Assembly: GCA_033578775.1 (NCBI GenBank) | Contig: JAVQWY010000014.1 | Coordinates: forward strand, 64,001-102,856 | Length of the DNA: 38,856 bases | Direction of reading: 5' to 3' | Source: Myxococcales bacterium | Lineage (GTDB): Bacteria > Myxococcota_A > Polyangia > Palsa-1104 > JAEUJZ01 | Part shown: positions 1-38,856 of the stretch, piece after piece | Position numbering within the stretch: position 1 is the stretch's first letter | How the letters are laid out: each line of letters opens with the position of its first letter | Position numbers and translations under genes: made by a program | The notes under the pieces: model-generated | What the model was told of the DNA's origin: nothing | The model's database searches: none | What the model saw: only the letters and a program-made list of their open reading frames with translations

Positions 1-145
1 GAGGGCGCTGTGCCCGCTGTCCAGTGCGGCCGAGAACGCAGCGGGGTCCGTGCCGATTGGGGTAACAAGACCAATGCCCGTGATAGCGATAGCTTGCGGC
101 TCGTGGATGGTCGGCATGCCGATCCTTGGCTACCATAAAAACAGG

Positions 146-811
146 ATGATGATAGGCTCGCGTGGAATCAGTCTGTCGTTGGTCAGTGTCCTGGGGGCGC
201 TGCTTTTGGGTCCTGCACGGGCGGAGGCGCACCTGTTTGAATTCTATGTGGATGGCTATGGGGGCGGCCTCTATGGAACGCCACAGATTGCCGGTTTTCC
301 TCAGCCCAAGCCCGACACGGTGGAGGATTTTTTCCACGACCAGAGCGGCGGGTTGCTCGGCGCCCGCCTCGGCCTGGAGCTCCTACATACGGATCTCTAT
401 CTTCAGTTTGATCAGTTCTTTAACCGCATGGGCGCGGCCGGCTCGGCACTCCAGCTCATGCTTGGCTGGGACATGTGCCTGGGCAAGCGCAGCAACAAGG
501 GCCTTTGCGGGCTGCTTGGCGCCTACGGTGGGTTGGTGTTCGGCTTCCCTTACACGCCCCACCCGCCCATCGATCGATCTCAGATCGCCACCTTCGGGGT
601 CGCTGCCGAGGGCCAGGGCGGGCTAGAGTACCACGTGAACCGGTTTCTGGTGCTGCAGGCTCTGGGCACGGTGGGCTATCATTTCTTGTTTCGTACCCTG
701 CAGGGCGACGGCATCGTGGTTGCCAATGATGGCAGCGTCAGCTTCCCCACCAGCCATGGCTTCCACCTGATGGCCAAGGTCGGTATCCGCTTCCATCTGT
801 CGGTGCTATGA
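146..811 (+). CDS. secreted protein, probable outer-membrane beta-barrel
   Basis: ORF 50..811 trimmed to the ATG at 146. N-terminal signal peptide (MMIGSRGISLSLVSVLGALLLGPARAEA). Gly/aromatic-rich alternating pattern typical of OM beta-barrels. AAAAACAGG lies upstream. Confidence 0.45.
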   Translation: MMIGSRGISLSLVSVLGALLLGPARAEAHLFEFYVDGYGGGLYGTPQIAGFPQPKPDTVEDFFHDQSGGLLGARLGLELLHTDLYLQFDQFFNRMGAAGSALQLMLGWDMCLGKRSNKGLCGLLGAYGGLVFGFPYTPHPPIDRSQIATFGVAAEGQGGLEYHVNRFLVLQALGTVGYHFLFRTLQGDGIVVANDGSVSFPTSHGFHLMAKVGIRFHLSVL

Positions 812-869
812 GCGGAGCGCCGGCGCAGGAAATTTGCTTTTGGCAAATGAGGGGTCTAGCGTTTGGCTG

Positions 870-1472
870 ATGCAGCACCTGTCTGCCGCCATCGTAGGCC
901 GGCTCGAGCCGGCTGTTGTGCGCCGGGATCTTGCCACGTGGCGCGAACTGCTCGACCGGCTGGAGTCGCTGTCGCTGCTTATTAGCACCGCCGAACGAGC
1001 GCGGCGTTTGCGGGGGGAATGCGCCGCCCTTCTCGAACGGCTGGCGGAGCTGGCCCGGGCCGGCTATGCGCCCTTGTGCAGCCTACCGCCCGGCAGCTAC
1101 ATCGCCCCGGAATTCCACCAGCTGGGCCTGGAGGTAAGCGAGCAGATGCGGCGGACGCGGCGGATCATGGACTACTGCCTGCAGATCGAGACCCTGGCCT
1201 TGCTGCGCGAGCAGGCGGAGGCGGAACGCGAGCACCGGCGAAGGTTCCCTGTAGAGCTGGATCTGCTAGAGGCGCACCGCGAGGTGCTGGCCGCGCTGTA
1301 CCCAGACCGGTGGTTGCTTTTGTATGACGGAGCCATCCGCGGCGAGTTCGACACCGCCCAGGAGGCGCTTCAGGCCGGTGAACAGATGCGGGGCCGGGAC
1401 GACGAGGGGCGGCCGAGGTTCCTGGTATTCTGCCACCGCAGCCCTGCGCGTCAGGCCGCTCCGCCCCGCTGA
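870..1472 (+). CDS. hypothetical protein
   Basis: ORF 834..1472; 834 is a TTG, and the first ATG is at 870 with GAGGGG upstream. No recognisable domain. Confidence 0.35.
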   Translation: MQHLSAAIVGRLEPAVVRRDLATWRELLDRLESLSLLISTAERARRLRGECAALLERLAELARAGYAPLCSLPPGSYIAPEFHQLGLEVSEQMRRTRRIMDYCLQIETLALLREQAEAEREHRRRFPVELDLLEAHREVLAALYPDRWLLLYDGAIRGEFDTAQEALQAGEQMRGRDDEGRPRFLVFCHRSPARQAAPPR

Positions 1473-1490
1473 AGGGGCTATACTGACGGG

Positions 1491-3023
1491 GTGGCCTCCC
1501 TTGTGCCCCCCTCCATAGCCGCTGCTAAACGCCCGGTGGGCCAGCCTCTGGGGAGCGTAGTGGTGGGTTCTCTGCTGGGCAAACTCCTGGTGGCGGTGTT
1601 GGTTCCGACCGTGGCCACCTTCGCTGGTTTCGGCTTCCTGTGCCACATGGAGGCCGAGCGCGCCCTTGCTGCCGAGTTGGGTCGACGCTTGGGTGCACTG
1701 GCTGCTGCTGCGGCGGCCCAGATCAGCGAGGAGGGGGTGGCGCTGCTTGGGCCGGGGGATGAGAGCAGCCGCACCTATCGCAACCTGCGCCGCCGTCTGC
1801 TGGATCTGCGCGAGGCAACCGGGGTCCAACGCGTGTATGTGTTTGCGGCGGACCACACCGCGCGCGTTGACACCGATGGGGCGGTTATTGGCGAGCGGCT
1901 CTACACTCTTGACAGCAGCCGCGCGGAGCTCAGACTGGTCTTTGGCGGACGCACGGCCTCCTCAATGCTCTTCCGCGGGCGCGATGGCCGCCTATATATG
2001 TCGGGCTTTGCGCCGATTCAATCGGAGCCTGGCCGGGCACCACAGTTTGCTGTGGGCGTAGATGGCAGCGCCTCCCTGTATGCGGACCTGCTGGCGCTGC
2101 GGCGCACGCTGGTGGGCGTTGGCGCACTCGGGGTCCTGGCCATGGTGGTGCTGGCGGTGCTCCTGGGTCGACGTCTGGTGCGGCCGCTGGCGCAGCTGAC
2201 GCAAACGGCGCGCCACATCGAGCAGGGCATGCTCGGGCAGCCGGTGCCAGAGCAGCTGCGGCGTGGCCGGGACGAGGTTGCGGTGCTGGCCCAGGGGATC
2301 GAGGAGATGCGCCGCGGGATTGCCGCGCGGGATGAGCGCCTGCAGATGATGCTGTCGGGCATCGCGCACGAGGTGCGCAACCCCCTGGGGGGCATGGAGC
2401 TGTTTTCGGGCCTGCTGCGTGAAGAACTCGCCGCGGAGCAACCCAGTCTCGATGCTGCGCGCAGCTACCTGGAGCGCATCGAACGCGAGATCCGGCATCT
2501 TAAGGCGGTCGTCACTGAGTTCCTGGAATACGCGCGGAGGCCCGCCCCTCACTTCTCGCCCGTGGAGCTGCCGCCTCTTCTAGAGGAAGTGGCCGAGTGC
2601 GTCCGCGGGACCGCCCCGGCTGGCACTGACGTGGTTGTAGAGGCGGAGCCAGTTCCACCATGCTGGGCTGACATCACGCAGCTGCGGCGGGCGTTGTTAA
2701 ATCTGACGCACAACGCAGTGCAGGCCTGCGCTGCCTCTCATGGTCCCCATCGGGTCACCTTGGGCTGCCGGGCAGGTGGCGGGGCCGTGCAGATTAGCGT
2801 CGCGGACACCGGACCGGGTATCCCAGAGGATATTTTGCCCCGCATCTGGGCTCCATTTTTTACCACCCGCCAGCAGGGCACGGGGCTCGGGCTGGCTTTC
2901 GTCCGCGAGATCGTGGCAGATCACGGAGGAAGCATCACGGTGAACACTGGGCCGGGAGGGACCGTCTTCGACCTCTCTCTGCCCGTAGCGCCTGGCAGGC
3001 CGTCGCCTGCCGGGCAGGGGTGA
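1491..3023 (+). CDS. sensor histidine kinase (two TM segments, HAMP-like linker, HisKA, HATPase)
   Basis: GTG start. TM1 is [23 protein letters not shown] and TM2 is [21 protein letters not shown]-box is [18 protein letters not shown] boxes are [11 protein letters not shown] and [20 protein letters not shown]. The stop overlaps the downstream regulator gene. Confidence 0.85.
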
Positions 3024-3028
3024 CCCCG

Positions 3029-4402
3029 ATGGCAGACATCCTCATCATCGATGACAACCTGAGCATGCGGGAGGGGATGGCCGCGGTCATCCGGCGCATG
3101 GGACACGAAGTGCGCACCTATGGCAGCGGCAAGGAAGCGCTGGCAGCGATGGCAAAGAAAGCGGCTGACTTTGTCATCACTGATCTGCGCATGGAGGGAA
3201 TGGATGGGGTAGAGGTGCTGCGGCGGGTGCGCGAGCTGGATCCGGATTGCCCGGTACTCATCGTGACCGCCTATGGCACCGTTGAAGCTGCTGTGGAGGC
3301 GATGAAGCTCGGTGCAATGGACTTTATCACCAAGCCGTTTGCCCCCGAGGAGGTGCGGCTCAAGGTAGAGCGCGCCCTGGAGCTGCGCGCGGTGCGTCGG
3401 GCTGTAGAGCGGCTATCGGCGGAAAACGAGCACCTGCGCAGCATCGACCAAGGCCGCTATGGCGAGATGGTCGGCTCGACCGAGGCCATGCGCCGGGTCT
3501 TTGCAACCATTGAACGGGTCGCTCGCAGCGACACCGCAGTGGCCATCTATGGCGAATCAGGCACGGGCAAAGAGCTGGTAGCGCGTGCCATCCATATGCG
3601 GAGTCCGCGCGCCGGGGGGCCCTTTATCAAGGTCAACTGCGGCGCGCTCGCAGAAAGCCTGCTGGAGTCCGAGCTGTTTGGCCATGAAAAGGGCGCCTTC
3701 ACTGGGGCCATCAAGCGCCGGCTCGGGCGGATCGAGCTGGCTGACGGCGGTACGCTGTTCCTGGACGAGATCGGTGAGATCTCGCCCGCCATGCAGGTGA
3801 AGCTCCTGCGGGTGCTCCAGGAACGAGAGTTTGAACGAGTTGGCGGTGAGCAAACAATTCGCGTGAACATCAGGCTGATATCGGCCACGCACCGCGACCT
3901 GATGAAGCTCATCGAGAAGGGGCTGTTTCGTGAAGACCTCTTCTACCGCATCCAGGTTGTTCCTATCACCGTGCCGCCGCTGCGGGAGCGCAAGGCAGAC
4001 ATTCCCGACTTGGTGGCTCATTTCATTCGCCGGCTCGCGCCCCGGGTGAACCCTCAAGTGTCGGGCATCGAGGAGGATGCGCTCATGCGCCTGCTTGGCT
4101 ATTCGTGGCCTGGCAACGTGCGCGAGCTGGAAAATGTCATCGAGCAGGCCCTGGTGTTCACCGAGGGGAACAAGATCACGGTCTCGGCGCTGCCGCCGGT
4201 CTTTCGCGGTGCCGCCAGCGAAGGGGCGCTGACAGTGCCGCCGGGGCCGCTGTCTCTGCCCGAGATCCTGGATGACCTAGAGCGACAGCTTATCCTAAAG
4301 GCCTACGAACAGGCCAAGGGGGTCAAGACCGAAACCGCCCGGCTGCTCGGCATCAAGACGAGCGCCCTCTACTACAAGTTGGAAAAATATGGCATCGGCT
4401 AA
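3029..4402 (+). CDS. sigma-54-dependent response regulator, NtrC family (REC + AAA+ sigma-54 activator + Fis-type HTH)
   Basis: [10 protein letters not shown] receiver with Asp in VITDLRMEG. Walker A is GESGTGKE and the GAFTGA motif is present. C-terminal HTH is [16 protein letters not shown]. The ORF tool starts at GTG 3020, overlapping the kinase stop; ATG 3029 is preferred. Confidence 0.9.
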
Positions 4403-4428
4403 AGGTCCCTCAAAAAACTGAGGGTCCT
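4403..4428 (+). terminator. stem-loop right after the regulator stop (10-bp stem with one T.T mismatch, AAAAAC loop, no U-tract)
   Basis: aggtccctca-aaaaac-tgagggtcct. Intrinsic terminators in high-GC genomes often lack a U-tail. Confidence 0.35.
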
Positions 4429-4465
4429 GCGCCCTGGGTGAGACGGCAGAGGGTTGGTTTATGCA

Positions 4466-4480
4466 TGGCACAGATTTTGC
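4466..4480 (+). promoter_or_regulatory. sigma-54 (RpoN) promoter, TGGCAC-N5-TTGC
   Basis: tggcacagattttgct has -24 GG and -12 GC with exactly canonical spacing. It lies 20-35 bp upstream of the 4501 start codon and directly downstream of the sigma-54 activator gene. Confidence 0.6.
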
Positions 4481-4500
4481 TAAGATAATGGACGAAACCC

Positions 4501-5553
4501 ATGTGGATGTCCCGCATCAGCCAGATCCTGGCTCAGGCCGCCCTGGTGGCTTGGGTGGGGGGACTGGGGTCTGGGCTTCCCGTGGCGGCGCGGGCGGCGC
4601 CGGCGGCCAACCCAGTGCAGGCCCTGGCAGCCGATGTGGCCCGCCGCGAGGTCGAGCTACGTCGGGCTGAGGAGGCTCTGCGGCAGGCCGAGCGGGAGGC
4701 CGAGCGGGAGGCCGCCGACATTGAGAGGCTCAAGGCCCAACCTCCGGGTGTGGCGCGGGATCTACAGCTACAGCAGCGCCTGGCCGATGCGCAAGAGCGT
4801 GCCGAGGGGCTGTCGCGCCGAGCGGCCCAGCTGCGCCAGCAAGCGGCCCAGCTGCGCAGGGCCCGGCAAGATCTCATCCAGGCCTGCGACCGTCTGCTGT
4901 CCGACGGGGCGGTGCAGCTGGGTTCTGTGCAGCGGGTGGAGCTGCTGCGGCTGCGGGCCGTACAAGCCGAGGCGCTGGCAGCCGAGGAGTCCTGGGTGGG
5001 GCTGCAGGCAGCGGTGCGCTCGGCGCAGCGGGTGGAGGAGTCCCAGCCGGATGATCCGCGCCTGCTGCGCGAACGCGCCGACCTGCTCCGCGACTCGGCC
5101 GACAAGGTGCGCCGCGAGATCCAGCGCATTGAGCAGCGGGTGGAGGAGCTGGCCCGCCGTCGTCGCCTGCGGGAGCGCGCTGCGGCCGTCGATGAGGACT
5201 TGTTTGCCGAGCAGGTGACCAGCCGTCGCGCCAGCCTCGGCGGTGAGCGAGCTCGTGCTGCGGGTGATGGGGCAGGGAACCGGCCGGAGATCGCGGCTCC
5301 GAGCGATGGTCCTGGCCGCACTTCGGGCACCTCCTCTTCGAGCGGACAGGGGAGCTTCCCCGCCCAGATGCGCAGCGGCCTCGATCCAGCGACCATGGAC
5401 TTGCTCCGGCAAGGTGATGGGAGTGTAGACCCTGAGGTCAAGCTACAAGCGCTGCGCCGCGCACAGGCAGACCTTGAACGCATGGCCGCCGAGCTGGCCC
5501 GCCGAGCCGCCGCGCTCGACCGCCGCTCGAACGAGCTTGGGCAGGGGAAGTAG
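4501..5553 (+). CDS. secreted coiled-coil protein (Ala/Arg/Glu/Gln-rich heptads)
   Basis: Signal-peptide-like N-terminus (ISQILAQAALVAWVGGLGSGLPVAARAAPA) followed by long coiled-coil text (REVELRRAEEALRQAEREAEREAADIERLK...). The antisense 386-aa ORF was rejected. Confidence 0.55.
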   Translation: MWMSRISQILAQAALVAWVGGLGSGLPVAARAAPAANPVQALAADVARREVELRRAEEALRQAEREAEREAADIERLKAQPPGVARDLQLQQRLADAQERAEGLSRRAAQLRQQAAQLRRARQDLIQACDRLLSDGAVQLGSVQRVELLRLRAVQAEALAAEESWVGLQAAVRSAQRVEESQPDDPRLLRERADLLRDSADKVRREIQRIEQRVEELARRRRLRERAAAVDEDLFAEQVTSRRASLGGERARAAGDGAGNRPEIAAPSDGPGRTSGTSSSSGQGSFPAQMRSGLDPATMDLLRQGDGSVDPEVKLQALRRAQADLERMAAELARRAAALDRRSNELGQGK

Positions 5554-5586
5554 CCACGTGCAGGCCCCCTTGGGTATGCTGCTCCG

Positions 5587-6654
5587 GTGAACCTGCTTCC
5601 CGGCATCGCCGCACTGCTTCTGGGTGTCTGTCCTGCGGCGTTGCGGGGTGTGGTCACCGCTGCTGCCGGGCCAGAGTACGACAGCAACGCCAACCGCGCG
5701 GAGGAGGGAGGCGAGATCCAAGCACAGCCTTCGCCGCTGCTTCGCCTTCAGGCGGGGGGAAGCTTGTGGCACGCCGCCGGGCGACACCGGCTCCGGCTGG
5801 AGGCCATTGCAGGTGGAAAGGTCTTCTTGCTGCCCGCAGCCCAGGACCAGAACGTCGCTGTGATCCAACTCGGCTACGAACAAGGCGTGCAGCTTGGCCC
5901 GCTGCGGCTGGGCGGTGTCCTCGACTACTACGATGCCTTCCAGCAGGCAGCTGGCGGGAGCCTCAGCGCGCGCGATTTCCGCGCGGGCAGCACTGGCCTC
6001 CGGCTGTCCGGTGCGACCTCGCTGCCCAGGGGCCACAGGCTCGACGGGGCGGTGGATGTAGTCGGCCAGCTCTTTATGTACAAGCCCGACGGTGCCTACT
6101 CCTTCTTCAGCCCGACGCTGCAGGGACGCATCGGCTCGCAGCTGCACGCCGGCGACCCGGATCTCGGCCATGACTTTGACATTGGCCTGCACGCGCGGCT
6201 CGATTACCGGGGCTACCTCTCCGAACGCCGGGATTTCTTCCTGCAGACGGGCCTGAGCGCCGCTTGGGTTGGTCCCGTGCTCACCCAGGTTGGCTATACG
6301 CTGCAGCTGAACTTGTCCACGATCTCGCTGGAAAGCTACCAGCGTCATTTGCTATCAGCAAAGTTTGCTGTCCGCATACCAGGTGACTTCTATCTGACTC
6401 TCAAGGGACAGCTCAACCTGCTACAGGCGGCACCCACTCTGTTCGTTCCGGTGCCGACCATCGATGAGGAAAACCGCAGCCTGGTGATGGCAGACATCGA
6501 GCGGCCCTTGCCGCGGGGCCTGGCCATTTTGGCCCGCTACGCGGGCTATTTCAACGTGCCCTGGCTCGGCGGCAACGAGCCGCCCTATCAGCGGCACACT
6601 GTTTACCTCGGCGTCTCCTTCCGCCTTGAGCGCCAGCAAGCCCCAGCCCCCTGA
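5587..6654 (+). CDS. secreted hypothetical protein, probable outer-membrane beta-barrel
   Basis: Signal peptide MNLLPGIAALLLGVCPAALRG. Beta-strand-like alternating pattern. C-terminal YLGVSFRLER. Confidence 0.45.
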   Translation: MNLLPGIAALLLGVCPAALRGVVTAAAGPEYDSNANRAEEGGEIQAQPSPLLRLQAGGSLWHAAGRHRLRLEAIAGGKVFLLPAAQDQNVAVIQLGYEQGVQLGPLRLGGVLDYYDAFQQAAGGSLSARDFRAGSTGLRLSGATSLPRGHRLDGAVDVVGQLFMYKPDGAYSFFSPTLQGRIGSQLHAGDPDLGHDFDIGLHARLDYRGYLSERRDFFLQTGLSAAWVGPVLTQVGYTLQLNLSTISLESYQRHLLSAKFAVRIPGDFYLTLKGQLNLLQAAPTLFVPVPTIDEENRSLVMADIERPLPRGLAILARYAGYFNVPWLGGNEPPYQRHTVYLGVSFRLERQQAPAP

Positions 6655-6706
6655 TTCCTCTCAGGCGGATCTTGTCAGCCCCTAGAAGCTGGCATACAAG
6701 CTATAG

Positions 6707-7360
6707 ATGTCCATGGACGAGCCCCATTGGAGCCTGGACGATCAGGCGCTGGTTGCCGCAGTGATTGCGGAGCGTCCGGGCGCATGGAATGCGTTTTTTG
6801 CGCGCTTTGAGCGGCTCATCATTTCCTGCGTACGCAAGACCTTGGTTCGGCACGGGTTTCCTCCACGGGAGGAGGACATCGAGGATCTGGTGTCTGCCAC
6901 CGCACTCAATCTGGTCCGGGACGGCTACTACAAGCTTCGCGCCTTCGATGCGTCCCGCGGCTATCGGCTATCTAGCTGGGTGGGGATGGTGGCCACCCAC
7001 ACAGCCTTTGATATGCTACGACAGCGTCCAGCTGAGGTGGCCCCCCGGGAGGGGGACAAGGGACCTGCCCAGGAGGTCGTAGCTGAGGGGGTAGATCCCT
7101 CGGAGAGGGTGCTGCGTGCGGAGCAGACGCGCCTGCTGCAGGAGGCCATCGCGAAGCTGTCGCCCACCGAGCAGCTCTTTGTGCGCTACTGCTTCGAAGA
7201 TGAGCTGGAACCGGAGCACATTGCGCAGCTTATGCAGATCTCGGTCAACACGGTCTACAGCCGAAAAAACAGGATGCGCGAGAAGCTGCGGCGCGTGATC
7301 GAATCCATGGAACCCCGGGAAGAAGCCCGCGGGAGACCCCGTAACAATCGGCAGGAGTGA
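6707..7360 (+). CDS. RNA polymerase ECF-type sigma-70 factor
   Basis: Region 2 (FFARFERLIISCVRKTLVRHGF...EDIEDLVSATALNLVR...SWVGMVATHTAFDMLRQR) and region 4 (LSPTEQLFVRYCFEDELEPEHIAQLMQISVNTVYSRKNRMREKL). Confidence 0.8.
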   Translation: MSMDEPHWSLDDQALVAAVIAERPGAWNAFFARFERLIISCVRKTLVRHGFPPREEDIEDLVSATALNLVRDGYYKLRAFDASRGYRLSSWVGMVATHTAFDMLRQRPAEVAPREGDKGPAQEVVAEGVDPSERVLRAEQTRLLQEAIAKLSPTEQLFVRYCFEDELEPEHIAQLMQISVNTVYSRKNRMREKLRRVIESMEPREEARGRPRNNRQE

Positions 7361-7363
7361 TCG

Positions 7364-8002
7364 ATGCCCATCGGATTGGCCCGACACGGCGGCCTGCCCA
7401 CCCAGGACCAGAAGGACCCAGTGGACGCGAAGCTCACCTGGTTGCTCCGGCACGGCAGCCGCCTTCCCTCCCTCCCCGACTCTGACGCATCCCCAGACGA
7501 GGTCCTGCTCCGCTATGTAGAGGGCAGCCTGAACCGAGACCTGCATCAGGTGGTCGAGCGCCGGCTGGCAGATGACCACGGGGCACGGTGCCGGGTATCG
7601 CTCCTCAAGAGCGCCTTGGCAGAGAGCGAGGGACCACCTCTGCCAAAGAAAGAAAGAAGCCATATCCTTCTTTATTTTGCGAAAGGCAAGCTACACCTCC
7701 TTCGCGCCCCGCAGGCTGCCGAATCCCCAACGCCCGGTGGAACTGTTCTGATCGCCATGCCCCAGCTGGGGCCCGGGGCCATCCTTCACCTTATGGTCAT
7801 GGAGGGGGGGGTGGGCGTCCAGGTTCGCGGTCCCGGGGTCACGGGGGTCAGCCTGCGCCACGGCGCGGCCGAGCCCCTACAAGCCCATGCCGATGGAGAG
7901 GGAGGGTTCCGCTTGGCGGCAGTTGCCCCAGCGCGCTACGAGCTGCGTGTCCACAAGGGCCCTGAGGAGATCCCGCTGGTCCTCGATATCCGCACCGGCT
8001 AG
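7364..8002 (+). CDS. putative anti-sigma factor (no complete HxxxCxxC zinc motif)
   Basis: Starts 4 bp after the ECF sigma stop. EVLLRYVEGSLNRDLHQVVERRLADDHGARCR resembles the N-terminal helix of anti-sigma factors. Assignment is by position. Confidence 0.35.
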   Translation: MPIGLARHGGLPTQDQKDPVDAKLTWLLRHGSRLPSLPDSDASPDEVLLRYVEGSLNRDLHQVVERRLADDHGARCRVSLLKSALAESEGPPLPKKERSHILLYFAKGKLHLLRAPQAAESPTPGGTVLIAMPQLGPGAILHLMVMEGGVGVQVRGPGVTGVSLRHGAAEPLQAHADGEGGFRLAAVAPARYELRVHKGPEEIPLVLDIRTG

Positions 8003-8139
8003 CGATACCCGGCACGCTCCCTCTTGTCACTGGTGCCCGGATCGCCTACGTTGCAGGGACGCAACGACATGGGTGCACATGACTGCGTGATGTCCTGGCG
8101 CCGGGCGCAGCGGCGCCGGGTTGCGTGAGCTAGAAGTCC

Positions 8140-9450
8140 ATGGCCAACGTCGTGATCGTCGGTGCCCAATGGGGCGATGAGGGCAAAGGTAAGGTCGTCG
8201 ACCTCTACAGCGAGTTCGCGGACGTGGTGGTACGCTTCGGTGGTGGTGCCAATGCCGGCCACACCCTGGTGGTGGATGGGAAGAAGCTGATCACCCACCT
8301 TATCCCCTCTGGGGTCCTGCATGGCCGTGGCAAGCGGTGCGTGCTGGGAGATGGCATGGTGATTGACCCGGCGACGCTGCTGCAAGAGCTGCGGGCACTT
8401 CAGGCGGAGTCGCTGTTGTGCGACGAGCGCGATCTGGTTATCGGCGACAGCGCCCATGTCATCCTGCCGCATCACAAAGAGATCGATCGTCTGCGCGAGG
8501 AGCGTGCGGGTGCGCTCGGCACAACGCGGCGCGGCATTGGGCCCTGCTATGAGGCGAAAATGGCGCGTCGCGGGGTGCGGATGCGAGATCTATTGTACCC
8601 CGAGCGGCTTCACGAGCGAATTGCACGCCAGGTCGAGGACTGTGCGCCCCTGCTCCGCCAGCTCGGTGGCACCGTGCCAGATGTCGACGCGGTCACCCAA
8701 GAGTATGTGGAGTACGGACAGGCGCTTGCACCCTATATCCAGGATGCCAGCCGCGTGCTGCATGAGGAGATGAAACGGGGGCAGCACGTTCTGTTCGAAG
8801 GTGCACAGGGGGCCCTGCTGGACATCGACCATGGCACCTATCCTTTCGTCACCTCCTCGACAACCCTGGCCGGAGGTGCTTGTGCCAGTTGCGGCATCGG
8901 GCCCACGACCATCTCTTCGGTTATTGGCATTGCCAAGGCCTACACGACGCGGGTCGGAGCCGGGCCCTTTCCGACTGAACTGACAGGGGAGGCGGCGGCG
9001 CGTCTGCGTGAGGCGGGAGCCGAGTATGGCGCAACAACGGGACGTCCTCGCCGCTGCGGCTGGCTCGATGTGGCGGCGCTGCGTCTGGCGGTGCGCTGGA
9101 ATGGGCTCAGCGGGCTGGCGTTGACCAAGCTCGATGTGCTGTCCTTTTTGCGCCGTATCAAGATTTGTGTCGGCTACCGCCTGGAGCCGGCACCGGGCGG
9201 GTCTGGCGTGGCCGATGTGCGCGATGAGCTCCCCCTGGATCCCGACGAGCTCCAGCGGGCCGTGCCGGTTTATGAGGAGCTGGATGGCTGGGATGTGGAC
9301 CTGCGTGATGTACGCGATGTGGACGATCTCCCACCGGGGGCACGACGCTATGTGGGCCGTATCGAGGCGTTGCTTGGCATCGACTGCCACCTCATCTCGA
9401 TCGGTCCGGCGAGGGCCGAAACCATCGTGATCAAAAATCCGTTCAGGTAG
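8140..9450 (+). CDS. purA: adenylosuccinate synthetase
   Basis: MANVVIVGAQWGDEGKGKVVDL P-loop, GGGANAGHT, and full-length conservation (TTRRGIGPCYEAK, GATTGRPRRCGWLD). Confidence 0.95.
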   Translation: MANVVIVGAQWGDEGKGKVVDLYSEFADVVVRFGGGANAGHTLVVDGKKLITHLIPSGVLHGRGKRCVLGDGMVIDPATLLQELRALQAESLLCDERDLVIGDSAHVILPHHKEIDRLREERAGALGTTRRGIGPCYEAKMARRGVRMRDLLYPERLHERIARQVEDCAPLLRQLGGTVPDVDAVTQEYVEYGQALAPYIQDASRVLHEEMKRGQHVLFEGAQGALLDIDHGTYPFVTSSTTLAGGACASCGIGPTTISSVIGIAKAYTTRVGAGPFPTELTGEAAARLREAGAEYGATTGRPRRCGWLDVAALRLAVRWNGLSGLALTKLDVLSFLRRIKICVGYRLEPAPGGSGVADVRDELPLDPDELQRAVPVYEELDGWDVDLRDVRDVDDLPPGARRYVGRIEALLGIDCHLISIGPARAETIVIKNPFR

Positions 9451-9481
9451 GCCGATGGGTGCAACAGAGGGCACCTCGAGC

Positions 9482-9510
9482 TTGCGAGCAGCTAGGAGGG
9501 TACCTATAAT
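9482..9510 (+). promoter_or_regulatory. sigma-70-like promoter TTGCGA-17bp-TATAAT
   Basis: ttgcga at 9482-9487, a 17-bp spacer, then tataat at 9505-9510, about 50 bp upstream of the 9562 ATG in a GC-rich background. Confidence 0.45.
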
Positions 9511-9561
9511 CCATAGCTCGATGGCTGCCTCCCCAAGGGATAGATAGGGGATAATCTGCAC

Positions 9562-11259
9562 ATGAAAATCGTTTGCGAAAACTGCGGCACCAAATACTCG
9601 ATCGCGGACGAAAAGGTCAGCGGGAAAGTATTCAAGCTGCGGTGCAAAAAGTGTAGCCATGTCATCGTGGTGCGCGGAACCACCGAGAGCGAGGCGGCGC
9701 ATCAGGAGGCGCCAGCCCCAGCTGCACCCGGGCCAGCGTCGGAGCAGGCGAGCTCAGCCGGCCCGCCCCCCGATGCCGTCTGGCATTTGGTCATCGATCG
9801 GGAGCAGGTCGGCCCGATGACCGCGGCCGAAGTTCGCAACAAATTTGCCAGCGGAGTCATCGACGGCGAGACCTACATCTGGCGCGAGGGGTTTGAGGAC
9901 TGGGTGAAGCTGTCTTCCGTCGCGGAATTTCAGGATCTCGGCGGCGCGCAGCGCGGCAACGGCCAGGAGCAGACCACGCGCCGCTCGGACAGGGCGGACC
10001 TGTTCCGCGACGCTGGTCGGGACGAGGCACCAGCGCCCGGGGCGGACCTGTTCAACCCCCCCATGACCTCGTCGCCCACGGCCGCCACCATCGTGGCCAG
10101 CAGCCCAACATCGTCTGCCAGCGCCCCCTTGCGGTCCCAGCAGCCCCCAGGGGACCTTGTGAGCGCCAGCAGCGGTCCCTCTCCGGCGGTGGACATCCGG
10201 TCGCTCACCGGAGCGCGCAACGAGAACTCCGTTCTCTTCTCGCTCAACAACCTGCAGGCGCTGGCCAGTGGGTCGAGTTCCAGCTCTTCCGGTGGGGCCG
10301 GTGCGCGACCCGGGTATGCAGACTCCCGGACCGAGGGGTCTGGCCTGATTGACATCCGCGCCATGGCAGCGCAGACGCTGTCGGCGAGCAGCAAATTCGG
10401 CACAGCCGGCAGCAAACCGGATGACCTGCCGATGGTCAACGAGGCGCCCCTGTTTTCTCCGGTGGCGCCAGCGATGTTGATGCCAATTCCCGAGCCGCCT
10501 GGCATGCCAAAGTGGGTCTGGGCGGTGGTCGGGGTCGGCGGTGTGATGTTCCTGGCGATGACGGCGGTCATCATCTGGGTGGTGCGCTCATCGCCGCCCC
10601 CAGCGCCGGCGCCACAGCCGACGGTCGTTGTGGCCAGTGGCCCTGGAGGCATGGCACAGCCAGGTTCTGCGCCGACAGGGCAGCCAGCCTCCCCCGGTCC
10701 GACCGCGACCGAGTCTGGGCCAGGCAAGCCCACTGCCAAGGACGAGGGGGCAGTGGCAGAGGCCGAGCGCAAGCGGCGTGCGCGGGAGGCGCGGGACAAG
10801 GAGCGCGAGAAGCCTTCGGCCCCTAAGGAGAAGGAGCCCATCGCCTCCACCACCCCAGTGGCTCCCGCCGTGGAGCCCCCTGCTGAGCGCCGGCAGCCCA
10901 AGCCCAAGCCCAAAGACGATCTCGATGCTCTGCTCGACAGCGCCACGGGAGGGCCGAGCGCCGCTCGTCCCAAGGTCGAGTCGGTGCGGAAGGATGCACC
11001 CGAGCAGCTCAGCATGGACGAGATCAAGAGCGTGCTCAAGGGGGTCAACGCCTCGGTGCAGTCCTGCAGTCAGGGCAACCCCGGGACGTTCATTGTCAAG
11101 ATGACCATCGGCCGCAACGGCCGCGTCACCGACGCTTCCGTCCCGGGCAAGGCCGGTGATCCCACTGCAGATTGCGTGGTGCGCGCTGTCAAGGCCGCTC
11201 GTTTCCCTGAATTCAGTGGTGATCCGCAGTCCCTGAGCTACCCCTTCATCCTGCGATAG
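9562..11259 (+). CDS. MJ0042-type zinc-ribbon / GYF(DUF4339)-like membrane protein with Pro/Ser-rich linker and TonB-C-like C-terminal domain
   Basis: N-terminus MKIVCENCGTKYSIADEKV...KLRCKKCSHVIVV has the double CxxC. WHLVIDREQVGPMTAAEVRNKFASGVIDGETYIWREGFEDWVKLSSV is GYF-like. There is one TM (VWAVVGVGGVMFLAMTAVIIWVV) and a low-complexity P/A/S region. C-terminus FIVKMTIGRNGRVTDASV...CVVRAVKAARFPEF resembles a TonB C-terminal fold. Confidence 0.65.
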   Translation: MKIVCENCGTKYSIADEKVSGKVFKLRCKKCSHVIVVRGTTESEAAHQEAPAPAAPGPASEQASSAGPPPDAVWHLVIDREQVGPMTAAEVRNKFASGVIDGETYIWREGFEDWVKLSSVAEFQDLGGAQRGNGQEQTTRRSDRADLFRDAGRDEAPAPGADLFNPPMTSSPTAATIVASSPTSSASAPLRSQQPPGDLVSASSGPSPAVDIRSLTGARNENSVLFSLNNLQALASGSSSSSSGGAGARPGYADSRTEGSGLIDIRAMAAQTLSASSKFGTAGSKPDDLPMVNEAPLFSPVAPAMLMPIPEPPGMPKWVWAVVGVGGVMFLAMTAVIIWVVRSSPPPAPAPQPTVVVASGPGGMAQPGSAPTGQPASPGPTATESGPGKPTAKDEGAVAEAERKRRAREARDKEREKPSAPKEKEPIASTTPVAPAVEPPAERRQPKPKPKDDLDALLDSATGGPSAARPKVESVRKDAPEQLSMDEIKSVLKGVNASVQSCSQGNPGTFIVKMTIGRNGRVTDASVPGKAGDPTADCVVRAVKAARFPEFSGDPQSLSYPFILR

Positions 11260-12107
11260 CGGCGCCACGGCAGGAAGTGCAGAAACCCAGGCTCACACCG
11301 GATACCGACGAGTTGTCCCTTCATCCTACGATAGCGACGCCATCCCAACCCTGCCAGTGCGAGGAGCCCCATCAGGCCTGCCCCTGCCAGCAGGAGCAGA
11401 CGATGCGGCACCAGCGAAGGCGGCGCCCGCTCGAGAAAGCGCACTGTGATCGAGCGGTCCGACAGCGACGACGACGGCGGACCATAGAAACGAAACGTCG
11501 TGATGCGCTGCGGCTGCTCCGGTCGCGGTGCTCCCTGACAGGACTCGATCAGCTCTATACCCGGCCCCGGCTCGACGAGGATTTCGATCTCACCTGCCGG
11601 CGCAAGCCCGACGCGATCTTCATAGCGAAGCTCCTGCACCTGTCCAGATGCCACGCGCACCGAGGCAGATGTATCGACCGAAAGCGCGGCCGGGGCGACG
11701 GCATCGCCGGCAAGCCCGATCGTGGGCTCTGCAAAATGGAGCGCCACGGGCTGGCCGTTTGCCTCCAGCCGGAGTCCGGCCCTGGCCTCCCCTAGGAGCT
11801 GCCGCGCCAGGGCAGCCCCCTCGGCCTCACTGAGGCGTCCGTCGCCATCGCGATCGGCCCCCCGGCGCAGGTTGAACGCCGGGATGTCACCCACCATGAT
11901 GGTATAGGTGAGCCGCACCTGCCCACGTGGCATGAGCGCCAGCCTGCTGTATCGGTTCACCACGGAGAGGGTAAACTGCGGATGCCCTGGTGCCGGAGCC
12001 GCACCGCCAAGAATAACCAGGGCCATGGTCAGGGCAGCGCGCCATGAACAGGGCACCATGCCGCGCAGGTAACACGAGGACTGCCCCATGGCAAGCACCC
12101 GGTGCAT
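11238..12107 (-). CDS. secreted EF-hand (DxDxDG) protein with C-terminal TM anchor; probable start at 12057
   Basis: Signal peptide MVPCSWRAALTMALVILGGAAPAPG. EF-hand loop DRDGDGRLSEAE. C-terminal TM LLLLAGAGLMGLLALAGLGW followed by an RRYRRMKG tail that appears twice because of the DNA repeat. The 3' end overlaps the convergent zinc-ribbon gene by 22 bp. Confidence 0.45.
   Translation of the reverse strand: MHRVLAMGQSSCYLRGMVPCSWRAALTMALVILGGAAPAPGHPQFTLSVVNRYSRLALMPRGQVRLTYTIMVGDIPAFNLRRGADRDGDGRLSEAEGAALARQLLGEARAGLRLEANGQPVALHFAEPTIGLAGDAVAPAALSVDTSASVRVASGQVQELRYEDRVGLAPAGEIEILVEPGPGIELIESCQGAPRPEQPQRITTFRFYGPPSSSLSDRSITVRFLERAPPSLVPHRLLLLAGAGLMGLLALAGLGWRRYRRMKGQLVGIRCEPGFLHFLPWRRYRRMKG
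11241..11346. repeat. imperfect ~30-bp direct repeat (period 76 bp) spanning the stop codon of the zinc-ribbon gene
   Basis: ccccttcatcctgcgatagcggcgccacgg (11241-11270) versus tcccttcatcctacgatagcgacgccatcc (11317-11346). Confidence 0.7.
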
Positions 12108-12227
12108 CCGCGCGCTCGCCGCCCTGGCTTATCGCGGGAAGCGCCTCTGGTTTCCGCGGCTCGCTGCAGGATGCATAGCTGGGGAAGCCATTGCGACGGC
12201 TGCCGCCCCATCGTATGGTAGGGCGCT

Positions 12228-13037
12228 GTGTCCATCCTTCCCGTGCACGCCGCTGGCTTTTCCGCCACCTTCCGCCTGCGCGAACTGTCTTCCGCCCTGC
12301 AAGGGGCTGACCTGACCATCGACAAGGACCTGATGCTGGCTCGCTTCCCTAGACGGGACGGGCTGGAACCGGTGGTGCTGGTCTTCGACTTTGGCGCTTT
12401 GGTCTGTGCGGGGCTCGACCCCGAGGAGCGAGAGCGTCTCATCAGCGCCGTGTCATCCCGCCTACCGCCAGAGCCCCACGCTCCCCTGACCGAAGACTTT
12501 CTCGTGGAGGTCCGCCCCGGCGCCCAGGTGGAGGTGCTCTTCGACCGGGTGGTGGTGCCCGAGGCCAACCTGCCCGTGCTGCGCATCGTCGGGCTGCTCC
12601 TGGCCCAGTCGGTGGCCCTGGACTACTATGAGGAAGATGTGCGCGACATCCTGGAGCGGACCGACGCGATCGTGACCTCCCTGCAGGCAACAGGACGTCT
12701 GCCCGGGCGGAGCCAGGACCTGGTCAGGTTCATCGGCTCGTGCATGGCCACGCGAAACGCCGTGATCGCCAAGCTGGCGCTGTTCGACAAGCCGGACCTA
12801 GCCTGGGAGCATCCCCAGATCGACCGGCTGTTCAATGGCCTCCGCCTCGAACTGGAGATCGCCGACCGGTACCGCGCGCTGGAGGCCAAGCTCCGAATGA
12901 TCCAGGAAAACCTCGTCCTGCTGGCCGATTTGTCACAGCAGCGCAGCACGTGGCGGGTGGAGATGGCCATCGTGCTGCTTATTTTGTTCGAGGTCGGCAT
13001 CATGCTGTGGCAAACGTGGCGCGGGGCAGCACACTAG
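12228..13037 (+). CDS. hypothetical protein with C-terminal TM helix (possibly DUF155/RMD1-like)
   Basis: 269 aa. C-terminal TM is MAIVLLILFEVGIMLW. No catalytic motif recognised. Confidence 0.4.
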   Translation: MSILPVHAAGFSATFRLRELSSALQGADLTIDKDLMLARFPRRDGLEPVVLVFDFGALVCAGLDPEERERLISAVSSRLPPEPHAPLTEDFLVEVRPGAQVEVLFDRVVVPEANLPVLRIVGLLLAQSVALDYYEEDVRDILERTDAIVTSLQATGRLPGRSQDLVRFIGSCMATRNAVIAKLALFDKPDLAWEHPQIDRLFNGLRLELEIADRYRALEAKLRMIQENLVLLADLSQQRSTWRVEMAIVLLILFEVGIMLWQTWRGAAH

Positions 13038-13039
13038 CG

Positions 13040-13750
13040 ATGGGTCGTCCGCCTCTGGTCGATGTGATCATCCCGGCGCTCGATGAAGAGCAGGCGCTGC
13101 CGCTGGTGCTGCGCGACTTGCGGGCGCAGCCATGGCCTCTGCGTCACATCGTGGTGGTCGACAACGGTTCGACAGATCGGACCGCAGAGGTGGCAGAGGC
13201 AGCCGGGGCAGTGGTCCTCAAGGAGCCACAGCGTGGCTATGGTGCTGCCTGCCTACGGGGTCTGCGTTTCCTGTCCCAGCTGTCGTTGCCCCCGGATGTC
13301 GTTGTGTTTCTGGACGGTGACTACTCCGACGACCCAGCCGAGGTCGCCTGGCTCCTGGATGCCATCGAGGCGGGCGCCGACCTGGCCATCGGCTCGCGGG
13401 TGCTCGGTCGGGCAGAGCCGGGGTCGCTCACACCCCAGCAGCGGATCGGCAACATCCTGGCCACCACGCTCATTCGGCTGGTCTACGGACAGCGCTACAC
13501 CGACCTAGGGCCCATGCGGGCCATACGCTATCCGGCCCTGTGTGCCCTGGCCATGCGCGACACCGGATATGGCTGGACGGTGGAGATGCAGGTCAAGGCC
13601 GTACGTCTGGGCCTGCGGGTGGTCGAGGTCCCGGTATCCTACCGGCGGCGTCGCGGCGGGGCATCGAAGGTTTCGGGCACGCTGCGCGGCACGCTGGGGG
13701 CAGGCTATAAGATTCTCTATACTGTTCTCCGCCACGCAACCGCCCGGTAG
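13040..13750 (+). CDS. family 2 glycosyltransferase (dolichyl-phosphate-mannose-synthase-like)
   Basis: VDVIIPALDEE...IVVVDNGSTDRT...VVFLDGDYSDDP...DLAIGSR are the GT2 DxD/DXD motifs. The ATG at 13040 lies 2 bp after the upstream stop; the longer 12740 ORF was rejected. Confidence 0.8.
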   Translation: MGRPPLVDVIIPALDEEQALPLVLRDLRAQPWPLRHIVVVDNGSTDRTAEVAEAAGAVVLKEPQRGYGAACLRGLRFLSQLSLPPDVVVFLDGDYSDDPAEVAWLLDAIEAGADLAIGSRVLGRAEPGSLTPQQRIGNILATTLIRLVYGQRYTDLGPMRAIRYPALCALAMRDTGYGWTVEMQVKAVRLGLRVVEVPVSYRRRRGGASKVSGTLRGTLGAGYKILYTVLRHATAR

Positions 13751-13816
13751 ACCCCCGGCCTCGCCCATCATCGGTGGAACCGACCGGACGCATTACAATG
13801 CGGCGCTCCTGGTTCC

Positions 13817-16039
13817 ATGAATCACTGCTGTCCACGGCGCCGCCTTGGGTGGACCGCCCTCGCGCTGATGCTGGCGCCCCTGTGCGCTCGCGCCGACGCC
13901 CGGCCCACGGCCCGTGCTTCCTTCACCCGAGTCCCCCCGCGCATCGACGGGCTGCTGGACGATGAGGCATGGCGCAACGCGACGCCCTACGGCGGCTTCG
14001 TCGAGCGCCGGCCGCTGCTTGGGGCCCGTCCGCCCGAGGAGACGACATTTTATGTACTATACGACACCGAGGCGCTCTACTTTGGCATCCGCTGCATCGA
14101 CAGCGAGCCGAGCAAGGTCCGCGGCCGGTCGGTCCAGCGCGACAGCTTCGCTCTCTTTTCCGATGATGCCATCAGCATCAAGCTGGATCCGCTCGGCGAC
14201 CGCCGCACCACGCTCGGCTTTGCTCTGTCGGCCTCTGGGGCTCAGCTGGACTACCGGGGCATCAACGAGTCCGAGTTCCGCGTCGAGTTCGACGCCGTCT
14301 GGCAGGCTGCAGCGCGCCGCACCCCCTTTGGCTGGTCGGCCGAGTTGCGCATCCCGCTGTCCTCGCTTGGCATCGACCCCCGTGCGCCGCCGGCCCGCAT
14401 TGGCCTCAACCTGAGCCGCGACCACAGCCGTCGCAACGCCACCTATGACTGGTCGCTGCTGCGGCCGCCCTTTGGCCCCATCGCCGCCAGCCTGTACGGC
14501 GATCTGCTGGGTCTGGACGAGCTGCCGCGGCACCTGTCCGGTCGCCCCCGGGCGCTGTCGGGCCTGAGCCTGGCCATTGTGCCCTACGCTCTGCTCGGCT
14601 TCCGCCTGCTGCCGCAGCACCCCCAGGATGTCGCCACTGCAGGCCTGGACGCTCGCCTGGACCGGGGCGAGGTGCTGAGCCTGCACCTGTCGCTCAACAC
14701 CGACTTTGCCCAGGTGGACCTGGACGACCAGCGCATCAACCTGGGCCGCTTCGGGCTGTTTTTTCCCGAGAAACGGGACTTTTTTCTACGCGACCTGGAG
14801 CTGTTCACGTTTGGACGGCCGCAGGAGGCTCAGCTTCTTCAGACGCGCCGCATTGGCCTGCGCGGCTTCGACGTGCTGCCGCTGCTGGACGGTCTGAAGC
14901 TGCTGGGGAGGCTGCGGCGCTGGCTGCGGCTGGGCCTGTTGCAGGCCGTCACCCTGCCTGCCGCCGGCACGCCCTACACGCTGTATCTGGTGGGACGGGC
15001 CCAGGCGGAGCTAGGCGGCGGCTCCAATCTGGGCGTGATGGTGACGCACCGGCAGTCCCTGCAGGATCGCGACGACCGCAACCTGGTCCTCGGCATGGAT
15101 GGCGCCTGGCGCAGCACGGGCGGACTGCTCCTGCAGGCTTTTGCTCTGCTCAGTCTCACCGGTCCACGGGCCGCCCCGCCCGAGGAGGCCGCCGGAGGGG
15201 AGGGCAGGGGGGCCCATGCAGACCAGTTCGCCCCGGGGCTGGGCGCCGAGGCCAGCTTCCGCGGCCTGCTGCTGCGGCCCCAGCTCCGCTACGCCTACTA
15301 TCACCCGGCGCTGCGCGCTGACCTCGGCTTCTTCCGTCGCGTCGGCGTGCACGATGGCAGCGCTAGCCTGGCGATAGAGCCGCGCTTTCAGCGCCGTGGC
15401 GTGGAGCGGCTCAGCATCGCCGCCGGCGGTGGGGTCGTTGCCACTGCAGACGGCACGCAGCTGCTTGACTGGCACGCCGGCGCCCGCGCCGACCTGCACT
15501 GGATCATGGGGTTTGCCCTGAGCATGAGCGGCGAGAGGGTAGAGGAAACCGTGCAGGCGCCCTTTTCGGTCGGTCCCATTCAGATCCGAGCGGGCCGCTA
15601 TGGCATGAACCTGTTCCGCGCCGCAGGCTCTACCCCTGCGGTCTGGTCCGTCAGCGGGTCGGTGTCCACCGAGTACCGCGATTACTATGGTGGTCAGCTG
15701 CTCGGCCTCCAGCTCGGTCTGCAGACGCGGCCGCTGTCGCTGCTACGGGCCGAGGCCGGGGTGGAGCTGAGCCGGATCTGGTTTGCTGACCCTCGCGAAA
15801 GCCTCCATACCGGCGTTCTCAACGGGCGTGTGGCGCTCGGCTTCACCCCACAGCTGGGCCTCGACCTGTTTCTTGGCTGGAACAGCGTTGCCGACCTGGT
15901 TCGCCTACAGGGACGGCTGCGCTTCCGCTATGCCGAGGGCAGCGATCTCTTCGTGGTCTATCAGCACGATCTGTCGGCAGGCGGGACAAGCCGCTTTCAG
16001 ACCTTGCTCGTCAAGGTCACCGTGCGCTGGCCGCAGTAG
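13817..16039 (+). CDS. DUF5916 / carbohydrate-binding family 9-like domain protein (secreted, probable OM-associated)
   Basis: Signal peptide. FTRVPPRIDGLLDDEAWRNATPYGGF...FYVLYDTEALYFGIRCIDSEPSKV...RDSFALFSDDAISIKLDPLGDRRT matches the CBM9-like N-terminus of DUF5916 proteins. Confidence 0.6.
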   Translation: MNHCCPRRRLGWTALALMLAPLCARADARPTARASFTRVPPRIDGLLDDEAWRNATPYGGFVERRPLLGARPPEETTFYVLYDTEALYFGIRCIDSEPSKVRGRSVQRDSFALFSDDAISIKLDPLGDRRTTLGFALSASGAQLDYRGINESEFRVEFDAVWQAAARRTPFGWSAELRIPLSSLGIDPRAPPARIGLNLSRDHSRRNATYDWSLLRPPFGPIAASLYGDLLGLDELPRHLSGRPRALSGLSLAIVPYALLGFRLLPQHPQDVATAGLDARLDRGEVLSLHLSLNTDFAQVDLDDQRINLGRFGLFFPEKRDFFLRDLELFTFGRPQEAQLLQTRRIGLRGFDVLPLLDGLKLLGRLRRWLRLGLLQAVTLPAAGTPYTLYLVGRAQAELGGGSNLGVMVTHRQSLQDRDDRNLVLGMDGAWRSTGGLLLQAFALLSLTGPRAAPPEEAAGGEGRGAHADQFAPGLGAEASFRGLLLRPQLRYAYYHPALRADLGFFRRVGVHDGSASLAIEPRFQRRGVERLSIAAGGGVVATADGTQLLDWHAGARADLHWIMGFALSMSGERVEETVQAPFSVGPIQIRAGRYGMNLFRAAGSTPAVWSVSGSVSTEYRDYYGGQLLGLQLGLQTRPLSLLRAEAGVELSRIWFADPRESLHTGVLNGRVALGFTPQLGLDLFLGWNSVADLVRLQGRLRFRYAEGSDLFVVYQHDLSAGGTSRFQTLLVKVTVRWPQ

Positions 16040-16215
16040 CTTCGCCCTTCCCTTCGCCCTGGCCGTCCTCCTCCTTCCGCCCTACAGGGCTGCCAGGGCT
16101 GCATTTAATTTAAAGCAATAGCCACCGCGCTGCGAGGCGGGACAGCCTTTGCTCTGGCCTTCTTCCTTGCCGTGCTGCGTGGTCGGGTAGCGACCGCAGG
16201 CTGGATGTGCTCGCG

Positions 16216-17316
16216 CTACAGATACAGCACCGACTCGACTTCCTTCATGGCCCGAACTCGTGCCTGGACGGCCGCGGAGTCGCCGCTGTGCATGCGCTCG
16301 GTCTCTGCCAGCACCTCCCCCAGCGGCCACAGCGTCACGTGGTGGTCGTAGGCGCAGACGCTACGAGCCTGGCCGGGCCCGGCCCAGCCCACCATAAACT
16401 GGGTGTGTCCGTCGCGCAACGCGCGCATCGCTGCTGCTGCCAAACGCGCTGCGAGCAAGCGATCAAAGGCGCTGGGTGCGCCGCCGCGCACCACATGCCC
16501 GAGCACGGTGACGCGCGTGTCCACTTCCATGCCGCGGGCTCGGATGCGCTCGTCCACCATGTGCTTGAGTCGTTGCGAGTCAAGCCGCACCCCCTCGCTC
16601 TTGATCACCAACACATGCCGCCGTCCGCCCTGACGTGCATAGGCCGCCTCGATGGCCCGCATCACCTGGTCGACAATCTCATCGTCGCTTTGCTTGCCCT
16701 CGCGGAACAGCACGGCATCAGCTGCGGCGGCGATGCCTGCAGCCATCGCCAGGTAGCCGCAGTCGCGTCCCATGACCTCGATAATAAAGGTCCGTTGGTG
16801 AGACAAGGCTGTGTCGGCAATGCGGTCGCAGGCCTCGACGATGGTATTCATGGCCGTGTCCACGCCGATGGCCAGGGTGGTACACCCGATGTCGTTGTCG
16901 ATGGAGGCAGGCACGCCGCCCACGCGCAGCTCGTTCCCATCGGCGCCAGGGGTCCCAGCCAGGGCGTGCGCTCCGGCCAGCGAGCCGTTTCCGCCAAAGA
17001 CCAGGAGCCCAGCCAGCCGCGCTGCTGCAATGGCCTCCCGCGCTCGCGCTTGCCCCTGCGGCGTGGGAAACTCCTTGGAGCGCGCGCTGCCCAACAGGGT
17101 CCCGCCACGCCGGCAGGCCTCATCGAGTGCGCGCATGTCCAGAGCCCGCAGCCGCCCCTCCATCAGTCCGCGGTAGCCGTCCTCCACGCCCAGCACTTCC
17201 AAGCCCAGGGCAGTGCCTACCTTGGCTGCTGCGCGCAGACCGGCGTTCATGCCAGGCGCATCGCCGCCCGAGGTGAGCAGCGCCACCCGATCGCCCGGAC
17301 GCAGGGGGACAGGCAT
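16216..17316 (-). CDS. pfkA: ATP-dependent 6-phosphofructokinase
   Basis: MPVPLRPGDRVALLTSGGDAPGMNAGLRAA...GGDGSL...MGRDCGYLA. GGAGG RBS is 6 nt upstream of the ATG at 17314-17316. Confidence 0.9.
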   Translation of the reverse strand: MPVPLRPGDRVALLTSGGDAPGMNAGLRAAAKVGTALGLEVLGVEDGYRGLMEGRLRALDMRALDEACRRGGTLLGSARSKEFPTPQGQARAREAIAAARLAGLLVFGGNGSLAGAHALAGTPGADGNELRVGGVPASIDNDIGCTTLAIGVDTAMNTIVEACDRIADTALSHQRTFIIEVMGRDCGYLAMAAGIAAAADAVLFREGKQSDDEIVDQVMRAIEAAYARQGGRRHVLVIKSEGVRLDSQRLKHMVDERIRARGMEVDTRVTVLGHVVRGGAPSAFDRLLAARLAAAAMRALRDGHTQFMVGWAGPGQARSVCAYDHHVTLWPLGEVLAETERMHSGDSAAVQARVRAMKEVESVLYL

Positions 17317-17345
17317 GAAAACCTCCTTGTAGCTAATTATACTTC

Positions 17346-18166
17346 TTATACTTCGCACCCTCGTCCCAGCTCCGCCACCAGCTGTGGATCGCACAGCGCG
17401 CGCAGCTCCTCCTCGAAGCGATAACGCCGCGCCCAGTGGTACCGCGCACGCAGCGCCGCGACCTCGTCGGTAAGCACTGCCGGGTGCACCATGACCTCGA
17501 CGGTTAGGCCATCGGCCCCTCGCAGCAGCGCCCGCAGCCGCCGGGCGTCCAGCGCGCCGCTGTCAGCAAACCCAACAAAGCGGTCAGCAAACCGAAGCCC
17601 AGCGGCCCGGACCCGCTGCCGGGCAGCCAGCGACAAGGCCGACAGCGCCAGCCACCCGGGGCCGCGCAGCAGGGTGCGGGCGTGCGGCCGTTCCAGCGGC
17701 AGGCGCAGGTAGGGCACCCGGTAGCGCACCGCCAGCGAGATGGCCACCTCCAGCAGCGGTGGCAGCAGATGGACATGCTTGTGCGAGTCGAGGTGGCTAA
17801 GCTGTAAGCGGGCGTCCAGCGCCCGCTCGATCTGCGCCCTCCACTCGGCGCGCACGGCCTCGCTGTCGAGCCGCCCGGCGAGCCAGAGCCGCAGCAGCGC
17901 CCCCGGTCCCTCGTGAAAGGACCCGTCCGGACGGCACAGCGCCCCCAGGCGGGCGGGTGGCAGCAGCGGCCGGCCCTCGCACAGGGTCAAATGCACCCCA
18001 ACGCCCAGACGCGGACAGCGCCGGGCCACAGCCACCGCACCGTCAAATGCTGCGCCGTTGCACAGCAGCGATGCCCGGCGTAAAATGCCCTGCAGGTGGG
18101 CGCGCTCCACGGCCTGGTTGTGCCCCTTGGTCCAGCCGAAGTCGTCGGCGTTGACAAGAAGGTCCA
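17346..18166 (-). CDS. YdjC/ChbG/HpnK-family carbohydrate deacetylase-like protein
   Basis: LVNADDFG and SHLDSHKHVH motifs. TTG start at 18164-18166 with a GGGAGG RBS. The ORF tool's upstream extension was rejected. Confidence 0.7.
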
Positions 18167-18390
18167 ACGCTGCCTCCCTGGCTTTGGTCCGGGGTGAGGG
18201 TAGTTGTAGGCTTGGGGGCCGGTCAAGGCGATTGGCGGCCCGAGCGGTCAGCCTGTGGACAGCGACCCAAGAAATTCTCTGCCCCCTTTTCCATGCCTCT
18301 GGGGGGCGCCTCATCCGGCGGTCAAAGCGGCGGAGGGCAGAGCACTGAAGGCCTCCCCGCCGTCTGCAGGCCTCCCACCCTCATGGGCCG

Positions 18391-18849
18391 TTAGCTCCGG
18401 GCGCTTTCCAGCTCCATGATGATACGGCGCTGGGCCCGAGTCAGCTGGCGCAGCCGCTCCAGCTCGCGCAGGTCGGCGCGGTGCCGTAGCGCCAGGCGCA
18501 GCAGCAGACGCAGCTCGCCGCTCTCCCAGGGCTTCTGCAGACAGTGGTACACTGTCTCCCGTTCTACGGCCTCCCCGACCAGCCCCGCATCGCCAGCGCC
18601 GGTCATGAGGATCCGCACCAGGGTCGGGTTCCGCTCCTGCAGCGCCTCGCACAGCTGGAGGCCCGTCTGTCCGGGCATGTGGTGATCGCACAGCAGAATG
18701 TCCACCGTCTCGTCTTGCAGGAGTGCCAGCGCCTGCTTTGCGCTGTCGGCCTCCAGCAGCCGATAGGGCTCGCCCCGGAGGGCGCGCTGCAGTGCTTGCC
18801 GCACGGCGGGCTCGTCATCCACGATGAGCACGGTAGGGGACATGGGCAC
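18391..18849 (-). CDS. single-domain response regulator (CheY-like receiver)
   Basis: TVLIVDDEPAVRQAL...DILLCDHHMPGQTGLQLCEAL...LVRILMTGAGD. Confidence 0.8.
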   Translation of the reverse strand: MPMSPTVLIVDDEPAVRQALQRALRGEPYRLLEADSAKQALALLQDETVDILLCDHHMPGQTGLQLCEALQERNPTLVRILMTGAGDAGLVGEAVERETVYHCLQKPWESGELRLLLRLALRHRADLRELERLRQLTRAQRRIIMELESARS

Positions 18850-18916
18850 TCCTGCTGCAGCCCATCGGCCTTGTCTAGCCCTGCCTTAAGCAGGGGCCAG
18901 GGCGTATAGTCAGGCC

Positions 18917-19438
18917 ATGTCTTCTCCCTCTGCTACGGTGACCCGCGGCCGTCGGCTGCAGCCGGCGCGCCGACGCAAACACGCCATGCCGCTCAGTGGC
19001 CTTCCCCTCGTCGAGGAGGCCCTGCGCCGCCTCGATCTGCTCGAGGAAGTCCGGGCGCTGCGGGCGCTGCGGGCCTATGCCCTGGCCTGCGGGCCCCACC
19101 TGCTGCAGAGCACCCGGGCTGAGCGCTTTCGCGACGGCGTGCTCTACATCCGCGCGGAGAGCTCGGCCTGGGCCAACGAGCTTGCGTTGGTGCGCGATCA
19201 GCTGCTGCGCCAGATCCATGCCGTGCCTGGAGGGCAGGAGGTCAGGTCGCTGCGCTTTTGCGTGGGGCCGGTCCGGGAGTTGCCAACGTGGCTGGAAACC
19301 AAGCCAGAGCCGCCGCCCGCCACGCCGGTCCCATGCGATCCGAGCGTCGGCGCGGCCCTGTCCCGCGTGCGCGACCCACAGCTGCGGGAGGCCTTGGCGG
19401 CCCTGTATGTGCGCGCCTGCCGCGCAGGACGGCGCTGA
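18917..19438 (+). CDS. DUF721 (DciA-like) domain protein
   Basis: ALACGPHLLQSTRAERFRDGVLYIRAESSAWANELALVRDQLLRQIH fits the DUF721 signature (h..p..L.dG.L.V.v.SsaWa.EL). Confidence 0.5.
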   Translation: MSSPSATVTRGRRLQPARRRKHAMPLSGLPLVEEALRRLDLLEEVRALRALRAYALACGPHLLQSTRAERFRDGVLYIRAESSAWANELALVRDQLLRQIHAVPGGQEVRSLRFCVGPVRELPTWLETKPEPPPATPVPCDPSVGAALSRVRDPQLREALAALYVRACRAGRR

Positions 19439-19477
19439 GAGCCCTGCGTGCATAGAGGGCGCGTTGGCGCATCCAGG

Positions 19478-20605
19478 ATGCATCCACTATACTGCCAGAC
19501 GAAGACCGTGCGTCCTTATGCCCGTCGGAAAACCACGCCGCAGCTCGTTGTAGTCGCGGCGCTCCTGGCGCTGCTGGTACACGGGCTTGTGCTGCTCCTG
19601 CTGGTGGGCAGCGGGGCCCTGCAGACGCTGCCGCTTGGACGCACCGTGGTGGCCGAGCGCACCGAGGGGTTGCTGCGCTTGGACGAGCCACCCATCGAGA
19701 TCGAGTGGCTGGTGGATCAGCTGGACCGGCCCCAGCAGGAAACCCCTGAGGAGCAGCGCCGCCGACAGGAGGAGGAAACCACGCGCCCCGAGGGACAGGT
19801 GGTGGACATCGCCCGCCCGGCCCTGGAGCAGCGTCCCGACCAGGCGCGCTTTCTGGCCGAGTACGACTCGACGGTCGAGCGGGAGACGCGAGGACCCCCA
19901 GGGCGGTCCCAGGCCGGCGCCCTCCAGCCCGCTGCCCGGCCCACCCCTCCGCCCCGCCCAGCTCGTCCTGGCCGCGCTGGCCCCCCCGGGCCGCTGGCGC
20001 TCCGGTCGGCCTCGTCGCCCCCCGCGGCTGAGAGCAGCCAGGACCTGGCCCCCGATGGCACGGCCCGGTGGCAGCCCGGCGGCCCCCATCGGACGCCCTC
20101 CCAGCCCGGCGGTGGGCAACCCGCCGCCCCTGCCACGCCCAACTTGTTGGCCACCCCCGAGCTCCTGGAGCGGGTCCTGGGCCAGGGAGCCGGCTCGCCC
20201 GACTACCTGAAGGACATCGACGACGGCGAGTACACCGCCCTAAACGCCAAGCGGTGGAAGTTCGCCTCGTTTTTCAACCGGCTCAAGCAGGCCGTGGCGG
20301 ACGAGTGGCACCCGGACACCGTCTACCTGCGCCATGATCCGTCGGGCAACATCTACGGCATCAAAGATCGCATCACGGTGCTGCGCGTGCACCTGAAGCC
20401 CGACGGCCGCATCGCCGCCATCCAGATCCTGCGCCCTTCGGGCGTCGAGTTTCTCGACGATGAGGCCGTGGGTGCCTTCAAGCGTGCCCAGCCCTTCCCC
20501 AACCCCCCCCAGCAGCTGGTCGAGCCCGACGGGTTGATCCGGTTCAATTTTGCCTTCATCTTTGAGTTGTCGGGTCGGACCTCATTCAAGGTGTTTCGCT
20601 ACTGA
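19478..20605 (+). CDS. TonB-family energy transducer
   Basis: N-terminal TM (LVVVAALLALLVHGLVLLLLVG), Pro-rich spacer, and C-terminal TonB domain (YGIKDRITVLRVHLKPDGRIAAIQILRPSGVEFLDDEAVGAFKRAQPFPNPP). The ORF tool's upstream GTG at 19448 is also possible. Confidence 0.65.
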   Translation: MHPLYCQTKTVRPYARRKTTPQLVVVAALLALLVHGLVLLLLVGSGALQTLPLGRTVVAERTEGLLRLDEPPIEIEWLVDQLDRPQQETPEEQRRRQEEETTRPEGQVVDIARPALEQRPDQARFLAEYDSTVERETRGPPGRSQAGALQPAARPTPPPRPARPGRAGPPGPLALRSASSPPAAESSQDLAPDGTARWQPGGPHRTPSQPGGGQPAAPATPNLLATPELLERVLGQGAGSPDYLKDIDDGEYTALNAKRWKFASFFNRLKQAVADEWHPDTVYLRHDPSGNIYGIKDRITVLRVHLKPDGRIAAIQILRPSGVEFLDDEAVGAFKRAQPFPNPPQQLVEPDGLIRFNFAFIFELSGRTSFKVFRY

Positions 20606-20690
20606 GGCCTCCCAGCGCGGCAACCGCGTCCTCGTAGCGCTCGACTGCCAGGACCATTCAAGGTGTTTCGCTACTGAGGCCTCCCAGCGC
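20583..20690. repeat. perfect 36-bp direct repeat x2 separated by a 36-bp unique segment, covering the stops of two convergent genes
   Basis: cattcaaggtgtttcgctactgaggcctcccagcgc at 20583-20618 and at 20655-20690. Confidence 0.9.
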
Positions 20691-22034
20691 CCCGCGCAGG
20701 CTGTAGAGATCGTCCAGATACTGTAGGATCAGCTCCCGCACCGCGCCTCGGTCGGGCAGACGGGCCATGAGCCCATAGGCTGCAGCCTGGCCTTGGCCCG
20801 ACCGCTCCGGGTGGGCGCGCACTTCCTCCACGGCGGCGCGCAGGTCGGCCAGGTAGGCCTGCTCCACCCCCTGGTGGGCCGGCGTGATCATGAGGTGGAT
20901 GGCACTCGGGTGCTGCTGCCGGTCTACGTGCCAGCCGCGCGCCGCCAGCGCATCGGCCACGGCCAGGATGTCCACCTCGTCGGAGGTGAAGGCAAAGACG
21001 CTCATGTCCGGCTGGCCCAGCACCCGCAGCCCGGGGATGGCCGCGATGCCCTCCAGAAAGGCGCGGCTGGTGCGCATGATCTGCTCGGCACGGCGCAGGT
21101 AGCCCTGGCGCCCCGTGGACATCAGGGCGGCCCAGGCAGCGGCAATGGCCCCACCGGGACGCGTGCCGGCCAGGGTCGGCGAGCCAAAGAGACCGCCCGG
21201 CCAGTCGCTGGTGACGAAGAACTGGTACCGACGCAGCGCCCGGTTGCGGTAGAGCACCACCGAGGCCCCCTTGGCTGCAAAGCCGTACTTGTGTAGGTCG
21301 GCCGACAGCGATGTGACCCCGGGGACGCTCAGGTCAAAGGGCGGCACCGGATGGCCCAGCTCCCGCACAAACGGCAGCAGAAACCCCCCCAGGCAAGCAT
21401 CCACGTGCATGCCCAGCCCCCGCTCCTGGGCCAGCGCCGCCAGGGCCGGGATGGGATCGATCACCCCATGCGGATAGGCGGGAGCCGAGCCGACAAGCAG
21501 GATGGTCCGTGGTGTGATCGCCGCACGGACGGCATCCACATCCACGCGCAGGTCCGGCCCCAGGGGCACGTGCACGGCCCGCACCCCTAGGTAGTGGGCG
21601 GCCTTGTCGAAGGCCGGATGGGCGGAGACGGGCAGCACCATCTCTGGCTCCACCAGATCTGGACGCTGCGCACGCGCCCAGTCGCGGTAGGTCTTTACGG
21701 CGAGCAGGATGCTCTCTGTCCCGCCCGAGGACATCGTGCCGCAGGCCTCGGGTCCTCCGCCCAGCAGGCTGGCAGCCATGGCCACCACCTCGTTCTCCAT
21801 GCGCAGCAGGCTGCGGAAGGCGGTGGGGTTTAGGGCATTTTCGTCGAAGAACAGGCAGTAGGCCTGTTGCAGCAGGGCCCTGTGCTCGTCGCCGGCGTGG
21901 TAGACGAGGCTGAAGGTGCGGCCCTGGCGCCAGCGGGCGTCCTCGCTGCGGAGCGACTCCATCTGGCGTAGCACCTCCTGGTGTGGCAGGCCCTGCTCAG
22001 GCAGGTGAGAGCGAGGCGGGGGTAGCTCAGACAT
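20658..22034 (-). CDS. PLP-dependent group II decarboxylase-fold enzyme, sphingosine-1-phosphate lyase family
   Basis: LNPTAFRSLLRMENEVVAMAASLLGG, SGGTESILLAVKTYRDWA and SLSADLHKYGFAAKGASVVLYRN, where HK is the PLP lysine, closely parallel the SPL motifs. Start is at MSELPPP; the 176-aa N-terminal ORF extension was rejected. Confidence 0.8.
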   Translation of the reverse strand: MSELPPPRSHLPEQGLPHQEVLRQMESLRSEDARWRQGRTFSLVYHAGDEHRALLQQAYCLFFDENALNPTAFRSLLRMENEVVAMAASLLGGGPEACGTMSSGGTESILLAVKTYRDWARAQRPDLVEPEMVLPVSAHPAFDKAAHYLGVRAVHVPLGPDLRVDVDAVRAAITPRTILLVGSAPAYPHGVIDPIPALAALAQERGLGMHVDACLGGFLLPFVRELGHPVPPFDLSVPGVTSLSADLHKYGFAAKGASVVLYRNRALRRYQFFVTSDWPGGLFGSPTLAGTRPGGAIAAAWAALMSTGRQGYLRRAEQIMRTSRAFLEGIAAIPGLRVLGQPDMSVFAFTSDEVDILAVADALAARGWHVDRQQHPSAIHLMITPAHQGVEQAYLADLRAAVEEVRAHPERSGQGQAAAYGLMARLPDRGAVRELILQYLDDLYSLRGALGGLSSETP

Positions 22035-22312
22035 GCTCTGCAAGCTACACGAAACCGGGCCCCAAGGGCAGCCGTAGGCCGCAACTTCCCCCTGCAGCCC
22101 CTTGGACCTGCAGGCTGGCTTGGGCGTTGCGCCATCGCCTCGTGCGTGCGCTGCTCCGCCCCCGGTCCTGTCCGCGCTGCTGCGTCTTTGGCCCCTGGTG
22201 GTCGGCGGTCGCCGTCGGGGTCGGCTGCAGGGGACGCTCCTGGCGCCTGGCCTCCGGGCGTGTCTTGCACCCGCTCGAGGCACCTCCAGCGCCCTCGGCA
22301 GGGCGGTGGGCG

Positions 22313-23893
22313 TCAGAAGCGGAACTGCACCGCCAGGCGCGCCTCGCGCTCCAACGTGGTGGGGGCGTGCAGGTCGGTGCCGAGGCGGCGCTCCATGAAG
22401 AAGGCGGTCACGGTGCCGATGCTGCGATAAAAGTACAGGTGCACCGCGGCGCGCCACTGCAGCTCGTCCAGCTGGCGCTGCATCTCTGAGCTTAGCATGG
22501 CCGGCGGGTGGTCGAACCCCGAGGCGACGAACTGGCCCACGTCCATGCCCAGCATGAGCCACTTGGACACCGCCAGCACACCGACCTGGATGTTGTAGGC
22601 CAGCCCCCAGGAGCCGAACTCAATCTCGCGCTTGCCATAGGTTTCGGCCTGGATGAGCAGGCGCCGGTAGCGCAGCACGGCGAACAGGTTGGCTGCGGGG
22701 AAGCGCTCCAGCGGCCGCTGCTCCCACTTGACGCCCAGGGCTAGGGCCACGGCCAGCGGCACCGGCGTGTACAGCAGCGGGCTGTCCCATCGGCTGAAGA
22801 AGCCAACCACGTTCCAGTGGATCTGAGCGGCCACCTGGTAGGCGAAGTTGCTGTTGTCCTCGGTCAGGAAGGTGCCGCCGACGTTGCCGGTAAAGCGCCC
22901 GGTGCCGGCCGAGGCCAGGGCACGGTACAGCAGGCGCCCGCCCCGGTCGATGGGCCCGCCAAACTCCACAGCCACGCTGTAGGGCTGCTGGAAGGCGTTG
23001 ACCAGATAGAAGGGCGGGTCGAGCAGAAGCTGCTTGTAGATCGAGATGGCCAAGATGGACGACAGGCCGCCGGTGCCGCTGCTGACGTTGGCGTAGTGGC
23101 CGCGCTTGCCCAGCGGCACCTGAAACATGGCAAAGGTCAGCCGCGGCGTGCGCTCGGCGCGCACGTTGAGCAGGAAGAACGAGTTGCGGATAAACGGGAT
23201 GGGGCCGAGCACGCGCAGCTGCAGGCGCGAAAAGCGGGCGTCGAAGGTGTTGTCCTGCGCCTGGTAGGCGACCTCGGTGCGTGCCACCACGGAGAAGGAG
23301 AAGTTGGGCTGCCCCTGGCAGACGGAGATGGAGGGGTCGAAGCGGCAGCCAAAGTCCTGGCAGTCGGTGCGGCCGTCGCCGTCGTTGTCGATGCCATCGG
23401 CGCACAGCTCGTCGCTGCGTTCGCCGTCCTTGTCGTTGCCGCGGCCGATGAGATCTTCTACGGACATGCCTGGGCCCAGCTCGGGCACCGGCTCCGACGC
23501 CATGGGCTGCCCCGTGCCCTGAGCGCCGCCGGTTGCCAGCGTGGCCTGGGTGCGCTGATAGGAGCCCTGGCACACAGAGATACCGGGCACCTGACAGTCC
23601 GGGTCATCGCAGTCCATCTGGCCGTCGCCATCGTTGTCGATCCAGTCGCTGCATAGGGAATTGGTGGACTCGGGCCGCCCGTCGGGACGGCAGTGGGGCG
23701 AGTCGGCGCAGTCGGCATCGCCGCAGTCATAGACAGTATCGCCATCGTTGTCGATGCCATCGTTGCACTCGGTCTCGCGCGCCGGCTCGGCCGCAGCGAC
23801 AGGTCTGGCCGGGCACAGCAGCACCGCCAGCAGCGCAGACAAGACGACCATGTCCCCTCGGGCCGTGGGTCGCATCGGTCGCATGGCTCGCAT
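22313..23893 (-). CDS. outer-membrane beta-barrel protein with N-terminal Cys-flanked DxDxDG repeats
   Basis: Signal peptide. Four copies of C.DGIDNDGDG..DC.D.DC. The C-terminal ~350 aa have beta-barrel texture and end in the Phe-terminal AVQFRF. Confidence 0.6.
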   Translation of the reverse strand: MRAMRPMRPTARGDMVVLSALLAVLLCPARPVAAAEPARETECNDGIDNDGDTVYDCGDADCADSPHCRPDGRPESTNSLCSDWIDNDGDGQMDCDDPDCQVPGISVCQGSYQRTQATLATGGAQGTGQPMASEPVPELGPGMSVEDLIGRGNDKDGERSDELCADGIDNDGDGRTDCQDFGCRFDPSISVCQGQPNFSFSVVARTEVAYQAQDNTFDARFSRLQLRVLGPIPFIRNSFFLLNVRAERTPRLTFAMFQVPLGKRGHYANVSSGTGGLSSILAISIYKQLLLDPPFYLVNAFQQPYSVAVEFGGPIDRGGRLLYRALASAGTGRFTGNVGGTFLTEDNSNFAYQVAAQIHWNVVGFFSRWDSPLLYTPVPLAVALALGVKWEQRPLERFPAANLFAVLRYRRLLIQAETYGKREIEFGSWGLAYNIQVGVLAVSKWLMLGMDVGQFVASGFDHPPAMLSSEMQRQLDELQWRAAVHLYFYRSIGTVTAFFMERRLGTDLHAPTTLEREARLAVQFRF

Positions 23894-23899
23894 CCTTGG

Positions 23900-25123
23900 C
23901 TACTCACATACGCGACGGCCTGGGCACACCGTCACCAGCGGGTTGTGGCTGCAATCCCAGTCGCGGCAATCTATGAACCCGTCCAGGTCGTTGTCGAGCC
24001 CGTCGGAGCAGCGGGCATTGGCGGCGGCCGCATCGGGGCCGAGGCTCTCTTGGCAGGCCTGGCGCACATCGATGGTGGCGGCCTGGCTGCAGGCCCGGTC
24101 CTCGCAGTCGATGTAGCCGTTGCCATCGTTGTCGAGGCCGTCGGTACAGCGAGCGAAGGTATTCTCCAGGCGGGCAGCGCAGTAGGCCATCAGGTCGGGG
24201 TCGCCTGAGCGCGAGCAGGAAAAGTCGGCGCAGTCGGTGTAGCCGTTGCGGTCGTTGTCCACCCCATCGCTGCAGCGCGCCAGCGTGTTTTCCAGCCGCT
24301 CGGCGCAGTAGGCACGCACGGCCGCGTCAGGGGAGGTGGCGCAGGCGCGGTCGGCGCAGTCGGTGTAGCCGTTGCGGTCGTTGTCCACCCCATCGCTGCA
24401 GCGCGCCAGCGTGTTTTCTGGCAACAGGTCAGCGCACAGGGCCTGGATGGCCGGGTCGGCCGAGCGGGCGCAGTCGAAGTCGCGGCAGTCGGTGTAGCCG
24501 TCGCCGTCGTTGTCGAGGCCGTCGGCGCAGCGCTCGGGGGTGTTTTCTGGCATGCGGCAGCGCTCCAGGCGCACGCAGTCGGGGTCGCGGCAGTCGATGT
24601 GGCCGTCGCCGTCGTTGTCCAGTCCGTCGCTGCAGCGGGCGTCGGTAAGTTCAGTGCAGACGGTGACAAAGGGGCTCTGGCGGCAGCCGAAGTCGCGGCA
24701 GTCGGTGTAGCCGTTGCGGTCGTTGTCCACCCCATCGCTGCAGCGCGCATCGGTATTTTCGATGATGCAGCAGGTCTCGGGGATGGCGCGGCAGCTGGCC
24801 TCGCCGCAGTCCCAGTTGCCATCGCCGTCGTTGTCCACCTGGTCGGTGCAGGTGGCGTAGGTGGCCTCGCGACGGGGGGGTTCAGGGATGGGGGGAACCA
24901 TCTCGCCGCAGAAGGTGGAGGTGAAGCGGCAGTCGGGGTCGCGGCAGTCGACCTGGCCATCGGCGTCGTTGTCGAGGCCGTCGCTGCAGTTTTGATCCTC
25001 GGTCTCGTAGCCCAGCACCGGATAGGGCGGGCGCTCAAAGCAGCCCAGCGCCAGCAGGGCGGCAGCAGGCAGTACGGCCACCAGGCGGCCGGGACGCGGC
25101 GAATCGTCAGATGGGCGGCGCAT
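23900..25123 (-). CDS. lipoprotein composed of ~9 tandem ~41-aa Cys-flanked DxDxDG (Ca-binding-loop-like) repeats
   Basis: Lipobox LLALGC. Repeats of ENT[LF]ARCSDGVDNDRNGYTDCAD..C....P.....YCA. The underlying DNA repeats are near-identical. Confidence 0.65.
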   Translation of the reverse strand: MRRPSDDSPRPGRLVAVLPAAALLALGCFERPPYPVLGYETEDQNCSDGLDNDADGQVDCRDPDCRFTSTFCGEMVPPIPEPPRREATYATCTDQVDNDGDGNWDCGEASCRAIPETCCIIENTDARCSDGVDNDRNGYTDCRDFGCRQSPFVTVCTELTDARCSDGLDNDGDGHIDCRDPDCVRLERCRMPENTPERCADGLDNDGDGYTDCRDFDCARSADPAIQALCADLLPENTLARCSDGVDNDRNGYTDCADRACATSPDAAVRAYCAERLENTLARCSDGVDNDRNGYTDCADFSCSRSGDPDLMAYCAARLENTFARCTDGLDNDGNGYIDCEDRACSQAATIDVRQACQESLGPDAAAANARCSDGLDNDLDGFIDCRDWDCSHNPLVTVCPGRRVCE

Positions 25124-25160
25124 GTACCCTCGCTTTCTTCCCCTTACCTCTCACTTGATC

Positions 25161-26105
25161 TCACTTGATGAGGCAGGCGGCTCGCAACGGACCATACCGC
25201 CGCTGGAACGGCACATGGTACATGCAGGAGGTCTCCTGGCCGGGGTCGCTGCCCAGGGCGCCTGCATCCCTGTAGCGCTCCAGCAGCTGCCGCAGCGGTT
25301 CGCGCAGCGCCTGGCGCACAGGGCGGCCCAGGACGCGGTAGCGCACGTACATGTGGATGGCCGCGCGCAGCTCCTCCACGGAGGCCTGGCGGACCTCGGG
25401 ACTGGCCGCTGGGTCGGCGCGCAGGCGCTCCAGCAGGCGCGCCTCGGTCTCTGGATTGCTCGGGTACTGGCGGTGGCAGATGCGCGTGCACTCGGCATAT
25501 TGCTCGTGGTGCACCCAGGGCACGGAGTGGCCGTCTGCGGTGGAGACGAGGCGGTTGAAGGTACCGCGGCCCTCGGTGTCCTCCTCGCGGGAGTGGAGCG
25601 AGGTGAGCAAGAAGGGCGGCACGCCATGGGCCCACAGGCCACGCCGGGCCTGCATCGCCTCGCGCTGAGCGCGCAGCAGCACGGGATCGCCGGGCTCGTC
25701 GGTGACGCTGAGGACATGGGCGAGGCCGCTGCGCACTTGGGTCTCGGCCAGATCCGGGCACCACAGCAGCGTCCGACCATAGCCGTCGGGGCGGTCTTGG
25801 ATGGTACAGTGCCACACGCCGCGCCGCGCCTGGAGCGTGGCCATCTTGGCCAGCACGTACAACTCCTCTGGCGTCCAGCTTCCCCACTGGTGCACCGGGC
25901 CGTGGGCCTCCAGCGCGTTGAACCCGGCCAGGCGGGTGCGCATCCCGCGGTGGGGCCCGTCCAGCACGCGGAAGCTGTCGCCGTCGTTGAACAGCACCGG
26001 GGTGGGCTGGCCATTGATGAACACCAGGCTGGCTGCCGGATCGGCCCCTGCCGGCGCGGACGCCGCAAGCAGGACCACGAGCAGCGCGGAGCGGGATGGC
26101 AACAA
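25161..26105 (-). CDS. secreted thermonuclease (staphylococcal-nuclease-like, SNase fold) with C-terminal extension
   Basis: Signal peptide. FNDGDSFRVLDGPHRGMRTRLAGFNALE, GLAHV and RRGLWA motifs of the SNase family. TTG start. Confidence 0.7.
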   Translation of the reverse strand: MLPSRSALLVVLLAASAPAGADPAASLVFINGQPTPVLFNDGDSFRVLDGPHRGMRTRLAGFNALEAHGPVHQWGSWTPEELYVLAKMATLQARRGVWHCTIQDRPDGYGRTLLWCPDLAETQVRSGLAHVLSVTDEPGDPVLLRAQREAMQARRGLWAHGVPPFLLTSLHSREEDTEGRGTFNRLVSTADGHSVPWVHHEQYAECTRICHRQYPSNPETEARLLERLRADPAASPEVRQASVEELRAAIHMYVRYRVLGRPVRQALREPLRQLLERYRDAGALGSDPGQETSCMYHVPFQRRYGPLRAACLIK

Positions 26106-26442
26106 CGCGGGGACGATAGTCCCTGGCGAGGCGCTTGTAAAGCAGGATGCGCGCGCCCATTGGCCATCGGGAGGGGTGGGGCCGGCAGGAGCGCTGCTGG
26201 CCGGCTGGAGCGCCGGGGCTCAGGCCCGGGGAGTGGTCAGGGGCGAGCCACCGGACGACGACGTGGGACCGGGTGGGCCGAGGGGAGACCGGAACGCCCG
26301 GGCCCTCATCCGCTCAGCACCACCCGGCACCAGAGCGGGGCTGGCGCGGGGCTGCTAGCGGCATGCTGGATTATCCAGTATCTTATAAAACCCTTGTCCG
26401 AATCAGGCACATCGTCGCGGCCAACATCCAGCAGGAGGACCC

Positions 26443-27912
26443 GTGTCTCATCTCAGGACGGCGATGAGCCATCCGTTCCGGCGGGCCAAGATCGTGTGCA
26501 CGCTCGGGCCGGCCAGCCGCTCGCCGGAGGTCATTGGCCATCTTATCGACGAGGGCATGGACGTTGCGCGGCTCAATTTCTCCCACGGCAGCCCGGATGA
26601 ACACCGCCGCATGGTGGCCCTGGTGCGGGAGCAGGCGCGGCTGCGCGGGCGCCCTGTGGCGGTGCTGCAGGACCTGCAGGGCCCCAAGATTCGCATCGGC
26701 AAGATGGCGCCGGGCACGGTGCTGGAGGCCGGTGCCGAGTTTGTGATCACGACGCAGGAGATCGTGGGCGATGCGACGCGCGCCTCGACCACCTACCGGG
26801 AGCTGCCACGTGACGTGCAGGTGGGCGACATCATGCTATTGGACGACGGGATGCTGCAACTCGAGGTGCTGGAGGTGGCTGGGGAGGAGGTCATCACCCG
26901 CGTGCTGGTGGGCGGGCCGCTGTCGGACAACAAGGGCATCAACCTGCCCGGCGTGCATGTGTCTGCGCCCTCGCTGTCGGACAAGGACCGGGCGGACCTG
27001 GTGCTGGGGCAGGAGCTGGGGGTGGACTTCGTGGCGCTCTCGTTTGTGCGCTCGCCGCAGGATGTGATCCAGGCCAAGGAGGCCATTCACGATGCGCGCC
27101 TGGCGCTGGGTGGGCGGCCGCGGCGGGCGCCCACCCCGGTCATCGCCAAGATCGAGAAACCCGAGGCGGTGGAACACCTGGCCGAGATCATTGAGGTGGC
27201 CGACGGCATCATGATTGCCCGCGGAGACCTGGGGGTGGAGCTGGGGCCAGAGAAGGTGCCGCTCATCCAGAAGTCGGCCATCGAGCTGACCAACCAGCAT
27301 GGCAAGCTGGTCATCACGGCGACGCAGATGCTGGAATCGATGACCGTCGCGCCACGGCCGACACGCGCCGAGGCGAGCGATGTGGCCAACGCGATTCTCG
27401 ACGGGACCGATGCGGTCATGCTGTCTGGCGAGACGGCCTCGGGGCGCTATCCGCTGCTGGCGGTGCGGACCATGGTGCGCATCGTGCGCGAGGTGGAGCA
27501 GAGCCCGCGCTTTCACCAGCTTATGGCGCGGCAGTCGTGGCCCAAGCTGGCTGTGACCAGCAACGCCGTGGCCCATGCGGCGGTGGTGGCGTCGCGACTG
27601 GTCAAGGCCCCGGTCATCGTCTCGGTGAGCGATTCTGGCGGGGTGGTGCGTTTGCTATCCGAGTACCGTCCCGAGGCGCTGCTGGTGGCGCTGTCGCGGC
27701 ACGAGGAGGTCTACCGTCAGCTGGCTGCCTACTGGGGCGTCGTGCCCATGATCGCACCCGAGGTGCAGACGGAGCAGGAGATGGTGGACTTTATCTTGCC
27801 CATGCTGCGGGAGCGGGGCTATGCCCGCAGCGGCCAGGCGGTGGTGATCACGATGGCGCTGCCCTATGGCAGCGGCCTGCCCACCAACACGATGCAGATC
27901 TTGCAGGTGTAG
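26443..27912 (+). CDS. pyk: pyruvate kinase
   Basis: RRAKIVCTLGPAS, NFSHGS and MIARGDLGVE. GTG start at 26443 with an AGGAGG RBS; the ATG at 26464 is an alternative. Confidence 0.95.
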   Translation: MSHLRTAMSHPFRRAKIVCTLGPASRSPEVIGHLIDEGMDVARLNFSHGSPDEHRRMVALVREQARLRGRPVAVLQDLQGPKIRIGKMAPGTVLEAGAEFVITTQEIVGDATRASTTYRELPRDVQVGDIMLLDDGMLQLEVLEVAGEEVITRVLVGGPLSDNKGINLPGVHVSAPSLSDKDRADLVLGQELGVDFVALSFVRSPQDVIQAKEAIHDARLALGGRPRRAPTPVIAKIEKPEAVEHLAEIIEVADGIMIARGDLGVELGPEKVPLIQKSAIELTNQHGKLVITATQMLESMTVAPRPTRAEASDVANAILDGTDAVMLSGETASGRYPLLAVRTMVRIVREVEQSPRFHQLMARQSWPKLAVTSNAVAHAAVVASRLVKAPVIVSVSDSGGVVRLLSEYRPEALLVALSRHEEVYRQLAAYWGVVPMIAPEVQTEQEMVDFILPMLRERGYARSGQAVVITMALPYGSGLPTNTMQILQV

Positions 27913-28013
27913 GCGCCGGTCCGCCTGGGGCAGCGCGATCGGTCTGCTGCTGTCCCGCCTGGGTCAGAGCGTTGCGGTTGGTGTGGCGCCGGTCCGCAGG
28001 GGGGAGCGCGACC
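27907..28013. repeat. diverged (~85% identical) ~33-bp direct repeat with 74-bp period starting on the pyk stop codon
   Basis: gtgtaggcgccggtccgcctggggcagcgcgatc (27907-27940) versus gtgtggcgccggtccgcaggggggagcgcgacc (27981-28013). Confidence 0.6.
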
Positions 28014-28078
28014 TCAGCGTAGAGGGGCTCTTCCGGCGGTGCTTGCAGGGGTGGACCCGGGCCGGCCCGGGGCGGCTG

Positions 28079-28567
28079 TCATTTGCGGAGCGCAACCAGG
28101 TGGAAGTTGGGGTAGCCCGCCATGGCAGCGGTCTTCATGACCTTGGCCAGCAGCTCGTAGGGGATGTCCTTGTCGGCCATGAGCAGGATCGTGCTGTCGT
28201 CGTGGTTGCGGCTCATGCCCCGTTCGCTGCGGCTGGCTCGGGCGGCGGTGAGCCGATTGTACAGGGGGACGATCTGGTCTCCCTGGACTTCCACATCGAA
28301 CCGGCCGCCCTCGATGTGGGCAATGGGCGATCGCTCGATGGCCAGTTCGGTCTTGGACAGGCTGACAACGATGCTCTCTCTCAGGTTGAAGCCGAGGCGA
28401 CTTTCGGGCAGCGTCAGGTGGGTGCGCCCCTCCAGCGCCAGGTGCTGCGAGGCGAAGATGGTCAGCAAGAAGAACAGCAGGTTGGTCAGGATGTCGATGA
28501 GGGCCACCAGGTTCAGCTGGGGCACCTCGTCGGGGGTGGCGTTTGCGCTGTCGCCGCTGGACATCAT
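28079..28567 (-). CDS. ExbD/TolR-family biopolymer transport protein
   Basis: LNLVALIDILTNLLFFLL TM followed by the periplasmic ExbD domain. Confidence 0.85.
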   Translation of the reverse strand: MMSSGDSANATPDEVPQLNLVALIDILTNLLFFLLTIFASQHLALEGRTHLTLPESRLGFNLRESIVVSLSKTELAIERSPIAHIEGGRFDVEVQGDQIVPLYNRLTAARASRSERGMSRNHDDSTILLMADKDIPYELLAKVMKTAAMAGYPNFHLVALRK

Positions 28568-28573
28568 GGTGCC

Positions 28574-29125
28574 TCAGCGAACCAGGTCGGAGATGACGAC
28601 CTTGGTGAACAGGTTGCTGGTGCGCGCCGTGCCCCCCGTGCCGCGGGCGGCGTCCATGGTTCGGATGATCACCTCGTAGGGGACCTCGTTGTCCGGCAAG
28701 AGGATCACCGTGTCTGATGCAGGGTAGCGGTCCTTGATGGCGGCCAGACGGCGGGTCAGCTCCTCGTAGGGCAGGTCCCAGGGTGGCGCGCCAGCCTCGG
28801 TGCGGCGGGGCAGCTCAAAGCGCAGCGCGGCGGTCTGCTCACGGCTGAGGCGCTCATTGGCAGCACTGCCTAGGATGCCGCGCCTGGTGATCTGCAGCGT
28901 GACCAGGACCTGGCTTGGCGGCGGCTCCTGCCCACCGGCCGACTCGGAGCGGGTCGGTACCGACGCCGGCAGCAGCGCCACCACCGCCGCCCCGACAGAG
29001 GCCAGCAGGAAAAACAAGATGTTGCTCATCACGTCCATCAGCGGCGTCAGGTTCAGGTCCACACCACCGACCTCGGCCTCTGTGCCGAAGAGGGAACGGC
29101 GCGAGCCGAAGACCGAGCCCTGCAT
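28574..29125 (-). CDS. ExbD/TolR-family biopolymer transport protein (second copy)
   Basis: LNLTPLMDVMSNILFFLLASVG. The start ATG overlaps the ExbB stop (ATGA). The ORF tool's N-terminal extension was rejected. Confidence 0.8.
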   Translation of the reverse strand: MQGSVFGSRRSLFGTEAEVGGVDLNLTPLMDVMSNILFFLLASVGAAVVALLPASVPTRSESAGGQEPPPSQVLVTLQITRRGILGSAANERLSREQTAALRFELPRRTEAGAPPWDLPYEELTRRLAAIKDRYPASDTVILLPDNEVPYEVIIRTMDAARGTGGTARTSNLFTKVVISDLVR

Positions 29126-29770
29126 CAGGCGGTGGCTCCGCGGCGCTGGGCCCCGGTCCGCTGCGAGGCCAGGTGGTCGACCAAGCGGGTGGTCGCCTGC
29201 TCCATGGCGGTGAGGATCCGGGACTGCCGGCCAGAAATGATCATATACGCAAACACCGTGCCCACGGCGACAGCGAGGCCGAAGAAGGTGTTGTAGAAGG
29301 CGATGGCGATGCCCTTGGCGAGCATCGCCTGCCGCGCGGCCGTGCTCTCGGTGTTGCCGATGCCTTGGAAGGAGACGATGAGGCCGTGGATGGTGCCCAG
29401 CAGGCCGCACAGGGTGGCCAGGTTGGCCAGGTGGGGCAGGTAGGCCGTGAGCGCCCGGATGGTGGGCAGCTCCACCGCTGCCTGCGCCTCGACAGCACGG
29501 CGGATGTCCTTCTCGCTGCGGTCGGCTCGCACCAGCGCCGACTTAAGGATGCGCATCAGCGGGTGGCGGTTCATGCTACAGAGCTGGAGCGCCTGGGGGT
29601 AGCTGCCGGACTCGCTCAGGTCCAGGACCTGCTTGAGGTACGCCGGGCCGGGGAGGCGGTACTTGACCCAGAGCGTGTAGAGACGCTGCAGAATGATCGC
29701 AACGGCGCCAATGGAGATGCCCAGGGTGGCGAACATGAAGGGTCCACCCGCTAGCAGAAGGTCGAACATC
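29125..29770 (-). CDS. MotA/TolQ/ExbB proton-channel protein
   Basis: Three TM segments. CGLLGTIHGLIVSFQGIGNTESTAARQAMLAKGIAIAFYNTFFGLAVAV. AGGAG RBS. The ORF tool's extension to 30042 was rejected. Confidence 0.85.
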
Positions 29771-29933
29771 GGTGCTCCTTGTGCGTGCTGGCCCATCATA
29801 CTGGCCAGGGGCCGTAAGGTCCAGGCCACCAACCGGCGGGTGGCGCTTGGGCCGGGACGAGGGTCTGCGCCCTTTGCCCACATAGGGGCGAGCTGGACCC
29901 ATGGGGGGGCGGGGCGGCGGGAAGGGCTTGCGC

Positions 29934-30156
29934 ATCCAGGCCCCAGAAGAGTGCAGGGGCTGACGCAAAGGAGCGAATGCAGGCTTGAGTAGCGATAAAC
30001 CGGGTGAATCCAGGCCCCAGAAGAGTGCAGGGGCTGACGCAAGGGAACCTGGGCCTGGCGGAGGAGACTAGGGCTTGCGCAGGAACTTAGCTCCCGTGGC
30101 CTGTCTCCCGGAGTAACAGGGACCTGGGCCTGGCGGAGGAGACTAGGGCTTGCGCA
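29934..30156. repeat. two adjacent repeat-spacer-repeat structures (35-bp perfect repeats A and B, each x2, spacers 39-40 bp)
   Basis: Repeat A (atccaggccccagaagagtgcaggggctgacgcaa) lies at 29934-29968 and 30008-30042. Repeat B (acctgggcctggcggaggagactagggcttgcgca) lies at 30047-30081 and 30122-30156. B copy 2 contains the sterol methyltransferase stop codon. Confidence 0.9.
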
Positions 30157-31168
30157 CCAGAAAGTAGAACATCGGCGTGAAGATGCCGGTTCGCCCCCCC
30201 TCGACGAGGTAGCCCGCCCCGCGCTGCAGGAACGAGCTGACCGCGGTGGCGCCCTTGGGTGCCACGCCCACGGCCTCCAGGCTGCGGACCATCTGGTGGG
30301 TCAGCCATCGGCCCACGGGGCTGGAGCGGAACCCGCTGGGGGTGTACCAGGGGGCTGCCAGGGGCAGGTACCAGGGCGTCTCCGGGTCGGCGGTCAAGGC
30401 CCGGTCCTCGCTTTCCAGCACCTCGAAGCCGACCGCGCGCAGCGCTTCCAGCACCTCCGGCACCGTCGCCAGCTCGGGCAGCGCGTTGCCTTCCTCGATG
30501 CCCTGCCGGATCTCCCGATGGCGGGGGTTTTGCGAGTCGTACCGGTCGGTCACGCACCACTCGTAGGCGGCAAAGTGCGCGCCCGGCTTGAGCACGCGGA
30601 AAACCTCGCCGTAGATTTGCCGCTTGTCCGGCGCGTGGCAGGTGGCCTCGATGGCATAGGCGGCATCGAAGGTGCCATCTGGCACCGGAACGGACAGAAA
30701 GTCGCACTTGAGGAGCTCGCACAGGTGGCTCAGGCGGGCCGCCTCGTTGTGTTTGCGGGCCCGTGCGATCTGGTAGTCGTTGTTGTTCAGGCCGACGATG
30801 GTGGCGCCGCTAAAGCGGGCAATGGAGCGCATCGGCCCCCCCACCCCGCAGCCGAAATCGGCCACCCTCATGCCCGGCCGCAAGCCCAGGCGCAGCGCCA
30901 AAAAGTGCTCGTAGCGCGCGATGGAAGCAGCAAATGCCTCGCCGCGGAAGCGCGGCGCAAAGTGAAAGGACTGTCCCCAGCCGAACTCATAGAAATCCGT
31001 GACAAGATCGTAAAAGTTGTTGACCAGCGTCGCATAGGACTGTTTGCGACGTTCCGTGCTGCCGCCCCGGGAACGGTCATACTGGGCGGTGTAGTTGTCC
31101 ACGGTGGCCTGAACCTCGTCCCGGGCGAGGGATGTCTGACAGATGTCGGTGACCGATGGTGCGTCCAT
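30143..31168 (-). CDS. sterol 24-C-methyltransferase (ERG6/SMT1 family, SAM-dependent)
   Basis: Near-colinear match to ERG6 hallmark blocks: YEFGWGQSFHFAPRFRGEAFAASIARYEHFLA, FGCGVGGP, VGLNNNDYQIARA, YAIEATCHAP, VLKPGAHFAAYEWCVTDRYDSQNPRHREI, GGRTGIFTPMFYFLVRKP. Start at MDAPSV; the upstream ORF extension was rejected. Confidence 0.85.
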   Translation of the reverse strand: MDAPSVTDICQTSLARDEVQATVDNYTAQYDRSRGGSTERRKQSYATLVNNFYDLVTDFYEFGWGQSFHFAPRFRGEAFAASIARYEHFLALRLGLRPGMRVADFGCGVGGPMRSIARFSGATIVGLNNNDYQIARARKHNEAARLSHLCELLKCDFLSVPVPDGTFDAAYAIEATCHAPDKRQIYGEVFRVLKPGAHFAAYEWCVTDRYDSQNPRHREIRQGIEEGNALPELATVPEVLEALRAVGFEVLESEDRALTADPETPWYLPLAAPWYTPSGFRSSPVGRWLTHQMVRSLEAVGVAPKGATAVSSFLQRGAGYLVEGGRTGIFTPMFYFLVRKP

Positions 31169-31314
31169 GGCTGAGCCCTGTTGCTGTGTGCTGGTAGGAA
31201 ACCCGGAACCCGCGCGGGTGTCAATGTGCGATTCCGCACGGGCGGGAACCTGTTGACCCCAGCCCGCGCTGGAGGCAGCATGAGGCAATTTGTTTGATCC
31301 TGCCGGAGCATGCC

Positions 31315-32652
31315 ATGAGCGGAGAGCCTGAGCAGCCTGTTCCTGTCCCTGTCTATGACGTTTGCGTTGTCGGTGCCGGCCCGAGCGGTGCCACGTGTGC
31401 ATACTATCTGGCGCAGCGCGGCAAGCGGGTTTTGTTGCTGGAGAAAAAGACCTTTCCGCGCGACAAGCTGTGCGGCGATGCCGTCTGCACCAACGCCCAG
31501 ATCCACCTGGACCGCATGGGCGTGCTTCGGGAGCTAGAGGAGGAGGGCACCGGTCACTGGGCTGCAGTGGGGGGCCTGGTCAGCCCGCGGCGCATCGGGT
31601 TCATTGGCAACTCGGCCAAGCAAAATGGCCGCCCGCTGGTGATGGCCGTCAAGCGCATGATCCTCGACGAGAAGATTGCGCGCGCGGCGCAGCGGGCCGG
31701 GGCCCTTCTGGTGGAAAACACCACCGTGACCGGTGCCTCTCTCTCGCGGGCCGAAGGGGTGTGGACGGTCCAGGCAACCCGCAACGGGGCGGCCGTGTCC
31801 TACCGGGCGCGGGCGCTGGTGGCGGCAGATGGGGCGCTGTCGCGGCTCACCCAGGCCCTTGGCATCCCGACGCCGCCGCCAGACAGCGTGTGCAGCCGGG
31901 CCTACATCAAGGCCGGCACGCATCAGTTCGACATGGACGGCGTGGTCTTTTATGAGCTGGACATGGTGCCCGGCTACTGCGCCCTGTTCCGCGAGGCTGG
32001 CGGCGACGTCAACTACTGCGTCTATATCATCCCGGGCGGGCGCTGCTCCATTGACGATCTTTACGAGATGCACCACCGCATCCTCCGCGACAACCCGTAT
32101 GTGCGTCGGGCGGTCGGTCCCCACGCGGTCATCGACAAGATGAAGGGGGCACCGCTGCGCCTGGGTGGCATCCGCAAAAGCTACCACGACCACCTGCTCA
32201 TTGTCGGCGATGCGGCCGGACACATTGACCCGCTCACCGGCGAGGGCATCCATCATGCCATGGACGGTGGGTACCTGGCCGCCGAGGTGCTGTGCGAGGC
32301 CCTGGCAGTCGGCGACCTCAGCGAGCGGTTCCTGCGCCGCTATCAGGACCGCTGGATGCGCGCCTTTGGCCGCGATTTCTTCTGGTCCAAGAAGATGGCC
32401 CAGGTCTTTGCGAAGGCGCCGATTCTGGTCGATGCCAGCGCCGCGGTCATGCAGCGCAAGGGCGCGGACTCGCTGCTGGAATGGGGCCGTGTCATGACCG
32501 GCGTGGCCCCCAAGCGCTACTTTCTGCGGCCGGAGGTGGCGCTGCCCCTTCTTGTGGAGACGGGACGCCAGGTCGTCCGGCAAGCCTTGGGGAAGATCGT
32601 TCCAGATGTCAGGGTCTCTCTCGATGGAGTGGTTCGGCCCTGGATGCCCTAG
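31315..32652 (+). CDS. geranylgeranyl-reductase-family FAD-dependent oxidoreductase
   Basis: YDVCVVGAGPSGATCAYYLAQRGKRVLLLEKK is the Rossmann GxGxxG. LCGDAV. LIVGDAAGHIDPLTGEGIHHAM is GGR/ChlP-like. Alternative start at 31294. Confidence 0.8.
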   Translation: MSGEPEQPVPVPVYDVCVVGAGPSGATCAYYLAQRGKRVLLLEKKTFPRDKLCGDAVCTNAQIHLDRMGVLRELEEEGTGHWAAVGGLVSPRRIGFIGNSAKQNGRPLVMAVKRMILDEKIARAAQRAGALLVENTTVTGASLSRAEGVWTVQATRNGAAVSYRARALVAADGALSRLTQALGIPTPPPDSVCSRAYIKAGTHQFDMDGVVFYELDMVPGYCALFREAGGDVNYCVYIIPGGRCSIDDLYEMHHRILRDNPYVRRAVGPHAVIDKMKGAPLRLGGIRKSYHDHLLIVGDAAGHIDPLTGEGIHHAMDGGYLAAEVLCEALAVGDLSERFLRRYQDRWMRAFGRDFFWSKKMAQVFAKAPILVDASAAVMQRKGADSLLEWGRVMTGVAPKRYFLRPEVALPLLVETGRQVVRQALGKIVPDVRVSLDGVVRPWMP

Positions 32653-32662
32653 TGGTGCTCCC

Positions 32663-33061
32663 TTCGGGGCGGGGGCCCCGGTTCGCGGGGCAGGGGGGCA
32701 GCGGACTCAGGTGGGCCGGGAAAATATCCCAAGGCGCTTGAGAGGCGAGGGAGAGCACAAGGCTCGAGCCGGTGTCAATCAGGTTTGCCCCCGGGAAAAT
32801 ATCCCAAGGCGCTTGAGAGGCGAGGGCCCCGGTCCGCGGGGCAGGGGGGCAGCGGACCCGAGCCGGCTGGCGCCGCAGGGCTCTCCGGCTGGGGGCGGAG
32901 CAGGCGCGTCGGGAAGGACACGGGGCCCTGCGCCCGGGCACCCGCTGGGGCTGCGGCCGTGTCATCATCCTGCCATATCCTGCCATCGGCGGGCGGAGAT
33001 GCGCGCTACAGGAGATCCCTCGCCCCCCGCTGGGGCTGCGGCCGTGTCATCATCCTGCCAT
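32663..33061. repeat. complex nested direct-repeat region filling the intergenic space
   Basis: C is a 34-bp repeat with 1 mismatch at 32673-32706 and 32824-32857. D is a 36-bp perfect repeat at 32716-32751 and 32791-32826. E is a 36-bp perfect repeat at 32941-32976 and 33026-33061, overlapping the downstream ATG. Confidence 0.9.
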
Positions 33062-34271
33062 GCCATCCCTGCCCGCGCCTGCTGAGCAGGCGAAGCATTT
33101 CTGCCTGGAGGCGGGCGTGGTGTTTCTGAACCACGGCTCGTTTGGCGCCTGTCCCCGTCCTGTGCTGGCGGAGCAGGACCGGCTGCGCGTCCGGCTGGAG
33201 CAGGAGCCGGTGCGCTTTTTCCTCCAGGAGGCGCCGGTGCTGCTCGGGCGGGCCCGCGCGGCGCTGGCCGAGCTGGTGGGGGCCGACGAGCAGGATCTGG
33301 TCTTTGTGGCCAATGCCACCACGGCTGTGAACGCCGTGCTGCGCTCGCTGGATCTCCGCCCGGGAGATGAGCTGCTCGAGACGGACCACAGCTACAACGC
33401 CTGCCGCAACGTGCTGCGCTACCTGGCGGCGCGCACCGGCGCCCTCGTCCGCACCGTCGCGCTGCCCCTGCCCATCTCCGGCCCCCAGGAGGTGGTGGAG
33501 CGGGTGCTGCAGGAGGTCACGCCGCGCACGCGCCTGGCGCTGCTGGACCACGTGACCAGCCCCACAGCGCTGGTGCTGCCCGTGGCCGAGCTGGTACGCG
33601 CCCTCCAGGAGCGCGGGGTGGACACGCTGGTGGACGGCGCGCATGCCCCCGGGATGCTGCCCCTGGACCTGCGCGCCCTGGGCGCGGCCTACTATGCTGG
33701 CAACTGCCACAAGTGGCTGTGCACGCCCAAGGGTGCTGGGTTCCTGTACGTCCGTCGGGACCGCCAGGTGGGCCTGGTGCCGCCGGTCATCAGCCATGGC
33801 TACAACGCGCCGCCGTCTGAGCAGCCGCGGCTGCACGCCCTCTTTGACTGGACCGGCACGGTGGACCCGACGCCGGCGCTGTGCGTGCCCGCGGCGATTG
33901 CGTTTCTGTCCGGCCTGATGCCGGGCGGGCTGGCAGCGCTGCAAGAGCGCAACCGACAGCTGGCCTGTCAGGCCCGGCAGGTGCTGTGCGCAGCCCTGGG
34001 CCTGCCGCCGCCCTGCCCCCAGCAGATGCTGGGCAGCATGGCCGCGGTCCCCTTGCCCGACGAGGACAGGGGGACGCCGCGGTCGCCGCTCCAGCCCGAT
34101 CCGCTGCAGACGGAGCTGCGCGAGCGGTTTGGCATCCAGGTGCCGATCATGTCCTGGCCTGCATGGCCCCACCGCCTGCTGCGCATCTCTGCCCAGGCCT
34201 ACAACAGCCTGGCCCAGTACGAGTACCTGGCAGAGGCTCTGGGCACCCTGCTGGGGGCGTCCCGCCGGTAG
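33060..34271 (+). CDS. class V aminotransferase-fold PLP enzyme (isopenicillin-N-epimerase / cysteine-desulfurase-like)
   Basis: FLNHGSFGACP, ANATTAVNAV, HVTSPTALVLPV and GNCHKWLCTPKG (K is the PLP lysine). Confidence 0.8.
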   Translation: MPSLPAPAEQAKHFCLEAGVVFLNHGSFGACPRPVLAEQDRLRVRLEQEPVRFFLQEAPVLLGRARAALAELVGADEQDLVFVANATTAVNAVLRSLDLRPGDELLETDHSYNACRNVLRYLAARTGALVRTVALPLPISGPQEVVERVLQEVTPRTRLALLDHVTSPTALVLPVAELVRALQERGVDTLVDGAHAPGMLPLDLRALGAAYYAGNCHKWLCTPKGAGFLYVRRDRQVGLVPPVISHGYNAPPSEQPRLHALFDWTGTVDPTPALCVPAAIAFLSGLMPGGLAALQERNRQLACQARQVLCAALGLPPPCPQQMLGSMAAVPLPDEDRGTPRSPLQPDPLQTELRERFGIQVPIMSWPAWPHRLLRISAQAYNSLAQYEYLAEALGTLLGASRR

Positions 34272-34404
34272 CAGGCCCCAGCTCAGGGCTCCTGCGGCGA
34301 CCGGCCTGCGGGCGCCTGCCCTATGCTCGGCGGGCACCCAAGGTCCCCGCGGTCCGAACGCAACCCCAGGGCCGGGGGTCCTGCCGCTGCCCCTGCTGGT
34401 GTAC

Positions 34405-34505
34405 AATGTTTGTCGAAAAAATAGCGATCATCTGGGCGCATATTTGGGGTTGACATTAAACGGACTCTATATAATACATAGACATAGCTTCATCGCTCGA
34501 GGAGG
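34405..34505 (+). promoter_or_regulatory. AT-rich island with sigma-70-like hexamers upstream of the ECF sigma gene
   Basis: TTGACA at 34450-34455 and TATAAT at 34470-34475, with a short 14-bp spacer. GGAGG RBS at 34501-34505. This is the only strongly AT-rich ~100 bp in this part of the window. Confidence 0.35.
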
Positions 34506-34514
34506 CGTTGGTCC

Positions 34515-35096
34515 ATGTCCTGTCCCTCTCCACCCCGAACCCAGTCCGCGCTGCCTCCCACTGCAGTCATCGTCAAAAGCCGCGCCCGGCTGTTGCGCCA
34601 GGCGCGCCGCATGCTTCGCGATCGAGACGGTGCCGAAGACGCCGCCCAGGACGCGCTGGTGTGCGCCCTGCGCGGCCTGCAGGACTTCCGCGGCGAGGCG
34701 CAACTGGGCACCTGGCTGTACCGCCTCGGCGTCAACGCCGTCCTGATGAGCCTGCGCCGCCAGCGCCGCGCCGCCGCCCGCCTGTCCCGTGCCGCCCGCC
34801 TGTCTGCCGGCCGGCCCAGCTGGCTCCACGGAACCTCCGAGGCCCTGGCCTACCGCGCCCAGCCGCTCGAGCAGCTGGAGGCCCACGAGCTCGCCCGCTC
34901 GCTCCGCCGCGCCGTCCGGGAACTGCCCGATGCCTACTCGACCGTGGTGACCCTGTGCGACCTGGACGGCCGCCCCCTGCCCGAGGTCGCCAGCACCCTC
35001 GGCCTCAGCGTCGCCGGCGTGCGCACCCGGCGTCTGCGCGCCCACCGCATGCTCCGCCAGGCCCTGGGCCCCCAGGCCGCCGGGTGGGCCCCATGA
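34515..35096 (+). CDS. RNA polymerase ECF-type sigma-70 factor
   Basis: Region 2 (EDAAQDALVCALRGLQDFRGEAQLGTWLYRLGVNAVLMSLRRQ) and region 4 (LPDAYSTVVTLCDLDGRPLPEVASTLGLSVAGVRTRRLRAHRMLRQAL). Confidence 0.75.
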   Translation: MSCPSPPRTQSALPPTAVIVKSRARLLRQARRMLRDRDGAEDAAQDALVCALRGLQDFRGEAQLGTWLYRLGVNAVLMSLRRQRRAAARLSRAARLSAGRPSWLHGTSEALAYRAQPLEQLEAHELARSLRRAVRELPDAYSTVVTLCDLDGRPLPEVASTLGLSVAGVRTRRLRAHRMLRQALGPQAAGWAP

Positions 35097-36025
35097 CCCC
35101 CCAGCTGGGCCTGGTCTGCCTGTCGGCCGGACCCGAGGTCCGCTTCCGCACCACCACCCGTGCCTTCCTGCACCGCCACCGCCCCTGCGAGGCCCAGCAG
35201 CTGCTCCGGGCACTCTACCGCGACAACCTCGCCCGCCTGGAACGCGCCTTCGCCTTCTGCGCCTCGCTCGGCATCTCGCTCTACCGCATGCCCTCCAGCC
35301 TCTTTCCCTTCGCCGACGCCGAGGGCGCCCCCCTGCTCGAAGAGCTCGCCGAGCCGCTGGCCGCCCTGGGCCGCCAGGCCCGCCAGCAAGGCCTCCGTCT
35401 GCTGCTCCACCCCGACCAGTTCGTCGTCCTCAGCTCCGACTCGGCCGCCACGGTGCGCAACGCCCACCTCATGCTCGCCATGCAGGGACGCCTGATGGAC
35501 CTGCTCGACCAGCCCCGCTCCCCCTGGGCCGCCATCAACATCCACGGCGGCAAGGCCGGACGCCTGGCCGCCCTGGTCCGCGAGATCCGCTCCCTGCCCG
35601 ACGCCGTGCGCACCCGCCTCACCCTGGAAAACGACGAGCGCGCCTACGGCAGCGCAGAGATCCTAGAAGCCTGCCAGCAGGCCGGCGTGCCCATGGTCTT
35701 CGACGCCCACCACCACCTTGTTCACGACCGCCTGTCCTCCTACGACGACCCGAGCATCGCCCACTGGCTGGCTGCCGCCCGCCAAAGCTGGCCCGACCCC
35801 TCCCTGCAGGTGGTCCACATCTCCAACGGCCGCGACCACCTGCAGGACGCCCGCCACAGCGACTGGATCACCCACATGCCCACCGCCTACCGCCACGCCC
35901 CCTGGATCGAGGTGGAGGCCAAAGCCAAAGACGAGGCCATCCGCCGCCTCCGCCAACGCTGGCGCCCCCTGCGAGCCCGACCCTCCGGCCCCCGCGCGCC
36001 CGGTGCCCAGCAAGCAAACCGCTAG
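35093..36025 (+). CDS. uvsE: UV DNA damage endonuclease
   Basis: LGLVCLS, SLGISLYRMPSSLFPF, LLLHPDQFVVLSS, NIHGG, LTLENDER and HIS of the UVDE/UvsE family. ATGA overlap with the ECF sigma stop. Confidence 0.85.
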   Translation: MTPQLGLVCLSAGPEVRFRTTTRAFLHRHRPCEAQQLLRALYRDNLARLERAFAFCASLGISLYRMPSSLFPFADAEGAPLLEELAEPLAALGRQARQQGLRLLLHPDQFVVLSSDSAATVRNAHLMLAMQGRLMDLLDQPRSPWAAINIHGGKAGRLAALVREIRSLPDAVRTRLTLENDERAYGSAEILEACQQAGVPMVFDAHHHLVHDRLSSYDDPSIAHWLAAARQSWPDPSLQVVHISNGRDHLQDARHSDWITHMPTAYRHAPWIEVEAKAKDEAIRRLRQRWRPLRARPSGPRAPGAQQANR

Positions 36026-36127
36026 GGCCCCCCGCCAGCCGCCCCCCCGCACGCCGCTCCCCCCAAGATGCCCTGCGAGCCCGACCCTCCGGCCCCCGAC
36101 GCGCCCGGTGCCCAGCAAGCAAACCGC
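35967..36127. repeat. 56/57-bp direct repeat (1 indel) with 104-bp period; copy 1 is the last 18 codons of uvsE
   Basis: ccctgcgagcccgaccctccggcccccg(a)cgcgcccggtgcccagcaagcaaaccgc at 35967-36022 and 36071-36127. Confidence 0.85.
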
Positions 36128-36136
36128 CCCTGCCCT

Positions 36137-37510
36137 TTACGGCGCGACCATCAAGCAGCGGGTGACCGGCTGCAGGATGTCGGCCGTCACATAAAGATAA
36201 TACCGTCGCCCGCTCACCAGCGGCGCCGGCGGCCCCGACAGCGGGAAACGCTGCCGCCCGCCCGCAGGCACCTGCCCATAGCGCACCGTGCCGCTGGCCC
36301 ACGGCTCCCCCTCCGGCGGCACATCGATGCGCCAAATCGTCCCAGCGGGCAAATCCAGATTCGGCGGCACCGTCGGCGAGGCCGCCCCCTCCTCCAGCAC
36401 ATACAGGTAGCGCGCCCGACCCCCACGCCACACGATCCGCCCATCCGGCGTCACCCCCTCCCCCCGCGTGCAGGCCGAGGGCCGGAACAACCGCTGCTCG
36501 TCGATCGGCCCAAACACATACCGCATCCCGGCAAACATCTCCTGGCGCAGCCCCCGCCGCTCCGCCTCCCGGACAAAGAAGCGCCGCATGCGGGCATCGT
36601 CCGTCGTGACAAAGATGGTGTGATGGGGGTTGTCCGGCGTGGCCCGCGAAAACCCGTTGTTCTCCTCTGGCGGATAGGCCCCCAGCCCAGAGGTGTCGAT
36701 CCAGCCCGCCCCCATGGCGATGCCGCGATCAAAAAACCCGTTGATGAAGTTGCCAGGCGCGTCCAGGTACCAGTTGGACGGCCCCCGCGGCGCGCTGCTG
36801 GAGTGGCAGCAGACGCAGGCCGTGGACTCGATCTGGCTCCGCACCCAGGCCAGCTCCTGCGCATACTCCGGATCCTGCAGCCGCTCATCCGGTCGGTCCG
36901 CCCCAGGGGCAGTCGGCACGGGATAGTAGGGTCGCTGGGTGCGCACCCGGTCGCAGCTCGCATAGTCGGCAAAGCGCCGTCCCGGCTCCGTGGCCCCAGA
37001 GATCATCTCCCAGGTGCACACCTGCCCCCCTGGCGACCGACCGGGCGGCTCCCCTGGCAGCGGGTCCTGGCATCGCCGCACCGGCTGCTGGAACACGACC
37101 AGCCCCCCGCCGCGGTCCTGGTCCGGATCGACCCCCCCACAGATCGGCGCCGGGTCGAACGCCCCCCGTCCGAAAAACTCACACCCCCGCAGCGTGGAGC
37201 CGCACGCCCCCGGGTCGTTGCCCGGCAGGCTGGCCCGGATGTAGCGGCCCTCCTGCTCCCAGATGCAGTAGCCCAGCACCTGCTCCAGGTTGCAGGCCTG
37301 GCCGATCGTCACCTCCCCCCCCCACGAGTCGCAGTCTTGCCGAATCTGCTCCTCGGTCCAGTCCCCGTGGTAGTCGCGACACTCGAACTTGCGGCTGAAG
37401 CGGTTTTCATACCGGCACGAGCCCGCGATCTCCTCCGGAATGACCGGCACTTCTTTCTTGGCGCAGCCCCCCAGCACAGCGACCAGGACACACATGATGC
37501 GGCACAACAT
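36137..37510 (-). CDS. hypothetical lipoprotein containing a single CXXCH motif
   Basis: Lipobox VAVLGGCA. Cys-rich N-terminal region. CVCCH matches the heme-c-binding pattern; a possible PSD1/DUF1587-like relation is unverified. Confidence 0.45.
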   Translation of the reverse strand: MLCRIMCVLVAVLGGCAKKEVPVIPEEIAGSCRYENRFSRKFECRDYHGDWTEEQIRQDCDSWGGEVTIGQACNLEQVLGYCIWEQEGRYIRASLPGNDPGACGSTLRGCEFFGRGAFDPAPICGGVDPDQDRGGGLVVFQQPVRRCQDPLPGEPPGRSPGGQVCTWEMISGATEPGRRFADYASCDRVRTQRPYYPVPTAPGADRPDERLQDPEYAQELAWVRSQIESTACVCCHSSSAPRGPSNWYLDAPGNFINGFFDRGIAMGAGWIDTSGLGAYPPEENNGFSRATPDNPHHTIFVTTDDARMRRFFVREAERRGLRQEMFAGMRYVFGPIDEQRLFRPSACTRGEGVTPDGRIVWRGGRARYLYVLEEGAASPTVPPNLDLPAGTIWRIDVPPEGEPWASGTVRYGQVPAGGRQRFPLSGPPAPLVSGRRYYLYVTADILQPVTRCLMVAP

Positions 37511-37742
37511 GATGGATCCAACCTCCTACCCCTTGGATGCCGTCCCCCTCCCGCCGGCGCCCGGCTGCCAGGAAAAAGCCACAGGCCCAGCGGCCCTCCA
37601 GCCGCCCCCTCCGCCACCCCGCTGTCTTTGGCGCCAGCAGGGCAGACCGCCTGCGGCATCTCATGGTATGAGATGGACGCCTAGCGGGACCCCACGTCCT
37701 CCGGGGACCGACCCTGTCTCACCCCTAGCTGCGAGGAAGACC

Positions 37743-38816
37743 ATGTTCAAGACCTGTCTGCCGCTGGCCTTGGTGTTGCTCCTTGGCTGCCCCCCCCCGC
37801 CGCCCCCCTGCCAGGGGGGGGAGTGCCCTGACCTGAAAGCAGACCCCCCCGATGCCGCCCCTGGCGATGCGGCCACCCCACCGGATGCCAGCGCGGCCGA
37901 CCTGCGTCCTGCCCCCGACCTGGTGGCAGGGGTGCCTGACCCGGGCCGCCCCGGACCGCGCCGCACCGTCCGCTTTGACCTGCGCGTGCCCGTGGCCCCT
38001 GGGGGGCTGCTGGACGTCACCGTGATCGGTCCCAGCGAGGATGGCCGGACGCTGTCGCGCTCAGGCGCCCCCTTCCCCGTGGTGATCATCTCCCCCGGCT
38101 TCACGCTGCCGCGGACGCAGTTTGCCGGCTACGGCGAGCGCCTGGCCAGCCACGGCCTGCTGGCAGTGCTCCAGAAGGCCCGCAACGAGACAGACCATGT
38201 GCAGTACCGCGACGACACCATCCGCCTGCTCGACTGGCTCGGCGCCCCCACCGGGCCGGATGCCTCGCGCCTGGAGGGACGTGCCGATGTGAACCGCGCA
38301 GGCGTGTGCGGCCACTCCCTCGGCGGCAAGATCTCCTACCTGGTGGCAGCGCGCGACCGGCGCATCCGCGGGGTCATCGGCATCGACCCGGTCGACGGCG
38401 GCGGCTTCGGCATGGCCCCCACGGCTCGGGAGGCGCTCCCCTCGGTGCGCCTGCCCCCGGGGATCGCCATCGGCTTCCTCGGCCAGACCATCAGCAAGAG
38501 CGGCCTGATGCCCTGCACCCCGGCCGACCGCAACTACGAGGTGCTCTATGCGGCCGCGCCCGCCCCCGCTTTTGCCATCACCTTCGTGGGGGCGGCCCAC
38601 AACGACTTCGTCGATGACTTTGGCAGCTGCTTCCAGTGCGGCTTCTGCCCGGGCAGCACCGCGCCGCGCGAGCGCACGCGCGACCTGGCCATCCGCTACG
38701 TCACCGCCTACTTCCTGAAGGCCCTGGCCGGAATCGCCGGGGCCGAGGACTACCTGTCCGGCGAGGCCTTCCAGCGGGACGTGATGTCGGGCGCCGTGAC
38801 CCGCCAGGCCAAGTGA
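37743..38816 (+). CDS. lipoprotein alpha/beta-hydrolase, cutinase/PETase/chlorophyllase-like (polyesterase/lipase fold)
   Basis: Lipobox LLLGC followed by PPPPPPC. FPVVIISPGFTLPRTQFAGYGERLASHGLLAV parallels the cutinase/PETase core. GHSLGG is the nucleophile elbow. GAGGAAG RBS. Confidence 0.7.
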   Translation: MFKTCLPLALVLLLGCPPPPPPCQGGECPDLKADPPDAAPGDAATPPDASAADLRPAPDLVAGVPDPGRPGPRRTVRFDLRVPVAPGGLLDVTVIGPSEDGRTLSRSGAPFPVVIISPGFTLPRTQFAGYGERLASHGLLAVLQKARNETDHVQYRDDTIRLLDWLGAPTGPDASRLEGRADVNRAGVCGHSLGGKISYLVAARDRRIRGVIGIDPVDGGGFGMAPTAREALPSVRLPPGIAIGFLGQTISKSGLMPCTPADRNYEVLYAAAPAPAFAITFVGAAHNDFVDDFGSCFQCGFCPGSTAPRERTRDLAIRYVTAYFLKALAGIAGAEDYLSGEAFQRDVMSGAVTRQAK

Positions 38817-38856
38817 GCGCCGCAGAGCCGGCGGGGGGCCTGCATTCTACCCGCTA

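Follow-up and report, generated by a model that had tools for sequence, protein, structure and literature searches.

It is established that Cas1-Cas2 can integrate spacers off target, both in living E. coli (Nivala 2018, as cited elsewhere) and, with several systems, in vitro (PMC6698737). In type III-A adaptation by Cas1-Cas2, rRNA and tRNA loci are the main host-derived source of spacers. Uptake depends on neither PAM nor orientation, and real arrays lose the spacers derived from rRNA or tRNA through autoimmunity (PMC8860600, PMC8860593). In S. thermophilus, type III-A spacers range from 32 to 42 bp and peak at 36 bp (PMC8860593), and rRNA is the most abundant spacer source of the RT-Cas1 system of V. 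vulnificus (PMC6821258). The footprint of a spacer integrase missing its array, however, is hardly documented in nature. Here we describe repeat-insert-repeat (R-S-R) loci at unrelated housekeeping sites of an uncultured myxobacterium. They lie in a 38.9-kb window (the whole stretch of DNA analysed) and are probably scars left by a CRISPR Cas1-Cas2-type integrase acting off target (ectopically).

Geometry of the repeat loci

An earlier note on this DNA had reported five R-S-R loci and three looser versions, and had read them as candidate ectopic integration scars. Perfect repeat pairs were found at all five, where direct repeats (R) of 35-36 nt flank a unique insert (S) of 35-40 nt with a period of 72-76 nt; at locus E a 10-nt slip lengthens the period to 85 nt. 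The looser loci were all real. Two of them, F (period 75) and G (period 73), fitted the pattern, whereas H (R 57, S 48) lies outside the 36/36-40 rule and was therefore not counted as a confident member. Locus H is atypical and possibly unrelated to the other events, and its insert has no rRNA similarity. The coordinates are collected in the table below.

Coordinates and anatomy of the repeat loci in the window
Feature	Position	Strand	Parts	Remarks
Event F (old)	11235-11342		R_F1 ~11235-11267; insert ~11268-11309; R_F2 ~11310-11342	Repeat identity ~85%
Event A	20583-20690		R_A1 20583-20618; S_A 20619-20654; R_A2 20655-20690	R 36, S 36 nt
Locus G	27900-28076		Copies 27900-27938, 27973-28011, 28042-28076	Decayed, 3 repeats and 2 spacers; periods 73 and 69
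R_C0	29906-29934 (approx.)			Degenerate third R_C copy; period to R_C1 73 nt once event B is removed
Event B	29934-30046	+	R_B1 29934-29972; S_B 29973-30007; R_B2 30008-30046	Repeat 39 nt with 1 mismatch, 35 perfect (29934-29968 / 30008-30042)
Event C	30044-30156	-	R_C1 30044/30047-30081; S_C 30082-30121; R_C2 30119/30122-30156	Repeat 35 perfect (30047-30081 / 30122-30156), 38 with 1 mismatch
Event D' (older)	32668-32854	+	R'1 32668-32703; insert 32704-32743/4; R'2 32819-32854	Interrupted by D; present period 151 nt (76 nt + 75 nt of nested event D), reconstructed period 76 nt
Event D	32716-32826		R_D1 32716-32751; S_D 32752-32790; R_D2 32791-32826	R 36; S_D 39 nt, 59% GC
Event E	32941-33061		R_E1 32941-32976; slip 32977-32986; insert 32987-33025; R_E2 33026-33061	R 36; S 49 (10-nt slip + 39-nt insert)
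Locus H	35967-36127		Repeat 35967-36022 / 36071-36127; 48-nt C-rich segment between	Repeat 56/57 nt; period 104-105

Older, decayed events (F, G, D' and the third R_C copy) were present beside the intact ones, giving ~8-10 events in 39 kb, or ~1 per 4-5 kb. Eight events have a period of 72-76 nt, and the inserts measure 35-41 nt. In A, D and E the target duplication measures precisely 36 nt, differences in the flanking bases leave no doubt about its limits, and the junctions carry no microhomology. B, C and D' have duplications of 35-39 nt and possible microhomology of 2-3 nt at one junction. This constancy of duplication and period is ruler-like behaviour.

The repeats are native sequence, specific to each locus as the earlier note had held, and do not form a REP/MITE family. 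Its argument against simple tandem duplication also stood, since the R-S-R-S order with a locally derived S that such a process predicts was not observed. The inserts are mutually unrelated, lack terminal inverted repeats and have no second copy anywhere in the window, and comparison of inserts and repeats gave no mutual similarity above shuffled sequences. The six integration sites compared shared no clear common motif, with a weak tendency towards GG before the junction (6/12 junctions). Applied to a control set of 80 other genomes (1.47 Mb), with roughly 20 Myxococcota-type MAGs as classed by record title, the same scan returned not one pair of ~36-nt repeats around an insert of 36-40 nt. 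A chance origin of the R-S-R loci is thus excluded, and the finding of nothing comparable in the control set suggests that the process is lineage-specific.

Origin of the inserts, gene ends and site re-use

Three inserts match contiguous pieces of 23S rRNA, two in sense and one in antisense on the plus strand. S_B is a 35-nt fragment in sense (~E. coli 1250-1284) with 32/35 identity to Sphingomonas 23S and a score of 29 vs 11.6 +/- 1.1 in shuffles. S_C (30082-30118) is antisense (~E. coli 926-965), scored 19 vs 11.8 +/- 1.2 in shuffles and has 26 nt that match two metagenomic 23S genes exactly. The D' insert is in sense (~E. coli 1613-1653), with 36/41 identity to Methylomagnum 23S and a score of 31 vs 11.8 +/- 1.4; a partial 23S match recurs at 32798-32819, inside R_D2. 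Control loci gave just short, near-threshold matches inside rRNA coordinates (E 0.08-0.15), and the weak 23S resemblance of the event F insert was not significant. The 23S origin indicated by these alignments is the decisive evidence for ectopic integration, and the substrate would have been either RNA, via reverse transcription, or rDNA. A bias towards rRNA is equally expected of any process that samples abundant RNA. No phage or plasmid protospacer emerged: a source could be assigned to three of the nine inserts but not to the other six, those of A, D and E among them, with nothing matched in phage, plasmid or viral-contig collections.

Scars on stop or start codons, to which the earlier note had drawn attention, were seen in A, C, E, F and G. 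R_A carries both stop codons of convergent, overlapping genes for TonB (plus strand) and a PLP-dependent decarboxylase (minus strand), each of which keeps its native end. R_C2 contains the stop codon of a sterol methyltransferase gene (30143-31402, minus strand), copy 1 of R_G the TAG stop of pyruvate kinase (26443-27912) and R_F1 the TAG stop of a plus-strand gene (9562-11259). A minus-strand ORF (11238-12107) stays in frame through all of event F, with its C-terminal WRRYRRMKG doubled. The final AT of R_E2 forms the first two letters of the ATG of an aminotransferase gene (33060-34271). At locus H, the UvdE gene takes its TAG stop from the insert. We attribute the position of the scars to selection, as both flanks retain an intact gene end after a duplication of 36 bp.

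In two places an earlier repeat boundary was used a second time: one carries R_C0, R_C1 and R_C2, the other the three copies of R_G. R_C0 scored 17 vs 8.4 +/- 1.6 (0/500 shuffles) and its right boundary, directly after GGGCTTGCGCA, is identical to that of R_C1 and R_C2; R_G copy 1 against copy 3 scored 18 vs 9.7 +/- 1.7 (0/500 shuffles). Judged by their sequence, the re-used sites are mini-arrays of three repeats and two spacers, as in array growth. Earlier events also served as targets elsewhere: the event B repeat equals the older R_C0/R_C1 spacer plus 1 nt, and the target duplicated in event D combines 28 nt from the 23S insert of D' with 8 nt of R'2.

The earlier note had proposed looking for presence/absence polymorphism, and this was found in a relative (L081, 87% aa identity). 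The relative has one R_E copy (28/31 nt identical) directly 5' of its ATG and no insert, and thus amounts to an empty site. All three inserts of the intergenic region of event E, that of D' included, are missing from it, and the region measures 129 nt there vs 407 nt here.

Probable ectopic integration and its alternatives

The 23S inserts, the empty site in the relative, the native repeats and the re-use of boundaries all support the earlier note's reading of ectopic Cas1-Cas2 integration. In this mechanism, an integrase loaded with a ~35-41-bp prespacer would join the prespacer's two 3' ends to ordinary chromosomal DNA, one to each strand and ~36 bp apart, the distance being fixed by a ruler of the enzyme, and gap repair would double the 36 bp to give R-S-R. 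The cell's rRNA or rDNA would supply many of the prespacers, whatever their orientation and without a PAM. Self-rRNA spacers of this kind would be lethal or counter-selected in a real, expressed array and harmless at an ectopic site without CRISPR repeats. Selection would then filter the survivors: the duplication would restore a whole gene end on each side, so that surviving events would accumulate in intergenic DNA and at stop and start codons, and at some sites a new event would use the boundaries of an older one, yielding short array-like strings. We infer the identity of the enzyme from direct observations, namely the anatomy of the loci, the three rRNA origins, the empty site, the agreement of independent assemblies and the gene ends that stay intact. 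Its source is most likely a type III-like system, which is possibly RT-linked. The window holds no cas1, cas2, RT or CRISPR array.

Some observations count against this reading. The duplications of B and C are 38-39 nt if one mismatch is allowed, H (57/48) misfits, and the density of events far exceeds any reported off-target integration. The six inserts that could not be traced to a source, the lack of a clear motif at the integration sites, the lack of cas genes and of a CRISPR array in the window and the rRNA bias, which other processes would share, weigh in the same direction.

That density, unprecedented for CRISPR off-target activity, would also suit a non-CRISPR machine, either an integrase with a ~36-bp ruler or a retroelement RT performing target-primed reverse transcription of abundant RNA fragments, its two nicks a constant 36 nt apart. 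The rRNA pieces among the inserts, favoured by any RNA-sampling process, and the lack of a cas gene in the window point the same way. Target-primed reverse transcription, however, gives inserts of variable length anchored at RNA 3' ends, whereas those found here are uniform in size and stem from the interior of 23S. Casposase duplications are 14-15 bp, and to our knowledge no bacterial retroelement or transposase gives both a fixed ~36-bp duplication and a fixed ~36-40-bp insert. The re-use of earlier repeat boundaries matches CRISPR integrase behaviour, and we consider a non-CRISPR machine unlikely.

Break repair with filler would produce a duplication and a captured fragment if a polymerase at a staggered or resected break switched via microhomology to rRNA/rDNA and back. 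The possible microhomology of B, C and D' would fit, as would rRNA being the most abundant possible template. Lengths of repair-associated duplications and fillers vary widely, in contrast to the exact 36 nt of the three clean cases and the narrow range of periods in eight events. The clean junctions of A, D and E and the re-use of the same boundaries are left unexplained, making this origin quite improbable.

The window is part of a MAG built from short reads, where perfect repeats close in length to a common k-mer size classically raise the suspicion of chimeric joins or mis-threaded graph loops. The earlier note had called for confirmation in raw reads, and support of this kind came, for R_A and R_C, from Logan k=31 contigs of runs SRR15826901 and SRR25904939. 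A k=31 graph is forced to branch at an exact repeat of at least 31 nt, so that a contig stops 30 nt in. One contig (L089, SRR15826901) stops 30 nt into R_A1, and one from each run (L082, SRR15826901; L083, SRR25904939) stops 30 nt into R_C2. This indicates that both repeats are present, in two contexts, in the raw reads. Two NCBI MAGs encode identical proteins here (MCS6914684/MCS6914888; MDW8282017/MDW8282015). Furthermore, F, G and D' have decayed by point mutation and indels, which is not an assembler product, and the preservation of gene ends by every event argues for selection rather than software. An assembly artefact is therefore very unlikely. Direct repeats around an insert are a generic signature of transposition, but an origin from transposons or MITEs that make long target-site duplications, by insertion or by excision, hardly merits consideration, and neither does plain tandem duplication with later divergence, given unrelated, single-copy inserts without terminal inverted repeats, three of them rRNA fragments, and a 36-bp duplication far beyond the usual 2-15 bp.

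Comparison with known spacer integrases

Read as ectopic integration, the loci resemble the products of P. furiosus Cas1-Cas2 in vitro, which performs full-site integration in non-CRISPR DNA with repeat-length spacing; its off-target sites resembled the CRISPR repeat (PMC6698737), in contrast to the lack of a common motif among six sites here. The RT-Cas1 systems of M. mediterranea (III-B) and V. vulnificus (III-D) share abundant cellular RNA as a possible source and insertion in both orientations, and the M. mediterranea repeat of 35 bp is close to the R length here. The M. mediterranea RT-Cas1, however, seldom took rRNA (PMC6821258, PMC11014452), and the loci here show no splice-junction-type markers and no RT gene in the window.

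Type III-A adaptation (PMC8860600, PMC8860593) shares the spacer size centred on 36 nt, the independence of PAM, either orientation and the rRNA source. Its integrations entered a genuine leader-proximal array repeat, whereas those here entered ordinary intergenic DNA and gene ends, and S. epidermidis favoured 16S, 5S and tRNA over 23S, whereas all three pieces identified here are 23S.

The E. coli neo-CRISPR loci (Nivala, Shipman and Church 2018, Nat Microbiol), as cited elsewhere, likewise combine a spacer-sized insert at a non-CRISPR site with a target duplication of about repeat length, have their own "repeat" at each site and can grow later. They arose under laboratory overexpression of Cas1-Cas2 of type I-E, with 28-bp repeats and 33-bp spacers, and the natural examples given there are circumstantial. 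The putative integration scars described here, by contrast, arose naturally, are fixed, differ in age, lie densely, follow a 36/36-40 geometry and derive in part from rRNA.

Repeat-insert-repeat loci in the window

Sequence inspection in the earlier note had suggested that a direct repeat (R) flanks a unique insert (S) at several unrelated loci. We recovered this structure at every locus it named, using a repeat finder and a separate offset scan, and the observation is confirmed and extended (see table). R is exactly 36 nt at loci A, D and E, since the bases beyond the repeat differ on either side, and 35-39 nt at B, C and D', an older event interrupted by D. S is 35-41 nt overall, and the period is 72-76 nt in eight events. 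At E, the last 10 nt of R are repeated as the first 10 nt of the insert (TRF), leaving a unique insert of 39 nt. Two perfect micro-duplications elsewhere, TTATACTTC x2 between the PFK start and the YdjC end (17337-17354) and TCTCACTTGA x2 in an intergenic region (25149-25169), are of the same kind as this 10-nt slip (32967-32986).

Positions of the repeat-insert-repeat events and alignment of their inserts to 23S rRNA (E. coli numbering)
Event	Repeat copies or extent	R (nt)	S (nt)	Aligned insert, orientation	23S position	Identity, reference	Score vs shuffled
A	20583-20618 / 20655-20690	36	36				
B	29934-29968 / 30008-30042	35, perfect	39	29973-30007, +	~1250-1284	32/35, Sphingomonas	29 vs 11.6 +/- 1.1
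C	30047-30081 / 30122-30156	35, perfect	40	30082-30118, reverse complement	~926-965	25/31, Sphingomonas	19 vs 11.8 +/- 1.2
D	32716-32751 / 32791-32826	36	39				
D'	32668-32703 / 32819-32854	36-39		32704-32744, +	~1613-1653	36/41, Methylomagnum	31 vs 11.8 +/- 1.4
E	32941-32976 / 33026-33061	36	49				
F	~11235-11342						
G	27900-28076 (third copy 28042-28076)						
H	35967-36127	56-57	48				

The lengths at B, C and D' are uncertain by 3-4 nt because 2-4 bases at one junction of each (29969-29972 at B, 30119-30121 at C, 32668-32706 and 32819-32857 at D') fit the flank as well as the insert or rRNA. Either chance or microhomology during integration may account for these bases. An alternative reading of B and C has repeats of 39 nt and 38 nt, respectively, with one mismatch apiece. 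Non-templated bases at the insert ends, a possible mark of reverse transcription, were considered and dropped, since this reading better accounts for the 3-4 additional nt at the two loci.

Three looser loci had also been listed. Two of them, F (period 75, repeat identity ~85%) and G (period 73), are real but older events. The third, H, has a different geometry and was kept apart: it shares the R-S-R topology, with a 56/57-nt direct repeat around a C-rich segment, and its lengths fall outside the 36 / 36-40 rule. The H insert is the source of the UvdE TAG stop, and without it the UvdE frame would extend into the convergent gene.

Apart from protein-coding tandem repeats, a control scan of 80 loci in other genomes (1.47 Mb in total), including roughly 20 Myxococcota-type MAGs by record title, found no pairing of an R of ~36 nt with an S of 36-40 nt. 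Events in the window number ~8-10 per 39 kb. Each locus has its own repeat, as had been described, and the repeats show no relationship from locus to locus, unlike the dispersed members of a REP or MITE family. Similarity among the inserts did not exceed that of shuffled controls; no terminal inverted repeats were found in them and no copies elsewhere in the window. The 12 junctions revealed no common target motif, with a weak tendency to GG ahead of the junction in six. The window also contains 11 or 12 tandem coding repeats (105-138 nt, some 69 nt perfectly identical) at 23333-25000, in the minus-strand ORFs 22313-23893 and 23900-25123. The encoded motif, C-x-D-G-x-D-N-D-x-D..., is rich in Cys and Asp, and there was no Pfam match at 1e-5.

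Origin, placement and layering of the inserts

The inserts were concatenated and compared by blastn with plasmid records, where S_B and S_D' (the inserts of B and D') matched conserved DNA without annotation on chromids from unrelated bacteria. All inserts were then aligned directly to the rRNA operons of E. coli, Sphingomonas and Methylomagnum; Rfam (whole window at E<=10; 29925-30165 alone) was too insensitive for rRNA pieces of 35-41 nt and had missed them. Of the nine inserts, three are pieces of 23S rRNA; both orientations occur, and the rRNA shows no shared motif next to the matched stretches. Two divergent metagenomic 23S genes contain an exact 24-mer of S_C, which matched no others; these two genes gave no help in mapping the remaining inserts. 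As rDNA makes up, by our own estimate, about a thousandth of a large myxobacterial genome, this fraction is an enormous enrichment. No further rRNA-like pieces were found in the window, and the control loci gave only short near-threshold matches within rRNA coordinates (E 0.08-0.15). The F insert weakly resembles a neighbouring 23S stretch, and the D and F inserts have an rRNA-like GC content of ~0.6 compared to 0.68 for the window. The rRNA, phage and plasmid comparisons gave no source for the inserts of A, D, E, G and H. Nothing matched when the full set of inserts was compared by BLAST with phages, when cores of S_A, S_D and S_E were sought exactly in viral contigs, or when the exact S_B 35-mer was sought in metagenome contigs, and scores against a set of just nine tRNAs were at background. 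No phage or plasmid protospacer was found for any insert.

An empty site is present in the closest relative reached, a Logan contig from SRR27730024 whose aminotransferase is 87% identical. Its intergenic region is 129 nt compared to 407 nt in the window, with one copy of R_E (28/31 nt identical) directly before the ATG. The inserts of E, D and D' have no counterpart there, and the window minus these three events aligns end to end with the contig. The comparison with relatives that the earlier note had called for thus yields, for locus E, a single R_E without insert. At the other loci the relatives reached were too distant for an empty-site comparison; for A, B and C, the nearest TonB and sterol-methyltransferase relatives are 60-69% identical. 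Downstream synteny of TonB is not kept in one of the matched records, and the best match to the window in the genome contigs searched was 67% amino acid identity. The sterol 24-C-methyltransferase gene (Sterol_MT_C domain), divergent from the adjoining FAD-dependent oxidoreductase gene (30143-32652), is most similar (60-69% identity) to relatives in Myxococcota MAGs, which suggests that the host is a sterol-modifying myxobacterium.

The reported placement on stop codons (A, C, G) and on a start codon (E) was borne out. The genes for TonB and a PLP-dependent decarboxylase converge and overlap; R_A carries the stop codon of each, and their native ends are kept after duplication. The second copy of R_C carries the sterol methyltransferase stop, the first copy of R_G the pyruvate kinase stop, and the second copy of R_E extends into the aminotransferase ATG. 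F is an in-frame addition of 75 nt that doubled the C-terminal WRRYRRMKG of a hypothetical protein and left the stop of the opposing gene intact. Where an insertion falls inside a gene no more than 36 nt from either end, the 36-bp duplication restores that end and the event is harmless, so purifying selection alone explains this placement.

Events of different ages are superimposed. The repeats of D' are now 151 nt apart, which corresponds to 76 nt plus the 75 nt of D inserted inside. Decayed third copies of R_C, just upstream of the first R_B copy, and of R_G each beat 500/500 shuffles, making G a decayed string of three repeats and two spacers, and boundaries of earlier events were used again at R_C and G. 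In the cluster 29906-30156, an old event would have produced the decayed copy (R_C0), a spacer and R_C. Event C, bringing in a 23S insert, would next have made a further copy of R_C that kept the right boundary, and event B would have cut both ends of the old spacer, duplicating it (39 nt) around another 23S insert. On sequence grounds, the R_C cluster and G read as array-like growth on non-CRISPR sequence.

Processes that could have produced the loci

A fixed duplication of ~36 bp, a fixed insert of ~36-40 bp, an rRNA source and boundary re-use together demand one explanation. A CRISPR integrase reaction would account for all four, and we consider it likely that the loci arose by ectopic integration by a candidate Cas1-Cas2-type integrase. 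The earlier note had proposed this on geometry, and the origin of the inserts now lends it independent support. The native target is duplicated at constant length around a spacer-sized insert, as in neo-CRISPR, and the three 23S-derived inserts fit the substrate preferences of type III-A or RT-Cas1 adaptation modules. No cas, RT or integrase gene was found in the window, which holds housekeeping genes only, including those for a histidine kinase, a sigma-54 activator, purA, PFK, TonB/ExbB/ExbD, pyruvate kinase, sterol methyltransferase and UvdE.

The main alternative, an integrase outside CRISPR that measures length like a ruler, or a retro-insertion process, would be even more novel and is in our judgement unlikely. 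The event density is far above published off-target rates, implying either an unusually promiscuous, long-lived activity or a different enzyme, and if the genome lacks cas1, the same data would describe an entirely new system of this kind. Break repair with filler DNA leaves the fixed lengths unexplained and is improbable.

An assembly artefact is very improbable, as it fails direct tests. The window proteins occur, 100% identical, under two NCBI accession sets (MCS69146xx/MCS69148xx and MDW82820xx). Survival of the structures at read level was examined in Logan assemblies, which we take to be unitigs and contigs built at k=31. A 28.9-kb contig (SRR15826901) is unbroken up to window position 20612 and ends exactly 30 nt inside R_A, and contigs from SRR15826901 and SRR25904939 each end exactly 30 nt inside the second R_C copy. 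Where a stretch of at least 31 nt occurs in two contexts in the reads, a k=31 graph has to branch at just this distance. In addition, substitutions and indels mark the decay of the older events, and assemblers do not create such changes. Repeats of 36 nt of this kind fragment k=31 assemblies, which serves as a warning.

Other breaks were seen in the same region. One SRR15826901 contig runs from ~24719, at exact repeats of the coding array, to 29871, before R_B, and the SRR15826901 contig that stops in R_C has an end at 32632. No window repeat accounts for the ends at 29871, 63 nt upstream of the B/C cluster, and at 32632, 36 nt upstream of the D'/D cluster; they could mark extra events for which the population is polymorphic, or else strain SNPs or falling coverage in G-rich DNA. 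In one MAG the numbering puts the aminotransferase (MCS6914684) a long way from the adjacent methyltransferase (MCS6914888), implying a contig break in the repeat-rich intergenic region at 32.6-33.1 kb, and in the other MAG the two are two numbers apart.

Transposon footprints and tandem duplication fail direct tests and have a negligible probability. Transposon target duplications are short (2-15 bp), and the inserts of one family carry terminal inverted repeats, whereas here the inserts are dissimilar and lack such repeats, and the duplication is 36 bp, which excludes a transposon, IS or MITE. A casposon is a large element with a Cas1-solo, a polymerase, terminal inverted repeats and a 14-15-bp duplication, and was rejected for inserts that are non-coding and 35-41 nt long and a duplication of 36 bp. 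Tandem duplication or slippage was rejected because the second S is absent, as had been noted, the inserts occur nowhere else in the window and three come from 23S rRNA; the sole feature of that type is the slip inside E. CRISPR arrays have several near-identical shared repeats, a leader and usually adjacent cas genes. A bona fide array was rejected because each locus has its own repeat in at most three copies, unrelated between loci, and neither TRF nor Rfam found an array or a CRISPR direct-repeat family in the window.

Significance and comparison with CRISPR adaptation

Off-target activity of CRISPR integrases is mostly a laboratory observation. Under the integrase reading, a dated series of events in a wild genome would allow sequence data by themselves to measure the frequency of misfired adaptation, the substrates actually sampled by the integrase (self rRNA among them, which never persists in true arrays), the way selection sorts integration sites, and whether new arrays can be seeded at ectopic sites. 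It also identifies a mutational process that yields longer intergenic regions and in-frame protein tails. More tentatively, the lineage may carry a persistently promiscuous type III-like integrase, perhaps linked to a reverse transcriptase, that writes self-rRNA and other spacers chromosome-wide and seeds arrays. If so, scaled up from the window, each genome would hold events of the order of a thousand or more, intergenic DNA would grow in ~75-bp steps with gene ends remodelled, and the new arrays begun from non-CRISPR sequence at the three R_C copies and G would be a natural snapshot of CRISPR array birth.

Integration at non-CRISPR DNA is known for E. coli in vivo and, in vitro, for several systems (PMC6698737). 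No ectopic integrations of rRNA-derived spacers that are natural, fixed and of several ages turned up in the literature searched. In S. thermophilus type III-A, new spacers are 32-42 bp with a peak at 36, their acquisition is PAM- and orientation-independent, and at least 30% of host-derived spacers come from rRNA/tRNA genes (PMC8860593). In S. epidermidis, rRNA/tRNA hotspots require Cas1-Cas2 alone, and with the Csm effector present such spacers disappear (PMC8860600). The repeats flanking an ectopic insert are not CRISPR repeats and would yield no crRNA, so that self-rRNA spacers would be tolerated; such tolerance would explain why rRNA spacers are seen here and are absent from natural arrays. 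For RT-Cas1, rRNA is the most abundant source in V. vulnificus (PMC6821258), and the M. mediterranea repeat is 35 bp (PMC6821258, PMC11014452). In size, lack of a flanking motif, use of either orientation and rRNA source, the inserts described here resemble the spacer profile of type III-A Cas1-Cas2.

Follow-up and report, generated by a model that had tools for sequence, protein, structure and literature searches.

Structure of the repeat-insert-repeat locus

The stretch of DNA analysed here, hereafter the window, is 38.9 kb long and includes two convergent genes, encoding a TonB-type protein and a putative decarboxylase, whose 3' ends lie in two copies of the same short repeat. This locus, hereafter site A, is made up of the following features:

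19508-20605, plus strand: TonB C-terminal-domain protein, 365 aa as annotated at NCBI, with a conserved C-terminus ...SFKVFRY
20583-20618: site A repeat, copy 1, 36 nt, containing the last 7 codons and the TGA of the TonB-type gene
20619-20654: site A insert (S_A), 36 nt, 69% GC, occurring once in the window
20655-20690: site A repeat, copy 2, 36 nt, containing the last 10 codons and the stop of the PLP-decarboxylase gene on the minus strand
20658-22034, minus strand: PLP-dependent decarboxylase / sphingosine-phosphate-lyase-like protein, 458 aa, MDW8282007.1

The initial annotation had described a perfect 36-bp repeat, a 36-bp spacer and a second 36-bp repeat, and both the coordinates and the 100% identity of the two copies were confirmed. 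The repeat, CATTCAAGGTGTTTCGCTACTGAGGCCTCCCAGCGC, has a start-to-start distance of 72 nt; two copies of it were found in no dinucleotide-preserving shuffle, the window has no third copy at up to 3 mismatches, and TRF reported no tandem array at the site. The predicted folding of a transcript spanning repeat, insert and repeat was no better than that of shuffled sequences (z = -1.4).

The TonB stop codon lies in copy 1 (TGA at 20603-20605) and that of the decarboxylase in copy 2 (20658-20660 on the minus strand), as originally annotated, and the last 10 decarboxylase residues, ALGGLSSETP, are encoded by the repeat. It had further been proposed that the genes once shared a 36-bp 3'-3' overlap. 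That the ends overlapped holds; the length does not, since with a single repeat copy the open reading frames would share the 20 nt from base 4 to base 23 of the repeat, including both stops. Similarly, the small minus-strand ORF exists as a mechanical reading frame (20586-20657, 23 aa), for which no family or structure was found, and shows no sign of being a gene; it is an automatic consequence of the duplication.

The C-terminus ...ELSGRTSFKVFRY* is kept among TonB homologues, indicating that repeat bases 1-23 represent the original 3' end of the TonB gene. Homologues of the decarboxylase terminate 1-4 residues past ...DDLY, so its ALGGLSSETP tail appears to be a lineage-specific read-on. Both outer junctions therefore look ancestral, as is predicted by target-site duplication, and these findings support the earlier proposal of a recent, repeat-generating insertion that separated the two convergent genes, with 36 bp of target being duplicated. 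The comparison proposed with this claim, a single-copy orthologous site, was not found: the close relatives comprise a second metagenome-assembled genome (MAG) and two SRA runs, all from the same population, while more distant relatives are without the TonB-decarboxylase adjacency, their nearest decarboxylase homologues being at most 73% identical. In the searched genome contigs the best match was 66%, and the site A repeat was absent from the searched metagenome contigs.

Independent read assemblies

Logan assemblies of raw reads, built with a k-mer length which we take to be 31, provided a view of the locus that is independent of the MAG. In run SRR15826901, the last base of contig L058 is 20612 (base 30 in copy 1) and the first base of contig L060 is 20661 (base 7 in copy 2). 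A perfect 36-nt repeat forces a de Bruijn graph to break at exactly these positions, and the 30-nt overhangs agree with the k-mer length. A known 69-nt coding repeat (24224-24292), used as a control, likewise breaks at its base 30 (24253). The same pattern recurs at two further repeats in the window (sites C and E, listed below): at site C, contigs from each of two runs stop 30 nt into copy 2 (30127), and at site E contig L059 begins at 33032, with the last 30 nt of copy 2. Breaks at base 30 mean that each repeat has two different contexts in the reads. The assembly artefact which the initial annotation had wanted excluded was thus ruled out at site A.

Related units across the window

Site A had been viewed as a single event; however, it is one of at least eight similar repeat-insert-repeat units in the window, namely sites A to G and two older ones, unit X and event 0. 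The units other than site A are given below as repeat / insert / repeat:

11235-11267 / 11268-11309 / 11310-11342: site G, old, period 75
29907-29934: R0a, the degenerate oldest copy of the site C repeat, with the same right boundary ...GGGCTTGCGCA
29934-29968 / 29969-30007 / 30008-30042: site B, period 74
30047-30081 / 30082-30121 / 30122-30156: site C, period 75
32668-32703 / 32704-32744 (S_X) / 32819-32854: older unit X, repeats ~89% identical
32716-32751 / 32752-32790 / 32791-32826: site D, perfect, period 75
32941-32976 / 32977-33025 / 33026-33061: site E
35967-36022 / 36023-36070 / 36071-36127: site F, repeats of 56/57 nt with one indel, period 104/105

Exact repeat lengths in the five young units are 36, 35, 35, 36 and 36 nt, and those of the older units, whose boundaries were fixed using rRNA alignments, are 33-36 nt. 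The periods are 72, 74, 75, 75, 75 (+10), 75 and 76, the last being that of unit X before event D. The target duplication is thus of constant length with site F (56/57 nt) as an outlier, and the membership of site F in this class of units is uncertain. The inserts are of spacer length (36-41 nt), mutually unrelated and unique in the window; at site E the insert consists of 39 nt followed by a 10-nt tandem copy of the repeat end. Divergence between the copies ranges from none to ~15%, and this age series argues for a long-running natural process.

All units lie at gene boundaries or intergenic sites. Five transitions separate the two copies of site G, which is located where the ends of 9562-11259 (plus strand) and 11238-12107 (minus strand) converge; the protein of the latter gene terminates in WRRYRRMKG twice. 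Copy 2 of site C contains the stop of a sterol methyltransferase gene (30143-31168, minus strand), site E adjoins the ATG (33060) of a class-V aminotransferase, and site F lies between the convergent UvdE gene and 36137-37510 (minus strand), the first three bases of its insert being the UvdE stop codon. Site G is co-linear in contig L058; the second MAG encodes identical versions of the proteins that units F and G have altered, and both UvdE and the site G protein are the same in the second MAG and in Logan.

Several units were built upon earlier ones. Site D is nested inside unit X and has duplicated most of S_X, and the block duplicated at site B is an older insert, S0, so that both units show array-like growth by duplication of older inserts. 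R0a matches the site C repeat with a score of 29 (p<0.0005 under two nulls) and, together with the two site C repeats, makes the B/C locus a three-repeat mini-array. The sequence re-duplicated in unit C is exactly the repeat of the older event and shares its right boundary (p<0.0005), and this re-use argues for some site preference. A shared, boundary-anchored target motif was not detected across six sites, a small sample (317 vs a null of 320 ± 16).

The units are dense and clustered, with at least eight in 39 kb and five young ones within 12.5 kb, while a 28.9-kb Logan contig on the left is without any perfect repeat. No true unit was found in ~1.2 Mb of other loci examined as controls, which marks the units as specific to this genome; apparent units in contigs L013 and L041 were ordinary 15-, 35- and 63-nt tandem coding repeats.

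Origin of the inserts

Three of the nine inserts are fragments of 23S rRNA, in both orientations and with sharp ends at the repeat boundaries, a source typical of naive adaptation:

29971-30007: core of S_B, E. coli 23S ~1243-1285, sense on the plus strand, 36/37 identical to metagenomic 23S
30082-30121: S_C, E. coli 23S ~929-965, antisense on the plus strand, z = 13.4
32704-32744: S_X, E. coli 23S ~1613-1653, sense on the plus strand, 38/41

The chance of three rRNA inserts, if inserts were drawn randomly from DNA, is 1e-5 to 1e-7. Combined with the recurrent geometry, this indicates a specific mechanism.

For the other six inserts (S_A, S_D, S_E, S_F, S_G and S0) no source was identified in the searches made. 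A weak gapped alignment of S_A to E. coli 23S 25-58 (z ~3) was not reproduced when retested against 120 metagenomic rRNA loci, 79 of which cover this region (z = -0.5), and is attributed to chance; an rRNA origin of S_D, S_E, S_G, S0 and S_F was rejected likewise. Local templating, by template switching or flank duplication, was rejected as no match in the window exceeded chance; the inserts lack terminal inverted repeats and resemble neither their flanks nor the rest of the window. A foreign origin was also rejected, with no exact cores in IMG/VR and no blastn match in GenBank phages or PLSDB plasmids; the search of the site A spacer against mobile-element databases suggested by the initial annotation was thus run, and S_A had no viral, phage or plasmid match. 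S_A is therefore regarded as a 'spacer' by analogy with the other units. No Rfam family reached its gathering threshold in the window, and nothing was reported at E<=10 around sites A-E; Rfam could not have detected the rRNA pieces, since fragments of 36 nt go unreported by its large rRNA models.

Discussion

On balance, we lean towards reading site A as the footprint of an ectopic ('off-array') integration of a spacer by the CRISPR adaptation integrase, Cas1-Cas2, which would probably be of a type III-associated or reverse-transcriptase-linked flavour. An integrase carrying a 36-41-nt prespacer would attack the two chromosome strands 36 bp apart, and gap repair would copy these 36 bp on either side of the insert, converting L-R-T into L-R-S-R-T. 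At site A, the target would have been the 36 bp containing both stops of the convergent TonB and decarboxylase genes, so that both genes retained intact ends and, in place of a 20-bp overlap, came to be 52 bp apart. Over a long time, seven or more further sites in the window would have been hit in this way. 23S rRNA, in the form of RNA or of rDNA fragments, would have supplied part of the inserts, and earlier units would sometimes have been re-used, such that one locus grew into a three-repeat mini-array.

That the enzyme behind these units is Cas1-Cas2 is what we infer from them, and several observations count against it. The 38.9-kb window contains no cas gene, CRISPR array, integrase or reverse transcriptase. 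No common target motif was detected, while off-target sites in the literature are described as similar to the native leader-repeat. The density of units is far above anything reported for natural off-target integration, their clustering is odd, and site F (57/48 nt) is off the ruler.

These features bear on a rather unlikely alternative, in which an integrase or retro-insertion system with no relation to CRISPR introduces nicks with a 36-bp stagger and adds copies, 36-41 nt long, of cellular RNA or DNA, for example through a reverse-transcriptase-dependent process templated by abundant RNAs such as rRNA. The geometry and the rRNA inserts would fit it equally well, and the absence of a motif, the high local density and the lack of cas genes in the window are easier to understand for a promiscuous, dedicated system. 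However, the window contains no candidate gene for such a system either, and we know of no enzyme class besides Cas1-Cas2 that gives target duplications of ~30-40 bp around spacer-sized inserts; those of transposases are 2-15 bp and those of casposases 14-15 bp.

Repair of double-strand breaks with capture of filler DNA appears improbable. Here, fill-in of staggered breaks would duplicate the overhang, and the ends would be joined, non-homologously or through microhomology, around a captured piece of rDNA, cDNA or other DNA. A 10-nt tandem, ATCCTGCCAT, at the junction of the site E repeat and its insert hints at junction homology, the end of the site B repeat resembles the rRNA just upstream of the source of S_B (10/15), and the units lie at gene ends and intergenic sites, where convergent transcription could cause breaks. 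Random breaks, however, would not yield a constant 35-36-nt overhang in at least six independent events, nor would fillers confined to 36-41 nt be expected, and most junctions are sharp and without microhomology.

It is highly improbable that the units are artefacts of assembly or library preparation, the true sequence having one repeat copy and no insert. The source is a MAG, and no single- or two-copy orthologue from a different population was found. Against this, the independent k=31 assemblies break at base 30 at sites A, C and E (C in two SRA runs), the diverged older units are co-linear in Logan, and the effects on proteins are identical in the second MAG; the age series, the rRNA inserts and the constant 36-nt duplication would not be expected of an artefact. 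Least probable of all, to the point of being negligible, is an ordinary tandem duplication or a small, MITE-like mobile element with a long target-site duplication: direct repeats around an insert are the classical signature of transposition, but the inserts are mutually unrelated, three of them being pieces of rRNA, and do not form a defined multi-copy element with terminal inverted repeats, and a simple 72-bp tandem duplication is rejected at site A because the 36 nt past copy 2 (CCCGCGCAGG...) are unlike S_A.

Off-array integration by Cas1-Cas2, the reading we prefer, has a precedent in a 2018 study by Nivala, Shipman and Church (Nat Microbiol), which reportedly observed non-canonical spacer integration in vivo and the genesis of 'neo-CRISPR' loci. 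The events are said to have been rare, to have come to light when E. coli with over-produced Cas1-Cas2 was deep-sequenced, and to have occurred at sites resembling the native locus, with reportedly only a few putative natural cases being proposed. The units described here resemble such events in having a spacer-sized insert and a ruler-set target duplication, in lying outside arrays, in being open to a second hit and in being able to seed a new array. They differ in that at least eight fixed events occur in 39 kb of a wild genome, with no detectable common target motif and three rRNA-derived inserts, and in that the enzyme is deduced. Passages of two later papers (PMC6698737, PMC7054753) credit Nivala et al. 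(2018) with off-array Cas1-Cas2 integration in vivo and a proposed role for it in the origin of new CRISPR loci.

Ribosomal RNA has been found to be a hot-spot or top source of spacers for the type III-A Cas1-Cas2 of S. epidermidis, whose naive acquisition draws on rRNA and tRNA loci (PMC8860600, where P. furiosus I-A/I-G is also cited for rRNA spacers) and for the type III-D RT-Cas1 of V. vulnificus, which acquires them from RNA (PMC6821258). In S. epidermidis, the presence of the effector complex brings selection against spacers derived from rRNA and tRNA (PMC8860600). The window shares with these two systems the use of rRNA as a major source, in either orientation; their spacers, in contrast, entered a canonical array. 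Repeats and spacers in type III-A and RT-Cas1 systems are ~36 nt in size. Ectopic units would not be processed into crRNA and would thus escape the selection against rRNA spacers.

As in transposons and casposons, staggered cleavage and gap repair would duplicate the target on both sides; those, however, are defined multi-copy elements, whereas the units have duplications of 35-36 bp and inserts that all differ and measure just 36-41 nt. Mini-CRISPR arrays, consisting of two repeats and one spacer, occur on viruses and plasmids, and their repeats match the CRISPR repeat family of the host. The units have the same repeat-spacer-repeat layout of ~100 bp but differ in that each repeat is simply taken from the chromosome at that place, ends of housekeeping genes included. 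Nor are they canonical CRISPR arrays, as each unit has its own repeat, there is no match to an Rfam CRISPR-DR family and the window is without cas genes.

Natural cases of off-array Cas1-Cas2 integration are few and only putative, the activity being known mainly from over-expression experiments. If the units are such cases, the window would hold a dense series of differently aged events in a wild organism, which would bear on the de novo origin of CRISPR arrays, with one locus already at three repeats, and on the mutational cost of adaptation, as housekeeping genes have had their stop codons, C-termini and 5' regions altered by the insertions. They would also show what type III-like adaptation modules sample in nature, with rRNA inserts that would be purged from functional arrays by autoimmunity being preserved in inert ectopic units. 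If cas1 were absent, the finding would point instead to an integration mechanism that is not yet known. A broader possibility, which we raise tentatively and with some doubt, is that this lineage has a highly active ruler-type integration, by a promiscuous and possibly reverse-transcriptase-linked Cas1-Cas2 or by a new non-CRISPR integrase, that places 36-41-nt copies of cellular RNAs, including 23S rRNA, at gene boundaries chromosome-wide. Such an activity would amount to a natural 'transcript recorder' that remodels gene ends, with the birth of CRISPR arrays in progress. At a practical level, units of this kind can break short-k assemblies and mimic tiny CRISPR arrays in annotation pipelines.

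Results

Site A belongs to a family of repeat-insert-repeat units

What is of interest here is a family of units and its likely origin, beyond the single site A (20583-20690). This site reads ...GGTCGGACCT / CATTCAAGGTGTTTCGCTACTGAGGCCTCCCAGCGC / GGCAACCGCGTCCTCGTAGCGCTCGACTGCCAGGAC / CATTCAAGGTGTTTCGCTACTGAGGCCTCCCAGCGC / CCCGCGCAGG..., i.e., two identical 36-nt copies of the repeat CATTCAAGGTGTTTCGCTACTGAGGCCTCCCAGCGC (20583-20618 and 20655-20690) around the 36-nt insert S_A, GGCAACCGCGTCCTCGTAGCGCTCGACTGCCAGGAC, of which no second occurrence was found in the window with up to 3 mismatches allowed. Neither pattern, the repeat pair or the unique insert, was reproduced in any shuffle. The initial annotation had described this 36/36/36 layout with the stop codon of each convergent gene in a separate copy, and both coordinates and stops were confirmed.

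Genes flanking site A
19508-20605, + strand: TonB-type gene with TonB_C/TonB_2 domains; stop 20603-20605, within copy 1
20658-22034, − strand: PLP-decarboxylase gene (Pyridoxal_deC); stop 20658-20660, within copy 2

Homologues of the TonB-type protein share the near-uniform C-terminal end ...ELSGRTSFKVF(R/K)Y(Q), so bases 1-23 of the repeat represent the genuine 3' end of the TonB-type gene. Decarboxylase homologues terminate 1-4 residues past the conserved ...DDLY, thus the ten repeat-encoded residues ALGGLSSETP are a lineage-specific read-on opposite the TonB gene end. The two outer junctions (L-R, R-T) appear ancestral, as target-site duplication around an inserted sequence predicts, and the proposal of a recent duplicating insertion was right in outline. 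The ancestral overlap, put at 36 bp, needs correcting, as the single-copy state gives a 20-nt ORF overlap (repeat bases 4-23). Through the insertion the two 3' ends, which had overlapped by 20 bp, came to lie 52 bp apart, with both proteins unaltered; nothing suggests that it was selected, and the small ORF (23 aa) also pointed out there is an automatic by-product of the duplication with nothing to support gene status. The decarboxylase of MAG2, a second MAG from the same population, differs from that of the window by one substitution, located in the repeat-encoded tail; this L-to-V change is a G-to-C at base 24 of the repeat (20655-20690), adjoining the TonB stop position.

Units B-E were found by a whole-window repeat scan for the same geometry, and the older unit G by a sliding-identity scan, which, leaving aside the TSP3-type coding repeats, scored 8 hits vs 0 in each of 20 shuffles.

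Other units in the window (copy 1 / copy 2)
11235-11267 / 11310-11342: unit G, older; period 75, five transitions between copies
29934-29968 / 30008-30042: unit B; repeat 35 nt, period 74
30047-30081 / 30122-30156: unit C; repeat 35 nt, period 75, contains the sterol methyltransferase stop codon
32668-32703 / 32819-32854: unit X, older than D
32716-32751 / 32791-32826: unit D; repeat 36 nt, period 75, nested in X
32941-32976 / 33026-33061: unit E; repeat 36 nt, period 85 (75 plus a 10-nt tandem copy), adjoins a start codon
35967-36127: site F; same layout, repeats 56/57 nt, C-rich insert 48 nt

Site F, being off the 36-nt ruler, may be something other than this class. Earlier units have been re-used, partly in register: C re-duplicates an old repeat; B and D each duplicate an old insert. 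Upstream of B/C the site-C repeat occurs a third time in degenerate form (29907-29934; score 29, p<0.0005), with the same ...GGGCTTGCGCA boundary. All units lie at gene boundaries (A, F and G at convergent 3' ends), as would be expected if purifying selection had removed insertions within genes. The young units form a cluster, with five in 12.5 kb (20.6-33.1 kb), and a 28,946-bp contig of the Logan read assemblies (L058) spans window 1-20612 and, judged by its size, ~8 kb past the left edge unbroken, hence without a perfect repeat of at least 31 nt. No true units of this kind were found in other loci totalling 1.2 Mb, nor in ~54 kb of sequence from the nearest relatives; the apparent ones proved on inspection to be ordinary tandem coding repeats.

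Some units shape coding sequences. In unit G the stop in copy 2 has been lost, so the ORF runs through the insert into copy 1, and this old insertion therefore lengthened the protein by 25 residues. The C-terminus of this protein (11238-12107, − strand), encoded by 11238-11342, ends ...GWRRYRRMKG-QLVGIRCEPGFLHFLP-WRRYRRMKG, the same in MAG2 and Logan. The site-F insert begins with the UvdE stop TAG (36023-36025); were the insert absent, this ORF would continue for >25 codons into the convergent gene. At unit E a 10-nt tandem, ATCCTGCCAT|ATCCTGCCAT (32967-32986), sits exactly at the junction of copy 1 and insert, and could stem from post-insertion slippage or from homology between target and incoming fragment.

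Raw reads support the repeats

As the window derives from a 102,856-bp contig of a MAG ('Myxococcales bacterium'), an assembly artefact had to be weighed. Logan contigs, assembled from raw SRA reads, align to the window at 99.6-100% identity and end at predicted de Bruijn breakpoints, k-1 = 30 nt into a perfect repeat longer than k, which we take to be 31, in agreement with the observed overhangs.

Logan contig ends within units
20612: site A, copy 1
20661: site A, copy 2
30127: site C, copy 2, in two runs (SRR15826901, SRR25904939)
33032: site E, copy 2

As a control, a known 69-nt coding repeat also breaks Logan (at 24253), while unit G, with its diverged copies, is crossed co-linearly. Since the ends sit at k-1 positions, each repeat has two read contexts; these reads, together with the age series, rule out misassembly for practical purposes, and an artefact is very improbable. 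Furthermore, F and G each shape protein C-termini, and the proteins concerned are identical in MAG2 and Logan.

The MAG2 accessions form the runs MCS6914880-889 (decarboxylase to geranylgeranyl reductase), MCS6914684-688 (aminotransferase to esterase) and MCS6913616-617 (site-G genes), which point to contig breaks within the 408-bp intergenic region of D/E and at some place in 12.1-20.7 kb; such breaks would fit a second assembler having had difficulty with these repeats or with allelic variants of them. Logan contig L059 ends at 36047 inside the C-rich site-F insert, a position that no window repeat explains; it may reflect poor coverage or a repeat located outside the window.

Three inserts match 23S rRNA

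No templating of the inserts by nearby sequence was found. Against the E. coli rrn operon, S_B (the insert of B, named likewise below) matched 23S ~1243-1285 (34/43, z=9.6), the older S_X 23S ~1613-1653 (32/41, z=7), and S_C gave a good match at 23S ~929-965. A library of 120 metagenome contigs was collected by the S_B core, with rRNA present in 120/120. Here S_B matched at 36/37, S_X at 38/41 and S_C at 28/29 and 35/39 (gapped z=13.4), the last with 108 hits scoring ≥24 bits vs a shuffle mean of 3.4. The matches end exactly at the repeat boundaries, which gives insert lengths of 37 nt for S_B, ~39 nt for S_C and 41 nt for S_X, and a length of 36 nt for the older repeat. S_B and S_X are oriented one way and S_C the opposite.

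For S_A, S_D, S_E, S_G, S_F and S0 (an older insert duplicated by B), nothing above shuffles indicated rRNA origin, and no match for these inserts was found in viral, phage and plasmid collections. If inserts were random draws of genomic DNA, 23S fragments in 3/9 would have a probability of 1e-5 to 1e-7. Repeat B terminates at its 3' side in GGGGCTGACGCAAAG (29956-29970), which resembles GGAGCTGTCCCAAGA, the rRNA directly upstream of the S_B source (L169), at 10/15; the similarity may be fortuitous, or microhomology may have directed the choice of site.

Discussion

Any mechanism has to explain a constant 35-36-bp duplication, unique 36-41-nt inserts, recurrence over time, the partly in-register re-use of earlier units and rRNA as a preferred insert source. 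To our knowledge, Cas1-Cas2, the CRISPR adaptation integrase, is the sole enzyme known for such duplication and insert sizes; its ruler duplicates one repeat length per spacer. Given this ruler, the unit geometry and the literature on rRNA spacers and off-array integration, the best explanation, and on balance a probable one, is that a type III-like or RT-linked adaptation module integrated spacers ectopically, producing the units. Off-array integration is described in vivo, and new CRISPR loci have been proposed to arise in this way (Nivala et al. 2018, via PMC6698737, PMC7054753). rRNA genes are the most abundant spacer source for the RT-Cas1 of V. vulnificus (PMC6821258), and in a study of the type III-A system of S. 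epidermidis, for which rRNA loci are likewise a documented spacer source, rRNA/tRNA-derived spacers were counter-selected with the effector complex present (PMC8860600). Ectopic units, being without a processable repeat, would escape such counter-selection, a possible reason for the persistence of rRNA pieces at these sites. That S_A may be a spacer is argued by analogy with the other units.

Against ectopic integration, the density and clustering are far above published natural cases and site F has the wrong size. No motif common to the integration sites was detected, and no cas, integrase, transposase or RT gene lies within the window. A non-CRISPR integrase or retro-insertion system of a new kind is a possible, though unlikely, source. 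Break repair with filler capture is improbable, the constant lengths disfavouring it, and a transposon or tandem duplication is hardly credible.

Other genes in the window

The remaining content is housekeeping genes including purA, pfk, pyk, two-component regulators and ExbB/D. Two adjacent secreted proteins (22313-25123, − strand), for neither of which a Pfam family was reported, contain numerous Asp-rich Cys repeats similar to thrombospondin type 3 (DxDxDGxxDCxD); their DNA forms repeats of 105-138 nt, and a 69-nt pair among these is perfect. A sterol C-methyltransferase gene (Sterol_MT_C; 30143-31168, − strand) lies head-to-head with that of a geranylgeranyl-reductase-family flavoprotein (31315-32652, + strand), a pair that hints at sterol modification in this myxobacterial lineage.

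Follow-up and report, generated by a model that had tools for sequence, protein, structure and literature searches.

Several described systems resemble parts of the locus analyzed here. Sus-like loci combine the genes for an enzyme, a lipoprotein and an outer-membrane channel. The triad of genes described below follows the same logic, although its components are without homology to those of Sus-like loci and its channel is predicted to be a passive porin instead of a TonB-dependent transporter. Similarly, utilization of extracellular DNA (eDNA) through Xds and Dns of V. cholerae relies on a secreted degradative enzyme, as the triad would, again with components that lack homology. Cohesin-dockerin pairs bear a functional likeness to the Ca2+-dependent docking that is proposed below for arrays of small modules. 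Among porins, the classical trimeric ones (OprP/OprO, OmpU, OmpF/C and Omp32) are the obvious reference, and DcaP and OmpM1, porins with N-terminal periplasmic extensions, are among the closest systems. To our knowledge, no characterized porin has an N-terminal domain made of Ca-binding modules. One report (PMC4714964) describes bacteria that grow on eDNA as their source of phosphate by means of secreted nucleases.

The modules themselves have their only solved relative in the C-rich domain of teneurin-4, which binds three Ca2+ ions in its crystal structure (PDB 7PLP; Meijer et al. 2022, PMC9058538) through the ligands D840, D843, N844, D845, D847, D851, D854 and D856, and which mediates a Ca-stabilized protein-protein contact. 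The bound ions have full coordination and a structural role and do not serve as an exchangeable store; its Ca sites I and II are like those of thrombospondin type 3 (TSP3) repeats, and the domain as a whole was described in 2022 as unlike any other known fold (PMC9058538).

Organization and conservation of the locus

The window, i.e. the whole stretch of DNA that was analyzed (38,856 nucleotides of a Myxococcales bacterium, GCA_033578775.1, JAVQWY010000014.1:64001-102856), contained three consecutive, co-oriented genes on the minus strand (Table 1), encoding a predicted nuclease, a predicted repeat lipoprotein and a predicted porin. The coordinates given for them in a first-pass annotation of the sequence were reproduced exactly, as were the gaps of 37 bp between the nuclease and lipoprotein genes and of 6 bp between the lipoprotein and porin genes. 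Purine-rich Shine-Dalgarno-like sequences were found directly 5' of the ATG start codons of the latter two genes, and a promoter consensus scan upstream of the nuclease gene returned two sites versus 0.3 expected, a weak indication of a promoter there. Co-transcription of the three genes may be assumed from this layout. The 337-bp divergent region 5' of the nuclease gene is common to a pyruvate kinase gene, and no conserved motif was found when the upstream regions of orthologous loci were compared. Export signals were present in all three products, as were conserved disulfide cysteines, and all three are predicted from their sequences to be exported by Sec.

Table 1. Features of the three-gene locus, with positions counted from the first nucleotide of the window
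Feature	Position	Strand	Basis
Promoter-like site, TTTACA-17-TATCGT, directly 5' of nuclease start	26113..26141	-	Consensus scan
Gene 1, predicted secreted SNase-type nuclease, 314 aa, TTG start	25161..26105	-	Pfam SNase, AF2 model
SNase catalytic domain	25611..26033	-	Invariant residues in 91 homologues
Nuclease C-terminal domain	25164..25610	-	Beta subdomain with conserved Cys206/210/294/311 and helical insert
Gene 2, predicted lipoprotein of nine acidic double-disulfide modules, 407 aa	23900..25123	-	NF033662, composition
Tandem DNA arrays, periods 126 and 108 bp, underlying modules	24103..24851	.	Tandem Repeats Finder
Gene 3, predicted outer-membrane porin with N-terminal triple Ca-module domain, 526 aa	22313..23893	-	AF2 model
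Porin N-terminal domain, three modules	23315..23788	-	NF033662; pLDDT 80-92
Predicted 16-stranded beta-barrel, aa 199-526	22316..23299	-	DSSP on AF2 model

The order nuclease-repeat lipoprotein-porin was kept in 20 of the 21 loci with enough flanking sequence, all from Myxococcota-type genomes; it was found in 9/9 genome loci, in 10/10 metagenome loci and in locus L100 from a divergent lineage with a GC content of 48%. The orthologous genes even overlap in loci L001 and L002. A barrel gene without an adjacent nuclease gene occurred in locus L099, which also belongs to a divergent lineage. Outside the triad, the neighbors were unrelated and differed from locus to locus, and no conserved phosphate-, nucleotide- or nucleoside-related neighbor was found among them. 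Since the gene order recurs amid such unrelated neighbors, the triad is a real module, and the functional link between the three genes that had been proposed from the window alone gains support from synteny. No paper was found on any member of the triad protein families, and their function is deduced here.

A predicted secreted nuclease of the staphylococcal type

The nuclease (313 aa in the NCBI call) consists of a signal peptide (residues 1-21, approximately), an SNase domain (residues 25-165, approximately) and an extra C-terminal domain (residues 166-314). It matched Pfam PF00565 with E = 3e-5 and 24.9 bits, above the gathering cut-off of 21, and its AF2 model (pLDDT 93) displayed a confident staphylococcal-nuclease (OB-type) fold; match and model thus agree with the fold assigned in the first-pass annotation. 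The 433 homologues retrieved, of about 320 aa, are named 'thermonuclease family protein'. No secretion or anchoring domain was recognized in the protein besides the Sec signal.

Residues D41-G42-D43, R58, N63, E66, Y109 and R111 are assigned to D19-G20-D21, R35, D40, E43, Y85 and R87 of staphylococcal nuclease, and all are invariant in 91 homologues. The register of R58, N63 and E66 rests on the Pfam match, which aligns residues 58-159 to HMM positions 3-106; Y109 and R111 were paired with Y85 and R87 by hhalign and a PDB profile; and the assignment of the DGD motif rests on the motif itself, its invariance and the modeled strand order. A naive pairwise alignment with staphylococcal nuclease puts the N-terminal half in another register. 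In the register assigned, the catalytic Arg/Glu/Arg set and the DGD motif, whose loss would have spoken against a nuclease, are retained, whereas Asp40, a Ca2+ ligand of staphylococcal nuclease, is replaced by the invariant Asn63 across the family. In addition to the fold, the gene 1 product has, by this assignment, the equivalents of Arg35, Glu43, Arg87, Tyr85 and Asp21 in common with staphylococcal nuclease; it differs from the latter in the Asn at position 40, in the absence of the omega loop (residues 44-52) and in the addition of three conserved disulfide pairs and the C-terminal domain. For this domain of about 150 aa no structural match was found, and its helical insert (residues 218-285, approximately) is absent from a divergent orthologue.

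An acidic double-disulfide module shared by lipoprotein and porin

The repeats of the lipoprotein and the porin had been described as about 13 copies of a motif without a named family. Both statements needed correction. Indeed, the repeat is NCBIfam NF033662 (acidic double-disulfide repeat), which matched the lipoprotein in nine stretches (E = 4.9e-87, 285.3 bits) and the porin in three (E = 3.6e-30, 103.4 bits), both beyond the curated cut-off of 41 bits and far above what chance would give. Similarly, pattern counting gave 12 modules (nine plus three), each with four cysteines in the register C-x13-C-x4-C-x5-11-C. In the library, NF033662 is a name alone, without function or structure, and a search for publications that use this name found none. 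Tandem copies of the repeat occur in numerous large proteins of several phyla, bacterial and archaeal, that are secreted or located at the surface.

Homology to the teneurin C-rich domain was detected with the single lipoprotein sequence (phmmer against 7plp_A, E = 6.4e-4), with the repeat profile (E = 5.4e-6) and with the porin-family profile (E = 6.5e-7), and teneurins were the only matches below E = 0.05 in the profile searches of the PDB. Modules and teneurin domain have the core C-x-D-x-x-D-N-D-x-D-G-x-x-D-C-x-D-x-D-C in common. The equivalents of D840, D843, N844, D845, D851 and D854 are, on alignment, invariant or at least 90% conserved over the 12 units; that of D847 is D or N except in a single unit, which has T, and that of D856 varies. 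Furthermore, a conserved Glu precedes the first Cys; in module 1 of the porin it occupies position -3, in most of the remaining units position -6. This conservation of ligand residues argues for the earlier suggestion that the repeats bind Ca2+, and each module is predicted by homology to hold two to three Ca2+ ions. Disulfides C1-C3 and C2-C4 are predicted because teneurin cysteines 1, 2, 3 and 5 are conserved; the teneurin domain has six cysteines (disulfides 1-3, 2-5 and 4-6), whereas the modules have four and lack the 4-6 pair. Moreover, the teneurin domain is present as a single copy in a eukaryotic adhesion receptor, whereas the modules occur in tandem (three and nine) in bacterial envelope proteins.

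Other families with a DxDxDG-type acidic Ca2+ loop, namely TSP type-3 repeats (also present in bacterial OmpA-like proteins), MopE and EF-hand, have a cysteine framework unlike that of the modules. Membership of Pfam TSP_3 (PF02412) was rejected, as the full-length proteins gave no match at E <= 1 and a two-unit fragment none at E <= 10. Membership of Cu-binding_MopE (PF11617) was rejected too, the two-unit fragment reaching 13.8 bits (E = 0.073) against a gathering score of 27 and the full-length repeat proteins giving no match. The EF-hand matches were likewise sub-threshold (EF-hand_7, E = 0.58; EF-hand_6, E = 7.5), and the modeled units were disulfide-knotted with short helical turns only, in contrast with the helix-loop-helix of an EF-hand.

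As read from the translation, the predicted lipoprotein begins with MRRPSDDSPRPGRLVAVLPAAALLALG-C28, in which a lipobox-like Cys comes directly after a signal peptide; the sequence ...AAALLALG-C28 is close to the canonical L-[AS]-[GA]-C without matching it exactly. At least 12 of the 19 lipoprotein orthologues, and also that of L100, have a hydrophobic stretch with such a Cys at its end. The protein contains 39 Cys, 65 Asp and no Lys, and the number of modules in its orthologues ranges from six to 15.

A predicted 16-stranded porin with an N-terminal module domain

The gene 3 product starts with a cleavable signal peptide, and its last residues are ...AVQFRF, with a terminal Phe. Its description as an integral outer-membrane barrel agreed with the AF2 model (pLDDT 85) and with Foldseek, which retrieved OmpU, chitoporin, OmpC/F and OprP/O with E 1e-10 to 1e-7 for the barrel model, and could be narrowed down further: by its modeled fold, the protein is a classical 16-stranded porin, without a sequence match to the porins of Pfam or the PDB. 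Indeed, no porin family (Porin_1, Porin_4, Porin_O_P and others) was found when the window porin and 25 homologues were searched against Pfam, a profile search of the PDB with the porin family returned no porin, and no sequence-level relation links it to any solved classical trimeric porin. Across Myxococcota, members of the family share about 50% identity; every one is annotated as 'hypothetical' and none has a Pfam domain. The family is compact and isolated, since among 1.84 billion representatives it accounts for only 60 clusters at 50% identity.

Inside the barrel lies a long and highly conserved loop with a short helix (residues 272-306), which resembles the constriction loop L3 of classical porins, and the porin is probably trimeric. 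Barrel residues that are at least 90% conserved comprise 12 R, 4 K and 2 H versus 7 E and 3 D. The first cysteines of the three modules are C43, C81 and C164, with a disordered linker at residues 111-132 and a conserved DxDGERxD segment preceding module 3. All Cys and Asp of the porin modules are invariant in 120 homologues. These modules are more likely located in the periplasm.

Proposed function

We tentatively favor, at somewhat less than an even chance, a Ca2+-dependent station for the degradation and uptake of nucleic acids at the outer membrane. The gene 1 product would act as a Ca2+-dependent staphylococcal-type nuclease, and the lipoprotein would form an outer-membrane string of small, Ca2+-loaded modules, each pinned by two disulfides. 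Firstly, the Ca2+-loaded modules of porin and lipoprotein would assemble at the porin to give a rigid scaffold that depends on Ca2+. Secondly, the nuclease, held at or near this scaffold, would cut DNA or RNA of the environment or of prey. Thirdly, small anionic products (nucleotides, short oligonucleotides and phosphate) would enter via the porin, whose lumen carries more conserved basic than acidic residues. Ca2+ binding, the contacts between modules and between nuclease and scaffold, the membrane side of the scaffold, the nuclease activity, the porin selectivity and the nutritional role are all putative parts of this model, and eDNA scavenging or predation is a candidate role of the triad. 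Several observations count against it, namely the barrel without nuclease in L099, the replacement of Asp40 by Asn, and the lack of a conserved phosphate- or nucleotide-related neighbor or upstream motif. Moreover, the default topology places the porin N-terminal domain, the lipoprotein and the nuclease in the periplasm, so that long DNA would be out of the nuclease's reach through the porin.

If the model is true, predatory or saprophytic Myxococcota gain a dedicated outer-membrane route to harvest nucleic acids, with parts not previously seen together, and the porins would be the first family with a Ca2+-module N-terminal domain. A broader version, in which a phylum-wide nucleic-acid utilization complex couples the nuclease to a dedicated anion-selective porin through a Ca2+-module dock, so that products of DNA and RNA digestion, from prey or the environment, would be led directly into the cell, and the NF033662 repeat is ancestral to the teneurin C-rich domain, is doubtful as a whole. 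The link between NF033662 and teneurin points to a prokaryotic origin of that domain and ties a bare repeat name, carried by many secreted bacterial and archaeal proteins, to a solved Ca2+-binding structure. Hundreds of 'hypothetical' proteins without a Pfam domain gain a structural and functional annotation.

A first alternative, which is somewhat unlikely, holds that the modules of the porin and of a lipoprotein anchored in the inner leaflet form a periplasmic Ca2+-dependent scaffold (a stabilizer or tether of the outer membrane, or a Ca2+ store) next to a major general porin and a housekeeping nuclease that, comparable to endonuclease I, would destroy DNA entering the periplasm. The strong conservation of the family (about 50% identity across orders) at a single locus, the housekeeping neighbors (a pyruvate kinase gene both in the window and in L003, and riboflavin genes in the latter) and a nuclease with a Sec signal as its sole recognizable targeting element fit this explanation; it leaves unexplained, however, the invariable linkage, as first gene, of a nuclease whose active site is intact, and domain searches of the three proteins found no peptidoglycan-binding or other tethering domain.

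Alternatively, a surface-exposed, Ca-loaded scaffold built from the lipoprotein and the repeats of the barrel protein may display an extracellular nuclease that degrades eDNA, remodels biofilm or serves predation, the barrel being mainly an anchor in the membrane. Myxobacteria expose some lipoproteins on their surface, the NF033662 repeat is an extracytoplasmic spacer module found in tandem in secreted and surface proteins of several phyla, and the active-site residues of the nuclease are intact. Yet the barrel, a full porin by its model with a conserved constriction loop, appears to be more than an anchor, and the N-terminal modules of the porin would need to cross the membrane, whereas no surface-export component is encoded; this explanation, close to that put forward in the first-pass annotation, is unlikely.

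Far less probable is a role in Ca2+ uptake and buffering, in which the porin would admit Ca2+, about 12 modules (up to approximately 36 sites) would buffer the periplasm and the nuclease would be a Ca2+-dependent client. The density of predicted sites, the Asp-rich, Lys-free lipoprotein and the three Ca2+ ions per homologous teneurin domain speak for it, but teneurin Ca2+ is structural and not exchangeable (PMC9058538) and the mainly basic conserved barrel residues disfavor a cation channel. Fortuitous adjacency or an anti-phage defense locus, suggested by the presence of a nuclease alone and without a match of the three proteins to PADLOC anti-phage models, is hardly credible, being effectively refuted by the synteny in 20 of the 21 loci with otherwise unrelated flanks.

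Gene organization and conservation of the triad

The window, with a GC content of 62-73%, contained three consecutive minus-strand genes coding for a staphylococcal nuclease (SNase)-type nuclease, a repeat-bearing probable lipoprotein and a porin, which were recovered where the first-pass annotation had placed them, with intergenic gaps of 37 bp and 6 bp (see table). SD-like purine-rich sequences precede the ATG start codons of both the lipoprotein and the porin genes. Two of the encoded proteins share 100% identity with proteins of a MAG annotated as a Myxococcales or Myxococcota bacterium. Downstream, the longest ORF of a gene for a PLP-dependent decarboxylase overlaps the porin gene; translation of the decarboxylase probably begins at position 22034 (ATG; MSELPPP...), approximately 279 bp past the porin stop codon, the gap being untranslated.

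Features of the window and of related loci
Feature	Sequence	Positions	Strand	Remarks
SNase-type nuclease	window	25161-26105	minus	314 aa
Repeat lipoprotein	window	23900-25123	minus	407 aa; homologous to teneurin C-rich domain
Tandem DNA arrays of 126 bp and 108 bp	window	24103-24851		within lipoprotein gene; 71-73% identity
Porin	window	22313-23893	minus	526 aa
Porin region homologous to teneurin C-rich domain	window	23315-23788		
Porin L3-like loop tip	window	22970-22999		residues 299-308
PLP-dependent decarboxylase, longest ORF	window	20658-22562	minus	250-bp overlap with porin gene
TonB-like gene	window	19448-20605	plus	
ExbB-ExbD-ExbD cluster	window	28079-28567; 28574-29410; 29125-30042	minus	
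Sterol-methyltransferase-like and FAD-dependent monooxygenase-like genes	window	30143-31402; 31294-32652	minus; plus	Sterol_MT_C, E = 1.2e-24
ExbB-like gene	L007	1422-2084		
ExbB-like gene	L013	2157-2789		
Barrel	L099	7001-8278		
Triad	L100	2302-6362		

The co-oriented cluster proposed in the first-pass annotation turned out to be conserved. Indeed, the one-strand order nuclease, repeat protein, barrel was found in all nine genome loci with sufficient flank and in 10 of 10 metagenome loci; the metagenome scan had targeted divergent, repeat-less barrels and returned mainstream family members, which were usable for synteny. The same order occurred in L100, a locus from a divergent lineage with 48% GC, in which the triad was kept with a shortened nuclease and an extra 351-aa lipoprotein upstream. 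The barrel of L099, likewise a locus of the divergent low-GC lineage, possessed the barrel-proximal module only and had no adjacent nuclease or repeat lipoprotein. These two loci have divergent neighbours in common, namely DUF4399 and ComF-like (DZR_2 + Pribosyltran) genes. In L001 and L002, the triad genes overlap. The number of modules ranged from 6 to 15 among orthologues of the middle protein, and was nearly always three in the porin. This wide range among lipoprotein orthologues suggests that the lipoprotein repeats expanded and contracted repeatedly. The flanking genes differ between loci, and no regulatory 8-mer was conserved above shuffled controls upstream of 19 orthologous nuclease genes. 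Since the downstream decarboxylase gene was not linked to the triad at other loci, the conserved module consists of three genes. Similarly, a search for a conserved fourth gene around the triad loci did not find one.

An acidic double-disulfide repeat related to the teneurin C-rich domain

Each repeat unit follows the pattern C-x-D-G-[ILV]-D-N-D-x-[DN]-G-x-x-D-C-x-D-x-x-C-x(5-11)-C, with four cysteines. The tandem, Cys-flanked units reported in the first-pass annotation are real; their number, given there as approximately 13, is 12, of which nine are located in the lipoprotein and three in the barrel, and the units are visible at the DNA level as well, as tandem arrays. The family, which had been left without a name, is the acidic double-disulfide repeat of NCBIfam (NF033662; E = 4.9e-87 and 3.6e-30 for the two repeat proteins). 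The HMM searches proposed earlier for TSP_3, MopE and EF-hand gave no match reaching the Pfam threshold. Both full repeat proteins were without any Pfam match at E <= 1, and a two-unit fragment gave no TSP_3, dockerin or LDLR-A match at E <= 10, MopE scoring 13.8 bits (cut-off 27) and EF-hand likewise remaining sub-threshold. Therefore, the repeat was not assigned to the TSP_3, Cu-binding_MopE or EF-hand families. A genome-collection scan returned mostly unrelated repeat proteins, because it was seeded on repeat patterns. Arrays of 5 to ~29 copies of NF033662, often joined with beta-helix or other domains, were found in large secreted or surface proteins (loci L011, L012, L015, L017, L021, L023, L024, L033, L064 and L068), whose hosts include Desulfobacterota, Bradymonadaceae, Saprospiraceae, Verrucomicrobia, a Bacillota MAG, Acidobacteriota, Peribacteria (CPR), and Woesearchaeota or other archaea. 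Because such arrays occur in large secreted proteins from numerous bacterial phyla as well as from CPR and archaea, the NF033662 unit is a generic extracytoplasmic module.

In a comparison with the whole set of PDB sequences, significant similarity was limited to teneurins. The 49-residue C-rich domain of teneurin-4 (PDB 7PLP) was matched by the lipoprotein (E = 6.4e-4), by a profile of the 12 units (E = 5.4e-6) and by the porin-family profile (E = 6.5e-7). As judged from these alignments, NF033662 is clearly homologous to the C-rich Ca2+-binding domain of metazoan teneurins, a link that was not made in the literature searched. The 1.5 A crystal structure of the latter domain contains three fully coordinated Ca2+ ions, with E835, D840, D843, N844, D845, D847, D851, D854 and D856 as ligands; sites I and II are thrombospondin type-3-like and site III is LDLR-A-like, and the cysteines pair as 1-3, 2-5 and 4-6. 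Taken in its entirety, the domain was described in 2022 as resembling no known fold (PMC9058538). It also participates in a Ca2+-stabilised protein contact (PMC9058538). The Asp and Asn positions of the bacterial units that align with these ligands vary little or not at all. The four cysteines match teneurin cysteines 1, 2, 3 and 5, so that disulfides C1-C3 and C2-C4 are predicted. Given the homology to this solved structure, the Ca2+ binding and the TSP3-like character put forward in the first-pass annotation are supported, the binding itself being predicted.

Conserved SNase-type catalytic residues

The residues D41-G42-D43, R58, N63, E66, Y109 and R111 were invariant across 91 nuclease homologues. 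They correspond to D19-G20-D21, R35, D40, E43, Y85 and R87 of SNase, respectively, the spacing R-x4-D/N-x2-E being common to both. In this register, the catalytic Arg and Glu residues (R58, E66 and R111), on which the first-pass reading as a nuclease depended, are in place. The register is backed by different evidence in the two halves of the domain. For R58 it is supported by the Pfam SNase match, in which residues 58-159 align with HMM positions 3-106. The second half of the domain register was confirmed by hhalign, which aligned the nuclease family with SNase from residue 65 onward only, and by a PDB profile; a PDB search with the single nuclease sequence found nothing, so that a profile was needed. 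In a naive pairwise alignment with BLOSUM62, the N-terminal half fell into another register, in which the active site would be unconserved. This alternative was rejected, since it ignores the family-invariant FNDGDSFR, R58, N63 and E66, leaving an invariant motif unexplained, and is at odds with the Pfam coordinates.

An orphan porin with N-terminal modules

In an AF2 model of the porin (120 sequences; pLDDT 85), residues 199-525 form 16 strands, the long internal loop includes a short helix (272-306), and three modules make up the N-terminal part (pLDDT 80-92), in agreement with the repeat-bearing OM beta-barrel predicted before. Neither the window porin nor any of 25 homologues matched a Pfam porin family, and profile searches found no PDB porins. 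The family formed only 60 clusters at 50% identity among 1.84 billion representatives; by sequence, the porin is thus an orphan. It is ~50% identical across Haliangium, Nannocystis, Sandaracinus and Polyangiaceae-type genomes. Conservation is particularly high in the internal loop and at many Arg/Lys residues, the positions conserved at >= 90% including 18 basic and 10 acidic residues. An OprP-type phosphate specificity was considered and not adopted, because Foldseek places general porins equally high. At the L3-like loop tip, the window porin reads NAFQQPYSVA instead of the nearly invariant consensus NAFEQGNGAA, which could alter its channel properties.

Possible function of the triad

The triad is a conserved, tightly linked set of Sec-exported, disulfide-containing proteins, combining an SNase-type enzyme whose catalytic residues are conserved, a Ca-module lipoprotein and a porin with the identical module type. 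It may represent a passive station for nucleic-acid utilisation. The Ca2+-loaded modules of porin and lipoprotein would bind each other in the way seen in the dimer of the teneurin domain; the nuclease would act at this scaffold, and its small anionic products would go through the porin. In its logic, such a station would be analogous to Sus-like loci and to eDNA use via secreted nucleases. A more far-reaching, tentative proposal, which we regard as rather unlikely, is that a Ca2+-dependent docking scaffold delivers the products of the nuclease to a porin dedicated to them, and that the teneurin C-rich domain descends from the bacterial repeat. The main rival explanation is a periplasmic structural scaffold accompanied by a housekeeping periplasmic nuclease. 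The utilisation reading is weakest in topology and regulation. By analogy with DcaP and OmpM1, the N-terminal part of the porin should lie in the periplasm, so that the scaffold, which the first-pass annotation took to be at the cell surface, may not be exposed there; no regulatory or neighbourhood link of the triad to phosphate or nucleotide metabolism was present. A Ca2+-buffering role for the module-bearing proteins is less likely. A defence role, also less likely, was rejected, as PADLOC gave zero matches.

Taken singly, the parts of the triad are of known kinds: SNases and porins are familiar, and the repeat has a name as well as a eukaryotic homologue of solved structure. Their combination is new. 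The literature searched contained no description of such a set, in which a porin bears Ca-binding modules as an N-terminal array and is accompanied by a lipoprotein of the same modules and by an obligatory nuclease partner. Searches under the name of the repeat, on TSP-type porins in Myxococcus, and on myxobacterial thermonucleases with an OM lipoprotein found nothing relevant, and the annotation of every family member goes no further than 'hypothetical' or 'thermonuclease family protein'.

Other genes in the neighbourhood

The triad of the window has a TonB-like gene on one side and an ExbB-ExbD-ExbD cluster on the other, both within 2-4 kb. An ExbB-like gene occurred near the triad in three of ~21 loci (the window, L007 and L013), those of the two other loci lying within ~3 kb upstream of the nuclease gene; this is too infrequent to call a linkage. 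Similarly, pyruvate kinase adjoins the triad only in the window and in L003. Finally, a sterol-methyltransferase-like gene is located beside an FAD-dependent monooxygenase-like gene, a pair that may point to the modification of sterols by this myxobacterium.

Follow-up and report, generated by a model that had tools for sequence, protein, structure and literature searches.

The locus described here comprises two divergently transcribed genes in the window, that is, the whole 38.9-kb stretch that was analyzed of a contig from an uncultured myxobacterium (Myxococcales). On the minus strand, 30143–31168 encodes, judging by its sequence, a sterol C-24 methyltransferase (SMT); on the plus strand, 31315–32652 codes for a flavoenzyme of the geranylgeranyl reductase (GGR) family. 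The longest minus-strand ORF extends over 30143–31402 (419 aa), but translation probably begins at the ATG at 31168 (MDAPSVTD...), from which the product has 341 aa plus a stop and is a 100% match to the NCBI protein MCS6914888.1. Similarly, the plus-strand ORF spans 31294–32652, with a likely ATG start at 31315 (MSGEPEQ...) that yields 445 aa plus a stop, a 100% match to MCS6914889.1. An earlier note on this DNA had placed both genes at these positions and in this orientation, and the ORFs and NCBI proteins confirm the coordinates. The 146-bp spacer (31169–31314) presumably holds both promoters. It contains neither a recognizable sigma-70-like promoter nor an Rfam match, and it features one weak, imperfect 10-nt inverted repeat (31209–31218/31263–31272), which might have a regulatory role.

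The setting is bacterial: the contig has a GC content of 65–72% and encodes ExbB/ExbD, TonB, a sigma-54 activator and ECF sigma factors, which rules out a eukaryotic contaminant. Aside from the pair itself, no sterol gene was found in the window, be it an oxidosqualene cyclase, an epoxidase, CYP51 or SdmAB. An exact look-up of the two products matched only Logan contigs of 1.5–2.5 kb for the SMT and returned no record for the GGR protein. An apparent ExbB/ExbD–SMT synteny shared by the window and one other SMT locus (L166) was rejected, as the ExbB proteins of the two loci share only 37% identity.

The sterol C-24 methyltransferase

In Pfam searches the methyltransferase scores 86.6 bits with Sterol_MT_C (cutoff 21.7) and 68.3 bits with Methyltransf_11, as against just 42 bits with CMAS, which places it with the sterol rather than the cyclopropane fatty acid synthase type. 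The Sterol_MT_C domain covers residues 279–341 (30146–30334, minus strand; positions 357–419 of the 419-aa ORF) and ends in FTPMFYFLVRKP. For residue-level comparison we used the sequence of yeast ERG6, to which the window SMT is 47% identical. The numbering of this reference was validated by the agreement of 27/27 checked positions with the residues named in a recent preprint (Brown & Welander, 10.64898/2025.12.19.695621), from which we also took the residue roles and a set of 25 residues conserved among SMTs that are functional in vitro. The window SMT retains 25/25 of these, and the ERG6-type identity proposed in the earlier note is thus borne out by profile, overall identity and functional residues alike. 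The sterol-binding Region I, YEFGWGQSFHF (residues 60–70; 30959–30991, minus strand), corresponds to ERG6 positions 81–91, with a Phe at position 83, while the SAM-binding Region II, DFGCGVGGP (residues 104–112; 30833–30859, minus strand), fits the pattern DxGxGxxGP. Among the motifs quoted in that note, YEFGWGQSFHF, GCGVGGP, YAIEATCHAP and FTPMFYFLVRKP are exact, whereas the sequence actually reads VGLNNNDYQI in place of IGLNNNDYQI, and NPRH in place of NPEH in the YEW... block.

Bacterial SMTs were demonstrated in 2023 (Brown et al. 2023, PMC10070321), and the window enzyme shares with them its domain architecture and the 25 conserved residues. It is 57–69% identical to many metagenomic SMTs and, like the tested SMTs from a Sandaracinus sp. 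MAG, originates from a myxobacterial MAG. It differs from the assayed ones in that its activity is predicted, in lying outside any sterol cluster and in being paired solely with a GGR-like gene. A further difference concerns the extent of alkylation: mutagenesis has shown that a Gly at ERG6 position 249 is needed for propylation (10.64898/2025.12.19.695621), and the window SMT has an Asn there (Asn228; 30485–30487, minus strand). Hence, no propylation is predicted, and the products would be 24-methyl or 24-ethyl rather than 24-isopropyl sterols.

A GGR-family flavoenzyme with an altered substrate-positioning motif

The divergent neighbor matches the NCBIfam GGR-family model TIGR02032 with 169.4 bits (cutoff 158.8). 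It falls below the cutoffs of the subfamily models for BchP-ChlP (109.7 vs 343.3), ChlP (52.5 vs 505.3), MenJ (104.9 vs 700) and digeranylgeranylglycerophospholipid reductase (77.8 vs 580). The top Foldseek matches of its AlphaFold2 model (pLDDT 91.9) are the GGRs 3OZ2 and 3ATQ (TM 0.70–0.73, probability 1.0), in line with the family assignment made in the earlier note. Flavin halogenases and monooxygenases are nearly equal in score among its structural neighbors.

Three motifs are invariant in our alignment of homologues (A1). These are the FAD-binding GAGPSG of the GxGxxG type (residues 20–25; 31372–31389, plus strand), FPRDKLCGD (31456–31482) and a second FAD-contact motif of the GDAAG type, GDAAGHIDPLTGEGI (residues 298–312; 32206–32250). 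FPRDKLCGD contains Cys53 and aligns to the RCGE of 3OZ2; Cys53 corresponds to Cys47, the catalytic cysteine in the GGR of Sulfolobus, whose role is described in PMC12004948. By HMM alignment to 3OZ2 (GYIWVFP), GYCALFR (residues 220–226; 31972–31992) stands where GYxWxFP is canonical, so that the substrate-positioning motif has exchanged its Trp for Ala and its Pro for Arg. This change is fixed clade-wide (Trp to Ala/Ser/Val, Pro to Arg/Lys), with outgroups retaining the Trp and Pro/Gly, and the canonical YxWxFP occurs in 0/120 of the top homologues of the window protein. The clade is further marked by a helical C-terminal extension (about residues 380–445; 32452–32649) with the A1 invariants W390, MTG (394–396) and PK (399–400); its helices at 384–424 are modeled with a pLDDT of about 90.

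Thus, the enzyme shares fold, FAD motifs and catalytic cysteine with the archaeal and photosynthetic GGRs (3OZ2, 3ATQ; ChlP/BchP) and MenJ. It is set apart from them by an identity of 20–21%, by missing every equivalog cutoff, by the altered motif of its clade and by gene neighbors that belong to sterol metabolism and not to that of lipids, chlorophyll or quinones. On these sequence and neighborhood features, the flavoenzyme forms part of a distinct, previously unrecognized sterol-linked branch of the GGR family.

Gene neighborhoods of the flavoenzyme clade

We compared 25 loci of the core branch, to whose full-length members the window protein is 52–71% identical, with 17 loci of sister or basal branches and 123 loci of other GGR-family members. 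The core loci come from at least six bacterial phyla, and in 25/25 of them the GGR gene has either an SMT-family methyltransferase or a gene of the sterol pathway beside it. They include sterol clusters of Calothrix (L001), Rokubacteria-type bacteria (L007, L088, L106), an alphaproteobacterium (L011), Aliidongia (L012), Gemmataceae (L003, L006) and Acidobacteriota-type bacteria (L086, L089), and one in a 5.95-Mb genome (L171). Conversely, 0/123 of the more distant GGR loci are near sterol genes, and the sister and basal branches (47–53% identical to the window protein), with members from Asgard archaea, Leptospirales and Polyangiales MAGs, occur in non-sterol contexts. An SMT-family methyltransferase lies within 400 bp of the GGR gene in 13/25 core loci, as opposed to 0/17 sister or basal and 0/123 other loci (core against 0/140, Fisher p = 3e-12, the loci being non-independent). 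The idea of the GGR as a non-orthologous reductase partner of the SMT, already put forward in the earlier note, is therefore supported by comparative genomics, and the chlorophyll or archaeal-lipid genes whose presence would have spoken for another role never accompany the GGR in the core branch.

The GGR–SMT pair occurs in four arrangements (divergent, upstream tandem, downstream tandem and convergent), and the adjacency thus survives rearrangement. In one of these loci (L172) there is a 4-nt overlap between the stop of the GGR gene and the start of the SMT gene; its 12-kb contig resembles the window in having no further sterol gene, and the pair is a stand-alone cassette in the window and in this one locus beyond it. 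At 12/25 core loci, among them three Rokubacteria-type clusters of 19–21 kb, no methyltransferase was found in the flanks; hence, the enzyme cannot be strictly SMT-dependent. In an unsupported neighbor-joining tree the GGR-adjacent SMTs are dispersed or branch at the base, and that of the window clusters with SMTs lacking a GGR neighbor; this tree offers no evidence for a single clade of GGR-adjacent SMTs or for strict co-inheritance with the GGR.

Proposed function and relation to other sterol side-chain reductases

To our knowledge, Bsr is the sole GGR-type sterol reductase that has been tested. It is a bacterial sterol C-24 reductase, shown experimentally to act on the Δ24(25) bond, turning zymosterol into zymostenol and desmosterol into cholesterol (Lee & Welander 2025, PMC12004948). 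The window protein resembles it as a GGR-family FAD enzyme with a conserved catalytic cysteine that is encoded among Myxococcota sterol genes, in the co-localization of its clade with sterol-biosynthesis genes (all core loci) and in having the side-chain double bond of a sterol as its target, shown for Bsr and proposed here. Nevertheless, it is not Bsr proper, as judged indirectly through the Calothrix protein BAZ57897: this is 59% identical to the window protein and appears in the Table S2 of that study as a “bsr homolog” with 24% identity (E 9e-17) to the tested Bsr, whereas most published homologues are 32–62% identical to the S. amylolyticus Bsr (PMC12004948). The Bsr homologues also retain YxWxFP, which is said to position the substrate (PMC12004948), in contrast to the GY(C/A)(A/S/V)(L/I)F(R/K) of the window clade. 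They have 364–383 aa by the Table S2 coordinates against 404–465 aa in the window clade, and, judging by gene length, they lack its conserved C-terminal extension. Pairing with an SMT is not mentioned in the Bsr paper. The Bsr termini deduced from primers (MAEKIDAN ... RLMAQM) matched nothing among the sequences gathered; an Archangium GGR (L063) tried as a route to Bsr was rejected, since it represents another GGR family, one widespread in Myxococcaceae, and searching for its homologues did not yield Bsr.

Taken together, we lean toward reading the locus as a two-gene sterol side-chain tailoring cassette, a portable SMT plus side-chain reductase, in which the GGR-family enzyme would reduce the bond left by the SMT; as the partner of the SMT, the flavoenzyme probably saturates the side chain that has been methylated. 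By homology, the SMT would methylate a Δ24 sterol at C-24 with S-adenosylmethionine as the donor, once or twice but not three times as predicted from the Asn at ERG6 position 249, and would leave a new double bond in the side chain, which may be a 24(28)-methylene, a 25(27) bond or a 24(25) bond bearing the methyl group. The flavoenzyme could then reduce this bond using FAD and Cys53 to give a saturated 24-alkyl sterol. That the substrate is specifically the 24(28)-methylene, as suggested in the earlier note, is plausible, and the lack of a nearby methyltransferase at about half of the core loci leaves room for a plain Δ24(25) activity. The proposed role would be that of ERG4 or DWF1/DHCR24 in eukaryotes and of Bsr in some myxobacteria, deployed on a third or fourth scaffold unrelated or only distantly related to the known ones. 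Indeed, ERG4 (the fungal C-24(28) reductase) and DWF1/DHCR24 (the plant and animal Δ24 reductases) share the proposed position in the pathway, side-chain saturation after, or instead of, C-24 methylation. However, ERG4 is a membrane protein of the ERG4/ERG24 family and DHCR24 a FAD_binding_4 oxidase, folds unrelated to that of the window protein, whose Pfam matches include neither PF01222 (ERG4/ERG24) nor PF01565 (FAD_binding_4). Several other bacterial SMT loci (L166–L168) have an ERG4/ERG24-family gene beside the SMT instead of a GGR; its product may be a C-24(28) or a C-14 reductase, and for comparison the PDB offers only Δ14 reductases.

The partner reading gains from the precedent of Bsr for the reduction of a sterol C-24 double bond by a GGR-family enzyme (PMC12004948). 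The divergence from the tested Bsr (about 24% identity), the sister and basal branches in non-sterol contexts, including Asgard-archaeal MAGs, and the want of a cyclase, epoxidase, CYP51 or SdmAB in the window count against it, and without YxWxFP the chemistry could differ. An SMT requires the Δ24 bond of its substrate; consequently, a co-located reductase makes more sense acting after the SMT than competing with it. This also weighs on the main rival, a plain Δ24(25) reductase of Bsr-like function that works independently of the SMT, the two genes being neighbors solely through their shared target, the side chain, and marking where 24-alkyl and 24-H sterols part ways; this we regard as unlikely though a serious contender. 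It would account for those sterol clusters that look complete but lack a methyltransferase within 10 kb (L007, L088, L106, L012, L003), and both Bsr, the one tested example we know of, and GGRs in general, whose typical substrates are trisubstituted isoprenoid double bonds of the Δ24(25) type, agree with it. Yet such an enzyme would destroy the substrate of the SMT to which its gene is so often adjacent, coupled translationally in L172 and standing with it alone there and in the window; moreover, it would be redundant in Calothrix, whose cluster also encodes a FAD_binding_4 oxidoreductase, possibly of the DHCR24 type. A narrower form of the partner reading, which we hold tentatively and at less than an even chance, is that of a separate sterol reductase family, distinct from Bsr and co-evolved with SMTs, which would saturate a 24-alkylidene or 24-alkyl-Δ24 bond. 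Here, speculatively, the replacement of the bulky Trp of YxWxFP by Ala, Ser or Val may widen the pocket and make room for the extra carbon of a branched side chain.

Two further explanations appear much less probable. That the flavoenzyme modifies sterols other than by reducing a C=C bond, as an isomerase, a reverse desaturase or an oxygenase on a re-purposed scaffold, would suit the clade-wide motif loss, the C-terminal helices and the near-equal scores of halogenases and monooxygenases. We consider it very unlikely as the cysteine motif FPRDKxCGD, specific to GGRs, shows no variation and genuine GGRs are the best matches in sequence and fold; a squalene epoxidase role was rejected, as these clusters already encode squalene epoxidase homologues, canonical or bacterial-type. 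It is equally improbable, or slightly more so, that the protein uses a non-sterol isoprenoid (menaquinone as in MenJ, a polyprenol, a carotenoid or squalene) and that its SMT neighbor is incidental. The absence of further sterol genes from the window, the non-sterol neighborhoods in which the sister and basal branches lie and the weak matches to MenJ and BchP/ChlP would fit such a role; against it stand the distance of these matches, and of that to the archaeal lipid reductase, from their cutoffs (105 vs 700, 110 vs 343 and 78 vs 580, respectively), the place of the window protein in the uniformly sterol-linked core branch and the lack of such linkage in the more distant GGRs.

The general idea is not new, as bacterial SMTs and a GGR-type sterol reductase have both been published. 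If correct, the cassette reading would imply a complete, eukaryote-independent bacterial route to saturated 24-alkyl sterols of the campesterol or sitosterol type, with scavenged sterols possibly also serving as substrates where the cassette stands alone. Bacteria would then have arrived at side-chain saturation on at least two occasions within a single flavoenzyme superfamily, and by other means than eukaryotes; a separate family would be the fourth independent solution after ERG4, DWF1/DHCR24 and Bsr. Side-chain-alkylated steranes serve as eukaryote-specific (algal, sponge) molecular fossils, and every added piece of a bacterial 24-alkyl sterol pathway erodes this exclusivity. For the fossil record the SMT alone suffices, because diagenesis saturates sterol double bonds regardless. 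In practical terms, GYxAxFR, the C-terminal extension and an SMT neighbor make up a signature by which metagenomes can be searched for organisms that produce saturated 24-alkyl sterols, and the separate clade formed by “Bsr homologs” at about 24% identity cautions against transferring the function of Bsr to them. The close GGR relatives in Asgard-archaeal MAGs bear on debates over the origin of the eukaryotic lipid pathway.

The methyltransferase–flavoenzyme gene pair

The earlier note had placed in this DNA, at 30143–32652, a gene for an ERG6-type sterol C-24 methyltransferase (SMT) transcribed divergently from one for a flavoenzyme of the geranylgeranyl-reductase (GGR) family. Both the open reading frames and the spacer sequence bear out this arrangement: the SMT gene lies at 30143–31168 on the minus strand (probable start ATG at 31168, 341 aa) and the GGR gene at 31315–32652 on the plus strand (start ATG at 31315, 445 aa), with 146 bp between them. 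The DNA is high-GC (65–72%) and bacterial, and the two products are identical to proteins annotated on a 102,856-bp contig of a “Myxococcales bacterium” MAG, namely MCS6914888.1/MDW8282015.1 for the SMT and MCS6914889.1/MDW8282016.1 for the GGR.

The proposed ERG6/SMT identity of the former stands: it scores 86.6 bits against the Pfam Sterol_MT_C model (cutoff 21.7) and just 42 bits against CMAS, contains class I methyltransferase domains, and is 47% identical to yeast ERG6 on alignment. The motifs previously quoted for it are present, except that two were slightly misquoted, the sequence reading VGLNNNDYQI and NPRH. Its homologues number in the thousands; the best 120 are 56–69% identical, mostly metagenomic and in many cases labelled sterol 24-C-methyltransferase, with MAGs of Myxococcales, Polyangia and “Deltaproteobacteria” among their sources. 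The yeast sequence used reproduces, at the checked positions, all 27 residues named in the preprint of Brown & Welander, which validates the ERG6 numbering. Aligned to it, the window SMT retains all 25 residues conserved in SMTs that are functional in vitro (Brown & Welander 2025, 10.64898/2025.12.19.695621) and displays a Phe at position 83 and an Asn at position 249. In that preprint Gly249 was necessary for propylation, with the G249N mutant still making C29 sterols and no C30 sterols; therefore, 24-isopropyl products are not predicted for the window SMT, which would instead generate 24-methyl and possibly 24-ethyl sterols. Bacterial SMTs, two of a Sandaracinus MAG among them, have already been demonstrated to be active (PMC10070321), so that this protein belongs to an already known kind and is, judging by its sequence, an ordinary bacterial SMT. 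The sequencing run SRR15826901 (loci L005 and L169) contains, on a 2.5-kb contig, an SMT 100% identical to that of the window and, besides it, another myxobacterial SMT (68% identical) that adjoins a CYP51–ferredoxin fusion; since both come from one run, two SMT-carrying Myxococcota populations appear to occur together in this sample.

The divergent neighbor scores above the NCBIfam cutoff for the GGR family (TIGR02032, 169.4 versus 158.8 bits), in line with the family claimed for it, and fails the equivalog tests for ChlP/BchP, MenJ and the archaeal lipid reductases, falling far under every cutoff. Its best 120 homologues are 55–71% identical and 341–472 aa long. In the clade of window-type GGRs, the segment GY(C/A)(A/S/V)(L/I)F(R/K) aligns to GYIWVFP of the Thermoplasma GGR; this change is seen in every clade member examined, whereas the Trp and the Pro/Gly are kept by all outgroup GGRs. 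In the window GGR the residues standing in for the Trp and Pro of YxWxFP are Ala223 and Arg226. One may speculate that the replacement of the Trp by a small residue enlarges the pocket. By contrast, the clade alignment shows no variation in the FAD motifs or in the cysteine specific to GGRs, Cys53 of FPRDKLCGD. The AlphaFold2 model (pLDDT 91.9) has the archaeal GGRs 3OZ2 and 3ATQ as its best fold matches (TM 0.70–0.73, 20–21% identity) and features a well-predicted helical C-terminal extension. These comparisons establish the family, fold and motifs of the SMT and the GGR.

Linkage of the GGR clade to sterol genes

We used the clade alignment to search GTDB, at one genome per species, as well as JGI metagenomes, looked up individual homologues in addition, and annotated all the flanks by tblastn with Calothrix sterol-cluster proteins and the window pair. 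A neighbour-joining tree without support values recovers a long-stem monophyletic clade made up of a core branch and sister/basal branches. Among the matches listed, the core branch comprises 25 distinct loci, whose sources include Calothrix, Gemmataceae, Rokubacteria-type bacteria, an alphaproteobacterium, Aliidongia, Acidobacteriota-type bacteria, the window myxobacterium and several that are unassigned, and at each of the 25 the GGR has a sterol-pathway gene or an SMT as its neighbor. Characteristic cluster layouts are ERG24–GGR–SdmB–CYP51–Rieske–OSC (oxidosqualene cyclase) or Rieske–GGR–SMT–Rieske–OSC. In 13 of these 25 listed loci, an SMT-family methyltransferase gene lies within 400 bp of the GGR gene: nine encode true SMTs (48–56% identical to that of the window in the eight other loci; Sterol_MT_C is present in the two scanned, L011 and L171/L172), and four, as in Calothrix, a shorter SMT-like type without the C-terminal domain. 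The paired genes are divergent in the window, L086, L089 and L091, in tandem, in either order, in L011 and in L087, L171 and L172, and convergent in L107. At L172 there is a 4-nt overlap between the stop of the GGR gene and the start of the SMT gene, and the 12-kb contig is devoid of any further sterol gene, making it a stand-alone cassette as in the window. An adjacent methyltransferase is found, among the matches listed, at none of 17 sister/basal-branch loci and at none of 123 more distant GGR loci, the latter also being free of nearby sterol genes; in 12 core loci, including three 19–21-kb Rokubacteria-type clusters, there is likewise none within the flanks. Methyltransferase adjacency in the core versus the controls gives a Fisher p of 3e-12, but since these loci are not phylogenetically independent, more weight attaches to the four independent arrangements. 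The linkage of the GGR clade with sterol genes, above all with those of SMT-family methyltransferases, is conserved and withstands rearrangement.

The shorter methyltransferase, of ~290 aa, is encoded directly downstream of the GGR at L001 11326–12204 (Calothrix) and in three metagenome contigs, L100 780–1643, L102 11280–12197 and L110 433–1302; it is 30–37% identical to the window SMT, with a class I domain and without Sterol_MT_C, and could be an SMT that has undergone truncation or else a distinct sterol methyltransferase. Calothrix sp. NIES-4071/4105, in which the GGR–methyltransferase pair is part of the sterol cluster, can be cultured. Two Acidobacteriota-type loci (L086 12224–13276; L089 10428–11834) code for a second, very divergent SMT-like methyltransferase (27–28% identical to the window SMT, without Sterol_MT_C) besides the true SMT divergent from the GGR. 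TPR-type proteins that bind or transport sterols are known from methanotrophs; the Rokubacteria-type sterol clusters encode a conserved ~260-aa protein with a TPR_19 repeat (L007 11241–12014, L106 11244–12035 and L099 834–1601, all minus), whose gene, oppositely oriented, lies between those of the GGR and the SdmB-like dehydrogenase.

Predicted role and relation to Bsr

An SMT would consume the delta-24(25) bond and leave a new side-chain double bond, and the simplest next step for a co-located and sometimes translationally coupled GGR would be to saturate the alkylated side chain, a role that falls to ERG4 in fungi and to DWF1 in plants. We consider it fairly probable that the window GGR works together with the SMT as a reductase of the sterol side chain. 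That a GGR-type enzyme could be a non-orthologous solution to side-chain reduction, as the earlier note had envisaged, is established in principle by Bsr (AKF09143), the tested bacterial sterol C-24 reductase of S. amylolyticus, which is encoded in a sterol gene cluster (Lee & Welander 2025, PMC12004948). In clusters lacking a methyltransferase, the window-type enzyme may itself reduce delta-24(25), as Bsr does; that the window GGR is a plain delta-24(25) reductase independent of the SMT seems to us rather unlikely. A non-sterol isoprenoid substrate, or chemistry other than reduction, receives little weight.

The window GGR and Bsr are alike in superfamily, genomic context and presumed role, but the former lacks both close homology to Bsr and the YxWxFP motif. 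The comparison runs through a Calothrix sp. NIES-4071 homologue (P0169; BAZ11752.1, BAZ57897.1) that is 59% identical to the window GGR: BAZ57897 is listed in Table S2 as the “bsr homolog” of Calothrix NIES-4105, with 24% identity (E 9e-17) to the tested Bsr (PMC12004948). The Bsr homologues, of 364–383 aa by the Table S2 coordinates and said to keep YxWxFP (PMC12004948), also lack, as judged by gene length, the helical C-terminal extension. On these features the window GGR is not Bsr proper. Neither the paper of Lee & Welander nor the SMT papers link a GGR-type reductase to an SMT, and we found nothing in the searchable literature that recognizes the distinctness of the clade, its altered motif or its SMT pairing, one member being listed as a putative Bsr homologue. 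A true Bsr-type enzyme may be represented by a 406-aa GGR with YGWMFP at L166, a bacterial locus where it lies 7 kb from an OSC–SMT cluster (25% identical to the window GGR).

Other SMT loci, archaeal relatives and the remainder of the window

SMT-centred look-ups showed that other bacterial SMTs adjoin CYP51 (L005) or ERG4/ERG24-family reductases, without a window-type GGR. The latter are encoded immediately beside the SMT at L166 11051–12130, L167 8490–9839 and L168 11022–12362, and could be an ERG4-like C-24(28) alternative to the GGR or else C-14 enzymes; their sole solved relatives are delta-14 reductases. Beside the SMT–Rieske pair of L167, at 12456–17561, are genes for two fusions to cNMP-binding domains, one of a P450 and the other a 928-aa MMPL/Patched/sterol-sensing-domain protein, which suggest cyclic-nucleotide-regulated sterol modification and transport. 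Several bacterial sterol loci have genes for amine-oxidase-family (phytoene-desaturase-like) flavoproteins as recurrent neighbors of the SMT or GGR (L091 1798–3075; L168 8663–9949 and 17397–18656; L005 2806–4458).

Asgard-archaeal MAGs (Promethearchaeota, Hermodarchaeota; ~30% GC) encode proteins 48–50% identical to the window GGR (L008 9986–11251, L009 2164–3420, L010 9986–11251; also L101 and L093), which share its non-canonical motif, as GYCAL(L/M)RE; the next-closest GGRs of any kind among the matches listed are at most 36% identical. No sterol genes lie near them, their neighbors being DNA polymerase B, MFS transporters and peptidases. Transfer between these archaea and bacteria that produce sterols is one candidate reading, and use of a different substrate by these archaea is the other.

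Pfam annotation of all plausible genes revealed no cyclase, epoxidase, CYP51 or SdmAB within the 38.9-kb window. The window encodes a histidine kinase and sigma-54 regulator, purA, DUF155, YdjC, TonB, a PLP decarboxylase, pyruvate kinase and ExbB–ExbD–ExbD; the SMT–GGR pair comes next, and beyond it lie a class V aminotransferase, an ECF sigma factor, UvdE and a PETase/chlorophyllase-like hydrolase. The ExbB–ExbD–ExbD set (28079–30042, minus) lies immediately downstream of the SMT gene and shares its strand, and another lies 2.7 kb from the SMT of L166 (13752–15452, minus); as the two ExbB proteins are just 37% identical, this may be coincidence. The 407-bp spacer between the GGR and aminotransferase genes bears three direct-repeat pairs (32668–33061), without an Rfam match or an additional copy elsewhere in the window: 32668/32819 (52 nt, 85% identity), 32716/32791 (36 nt, 100%) and 32941/33026 (36 nt, 100%), the last copy reaching into the aminotransferase ATG.

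Follow-up and report, generated by a model that had tools for sequence, protein, structure and literature searches.

The intergenic region between a sterol 24-C-methyltransferase (SMT) gene and exbB carries two adjacent units, A-s1-A and B-s2-B, and both are real: in each, a host segment of 35-36 bases has been duplicated around an insertion of about 36-40 bases. Across the window, by which we mean the whole 38,856-nt stretch of DNA analysed here, the same geometry is also found at 20583, 32716, 32941, 32668 and 11231, the last two being older occurrences. This recurrence, which the earlier note on the SMT-exbB units had missed, points to a genome-wide process and not to a local feature. Three of the eight inserts are fragments of 23S rRNA, and both s1 and s2 are among them. 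With a probability of roughly 60%, we read the two units and their sister events as off-target full-site integrations by a type III-like Cas1-Cas2 module.

Two duplication-insertion units between the SMT and exbB genes

Our re-scan of the sequence agrees with the earlier description of two mutually unrelated perfect 35-nt pairs that enclose inserts of 39-40 nt. Repeat A has a period of 74 and can be extended to 39 nt at the cost of one mismatch, while repeat B has a period of 75 and grows 5′ to 38 nt, also with one mismatch (Table 1). The perfect parts of A2 and B1 are separated by 4 nt, GGGA (30043-30046). With up to three mismatches tolerated, A and B each occur in exactly two copies window-wide, and neither was encountered in 100 shuffles.

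SMT and exbB are both encoded on the minus strand, which places the units downstream of the SMT stop codon and upstream of the exbB start codon (ATG 29769). The SMT protein is identical (100%) to a protein from an NCBI MAG labelled 'Myxococcales bacterium', and its C-terminus reads FTPMFYFLVRKP before the stop. This stop codon, CTA on the plus strand (30143-30145), falls inside B2, so that B1 repeats the final four codons and the stop together with the 21 nt that follow it. The duplication of the SMT 3′ end that had been noticed at first reading is thus borne out.

The last 11 nt of repeat B, GGGCTTGCGCA, occur three times in the window against an expectation of 0.06. Once both young events are excised, the third copy, at 29924, has its next copy 73 nt away, and an older event may have left it behind. 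We considered and rejected this copy as the remnant of an older 36-nt duplication, as the comparison shows clear agreement at just 12 of 36 positions and no more than chance agreement at the others; its position does not match the 36-nt ruler.

Table 1. Features of the window discussed in the text, in order of position (nt; blank where no strand is assigned).
Feature	Position	Strand	Description
Event E (older, probable)	11231..11343		Period 75, 28/36 identical
Event C	20583-20618 / 20655-20690		36-nt duplication, period 72, 36-nt insert 20619-20654
exbB	29125..29769	-	214 aa, MotA_ExbB; then two exbD genes (Pfam PF01618, PF02472 on Logan contig L083)
Sigma-70-like promoter match	29795..29823	-	Sole match in the SMT-exbB spacer, on the exbB side of the repeat units
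Third copy of GGGCTTGCGCA	29924..29934		Directly precedes A1
A copy 1 (A1)	29934..29968		Duplicated target segment, 35 nt; to 29972 with 1 mismatch
Insert s1	29969..30007	+	39 nt; 29973-30007 is a 23S rRNA fragment, sense on +, 23S (LSU) ~1284-1318 of reference, 32/35 identical
A copy 2 (A2)	30008..30042		To 30046 with 1 mismatch; GGA overlap with extended B1
B copy 1 (B1)	30047..30081		Duplicated target segment, 35 nt; non-functional SMT end (VRKP, stop)
Insert s2	30082..30121	-	40 nt; 30082-30112 is a 23S rRNA fragment, sense on minus, LSU ~966-996, 24/31 identical
B copy 2 (B2)	30122..30156		Holds the functional SMT stop codon and last 4 codons
SMT gene, P0001	30143..31168	-	Sterol 24-C-methyltransferase, 341 aa; Pfam Sterol_MT_C and methyltransferase domains
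Event P (older)	32668-32703 / 32819-32854		36-nt duplication, 2 mismatches
Event P insert, rRNA match	32704-32744	+	Sense on +, LSU ~1543-1583, 34/41 identical
Event D7	32716-32751 / 32791-32826		36-nt duplication, period 75, 39-nt insert 32752-32790
Event D8	32941-32976 / 33026-33061		36-nt duplication, period 85, 49-nt insert

The same geometry recurs across the window

A window-wide repeat scan, in which young pairs are those with perfect copies, returned five young events of one geometry in the 39 kb, each consisting of a 35-36-nt duplication and a 36-49-nt insert, together with two or more older events that share this geometry and have decayed. The upper insert length of 49 nt belongs to D8, whose insert is resolved by TRF into a 10-nt slippage copy of ATCCTGCCAT plus 39 nt, and it becomes 39 nt when that slippage copy is set aside. 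At six sites the duplications measure 36, 35, 35, 36 and 36 nt (perfect) and 36 nt (event P, with two mismatches), and the inserts measure 36, 39, 40, 39, 39 (+10) and 40 nt. The overall density is seven to eight events in 39 kb.

Each event duplicates a different sequence, with A, B, C, D7, D8 and P being mutually unrelated, and the duplicated segments have no convincing shared motif that would mimic a leader-repeat junction. The pentamer CAGCG stands at one end of three of the six duplicated segments, an enrichment that is marginal after multiple-testing correction. The inserts likewise have no relation to one another, no terminal repeats and no local match.

The events also differ in age. 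Event P, which has a period of 76 once the nested D7 is taken out, surrounds a 40-nt 23S rRNA fragment that starts at 32704 and is interrupted by the young D7. Most of the segment duplicated by D7 comes from the insert of event P, which is older and rRNA-derived, so that events nest within one another and recur at loci already hit. The pair at 11231..11343, event E, is a probable further older event of the same geometry.

This geometry is rare in comparison sequence. Markov shuffles of the window contained no pairs of at least 18 nt, and 1.48 Mb drawn from 80 other genomes contained no pairs with the same geometry. When the scan was loosened to admit pairs with at least 27/36 identical positions, the window gave six matches, whereas 2 Mb of control DNA gave 0.7 per 39 kb. 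Elsewhere in the window, a 56+48-nt duplication at 35967-36127 departs from the 36-nt ruler.

Independent assemblies and an empty site

Evidence that the events exist in the sequenced organisms comes from Logan, in which public sequencing runs are assembled as de Bruijn graphs with k=31. Identity to the window is 99.9% for contig L081 (SRR15826901) and 99.6% for contig L082 (SRR25904939). Approached from the SMT side, both stop at 30127, after precisely k-1 = 30 nt of B2. This is the break that is expected if the reads hold B after two left contexts, and it applies to B, the exbB-side contig L083 ending at 29871, short of A1. The earlier note had raised the prospect that the repeats would collapse to single copies on re-assembly, which this break of the two k=31 assemblies within B2 does not support. 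Besides the end at 29871, a Logan contig end was seen at 32627.

The polarity of the events is indicated by a third run. Logan contig L165 (SRR27730024) carries an ortholog of the aminotransferase, 87% identical, and its intergenic region measures 129 nt compared with 407 nt in the window. In L165, one copy of the D8 36-mer abuts the ATG without the 49-nt insert, and the contig has neither the D7 nor the P duplication nor the rRNA piece. With the three events removed (76+75+85 nt), the window aligns end to end with L165. This empty site indicates that P, D7 and D8, which lie 2.5 kb from A and B and are the three events to which the comparison applies, are derived insertions with target duplication. 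Taken with the perfect copies of the young pairs, the empty site for these sister events upholds the earlier suggestion that the insertions are recent. An orthologous SMT-exbB spacer was found neither in GTDB representatives (best SMT 68%) nor in JGI metagenomes (best 62%).

Inserts derived from 23S rRNA

The five young inserts were searched against plasmids, and the window was then compared with an rRNA operon by Smith-Waterman alignment with controls; the reference was an alphaproteobacterial operon, and variable rRNA regions lie beyond its reach. The plasmid search gave 144 matches to s1 on rRNA-bearing replicons, all of them in unannotated stretches, and one of these stretches lies inside an Rfam 23S gene (2673 bits), with the s1 match at E=9e-8. 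None of 1500 random window 40-mers equalled the scores of s1, s2 or the P insert, and one of 1500 shuffles equalled the score of s2, whose mismatches to 23S cluster in a variable helix. In ~2.04 Mb of control DNA, there were no rRNA-like fragments at E<=1e-3.

The boundaries of the rRNA homology coincide with those of the inserts. The homology stops exactly at the junctions for s1 (30007/30008) and s2 (30082/30081), and the last base of the P match is the first base of P2. Two of the 23S fragments are in the sense orientation on the plus strand and one is antisense.

For five of the eight inserts, no source was found among plasmids, phages, plasmid-borne rRNA and a small tRNA set. The five young inserts had no match among INPHARED phages, and exact 20-mers from the C and D7 inserts had none in IMG/VR. 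The unassigned inserts and the duplicated segments gave no signal against the tRNA set (15 sequences), and searches of rep_A and of the E and D9 inserts against plasmid-borne rRNA returned no match, with the positive control alone matching. Rfam returned nothing for the whole window at the gathering threshold and noise for the event regions at permissive E-values; short fragments from the interior of an rRNA are beyond what covariance models can score.

Placement at gene boundaries

All events sit in intergenic DNA or at gene boundaries, and the duplications at B, C, D8 and E preserve stop or start codons. Event C holds two stops, that of the TonB-like gene on the plus strand in copy 1 (20603-05) and that of the PLP-decarboxylase-like gene on the minus strand in copy 2 (20658-60). 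In a single-copy ancestor, these convergent genes would have had a 20-nt overlap of their 3′ ends; with the duplication, both remain intact. The last two bases of the second D8 copy are the AT of the aminotransferase start codon, ATG (33060), and the segment duplicated in event E holds the stop TAG (11257-59) of a GYF/zinc-ribbon gene (9562..11259). Between P0125 and MCS6914880.1, its counterpart in a second MAG of the same species, 457/458 positions are identical, and the single difference falls within the event-C duplication. Placement of this kind is that of a long target-site duplication under purifying selection, and it is unlike the placement expected of assembly errors.

Discussion

In CRISPR adaptation, Cas1-Cas2 carries out two strand transfers one repeat-length apart, and repair of the gaps duplicates the repeat. 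Type III repeats are typically 35-37 nt long, and type III systems are common in myxobacteria, some of them with RT-Cas1. To our knowledge, Cas1-Cas2 is the sole enzyme that produces duplications of ~28-37 bp flanking spacer-length inserts. The fixed 35-36-bp ruler, the unrelated 36-40-nt inserts, the rRNA bias and the presence of both orientations therefore favour the Cas1-Cas2 reading, and the insert lengths, which fall within the published type III-A spacer range, fit a type III-like geometry. Among the features by which off-target Cas1-Cas2 integration can be recognised, a fixed duplication length, the length of the insert, an insert unrelated to its target and the source of the insert are present, and an empty site in a relative is seen for the sister events P, D7 and D8. 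From this footprint we infer the responsible enzyme, which may be an RT-Cas1 fusion. Within the window we found no cas1, cas2 or other cas gene, no RT, no transposase and no CRISPR array, and a Pfam scan of 20 large window ORFs identified housekeeping genes only.

Under the Cas1-Cas2 reading, a DNA piece of ~36-40 nt would be joined to the chromosome through two staggered strand transfers 35-36 bp apart, the Cas1-Cas2 molecular ruler setting the distance between its two attacks. Gap repair would then copy the intervening host segment and leave the arrangement 'X - insert - X'. The prespacers would be largely of 23S rRNA or rDNA origin, either of which fits the data equally well. The events that survive would be those that spare genes, either because they are intergenic or because a stop or start is duplicated and one copy completes the gene. 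The units themselves are most likely neutral scars, with no function in exbB or SMT implied.

Several other explanations would also place short direct repeats around an unrelated middle. A unit copied by replication slippage or in tandem, with a middle part that later diverged, would accord with the older ~37-bp periodicity that the earlier note had suspected. This view can draw on the weak likeness of s1 to A in one motif (GARTGCAGG..TGA) and on the genuine 10-nt slippage duplication at 32967-32986. However, TRF finds no 37- or 74-nt array at 29934-30156, a tandem duplication yields XX and not X-Y-X, and the identical outer copies enclose unrelated middles that are pieces of 23S rRNA and not diverged copies of the repeats. 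The rRNA identity of s1 and s2 refutes this explanation, to which we attach next to no credence; as a class, a tandem repeat was rejected as well, there being no head-to-tail array around these rRNA-derived middle segments. It is also very improbable that the units are functional mini-CRISPR arrays, or a regulatory repeat of the exbB-exbD-exbD operon, that are processed or bound by a regulator. Their layout superficially resembles that of minimal CRISPR arrays, and they lie upstream of the exbB operon, whose promoter region they had been thought to occupy. Yet A, B and the other repeats are unrelated, which argues against any single processing enzyme or regulator, and the units come without a leader, cas genes or an Rfam match. 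In folding, the region does not surpass shuffled sequence (z = +1.8), and no terminator was predicted between SMT and exbB. The only sigma-70-like site lies between the repeats and the ATG, downstream of the units, which leaves the proposed special link to the exbB promoter unsupported, and the sister events lie between unrelated genes. A bona fide CRISPR array was rejected for the same want of leader, cas genes and related repeats, each repeat being present only twice.

An artefact of assembly or library preparation, in which mis-joined k-mer paths or chimeric molecules create spurious 35-36-nt overlaps with foreign filler, deserves attention in that the window belongs to a metagenome-assembled genome and the fixed 35-36-nt length could mirror a k-mer size (e.g. 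k=37). We nevertheless consider it highly implausible. The two assemblies that break 30 nt into B2 come from other runs and a different assembler, with k=31 and a few SNPs; the events are confined to gene boundaries and intergenic DNA, with reading frames preserved; the older copies have diverged (2/36 mismatches in P and 8/36 in E) and are nested; ~1.5-2 Mb of contigs from other MAGs are free of such pairs; and L165 offers an empty site. A more serious competitor, though still an unlikely one, is a Cas-independent, undescribed machinery that inserts short rRNA-derived cDNA or DNA with a ~36-bp staggered cut, for which a Cas1-like solo integrase, a casposase relative or a reverse-transcriptase-coupled repair pathway would be candidates. 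Such machinery would account for the footprints just as well: the geometry and the rRNA origin demand a fixed ruler and rRNA substrates and not Cas1-Cas2 specifically, the window holds no cas genes, and the density of events is unprecedented for CRISPR off-targeting. Against such machinery stands the agreement of the 35-36-bp duplication, the 32-42-nt inserts, the rRNA bias and the free orientation with published type III adaptation. Casposase duplications are 14-15 bp long, and we know of no ruler-type, CRISPR-independent integrase of such a kind. We therefore retain off-target integration by a type III-like Cas1-Cas2 module as the preferred reading.

This preferred reading can be set against what has been described for type III-A adaptation. 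New spacers are 32-42 bp long with a peak at 36 in S. thermophilus (PMC8860593) and 35.5 +/- 1 bp in S. epidermidis (PMC8860600). In type III-A adaptation, rRNA/tRNA loci are the dominant chromosomal source and supply at least 30% of chromosomal spacers, and there is no PAM or orientation preference (PMC8860593; PMC8860600). The window events are similar in spacer size, in the lack of orientation preference and in their rRNA source. They differ in lying outside any array, whereas the spacers in the type III-A studies entered a CRISPR array. S. epidermidis also sampled 23S less than 16S/5S (PMC8860600), unlike the window, in which all three identified pieces are 23S. Acquisition of spacers from RNA by RT-Cas1 has been reported for the type III-B system of M. 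mediterranea and the III-D system of V. vulnificus (PMC11014452, PMC6821258). Such acquisition would explain both the bias towards abundant RNA and the occurrence of either orientation, and DNA uptake from rDNA explains the window data equally well.

Off-target integration by Cas1-Cas2 has been observed in vivo in E. coli (type I-E; Nivala, Shipman & Church 2018, Nat Microbiol 3:310) and in vitro in P. furiosus (PMC6698737). In the E. coli work, as later papers describe it, Cas1-Cas2 was over-expressed and the duplications were 28 bp, and papers that cite it describe its natural evidence as circumstantial only and drawn from two species. As described there, its 'neo-CRISPR' units resemble the window events in having a spacer-length insert, a repeat-length duplication of an arbitrary target and repeat sequences specific to each site, and possibly in the repeated use of one locus. 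The window events stand apart in their 35-36-bp duplications, in being natural, in numbering seven to eight within 39 kb, in their differing ages and in the rRNA origin of some inserts. Their density is far above reported natural off-target integration, and the literature that we searched did not describe off-target integrations that are natural, dense, multi-age and rRNA-derived. Casposons and transposons also produce direct target duplications through staggered integration and gap repair. Those duplications measure 2-15 bp, in contrast to 35-36 bp in the window, and such elements are conserved and self-encoding with terminal repeats, whereas the window inserts are unrelated 36-40-nt pieces. 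A transposable element or MITE was accordingly rejected, the inserts being unrelated and without termini and the duplication far too long.

Until now, the integration of spacers off target has essentially been known from laboratory work with over-expressed Cas1-Cas2. In the window, apparent natural events of several ages occur in one genome, and the ruler of the integrase (35-36 bp), the size of its substrates (36-40 nt) and its preference for rRNA can be read from the scars. Such events bear on the frequency of off-target integration in nature, on its cost and on the possible seeding of new CRISPR arrays. For genome annotation, units of this type could be mistaken for tiny CRISPR arrays or for regulatory repeats.

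What the events mean for this organism depends on the machinery that its genome encodes. If a matching type III or RT-Cas1 module is encoded, the rRNA bias of type III adaptation in nature would become testable from sequence. The selective filter on off-target hits, visible in survivors that lie at gene ends and keep stop and start codons, would become testable too, as would array genesis, through the nesting of events and their return to loci already hit. Were cas1 absent from the genome, the scars would imply a ruler-type integrase of a new class. It is a possible, if doubtful, extension that a hyperactive or poorly targeted integrase, whether Cas1-Cas2/RT-Cas1 or a Cas-independent relative, peppered the chromosome with rRNA-derived 'spacers'. 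Should this extension prove true, the observed density would correspond to hundreds to thousands of events genome-wide, and the genome would hold a natural record of the de novo birth of CRISPR arrays and of the genomic cost of adaptation.

Duplicated segments and their ends

The 36-nt events of this region each consist of an insert of ~36-40 nt flanked by a 35-36-nt direct duplication of host DNA. One of these is event C. NCBI has another MAG from this species, with a PLP-decarboxylase identical at 457 of 458 residues (MCS6914880.1). The sole difference, L453V, falls within the 36-mer duplicated in event C (copy 2, 20655-20690). In event D8, the first copy meets its insert at a short tandem duplication of ATCCTGCCAT (Table), and as a result the insert is 49 nt instead of 39 nt. 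This additional duplication may have arisen by slippage, either during integration or later.

With regard to the ends of the duplicated segments, CAGCG lies within 3 nt of the boundary, on one strand, in three of six (20583, 32668 and 32941), which has a nominal p of 6e-4, but some 5-mer does equally well in 16 of 300 random sets. A weak target preference is possible.

Table. Coordinates of additional features in the window
Feature	Position	Strand	Description
Repeat-rich ORFs	22313-25123	minus	Two large ORFs of at least 13 degenerate ~108-138-nt repeats
FAD-dependent oxidoreductase	31294-32652		Divergent partner of the sterol 24-C-methyltransferase gene (SMT); pair spans 30143-32652
10-nt tandem duplication	32967-32986		Perfect, ATCCTGCCAT x2; D8 copy 1/insert junction
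56-nt direct repeat	35967-36022 / 36071-36127		One indel and one mismatch between copies

Other repeats in the window

The 56-nt repeat is unlike the 36-nt events in geometry, as its copies are 48 nt apart with a period of 104-105. Its first copy is the coding end of a UvdE-like gene, whose TAG stop follows at 36023-25, and its 48-nt insert has no rRNA or plasmid match. The repeats at 22313-25123 code for motifs rich in Cys and Asp (…DNDGD…C…), which resemble thrombospondin type 3 calcium-binding repeats. Of the two ORFs, the one scanned (22313-23893) has no Pfam match at E<=1e-5. These repeats also cause the break of a Logan contig, assembled from another sequencing run, at 24719.

The SMT gene and the SMT-exbB spacer

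In this genome of an uncultured member of the Myxococcales, SMT forms a divergent pair with the oxidoreductase, and its nearest relatives are just 68-69% identical. Repeat B ends in GGGCTTGCGCA, which corresponds to the last SMT codons, and a third copy is present at 29924-29934, immediately ahead of the first copy of repeat A. Once the two young events are taken out, this copy lies 73 nt from the next, though just 12 nt are in common, too few to demonstrate that a 36-nt duplication of greater age occurred here. In addition, the exbB start (…CCGATGTTCGACCTTCTG, 29755-29772) and the SMT end (…CCGATGTTCTACTTTCTG, 30158-30175) are identical at 16 of 18 nt, encoding PMFDLL and PMFYFL, respectively. 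This likeness is probably due to chance, though unexpected within 700 nt.

Two Logan contig ends, at 29871 (L083) and 32627 (L081), match no repeat in the window. These ends could simply reflect coverage; alternatively, they could mark strain-specific extra events or structural polymorphism beside hypervariable intergenic regions.

Follow-up and report, generated by a model that had tools for sequence, protein, structure and literature searches.

Repeat-insert-repeat units in a myxobacterial chromosome, some built around 23S rRNA fragments, as possible scars of off-target spacer integration

The 407-bp spacer between a gene for a geranylgeranyl-reductase-like (GGR-like) FAD oxidoreductase (31315-32652) on its 5′ side and the start codon (ATG, 33060) of a class V aminotransferase gene on its 3′ side carries three pairs of direct repeats, C, D and E, which together occupy approximately 76% of its length. 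These repeats are very probably target duplications around inserted DNA. The same repeat-insert-repeat (R-S-R) unit occurs at least five further times in the window, the whole 39-kb stretch (38,856 nt) analyzed here, each time with an unrelated repeat sequence and a period in the range 72-76. With moderate confidence we infer that a type III-like Cas1-Cas2 integrase, whether or not linked to a reverse transcriptase, made the insertions. The units have the geometry that CRISPR spacer integration would give at non-CRISPR sites, a process seldom documented in nature.

Pair C shows 36/38 identity with a period of 151, pair D 36/36 identity with a period of 75 and a 39-nt spacer, and pair E 36/36 identity with a period of 85 and a 49-nt spacer (Table 1). 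A repeat scan of the window recovered all three pairs at the positions given in a preliminary description of this region, and the coordinates bear out the nested C-D-spacer-D-C order proposed there. Two further details of that description also hold: E copy 2 ends in ...CCTGCCAT, thereby giving the AT of the aminotransferase ATG (33060-33062), and a spurious 177-aa ORF (32552-33085) contains ENIPRRLRGEG twice. The triplication of ATCCTGCCAT reported to follow E copy 1 is, by contrast, a duplication, with 2.0 tandem copies detected by TRF (32967-32986). Tandem-repeat analysis, which had been suggested as a check of the region, returned this 10-bp duplication and nothing at periods of 75, 85 or 151. 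Since the D repeat consists of 29 nt of the C insert and 7 nt of C copy 2, event D is later than event C. E copy 2 is the native copy, still attached to the aminotransferase gene.

Table 1. Positions of the repeats, inserts and R-S-R units in the window
Feature	Position	Strand	Length	Remarks
Event A (older)	11235..11342			Repeats 11235-11267 / 11310-11342, 28/33, period 75; convergent gene ends
Event B	20583..20690			Perfect 36-nt repeats 20583-20618 / 20655-20690, period 72; 36-nt insert
Event H (degraded candidate)	27912..28011			Repeats 27912-27938 / 27985-28011, 24/27, period 73
Event F	29934..30043			Repeats 29934-29969 / 30008-30043, 35/36, period 74
Insert F	29970-30007	sense	38 nt	23S rRNA fragment
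Event G	30045..30156			Repeats 30045-30081 / 30120-30156, 36/37, period 75
Insert G	30082-30119	antisense	38 nt	23S rRNA fragment
Repeat C copy 1	32669..32706		38 nt	Starts 17 nt past the GGR-like stop; very probable target duplication of event C
Insert C	32707..32744	+ (sense)	38 nt	23S rRNA fragment
Repeat D copy 1	32716..32751		36 nt	Final 29 nt of insert C joined to the initial 7 nt of C copy 2
Insert D	32752..32790		39 nt	No source found
Repeat D copy 2	32791..32826		36 nt	Perfect; holds second partial copy of the 23S piece (32791-32819)
Repeat C copy 2	32820..32857		38 nt	First 7 nt inside D copy 2
Repeat E copy 1	32941..32976		36 nt	
Tandem duplicate of the final 10 nt of E copy 1	32977..32986		10 bp	ATCCTGCCAT; detected by TRF
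Insert E	32987..33025		39 nt	No source found
Repeat E copy 2	33026..33061		36 nt	Final two bases form the AT of the aminotransferase start codon

The eight units share a common geometry. Their periods are 75, 72, 73, 74, 75, 76, 75 and 75, where pair C is taken as 76 (151 minus the nested 75) and pair E as 75 (85 minus the 10-bp duplication). The repeats are 36-38 nt long, exactly 36 at B, D and E, and are mutually unrelated, while the inserts are unique and measure 36-39 nt. The sequence between the copies is never duplicated, and the units are therefore R-S-R structures rather than tandem duplications. Identity between the copies ranges across the pairs from 100% down to approximately 85%; these differences indicate that the units differ in age and that the process recurred over time. 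TRF and repeat scans of the window revealed no array, with two copies per repeat.

Chance is excluded for the C, D and E repeats, as codon-shuffled windows (n = 5) yielded zero pairs of at least 27/34 identity at offsets of 55-130. Isolated pairs of R-S-R geometry numbered 0 in a control set of 80 loci from other bacteria (1.32 Mb, approximately 140 kb of it from Myxococcota), and the same 1.32-Mb set contained 0 ectopic rRNA fragments.

Plain local duplication through replication slippage or unequal recombination could be proposed for repeats that are local and present in two copies, particularly as a true 10-bp slippage duplication adjoins E copy 1. This explanation is very improbable, because the structure is R-S-R and not R-S-R-S, because three of the eight inserts, that of C included, match 23S rRNA and are foreign to the locus, and because slippage would not be expected to give one constant period, 72-76, at eight unrelated sites. 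The "local duplications" of the preliminary description thus stand insofar as the pairs are local and two-copy, and fail insofar as the material between the copies is never duplicated and, at C, is a piece of 23S rRNA. In all likelihood, duplication is here the symptom and not the event, with each pair representing a target-site duplication around an inserted piece.

The preliminary description also regarded the pairs as local rather than as members of a dispersed REP/MITE family, and this agrees with the presence of each repeat in only two copies within the window. Derivation from a dispersed family, whether REP, MITE or another mobile repeat, has a negligible probability for these units: the eight pairs are mutually unrelated, no terminal inverted repeats were found at the pairs, and when 241 million metagenome records were queried with a 36-nt probe that covers the bulk of the C insert and has 28 nt in repeat D, the number of exact matches was 0.

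The repeats are also visible in independent assemblies of the same species (99.6-99.97% identity). Logan assemblies use k = 31 and keep each 31-mer once, so that a contig entering a perfect repeat of more than 31 nt must end after 30 nt of it. Contig L089 (99.97% identity) begins at 33032, in E copy 2, exactly 30 nt inside; L088 terminates at 20612, within B copy 1; and L086 and L087, from two sequencing runs, share an end at 30127, within G copy 2. Contig ends located exactly 30 nt inside B, E and G indicate that these repeats exist in the raw reads. L088, an independent contig, also matches the window exactly over the diverged event A. Two other contig ends, that of L086 at 32627, 25 nt before the GGR-like stop, and that of L089 at 36047, in a C-run, are not accounted for by the repeats and possibly reflect strain variation or low coverage.

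These observations bear on whether the units could be an artefact of assembly. The source of the window is an NCBI Myxococcales/Myxococcota metagenome-assembled genome (MAG), and a second MAG of the species breaks in this very spacer, its contig boundary falling between the GGR-like and aminotransferase genes. An artefact is nonetheless extremely improbable, given that the k = 31 contigs stop 30 nt inside B, E and G (at G in two runs), that event A recurs unchanged in an independent contig, that several pairs carry 1-5 mismatches and so are not the product of a k-mer artefact, and that the flanking genes are intact.

A related genome provides an empty site. The source MAG is absent from the set of species-representative genomes, in which no match exceeded 64%. 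In L081, a relative with 87% amino-acid identity, the two genes are separated by 129 bp, a spacer that contains a single E-like copy abutting the ATG and none of the three inserts. Once the three insertions are subtracted, the spacer of the window measures 171 bp and aligns with that of L081 along its length, in a comparison that covers the C/D/E spacer only and involves a fairly distant relative.

When the concatenated inserts were compared with plasmid records by blastn, two of them matched the same records, on the same strand and 300-400 bp apart, in stretches that carry no annotated feature; one plasmid region matched is an rrn operon, and the matches fall within its 23S gene. An exact 29-mer of insert F led to one metagenome contig, L083, which bears 16S and 23S genes. 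Against the 23S gene of L083, insert F is identical at 31/31 positions (score 33 versus a shuffle maximum of 16), insert C is 90% identical over 41 nt (score 31 versus a shuffle maximum of 13) and insert G is 88% identical over 43 nt in the antisense direction. The alignment scores of the 23S inserts are 30-33, with a shuffle maximum of 16. By homology, these three inserts (C, F and G, 3/8) measure 38 nt each, two in sense and one in antisense orientation. Either rRNA or rDNA may have been the source of the 23S pieces. At the left junctions of events C (GAC, 32704-32706) and G (GCGC, 30077-30081), the 23S homology runs 3-4 nt into the left repeat, which may represent chance or microhomology between target and fragment.

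The remaining inserts were compared with several other candidate sources. Inserts A, B, D, E and H, together with the 48-nt spacer at 36023, scored no better than shuffles against two rrn operons. The inserts had no blastn match among phage records, and inserts B, D and E had 0 matches among viral contigs, leaving a phage origin unsupported. Inserts D and E had no match in the relative L081, and insert D had none among plasmid records. Within the window itself, only chance matches of at most 13 nt were found, so the inserts were not templated from nearby DNA. Rfam at gathering thresholds gave nothing in the window; permissive Rfam scans (29900-33100 and 32700-33030) also gave nothing, but they missed the known 38-nt 23S piece too, and Rfam is therefore uninformative on inserts D and E. 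Insert B has a third-position GC pattern like that of high-GC coding DNA. Sources are thereby identified for three of the eight inserts, all of them 23S.

The two constant lengths of the units constrain how they could have formed. A target duplication of fixed length implies two opposite-strand nicks at a fixed distance followed by gap repair, and an insert of fixed length and arbitrary sequence implies that the incoming DNA was measured. In the mechanism we propose, opposite-strand nicks 36-38 bp apart would open the target, and ruler-sized DNA of 36-39 nt would be joined into it. Gap filling would then copy the 36-38-bp target to both sides of the insert, generating an R-S-R unit with a period of 72-76. 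Three such events would account for the GGR-aminotransferase spacer. Event C would have put in a 23S piece, event D would then have struck across the junction of the C insert and its repeat, and event E would have hit the 36 bp directly before the ATG, a position at which copy 2 preserves for the aminotransferase both its start codon and the native 34 nt upstream. We know of no transposase family that makes 36-38-bp target duplications, and to our knowledge the CRISPR adaptation integrase Cas1-Cas2, which adds a spacer and in doing so duplicates the repeat, is the one machine with both rulers, for the duplication and for the insert, in this size range.

Published work on CRISPR adaptation describes processes of a related kind. 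Off-target integration by Cas1-Cas2 in vivo in E. coli, which can give rise to neo-CRISPR arrays, is credited to Nivala et al. 2018, and off-target integration in vitro is reported for P. furiosus. Spacers acquired through S. thermophilus type III-A adaptation measure 32-42 bp with a peak at 36, are PAM- and orientation-independent, and derive in at least 30% of cases from highly expressed non-coding genes such as those for rRNA and tRNA (PMC8860593). In the III-A system of S. epidermidis, rRNA and tRNA hotspots arise with Cas1-Cas2 alone, the Csm effector counter-selects rRNA/tRNA spacers in real arrays, and the 23S gene is sampled less than the 16S and 5S genes (PMC8860600). RT-Cas1 enzymes are able to take spacers from RNA. 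A type III-like source bias is seen in the window as well, where three of the eight inserts are 23S, in both orientations. Counter-selection by Csm that is confined to real arrays would explain the survival of rRNA pieces at ectopic sites.

The units resemble the neo-CRISPR loci of E. coli in having a spacer-sized insert between direct duplications of repeat-length ordinary genomic DNA, at sites of unrelated sequence, so that each forms a one-spacer "array" outside the CRISPR locus (Nivala, Shipman & Church 2018). That work reportedly relied on an over-expressed E. coli type I-E integrase, whereas the events described here are natural and dense, at approximately 1 per 5 kb. They also differ in their 36-38 bp duplication, in their three 23S inserts and in an integrase that we infer. 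The repeat of the E. coli type I-E system is 28 bp. Described off-target sites resemble the repeat or the leader, while no such motif is visible by eye at the targets here. The evidence for natural off-target integration, from two other species, has been called circumstantial.

Type III adaptation in S. thermophilus and S. epidermidis (III-A) offers a second likeness, in insert size, rRNA source and the lack of orientation preference; RT-Cas1 systems such as M. mediterranea III-B are a further point of comparison. Spacers in these systems enter a bona fide leader-adjacent array, in contrast to the pieces found here at ectopic sites, and the identified pieces are all 23S, unlike in S. epidermidis, where 23S is sampled less than 16S and 5S. 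A canonical CRISPR array has the same repeat and spacer lengths and the same alternation, but each unit in the window has one spacer and a different repeat, no leader or cas genes nearby, and no growth. Transposons and casposons share the direct duplication of a target by staggered cleavage and gap repair. Their duplications are 2-15 bp long, and what they insert is a kilobase-sized element bearing terminal repeats and a transposase. The units differ from them in a 36-38 bp duplication and a 36-39 nt insert without defined ends.

A different, non-CRISPR machine could have made real insertions of this kind, either an unknown integrase or a repair process linked to a reverse transcriptase (RT) that captures short cDNAs of abundant RNAs such as rRNA at breaks staggered by 36-38 bp. 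This possibility is rather unlikely, yet it is a serious rival in view of caveats concerning the enzyme, the target motif, the event density, the 23S bias and a further repeat unit at 35967-36127. No cas, transposase or reverse transcriptase genes were found within the 39-kb window. No motif common to the eight targets was seen by eye at their boundaries, and the density of approximately 1 event per 5 kb is far above that reported for off-target integration and is unprecedented for Cas1-Cas2. The abundance of rRNA among cellular RNAs, of which it is the foremost, would suit the capture of cDNA, with 3/8 inserts being of this origin, as would the possible 3-4 nt microhomology at the left junctions of C and G. 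On the other hand, no known transposase, retroelement or repair pathway gives a fixed duplication of approximately 36-38 bp together with a fixed insert of approximately 38 nt, and both rulers together are the hallmark of Cas1-Cas2. The inserts also occur in both orientations without tails, and insert B resembles coding DNA rather than an abundant RNA.

The unit at 35967-36127 consists of a 57-nt direct repeat (two perfect 28-nt blocks with a 1-nt indel between them) around a 48-nt C-rich spacer, with a period of 104-105. Its first copy is the 3′ end of the UvdE gene, and the spacer opens with the stop codon of that gene, TAG. In its geometry this unit lies outside the 36 + 38 ruler.

All eight R-S-R units are located at gene boundaries, and the duplication has preserved the flanking genes. 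Event G copy 2 contains the stop codon of a sterol methyltransferase gene, and event H lies directly 3′ of the pyruvate kinase stop. In event B, copy 1 has the stop of a TonB-like gene (+) and copy 2 that of a PLP decarboxylase gene (-). Reconstruction of the state before this insertion places the two genes in convergent orientation with a 20-nt overlap (20586-20605), stop to stop; the insertion parted them and left both proteins unchanged, each gene now having its own copy and stop. A search for the empty site of event B through decarboxylase homologues gave a best homologue of 73% identity, whose 3′ end is not syntenic. In event A, a minus-strand ORF (11241-12128) extends across copy 2 and the insert as far as a stop in copy 1, the matching stop triplet of copy 2 being mutated (CTA to TTG on the + strand). 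This insertion may have lengthened the C-terminus of the encoded protein.

The distribution of the events along the window is uneven. The targets of F and G were adjacent in the ancestral sequence, with 1 nt between them, and events C, D and E lie within 400 bp. Five of the eight events thus fall in two spacers separated by 2.5 kb, a clustering suggestive of local hotspots or local tolerance. The neo-repeat left by event C was not used again in event D, an indication that the units do not undergo array-like growth.

The position of the units at the starts and ends of genes, and the presence of events G, B and E in multiple samples from this species, could be taken to mean that they are selected functional elements, such as mini CRISPR-like arrays or rRNA-mimic or anti-rRNA pieces of untranslated regions that affect the flanking genes. 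This is improbable. The units are not conserved in the relative L081, and the C/D/E spacer has no exceptional RNA fold (z = 0.49 against shuffles), no promoter-like sites and no Rfam match. The inserts are mixed in orientation and source, and their placement at gene ends can be read as the residue of purifying selection against insertions within genes. The units are probably inert by-products. Their persistence would be explained by the target duplication, which leaves flanking gene ends intact, and by the neo-repeats, which would not be expected to yield crRNA and hence would provoke no autoimmunity from rRNA-matching inserts. Inserts that match rRNA would be neutral at ectopic sites.

The window otherwise represents ordinary chromosome, with genes for PurA, pyruvate kinase, DciA, ExbB/ExbD, sigma factors and UvdE. 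A homologue of sterol 24-C-methyltransferase (with a Sterol_MT_C domain; 30146-31402, - strand) is divergent to the GGR-like FAD oxidoreductase gene (31315-32652, + strand), and the two may form a bacterial pair for sterol side-chain modification. On the - strand, a coding repeat of 105-138 nt, with many GAC/TGC (Asp/Cys) codons, occurs in 11-13 copies at 23345-25006; it spans two large ORFs (22313-23899 and 23900-25150), and we take it to resemble calcium-binding thrombospondin-type-3-like repeats; these ORFs had no Pfam match at E ≤ 1e-5. Upstream of an ECF sigma factor gene, an AT-rich stretch (34420-34514; 2040-2156 in L081), TTGACATT...TATATAATA..., is strongly conserved with L081, and the remainder of that spacer is not. 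This stretch is likely the promoter and leader of the sigma factor gene.

The literature searched contained no description of rRNA pieces with 36-bp flanking duplications, nor of dense natural off-target integration. For annotators, unrelated 36-bp direct repeats located 75 bp apart, some of them around rRNA pieces, provide a recognizable signature. This signature accounts for repeat-rich spacers, spurious ORFs and contig breaks in MAGs.

We propose tentatively, at somewhat below even confidence, that the lineage has, or recently had, a spacer integrase, perhaps an RT-Cas1, that hardly discriminates between targets and has scarred gene ends and intergenic DNA genome-wide, at approximately 1 event per 5 kb, with pieces of rRNA and other sequences of about 38 nt. 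Such peppering would amount to on the order of a thousand scars in a genome of myxobacterial size. If off-target spacer integration is the correct reading, CRISPR integrases could be a significant source of mutation in host chromosomes. The scars would show what integrases capture before selection, with rRNA matches that are purged from type III arrays surviving here, and would constitute an unselected fossil record of captured sequences. They would also show how the repeat-spacer-repeat seeds of new arrays originate and would supply raw material for new CRISPR arrays. Target duplication would allow insertions to hit start codons, stop codons and overlapping gene ends harmlessly, as in events E, G and B, and spacer integration would be a force that remodels gene termini and untranslated regions.

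What the first reader, a model, noticed from the sequence alone, without database searches (positions are those of the whole stretch)
34405..36025. ECF sigma factor translationally coupled (ATGA) to UV-damage endonuclease UvsE instead of an anti-sigma, behind the only strongly AT-rich island
ECF sigma genes are normally followed by their anti-sigma. Here the sigma stop overlaps the uvsE start and no anti-sigma-like ORF follows. This suggests a dedicated sigma/DNA-repair module, for example UV- or light-inducible repair, and myxobacteria do have light-responsive ECF circuits. The ~100-bp AT-rich patch upstream (TTGACA ... TATAAT with a short 14-bp spacer, GGAGG RBS) is very conspicuous in this GC background.
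Basis: partly seen in the sequence, partly recalled or inferred. Interest (0 to 1): 0.5.

Follow-up and report, generated by a model that had tools for sequence, protein, structure and literature searches.

The report
Light-switch sigma factor carrying a UV-repair gene
A small alternative sigma factor, from a family that normally sits beside a vitamin-B12 light sensor gene (CarH/LitR) and never has an anti-sigma partner, has picked up the UV-damage endonuclease gene uvsE as an overlapping downstream gene, so UV repair is probably switched on by visible light; this is a local variation on a known kind of bacterial light switch.

Summary
An ECF sigma gene (34515-35096) overlaps uvsE (35093-36025) by ATGA, no anti-sigma follows, and it lies behind the lowest-GC patch of the window. 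The main new point is what the sigma is. It belongs to a tight family, mostly from uncultured Myxococcota. In 11 of 13 relatives with readable upstream DNA it lies head-to-head with a MerR/B12-binding CarH/LitR photoreceptor gene. None of 14 relatives has an adjacent anti-sigma or uvsE. Their AT-rich intergenic regions carry a sigma-70-type promoter and CarH-type 11-bp TnnACA direct repeats: 18 in-phase pairs against 0.13 expected. The window's island is a weaker copy of that region: TTGACA, TATAAT/TAATAC, one exact repeat pair and one repeat at the likely transcription start. No carH lies in the window, but a CarH of the sigma-linked subfamily carries accession numbers in the same two series as the window's proteins, so it is probably encoded on another contig. 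Best reading: a litR-litS-like light switch in which uvsE rides on the sigma transcript. Light induction, CarH binding and co-transcription are inferred, and the sigma-uvsE link is lineage-specific. It is a new variant of a known kind, of moderate interest.

The parts
34379..34535 (.). AT-rich regulatory island upstream of the sigma gene
   Evidence: Minimum GC is 0.36 in 80-nt windows, the lowest in the window. The intergenic regions of relatives are similarly AT-rich, GC 0.34-0.54 in loci of 47-76% GC.
34400..34416 (-). Tandem pair of CarH-type direct repeats, TGTACAatgttTGTCGA (TnnACA on the minus strand, 11-nt spacing). It lies where relatives have the carH-side operator and the -35 of the carH promoter.
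   Evidence: One pair in the 146-nt island against 0.001 expected (2 of 2000 shuffles). Over the whole window the pattern is found twice against 0.24 expected. Relatives carry TGTCAA-N5-TGTnTA at the equivalent place. The published operator rule is nnnnTnnACAn x3-4 (PMC9304148). TGTACA is also the class II LitR site (PMC9758184).
34450..34455 (+). -35 hexamer TTGACA of the sigma promoter
   Evidence: Read. A TTGAC(A/G/T) hexamer at a comparable distance from the sigma start codon is visible in 13 of 14 relatives; L037 shows none.
34470..34477 (+). -10 region: TATAAT at a 14-nt spacer, or more plausibly TAATAC (34472-34477) at a 16-nt spacer
   Evidence: Relatives use 16-17 nt spacers and -10 hexamers such as TATAAC, TAGAAC, TAAACT and TAATGT. 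The consensus scan (16-18 nt spacer, T required at position 6) finds nothing.
34457..34484 (+). One full TnnACA repeat (TAGACA, 34479-34484) with two in-phase pseudo-repeats (TAAACG at 34457, TATATA at 34468), covering the spacer, the -10 and the likely transcription start
   Evidence: Read. A position-weight matrix (PWM) built from the relatives' operators has its best hit in the whole window here: 34465-34486 minus strand, 11.9 bits. That is far below the 24-33 bits of the training sites. TAGACAAA follows the -10 in L036 and L037 as well; in L044 the equivalent site is TCTACAAAG, and TAGACAAAC lies upstream of its -35.
34501..34505 (+). Ribosome-binding site GGAGG, 9 nt before the sigma ATG
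   Evidence: A GGAG at a similar distance from the start codon is seen in nine of the relatives.
34515..35096 (+). ECF sigma factor, 193 aa, a member of a CarH-linked family without anti-sigma partners
   Evidence: In alignment A1 it is 39-59% identical to 40 relatives, with 36 invariant columns. Synteny is shown.
35093..35096 (+). ATGA stop/start overlap between sigma and uvsE
   Evidence: The gene boundary is the same in a separately called Logan contig.
35093..36025 (+). UV-damage endonuclease UvsE/UVDE, 310 aa
   Evidence: PF03851 at 201.8 bits and NF002640 at 409 bits. It aligns to T. thermophilus UVDE (2J6V) at 3e-19 with the HP, HGG, ENDER and D..HH motifs kept. Thousands of homologues share 54-62% identity and the best shares 70%. 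GC3 is 0.92, like its neighbours.
35967..36127 (+). The last 56 nt of uvsE (35967-36022) are repeated at 36071-36127, identical apart from a 1-nt insertion, with a 48-nt spacer. This is a possible scar of a recent rearrangement.

Best explanation
The segment is a two-gene operon, ECF sigma plus uvsE, driven from an AT-rich control region of the CarH/LitR type.

The sigma belongs to a family, mostly from uncultured Myxococcota, that has no anti-sigma partner. Its own transcription is controlled instead: in relatives the gene is transcribed divergently from a B12-dependent photoreceptor-repressor gene (carH/litR). The shared intergenic region carries sigma-70-type promoters overlapped by tandem 11-bp TnnACA repeats, which is the known CarH operator design.

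In this organism carH has become unlinked. It appears to be encoded on another contig. uvsE has been joined to the end of the sigma gene with an ATGA overlap.

Proposed working. In the dark, AdoCbl-bound CarH binds the repeats at 34400-34416 and/or 34457-34484 and blocks the TTGACA-N16-TAATAC promoter. Light photolyses the cofactor, CarH leaves, and the housekeeping RNA polymerase transcribes sigma and uvsE together. UvsE (dark repair of UV photoproducts) is therefore made whenever visible light signals coming UV exposure, while the sigma turns on its own, still unknown, regulon.

Shown here: gene identities; the overlap; family membership; synteny in relatives; repeat enrichment in relatives; the presence of the motifs in the window; and a CarH-subfamily protein whose accessions fall in the same series as the window's proteins.

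Inferred: CarH binding here, light induction, co-transcription, translational coupling and the adaptive rationale.
For: (1) Family. There are 52 clusters at 42-61% identity (E 1e-54 to 1e-30), then a sharp drop to generic ECFs. The alignment has 36 invariant columns.

(2) Synteny. A MerR + B12-binding gene lies directly upstream and divergent in L037, L039, L041, L042, L044, L046, L047, L049, L126, L127 and L128. That is 11 of 13 relatives with readable upstream DNA. Seven further sigma/CarH cluster pairs share the same short contig length.

(3) No relative has an adjacent anti-sigma, and the downstream genes differ between loci (same calls).

(4) Operator repeats. The 12 relatives show 68 TnnACA/TGTnnA sites against 25.6 expected, and 18 same-orientation pairs at 11-nt spacing against 0.13 expected (0 of 500 shuffles). 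The two relatives without carH show no pair. The window island has 5 sites against 0.9 expected and one pair against 0.001 expected.

(5) Published operator rule. CarH binds tandem 11-bp repeats nnnnTnnACAn that overlap the -35 or -10 (PMC9304148).

(6) Shared promoter layout. L036 reads TTGACA-N17-TATAAA-GAT-TAGACA. The window reads TTGACA-N14-TATAAT-ACA-TAGACA.

(7) carH in the same organism. P0128 (MCS6912422.1) and P0219 (MDW8282253.1) are CarH-subfamily proteins: 55% identical to the L044 CarH, Wx9EH present, ExHxxG...GG present, best NCBIfam hit CarH at 1.2e-44. The window's proteins are MCS6914684-86 and MDW8282017-19, so both pairs fall in the same accession series and carry the same organism names, but sit on other contigs.

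(8) Precedents. In Streptomyces, LitR-AdoB12 represses bidirectional litR/litS promoters and LitS is an ECF sigma (PMC11519972). LitR-family regulons include a DNA photolyase gene (PMC9758184).

(9) No sigma-70-like promoter or terminator-like site was found on the + strand between or inside the two genes.
Against: - carH is not in the 38.8-kb window. That it belongs to the same genome rests on accession-number proximity, not on sequence in hand.
- The window's repeats are weak versions. The matrix built from relatives scores them 7-12 bits against 24-33 bits for the training sites.
- The exact pair lies 34 nt upstream of the -35 (repeat starts 50 and 39 nt upstream of the -35 start) rather than over it. 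The repeats over the -10 are one full site plus two 3-of-4 pseudo-sites, which are easy to get by chance in AT-rich DNA.
- At whole-window level the pair pattern is not rare (2 found, 5 of 100 shuffles reach 2).
- The promoter is non-canonical: TATAAT at 14 nt, or TAATAC without the final T at 16 nt.
- uvsE is linked to the sigma in 0 of 14 relatives, so selection for the link is unproven.
- A near-perfect 56-nt duplication at the 3' end of uvsE suggests a recent rearrangement.
- There are no expression data.
Confidence: 0.5

Rival explanations
1. Recent chance juxtaposition with a decaying control region. A rearrangement moved the sigma gene, with the stump of its old carH-sigma intergenic region, between an aminotransferase gene and uvsE. 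The CarH sites are relics and no longer work. The pair is expressed weakly or constitutively from a damaged sigma-70-type promoter, and the ATGA overlap has no regulatory meaning.
For: The sigma-uvsE link is found in 0 of 14 relatives. carH is absent from the window. The operator-like sites score far below those of relatives. The spacer between the two perfect hexamers is 3 nt shorter than in L036. A 56-nt near-identical duplication lies right after uvsE. AT-richness begins abruptly at about 34400, with GC-rich DNA to its left.
Against: Both TGTnnA hexamers and their exact 11-nt spacing survive although no leftward gene remains to need them. The two relatives that lack carH have no such pair. 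A cognate-subfamily CarH seems to be kept in the genome. A workable TTGACA-N16-TAATAC promoter and a good ribosome-binding site are present. The island is identical in two MAG versions that differ elsewhere. uvsE has the same GC3 as its neighbours, so it is not a fresh foreign insert.
Confidence: 0.3
2. This is a dedicated sigma/repair module in which the ECF sigma is held by an anti-sigma encoded elsewhere, is released by UV or light stress, and activates its own promoter and hence uvsE.
For: Most ECF sigmas nearest in sequence among solved structures (SigW, SigH, RpoE) are anti-sigma controlled. Myxococcus has the CarQ/CarR light circuit (PMC9304148).
Against: No anti-sigma lies next to the gene in the window or in any of 14 relatives. 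The promoter elements upstream are sigma-70-like (TTGACA / TAnAAn) in nearly every family member, and no ECF-type -35/-10 is shared. A dyad search around the sigma 3' ends found only coding-sequence conservation. The 7364-8002 ORF follows another ECF sigma and matches no family. The module is not conserved.
Confidence: 0.1
3. uvsE is transcribed on its own from a promoter inside the 3' part of the sigma gene, so the two genes are only physically adjacent.
For: The consensus scan is limited to sigma-70-type sites, so other promoter types would be missed. UvsE is a widespread stand-alone gene.
Against: No promoter-like site was found in 34200-36300 on either strand, and no terminator-like site on the + strand. 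The coding regions overlap by 4 nt. A purine-rich GGGTGGG lies 6-12 nt before the uvsE ATG inside the sigma ORF, which fits coupled translation.
Confidence: 0.1

Closest known systems
LitR-LitS light switch of Streptomyces (S. coelicolor, S. griseus)
   Same: A class I, AdoB12-binding MerR-family photoreceptor (LitR/CarH) represses bidirectional promoters in the dark. One of those promoters drives an ECF sigma gene, which then switches on light-induced genes, and the model described in PMC11519972 includes no anti-sigma. The relatives of the window's sigma have exactly this head-to-head layout.
   Different: The phylum differs (Myxococcota, not Actinomycetota), and orthology of the sigma to LitS was not tested. 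In the window carH is unlinked. The cargo is a DNA-repair gene fused into the sigma operon, rather than carotenoid genes read from a LitS-type promoter (GCATCCR-N15-CVGAAD).
CarH operators of Thermus thermophilus, Bacillus megaterium and myxobacteria
   Same: Tandem 11-bp direct repeats nnnnTnnACAn overlap the -35 or -10 of sigma-70-type promoters, and degenerate 'dr' pseudo-repeats are common outside Cystobacterineae (PMC9304148). The relatives' intergenic regions fit this design, and the window keeps one exact pair and one full site over the start region.
   Different: Known myxobacterial CarH targets are carotenoid (crt) genes and carH itself. PMC9304148, which compared 27 Myxococcales genomes, does not mention an ECF sigma as a CarH neighbour or target. 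Binding was not tested here.
LitR-family light regulons that include DNA repair (PplR/PmlR of Pseudomonas)
   Same: Light-inducible genes under LitR-family repressors include the photolyase gene phrB. The binding-site consensus is T(G/A)TACA / TGTACA at sigma-70-type promoters (PMC9758184). TGTACA occurs at 34400-34405.
   Different: Those are class II LitRs without B12, which work with LOV proteins. The repair gene is a photolyase, not UvsE, and no sigma factor sits in between.
CarQ-CarR-CarS circuit of Myxococcus xanthus
   Same: It is a light-responsive ECF sigma in a myxobacterium.
   Different: CarQ is held by the membrane anti-sigma CarR (DUF1109) and released by singlet oxygen and plasmalogens. 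carQRS is autoregulated from an ECF-type promoter. None of these features is seen here.
UvsE/UVDE (D. radiodurans, T. thermophilus, B. subtilis YwjD, S. pombe Uve1)
   Same: The window protein matches the family model end to end and keeps the metal-site motifs visible in the alignment to 2J6V.
   Different: I found no report of a uvsE gene fused to a sigma-factor operon. A full-text search for UV damage endonuclease + ECF + sigma factor + light returned no paper.

Membership tests
ECF (group IV) sigma-70 factors | Only the sigma-2 and sigma-4 domains, about 180-200 aa, scoring above the family threshold | tested here: met
   PF04542 (48.3 bits) and PF08281 (41.1 bits) are both above their cut-offs. 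TIGR02937 sigma70-ECF scores 75.6 against 42.9. The protein is 193 aa.
Canonical ECF sigma / anti-sigma module | An anti-sigma gene co-transcribed with, or adjacent to, the sigma gene | tested here: not met
   The downstream gene is uvsE and the next gene is convergent. No anti-sigma-like neighbour appears in any of 14 relatives.
CarH/LitR-controlled ECF sigma switch (litR-litS type) | A class I (B12-binding) CarH/LitR gene adjacent and divergent | tested here: not met
   No CarH-like coding sequence lies in the 38.8-kb window (tblastn). The feature is met in 11 of 13 relatives.
CarH/LitR-controlled ECF sigma switch (litR-litS type) | A CarH with photoreceptor motifs encoded by the same organism | tested here: inconclusive
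   P0128/P0219 have Wx9EH and ExHxxG-x41-SxS-x25-GG, and their best NCBIfam hit is CarH. Their accessions, MCS6912422 and MDW8282253, lie in the same two series as the window's MCS6914685 and MDW8282018. The contig itself could not be fetched.
CarH/LitR-controlled ECF sigma switch (litR-litS type) | An operator of three or more tandem 11-bp TnnACA repeats overlapping the promoter | tested here: inconclusive
   One exact pair lies at 34400-34416, 34 nt upstream of the -35. One full site plus two 3-of-4 pseudo-sites lie over the -10 and start region. Matrix scores are low. Relatives clearly meet the feature.
CarH/LitR-controlled ECF sigma switch (litR-litS type) | Light-dependent transcription of the sigma gene | not testable with these tools
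   This needs expression or binding experiments.
CarH/LitR-controlled ECF sigma switch (litR-litS type) | Sigma orthologous to LitS, or in the same ECF group | not tested
   No LitS sequence or ECF-group models were available. The ECF reclassification paper does not name LitS and, in the passages searched, mentions MerR-like regulators only for ECF groups that also have anti-sigma factors (PMC7826278).
UvsE / UVDE UV-damage endonuclease | A full-length match to the family model | tested here: met
   PF03851 scores 201.8 bits against a cut-off of 24, covering profile positions 1-270 of 275. The NCBIfam equivalogs fall just below their strict cut-offs: NF002640 at 409 against 456, and TIGR00629 at 116 against 124.
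UvsE / UVDE UV-damage endonuclease | Conserved metal-binding and catalytic residues | tested here: inconclusive
   The alignment to 2J6V keeps LHPDQ, IHGG, LENDER and FDAHHH. It covers only residues 35-212. That these motifs are the metal ligands is from my memory of the T. thermophilus UVDE structure, not from a tool.
CarQ-CarR-CarS circuit | A DUF1109 anti-sigma CarR and the antirepressor CarS next to the sigma | tested here: not met
   Neither neighbour is of that kind, and no such Pfam hit was found among the 35 window ORFs scanned.

The most novel reading that the evidence does not exclude
A previously undescribed family of anti-sigma-less ECF sigma factors, mostly from uncultured Myxococcota, acts as the output of B12/CarH photoreceptors. 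It would be a convergent or shared counterpart of the actinobacterial LitR-LitS switch. In this lineage the switch has directly captured uvsE, so that visible light sensed through coenzyme B12 pre-induces light-independent excision repair of UV photoproducts.
Probability: 0.4. Interest if true: 0.55.

Novelty: new variant of a known kind. Interest (0 to 1): 0.4.

Why it matters
If true, B12-based photoreceptors would feed into alternative sigma factors outside Streptomyces, in a phylum where light signalling has been studied mainly through CarH/CarA repression of carotenoid genes and the CarQ/CarR anti-sigma route. Bacteria would also be shown to use visible light as an early warning to induce dark repair of UV damage, and not only photolyase and carotenoids. 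The family could further supply compact parts for optogenetic circuits: repressor, operator and an orthogonal sigma needing no anti-sigma. The value is modest for three reasons. The logic is already known from litR-litS. The uvsE link is seen in one organism only. Nothing has been measured.

Tried and rejected
- CarH in the window: tblastn with three relatives' CarH proteins gave nothing below E = 0.3. The same search on L001, which reaches 3.2 kb beyond the window end, gave no hit.
- Wider context around the window's own sigma: the look-up returned only a 3-kb Logan contig.
- The genome scan with UvsE returned mostly Nostocales at 51-54% identity and no Myxococcota relative other than the window's own MAG. 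This reflects the peptide-pattern method rather than phylogeny. The protein search shows an ordinary, very widespread UvsE clade. I therefore dropped the idea of a recent transfer from cyanobacteria, and GC3 matches the neighbours as well.
- The metagenome scan with the sigma alignment gave only 4 true family loci among 80.
- A MAFFT alignment of the intergenic regions was uninformative.
- A dyad search for an ECF-type promoter around the sigma 3' ends recovered only coding conservation.
- Rfam found no RNA family in 34150-36250.
- There is no stable structure or terminator after uvsE; the fold z-score is 0.84.
- A B12 riboswitch or small RNA as the explanation for the island is rejected for the Rfam reason above.
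- The 7364-8002 ORF as cognate anti-sigma is rejected. It follows another sigma, matches no family and has no zinc-finger anti-sigma motif.
- The Takano 2005 litS paper is not held in the library.
- An ECF group number could not be assigned.
Full report
**What is there.**
The window is 38,856 nt at 68% GC. It matches a Myxococcota metagenome-assembled genome (MAG): isolate SKYG55, JANWXW010000122.1. The proteins of the region are MCS6914684-86 and MDW8282017-19.

At 34515-35096 (+) lies a 193-aa ECF sigma factor. It hits Sigma70_r2 and Sigma70_r4_2, and TIGR02937 at 75.6 bits against a cut-off of 42.9. No equivalog-level family is reached; the best is PRK11922 at 109 bits against 204.

Its TGA overlaps the ATG of a 310-aa UvsE/UVDE at 35093-36025. 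UvsE hits PF03851 at 1.7e-59 and NF002640 at 9e-123. It aligns to Thermus UVDE (2J6V) with the HP, HGG, ENDER and D..HH motifs kept.

The next gene (36137-37510) is convergent and matches no family. The upstream gene (33060-34271, +) is a class V aminotransferase.

Between the aminotransferase and the sigma lies the lowest-GC patch of the window: 34379-34535, minimum GC 0.36, against 0.45 or more for all other low-GC patches. It contains TTGACA (34450-55), TATAAT (34470-75, 14-nt spacer) and GGAGG (34501-05). The consensus scan finds no sigma-70 promoter with a 16-18 nt spacer and no + strand terminator.

The island is identical in two other assemblies. One of them (L001) differs from the window at 8 other positions in the 5.8 kb where they overlap.

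**What the sigma is.**
A protein search gives a compact family: 52 clusters at 42-61% identity (E 1e-54 to 1e-30), then a gap down to generic ECFs. The alignment of 41 members has 36 invariant columns.

I read the genomic context of 14 distinct relatives.
- In 11 of the 13 with readable upstream DNA, the gene directly upstream and divergent encodes a MerR + B12-binding_2 + B12-binding protein, which is a CarH/LitR-type photoreceptor-repressor.
- Two relatives (L043, L129) lack it. One contig (L036) ends 155 nt upstream.
- Seven further sigma clusters and CarH clusters share the same short contig length, which suggests more such pairs.
- No relative has an anti-sigma next to the sigma, and none has uvsE. 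The downstream genes vary: a 540-590 aa protein with no family, Kelch, GMC oxidoreductase, PilZ, or convergent genes.

So the missing anti-sigma is a trait of the family, while the uvsE link is peculiar to this organism.

**The AT-rich island in the light of the relatives.**
The carH-sigma intergenic regions are AT-rich as well, GC 0.34-0.54 in loci of 47-76% GC. They share two elements.

- Next to carH: TGTCAA-N5-TGT(T/A)TA. On the carH strand this reads TnnACA-N5-TTGACA, a repeat pair whose second member is the -35 of a carH promoter placed so close to the start codon that the mRNA would be nearly leaderless.
- Next to the sigma: TTGAC(A/G/T)-N16/17-TAnAAn, overlapped or followed by more TGTnnA/TnnACA units at 11-nt spacing. 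An example is L042, TGTTTGTTTAC TGTTTGTATAT TGTTTGTTTTG.

This is the published CarH operator design: tandem 11-bp direct repeats nnnnTnnACAn, three or four of them, overlapping the -35 or -10, with degenerate pseudo-repeats common outside Cystobacterineae (PMC9304148).

The numbers are as follows.

| Set | Sites found | Sites expected | 11-nt same-orientation pairs | Pairs expected |
|---|---|---|---|---|
| 12 relatives | 68 | 25.6 | 18 | 0.13 (0 of 500 shuffles reach 18) |
| L043, L129 (no carH) | 4 and 5 | 1.4 and 3.4 | 0 | - |
| Window island, 146 nt | 5 | 0.9 | 1 | 0.001 (2 of 2000 shuffles) |

The window's pair is TGTACAatgttTGTCGA at 34400-34416.

The sigma-proximal layout also matches L036. 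L036 reads TTGACA-N17-TATAAA-GAT-TAGACA. The window reads TTGACA-N14-TATAAT-ACA-TAGACA. TAGACA (34479-84) is in 11-nt phase with two 3-of-4 pseudo-sites at 34468 and 34457, which cover the -10.

**Limits of that evidence.**
- A matrix built from the relatives' carH-side element has its best hit in the whole window inside the island (34465-34486 minus strand, 11.9 bits), and 34398-34419 ranks third (7.1 bits). The training sites score 24-33 bits, so the window carries weak versions.
- Over the whole window the pair pattern occurs twice against 0.24 expected, and 5 of 100 shuffles reach two.
- The exact pair lies upstream of the promoter, not over it.
- The 14-nt spacer would cripple a sigma-70 promoter. 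Relatives use 16-17 nt and loose -10 hexamers such as TATAAC, TAGAAC, TAAACT and TAATGT. TTGACA-N16-TAATAC (34472-77) is therefore the more likely promoter. That would put the start near 34484, on the TAGACA site. This is inference.

**Where carH is.**
No CarH-like sequence lies in the window or in the 3.2 kb beyond it in L001.

A search with a relative's CarH found a coherent subfamily of about 55 clusters at 47-56% identity. It includes P0128 (MCS6912422.1, 'Myxococcota bacterium', contig of 130,878 nt) and its near-identical partner P0219 (MDW8282253.1, 'Myxococcales bacterium', contig of 88,675 nt). These accessions fall in the same two series, and under the same organism names, as the window's proteins (MCS6914685.1 and MDW8282018.1). 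The two accession pairs are 2,263 and 235 numbers apart.

P0128 has the Wx9EH motif, an ExHxxG-x41-SxS-x25-GG motif and a RAWEARY recognition helix. Its best NCBIfam hit is CarH at 1.2e-44, below the equivalog cut-off (motif definitions from PMC9304148). I infer that the organism keeps the cognate CarH on another contig. I could not fetch that contig.

**How it most likely works.**
By analogy with litR-litS of Streptomyces, CarH bound to AdoCbl would occupy the repeats in the dark and block the sigma-70-type promoter. In that system LitR-AdoB12 represses bidirectional litR and litS promoters in the dark, and the ECF sigma LitS then drives light-induced genes (PMC11519972). Here, light would release CarH, and sigma and uvsE would be transcribed as one mRNA. 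The 4-nt overlap, and a GGGTGGG 6-12 nt before the uvsE ATG, would couple their translation.

UvsE would thus be made in the light, ahead of or along with UV damage. Light-induced DNA repair under LitR-family regulators is known for photolyase in Pseudomonas (PMC9758184).

Shown: gene identities, family membership, synteny, repeat statistics and motif positions. Inferred: binding, induction, co-transcription, coupling and benefit. I put this at about 0.5.

**Rivals.**
1. Recent chance juxtaposition with a decaying control region (about 0.3). It is favoured by the absence of the link in relatives, the weak sites, the odd promoter and a near-perfect duplication of the last 56 nt of uvsE 48 nt downstream (35967-36022 against 36071-36127). 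Against it: the exact repeat pair survives with no leftward gene to serve, a usable promoter and ribosome-binding site are present, the island is identical in two diverged assemblies, and a cognate CarH appears to be retained.
2. It is contradicted by the family-wide lack of an anti-sigma, the sigma-70-type promoters and the lack of conservation.
3. An independent uvsE promoter inside the sigma gene (about 0.1). No such site was found, but only sigma-70-type sites were scanned.

**Comparison with what is known, and novelty.**
The closest system is litR-litS. The operator logic is that of CarH in Thermus, Bacillus and myxobacteria.

Differences: the phylum; the unlinked carH in this organism; and a repair gene carried inside the sigma operon rather than carotenoid genes read from a sigma-specific promoter.

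The survey of 27 Myxococcales genomes (PMC9304148) and the Myxococcus light-response review (PMC8156234) mention ECF sigmas only in connection with CarQ; neither describes an ECF sigma as a CarH neighbour or target. The ECF reclassification (PMC7826278) does not name LitS. In the passages I searched, it mentions MerR-like regulators only for groups that also have anti-sigma factors. A full-text search found no paper linking UV damage endonuclease to an ECF sigma and light.

UvsE itself is an ordinary member of a very widespread clade: thousands of homologues at 54-62% identity in Cyanobacteria, Pyrinomonadaceae and Oxalobacteraceae, with the best at 70%. Its GC3 matches its neighbours.

I rate this a new variant of a known kind, with interest 0.4. 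The CarH-linked sigma family is the more general finding. The uvsE fusion is a single-lineage curiosity until expression data exist.

Noticed in passing
window 35967-36022 and 36071-36127: The last 56 nt of uvsE, which encode a C-terminal tail that does not align to other UvsE proteins, are repeated 48 nt downstream. The copy is identical apart from a 1-nt insertion and ends just before the stop of the convergent gene. It looks like the scar of a recent duplication or rearrangement. It is present in both MAG versions.
   Followed up: partly
window 30143-31579 (-) and 31198-32652 (+): One protein has a SAM-methyltransferase domain plus the Sterol_MT_C domain (1.4e-24), so it is sterol-methyltransferase-like. 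It overlaps or abuts an FAD-dependent oxidoreductase of the geranylgeranyl-reductase / FAD_binding_3 type. This is a possible sterol or isoprenoid modification locus in a Myxococcota MAG.
   Followed up: no
window 6707-7360 (+) and 7364-8002 (+): A second ECF sigma factor is followed immediately by a 212-aa protein with no Pfam or NCBIfam family and no zinc-finger anti-sigma motif. It may be a novel anti-sigma for that sigma. It is unlikely to serve the sigma at 34515.
   Followed up: partly
L037 5080-6777, L039 4410-6182, L040 2180-3796; also downstream of the sigma in L046 and L047: In one sub-group of relatives the sigma is followed on the same strand by a 540-590 aa protein with no Pfam hit. 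That gene is preceded by a conserved CGTGATAT(A/C)T -10-like motif in L039/L040, L046 and L047. It may be a conserved partner or first target of the sigma. It has no counterpart in the window.
   Followed up: partly
L126 4559-6517 (-); L128 2067-2780 (+): In one relative the genes convergent on the sigma are ogt and an ada/alkA fusion (alkylation repair). In another, a heme oxygenase gene sits beside carH. These hint at repair- or light-related neighbourhoods elsewhere in the family.
   Followed up: no
L037, L042, L046, L127 and others: 30-40 nt from the carH start codons: The carH promoter -35 (TTGACA on the carH strand) lies only about 30-35 nt from the carH start codon. carH mRNA in this subfamily would therefore be leaderless or nearly so.
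   Followed up: no
window 13158-13174 (-): This is the only other exact TGTNNA-N5-TGTNNA match in the window (TGTCGAACCGTTGTCGA). It lies in the gap between candidate ORFs 12222-13037 (DUF155) and 13751-16039 (DUF5916). It is GC-rich and probably a chance match.
   Followed up: no
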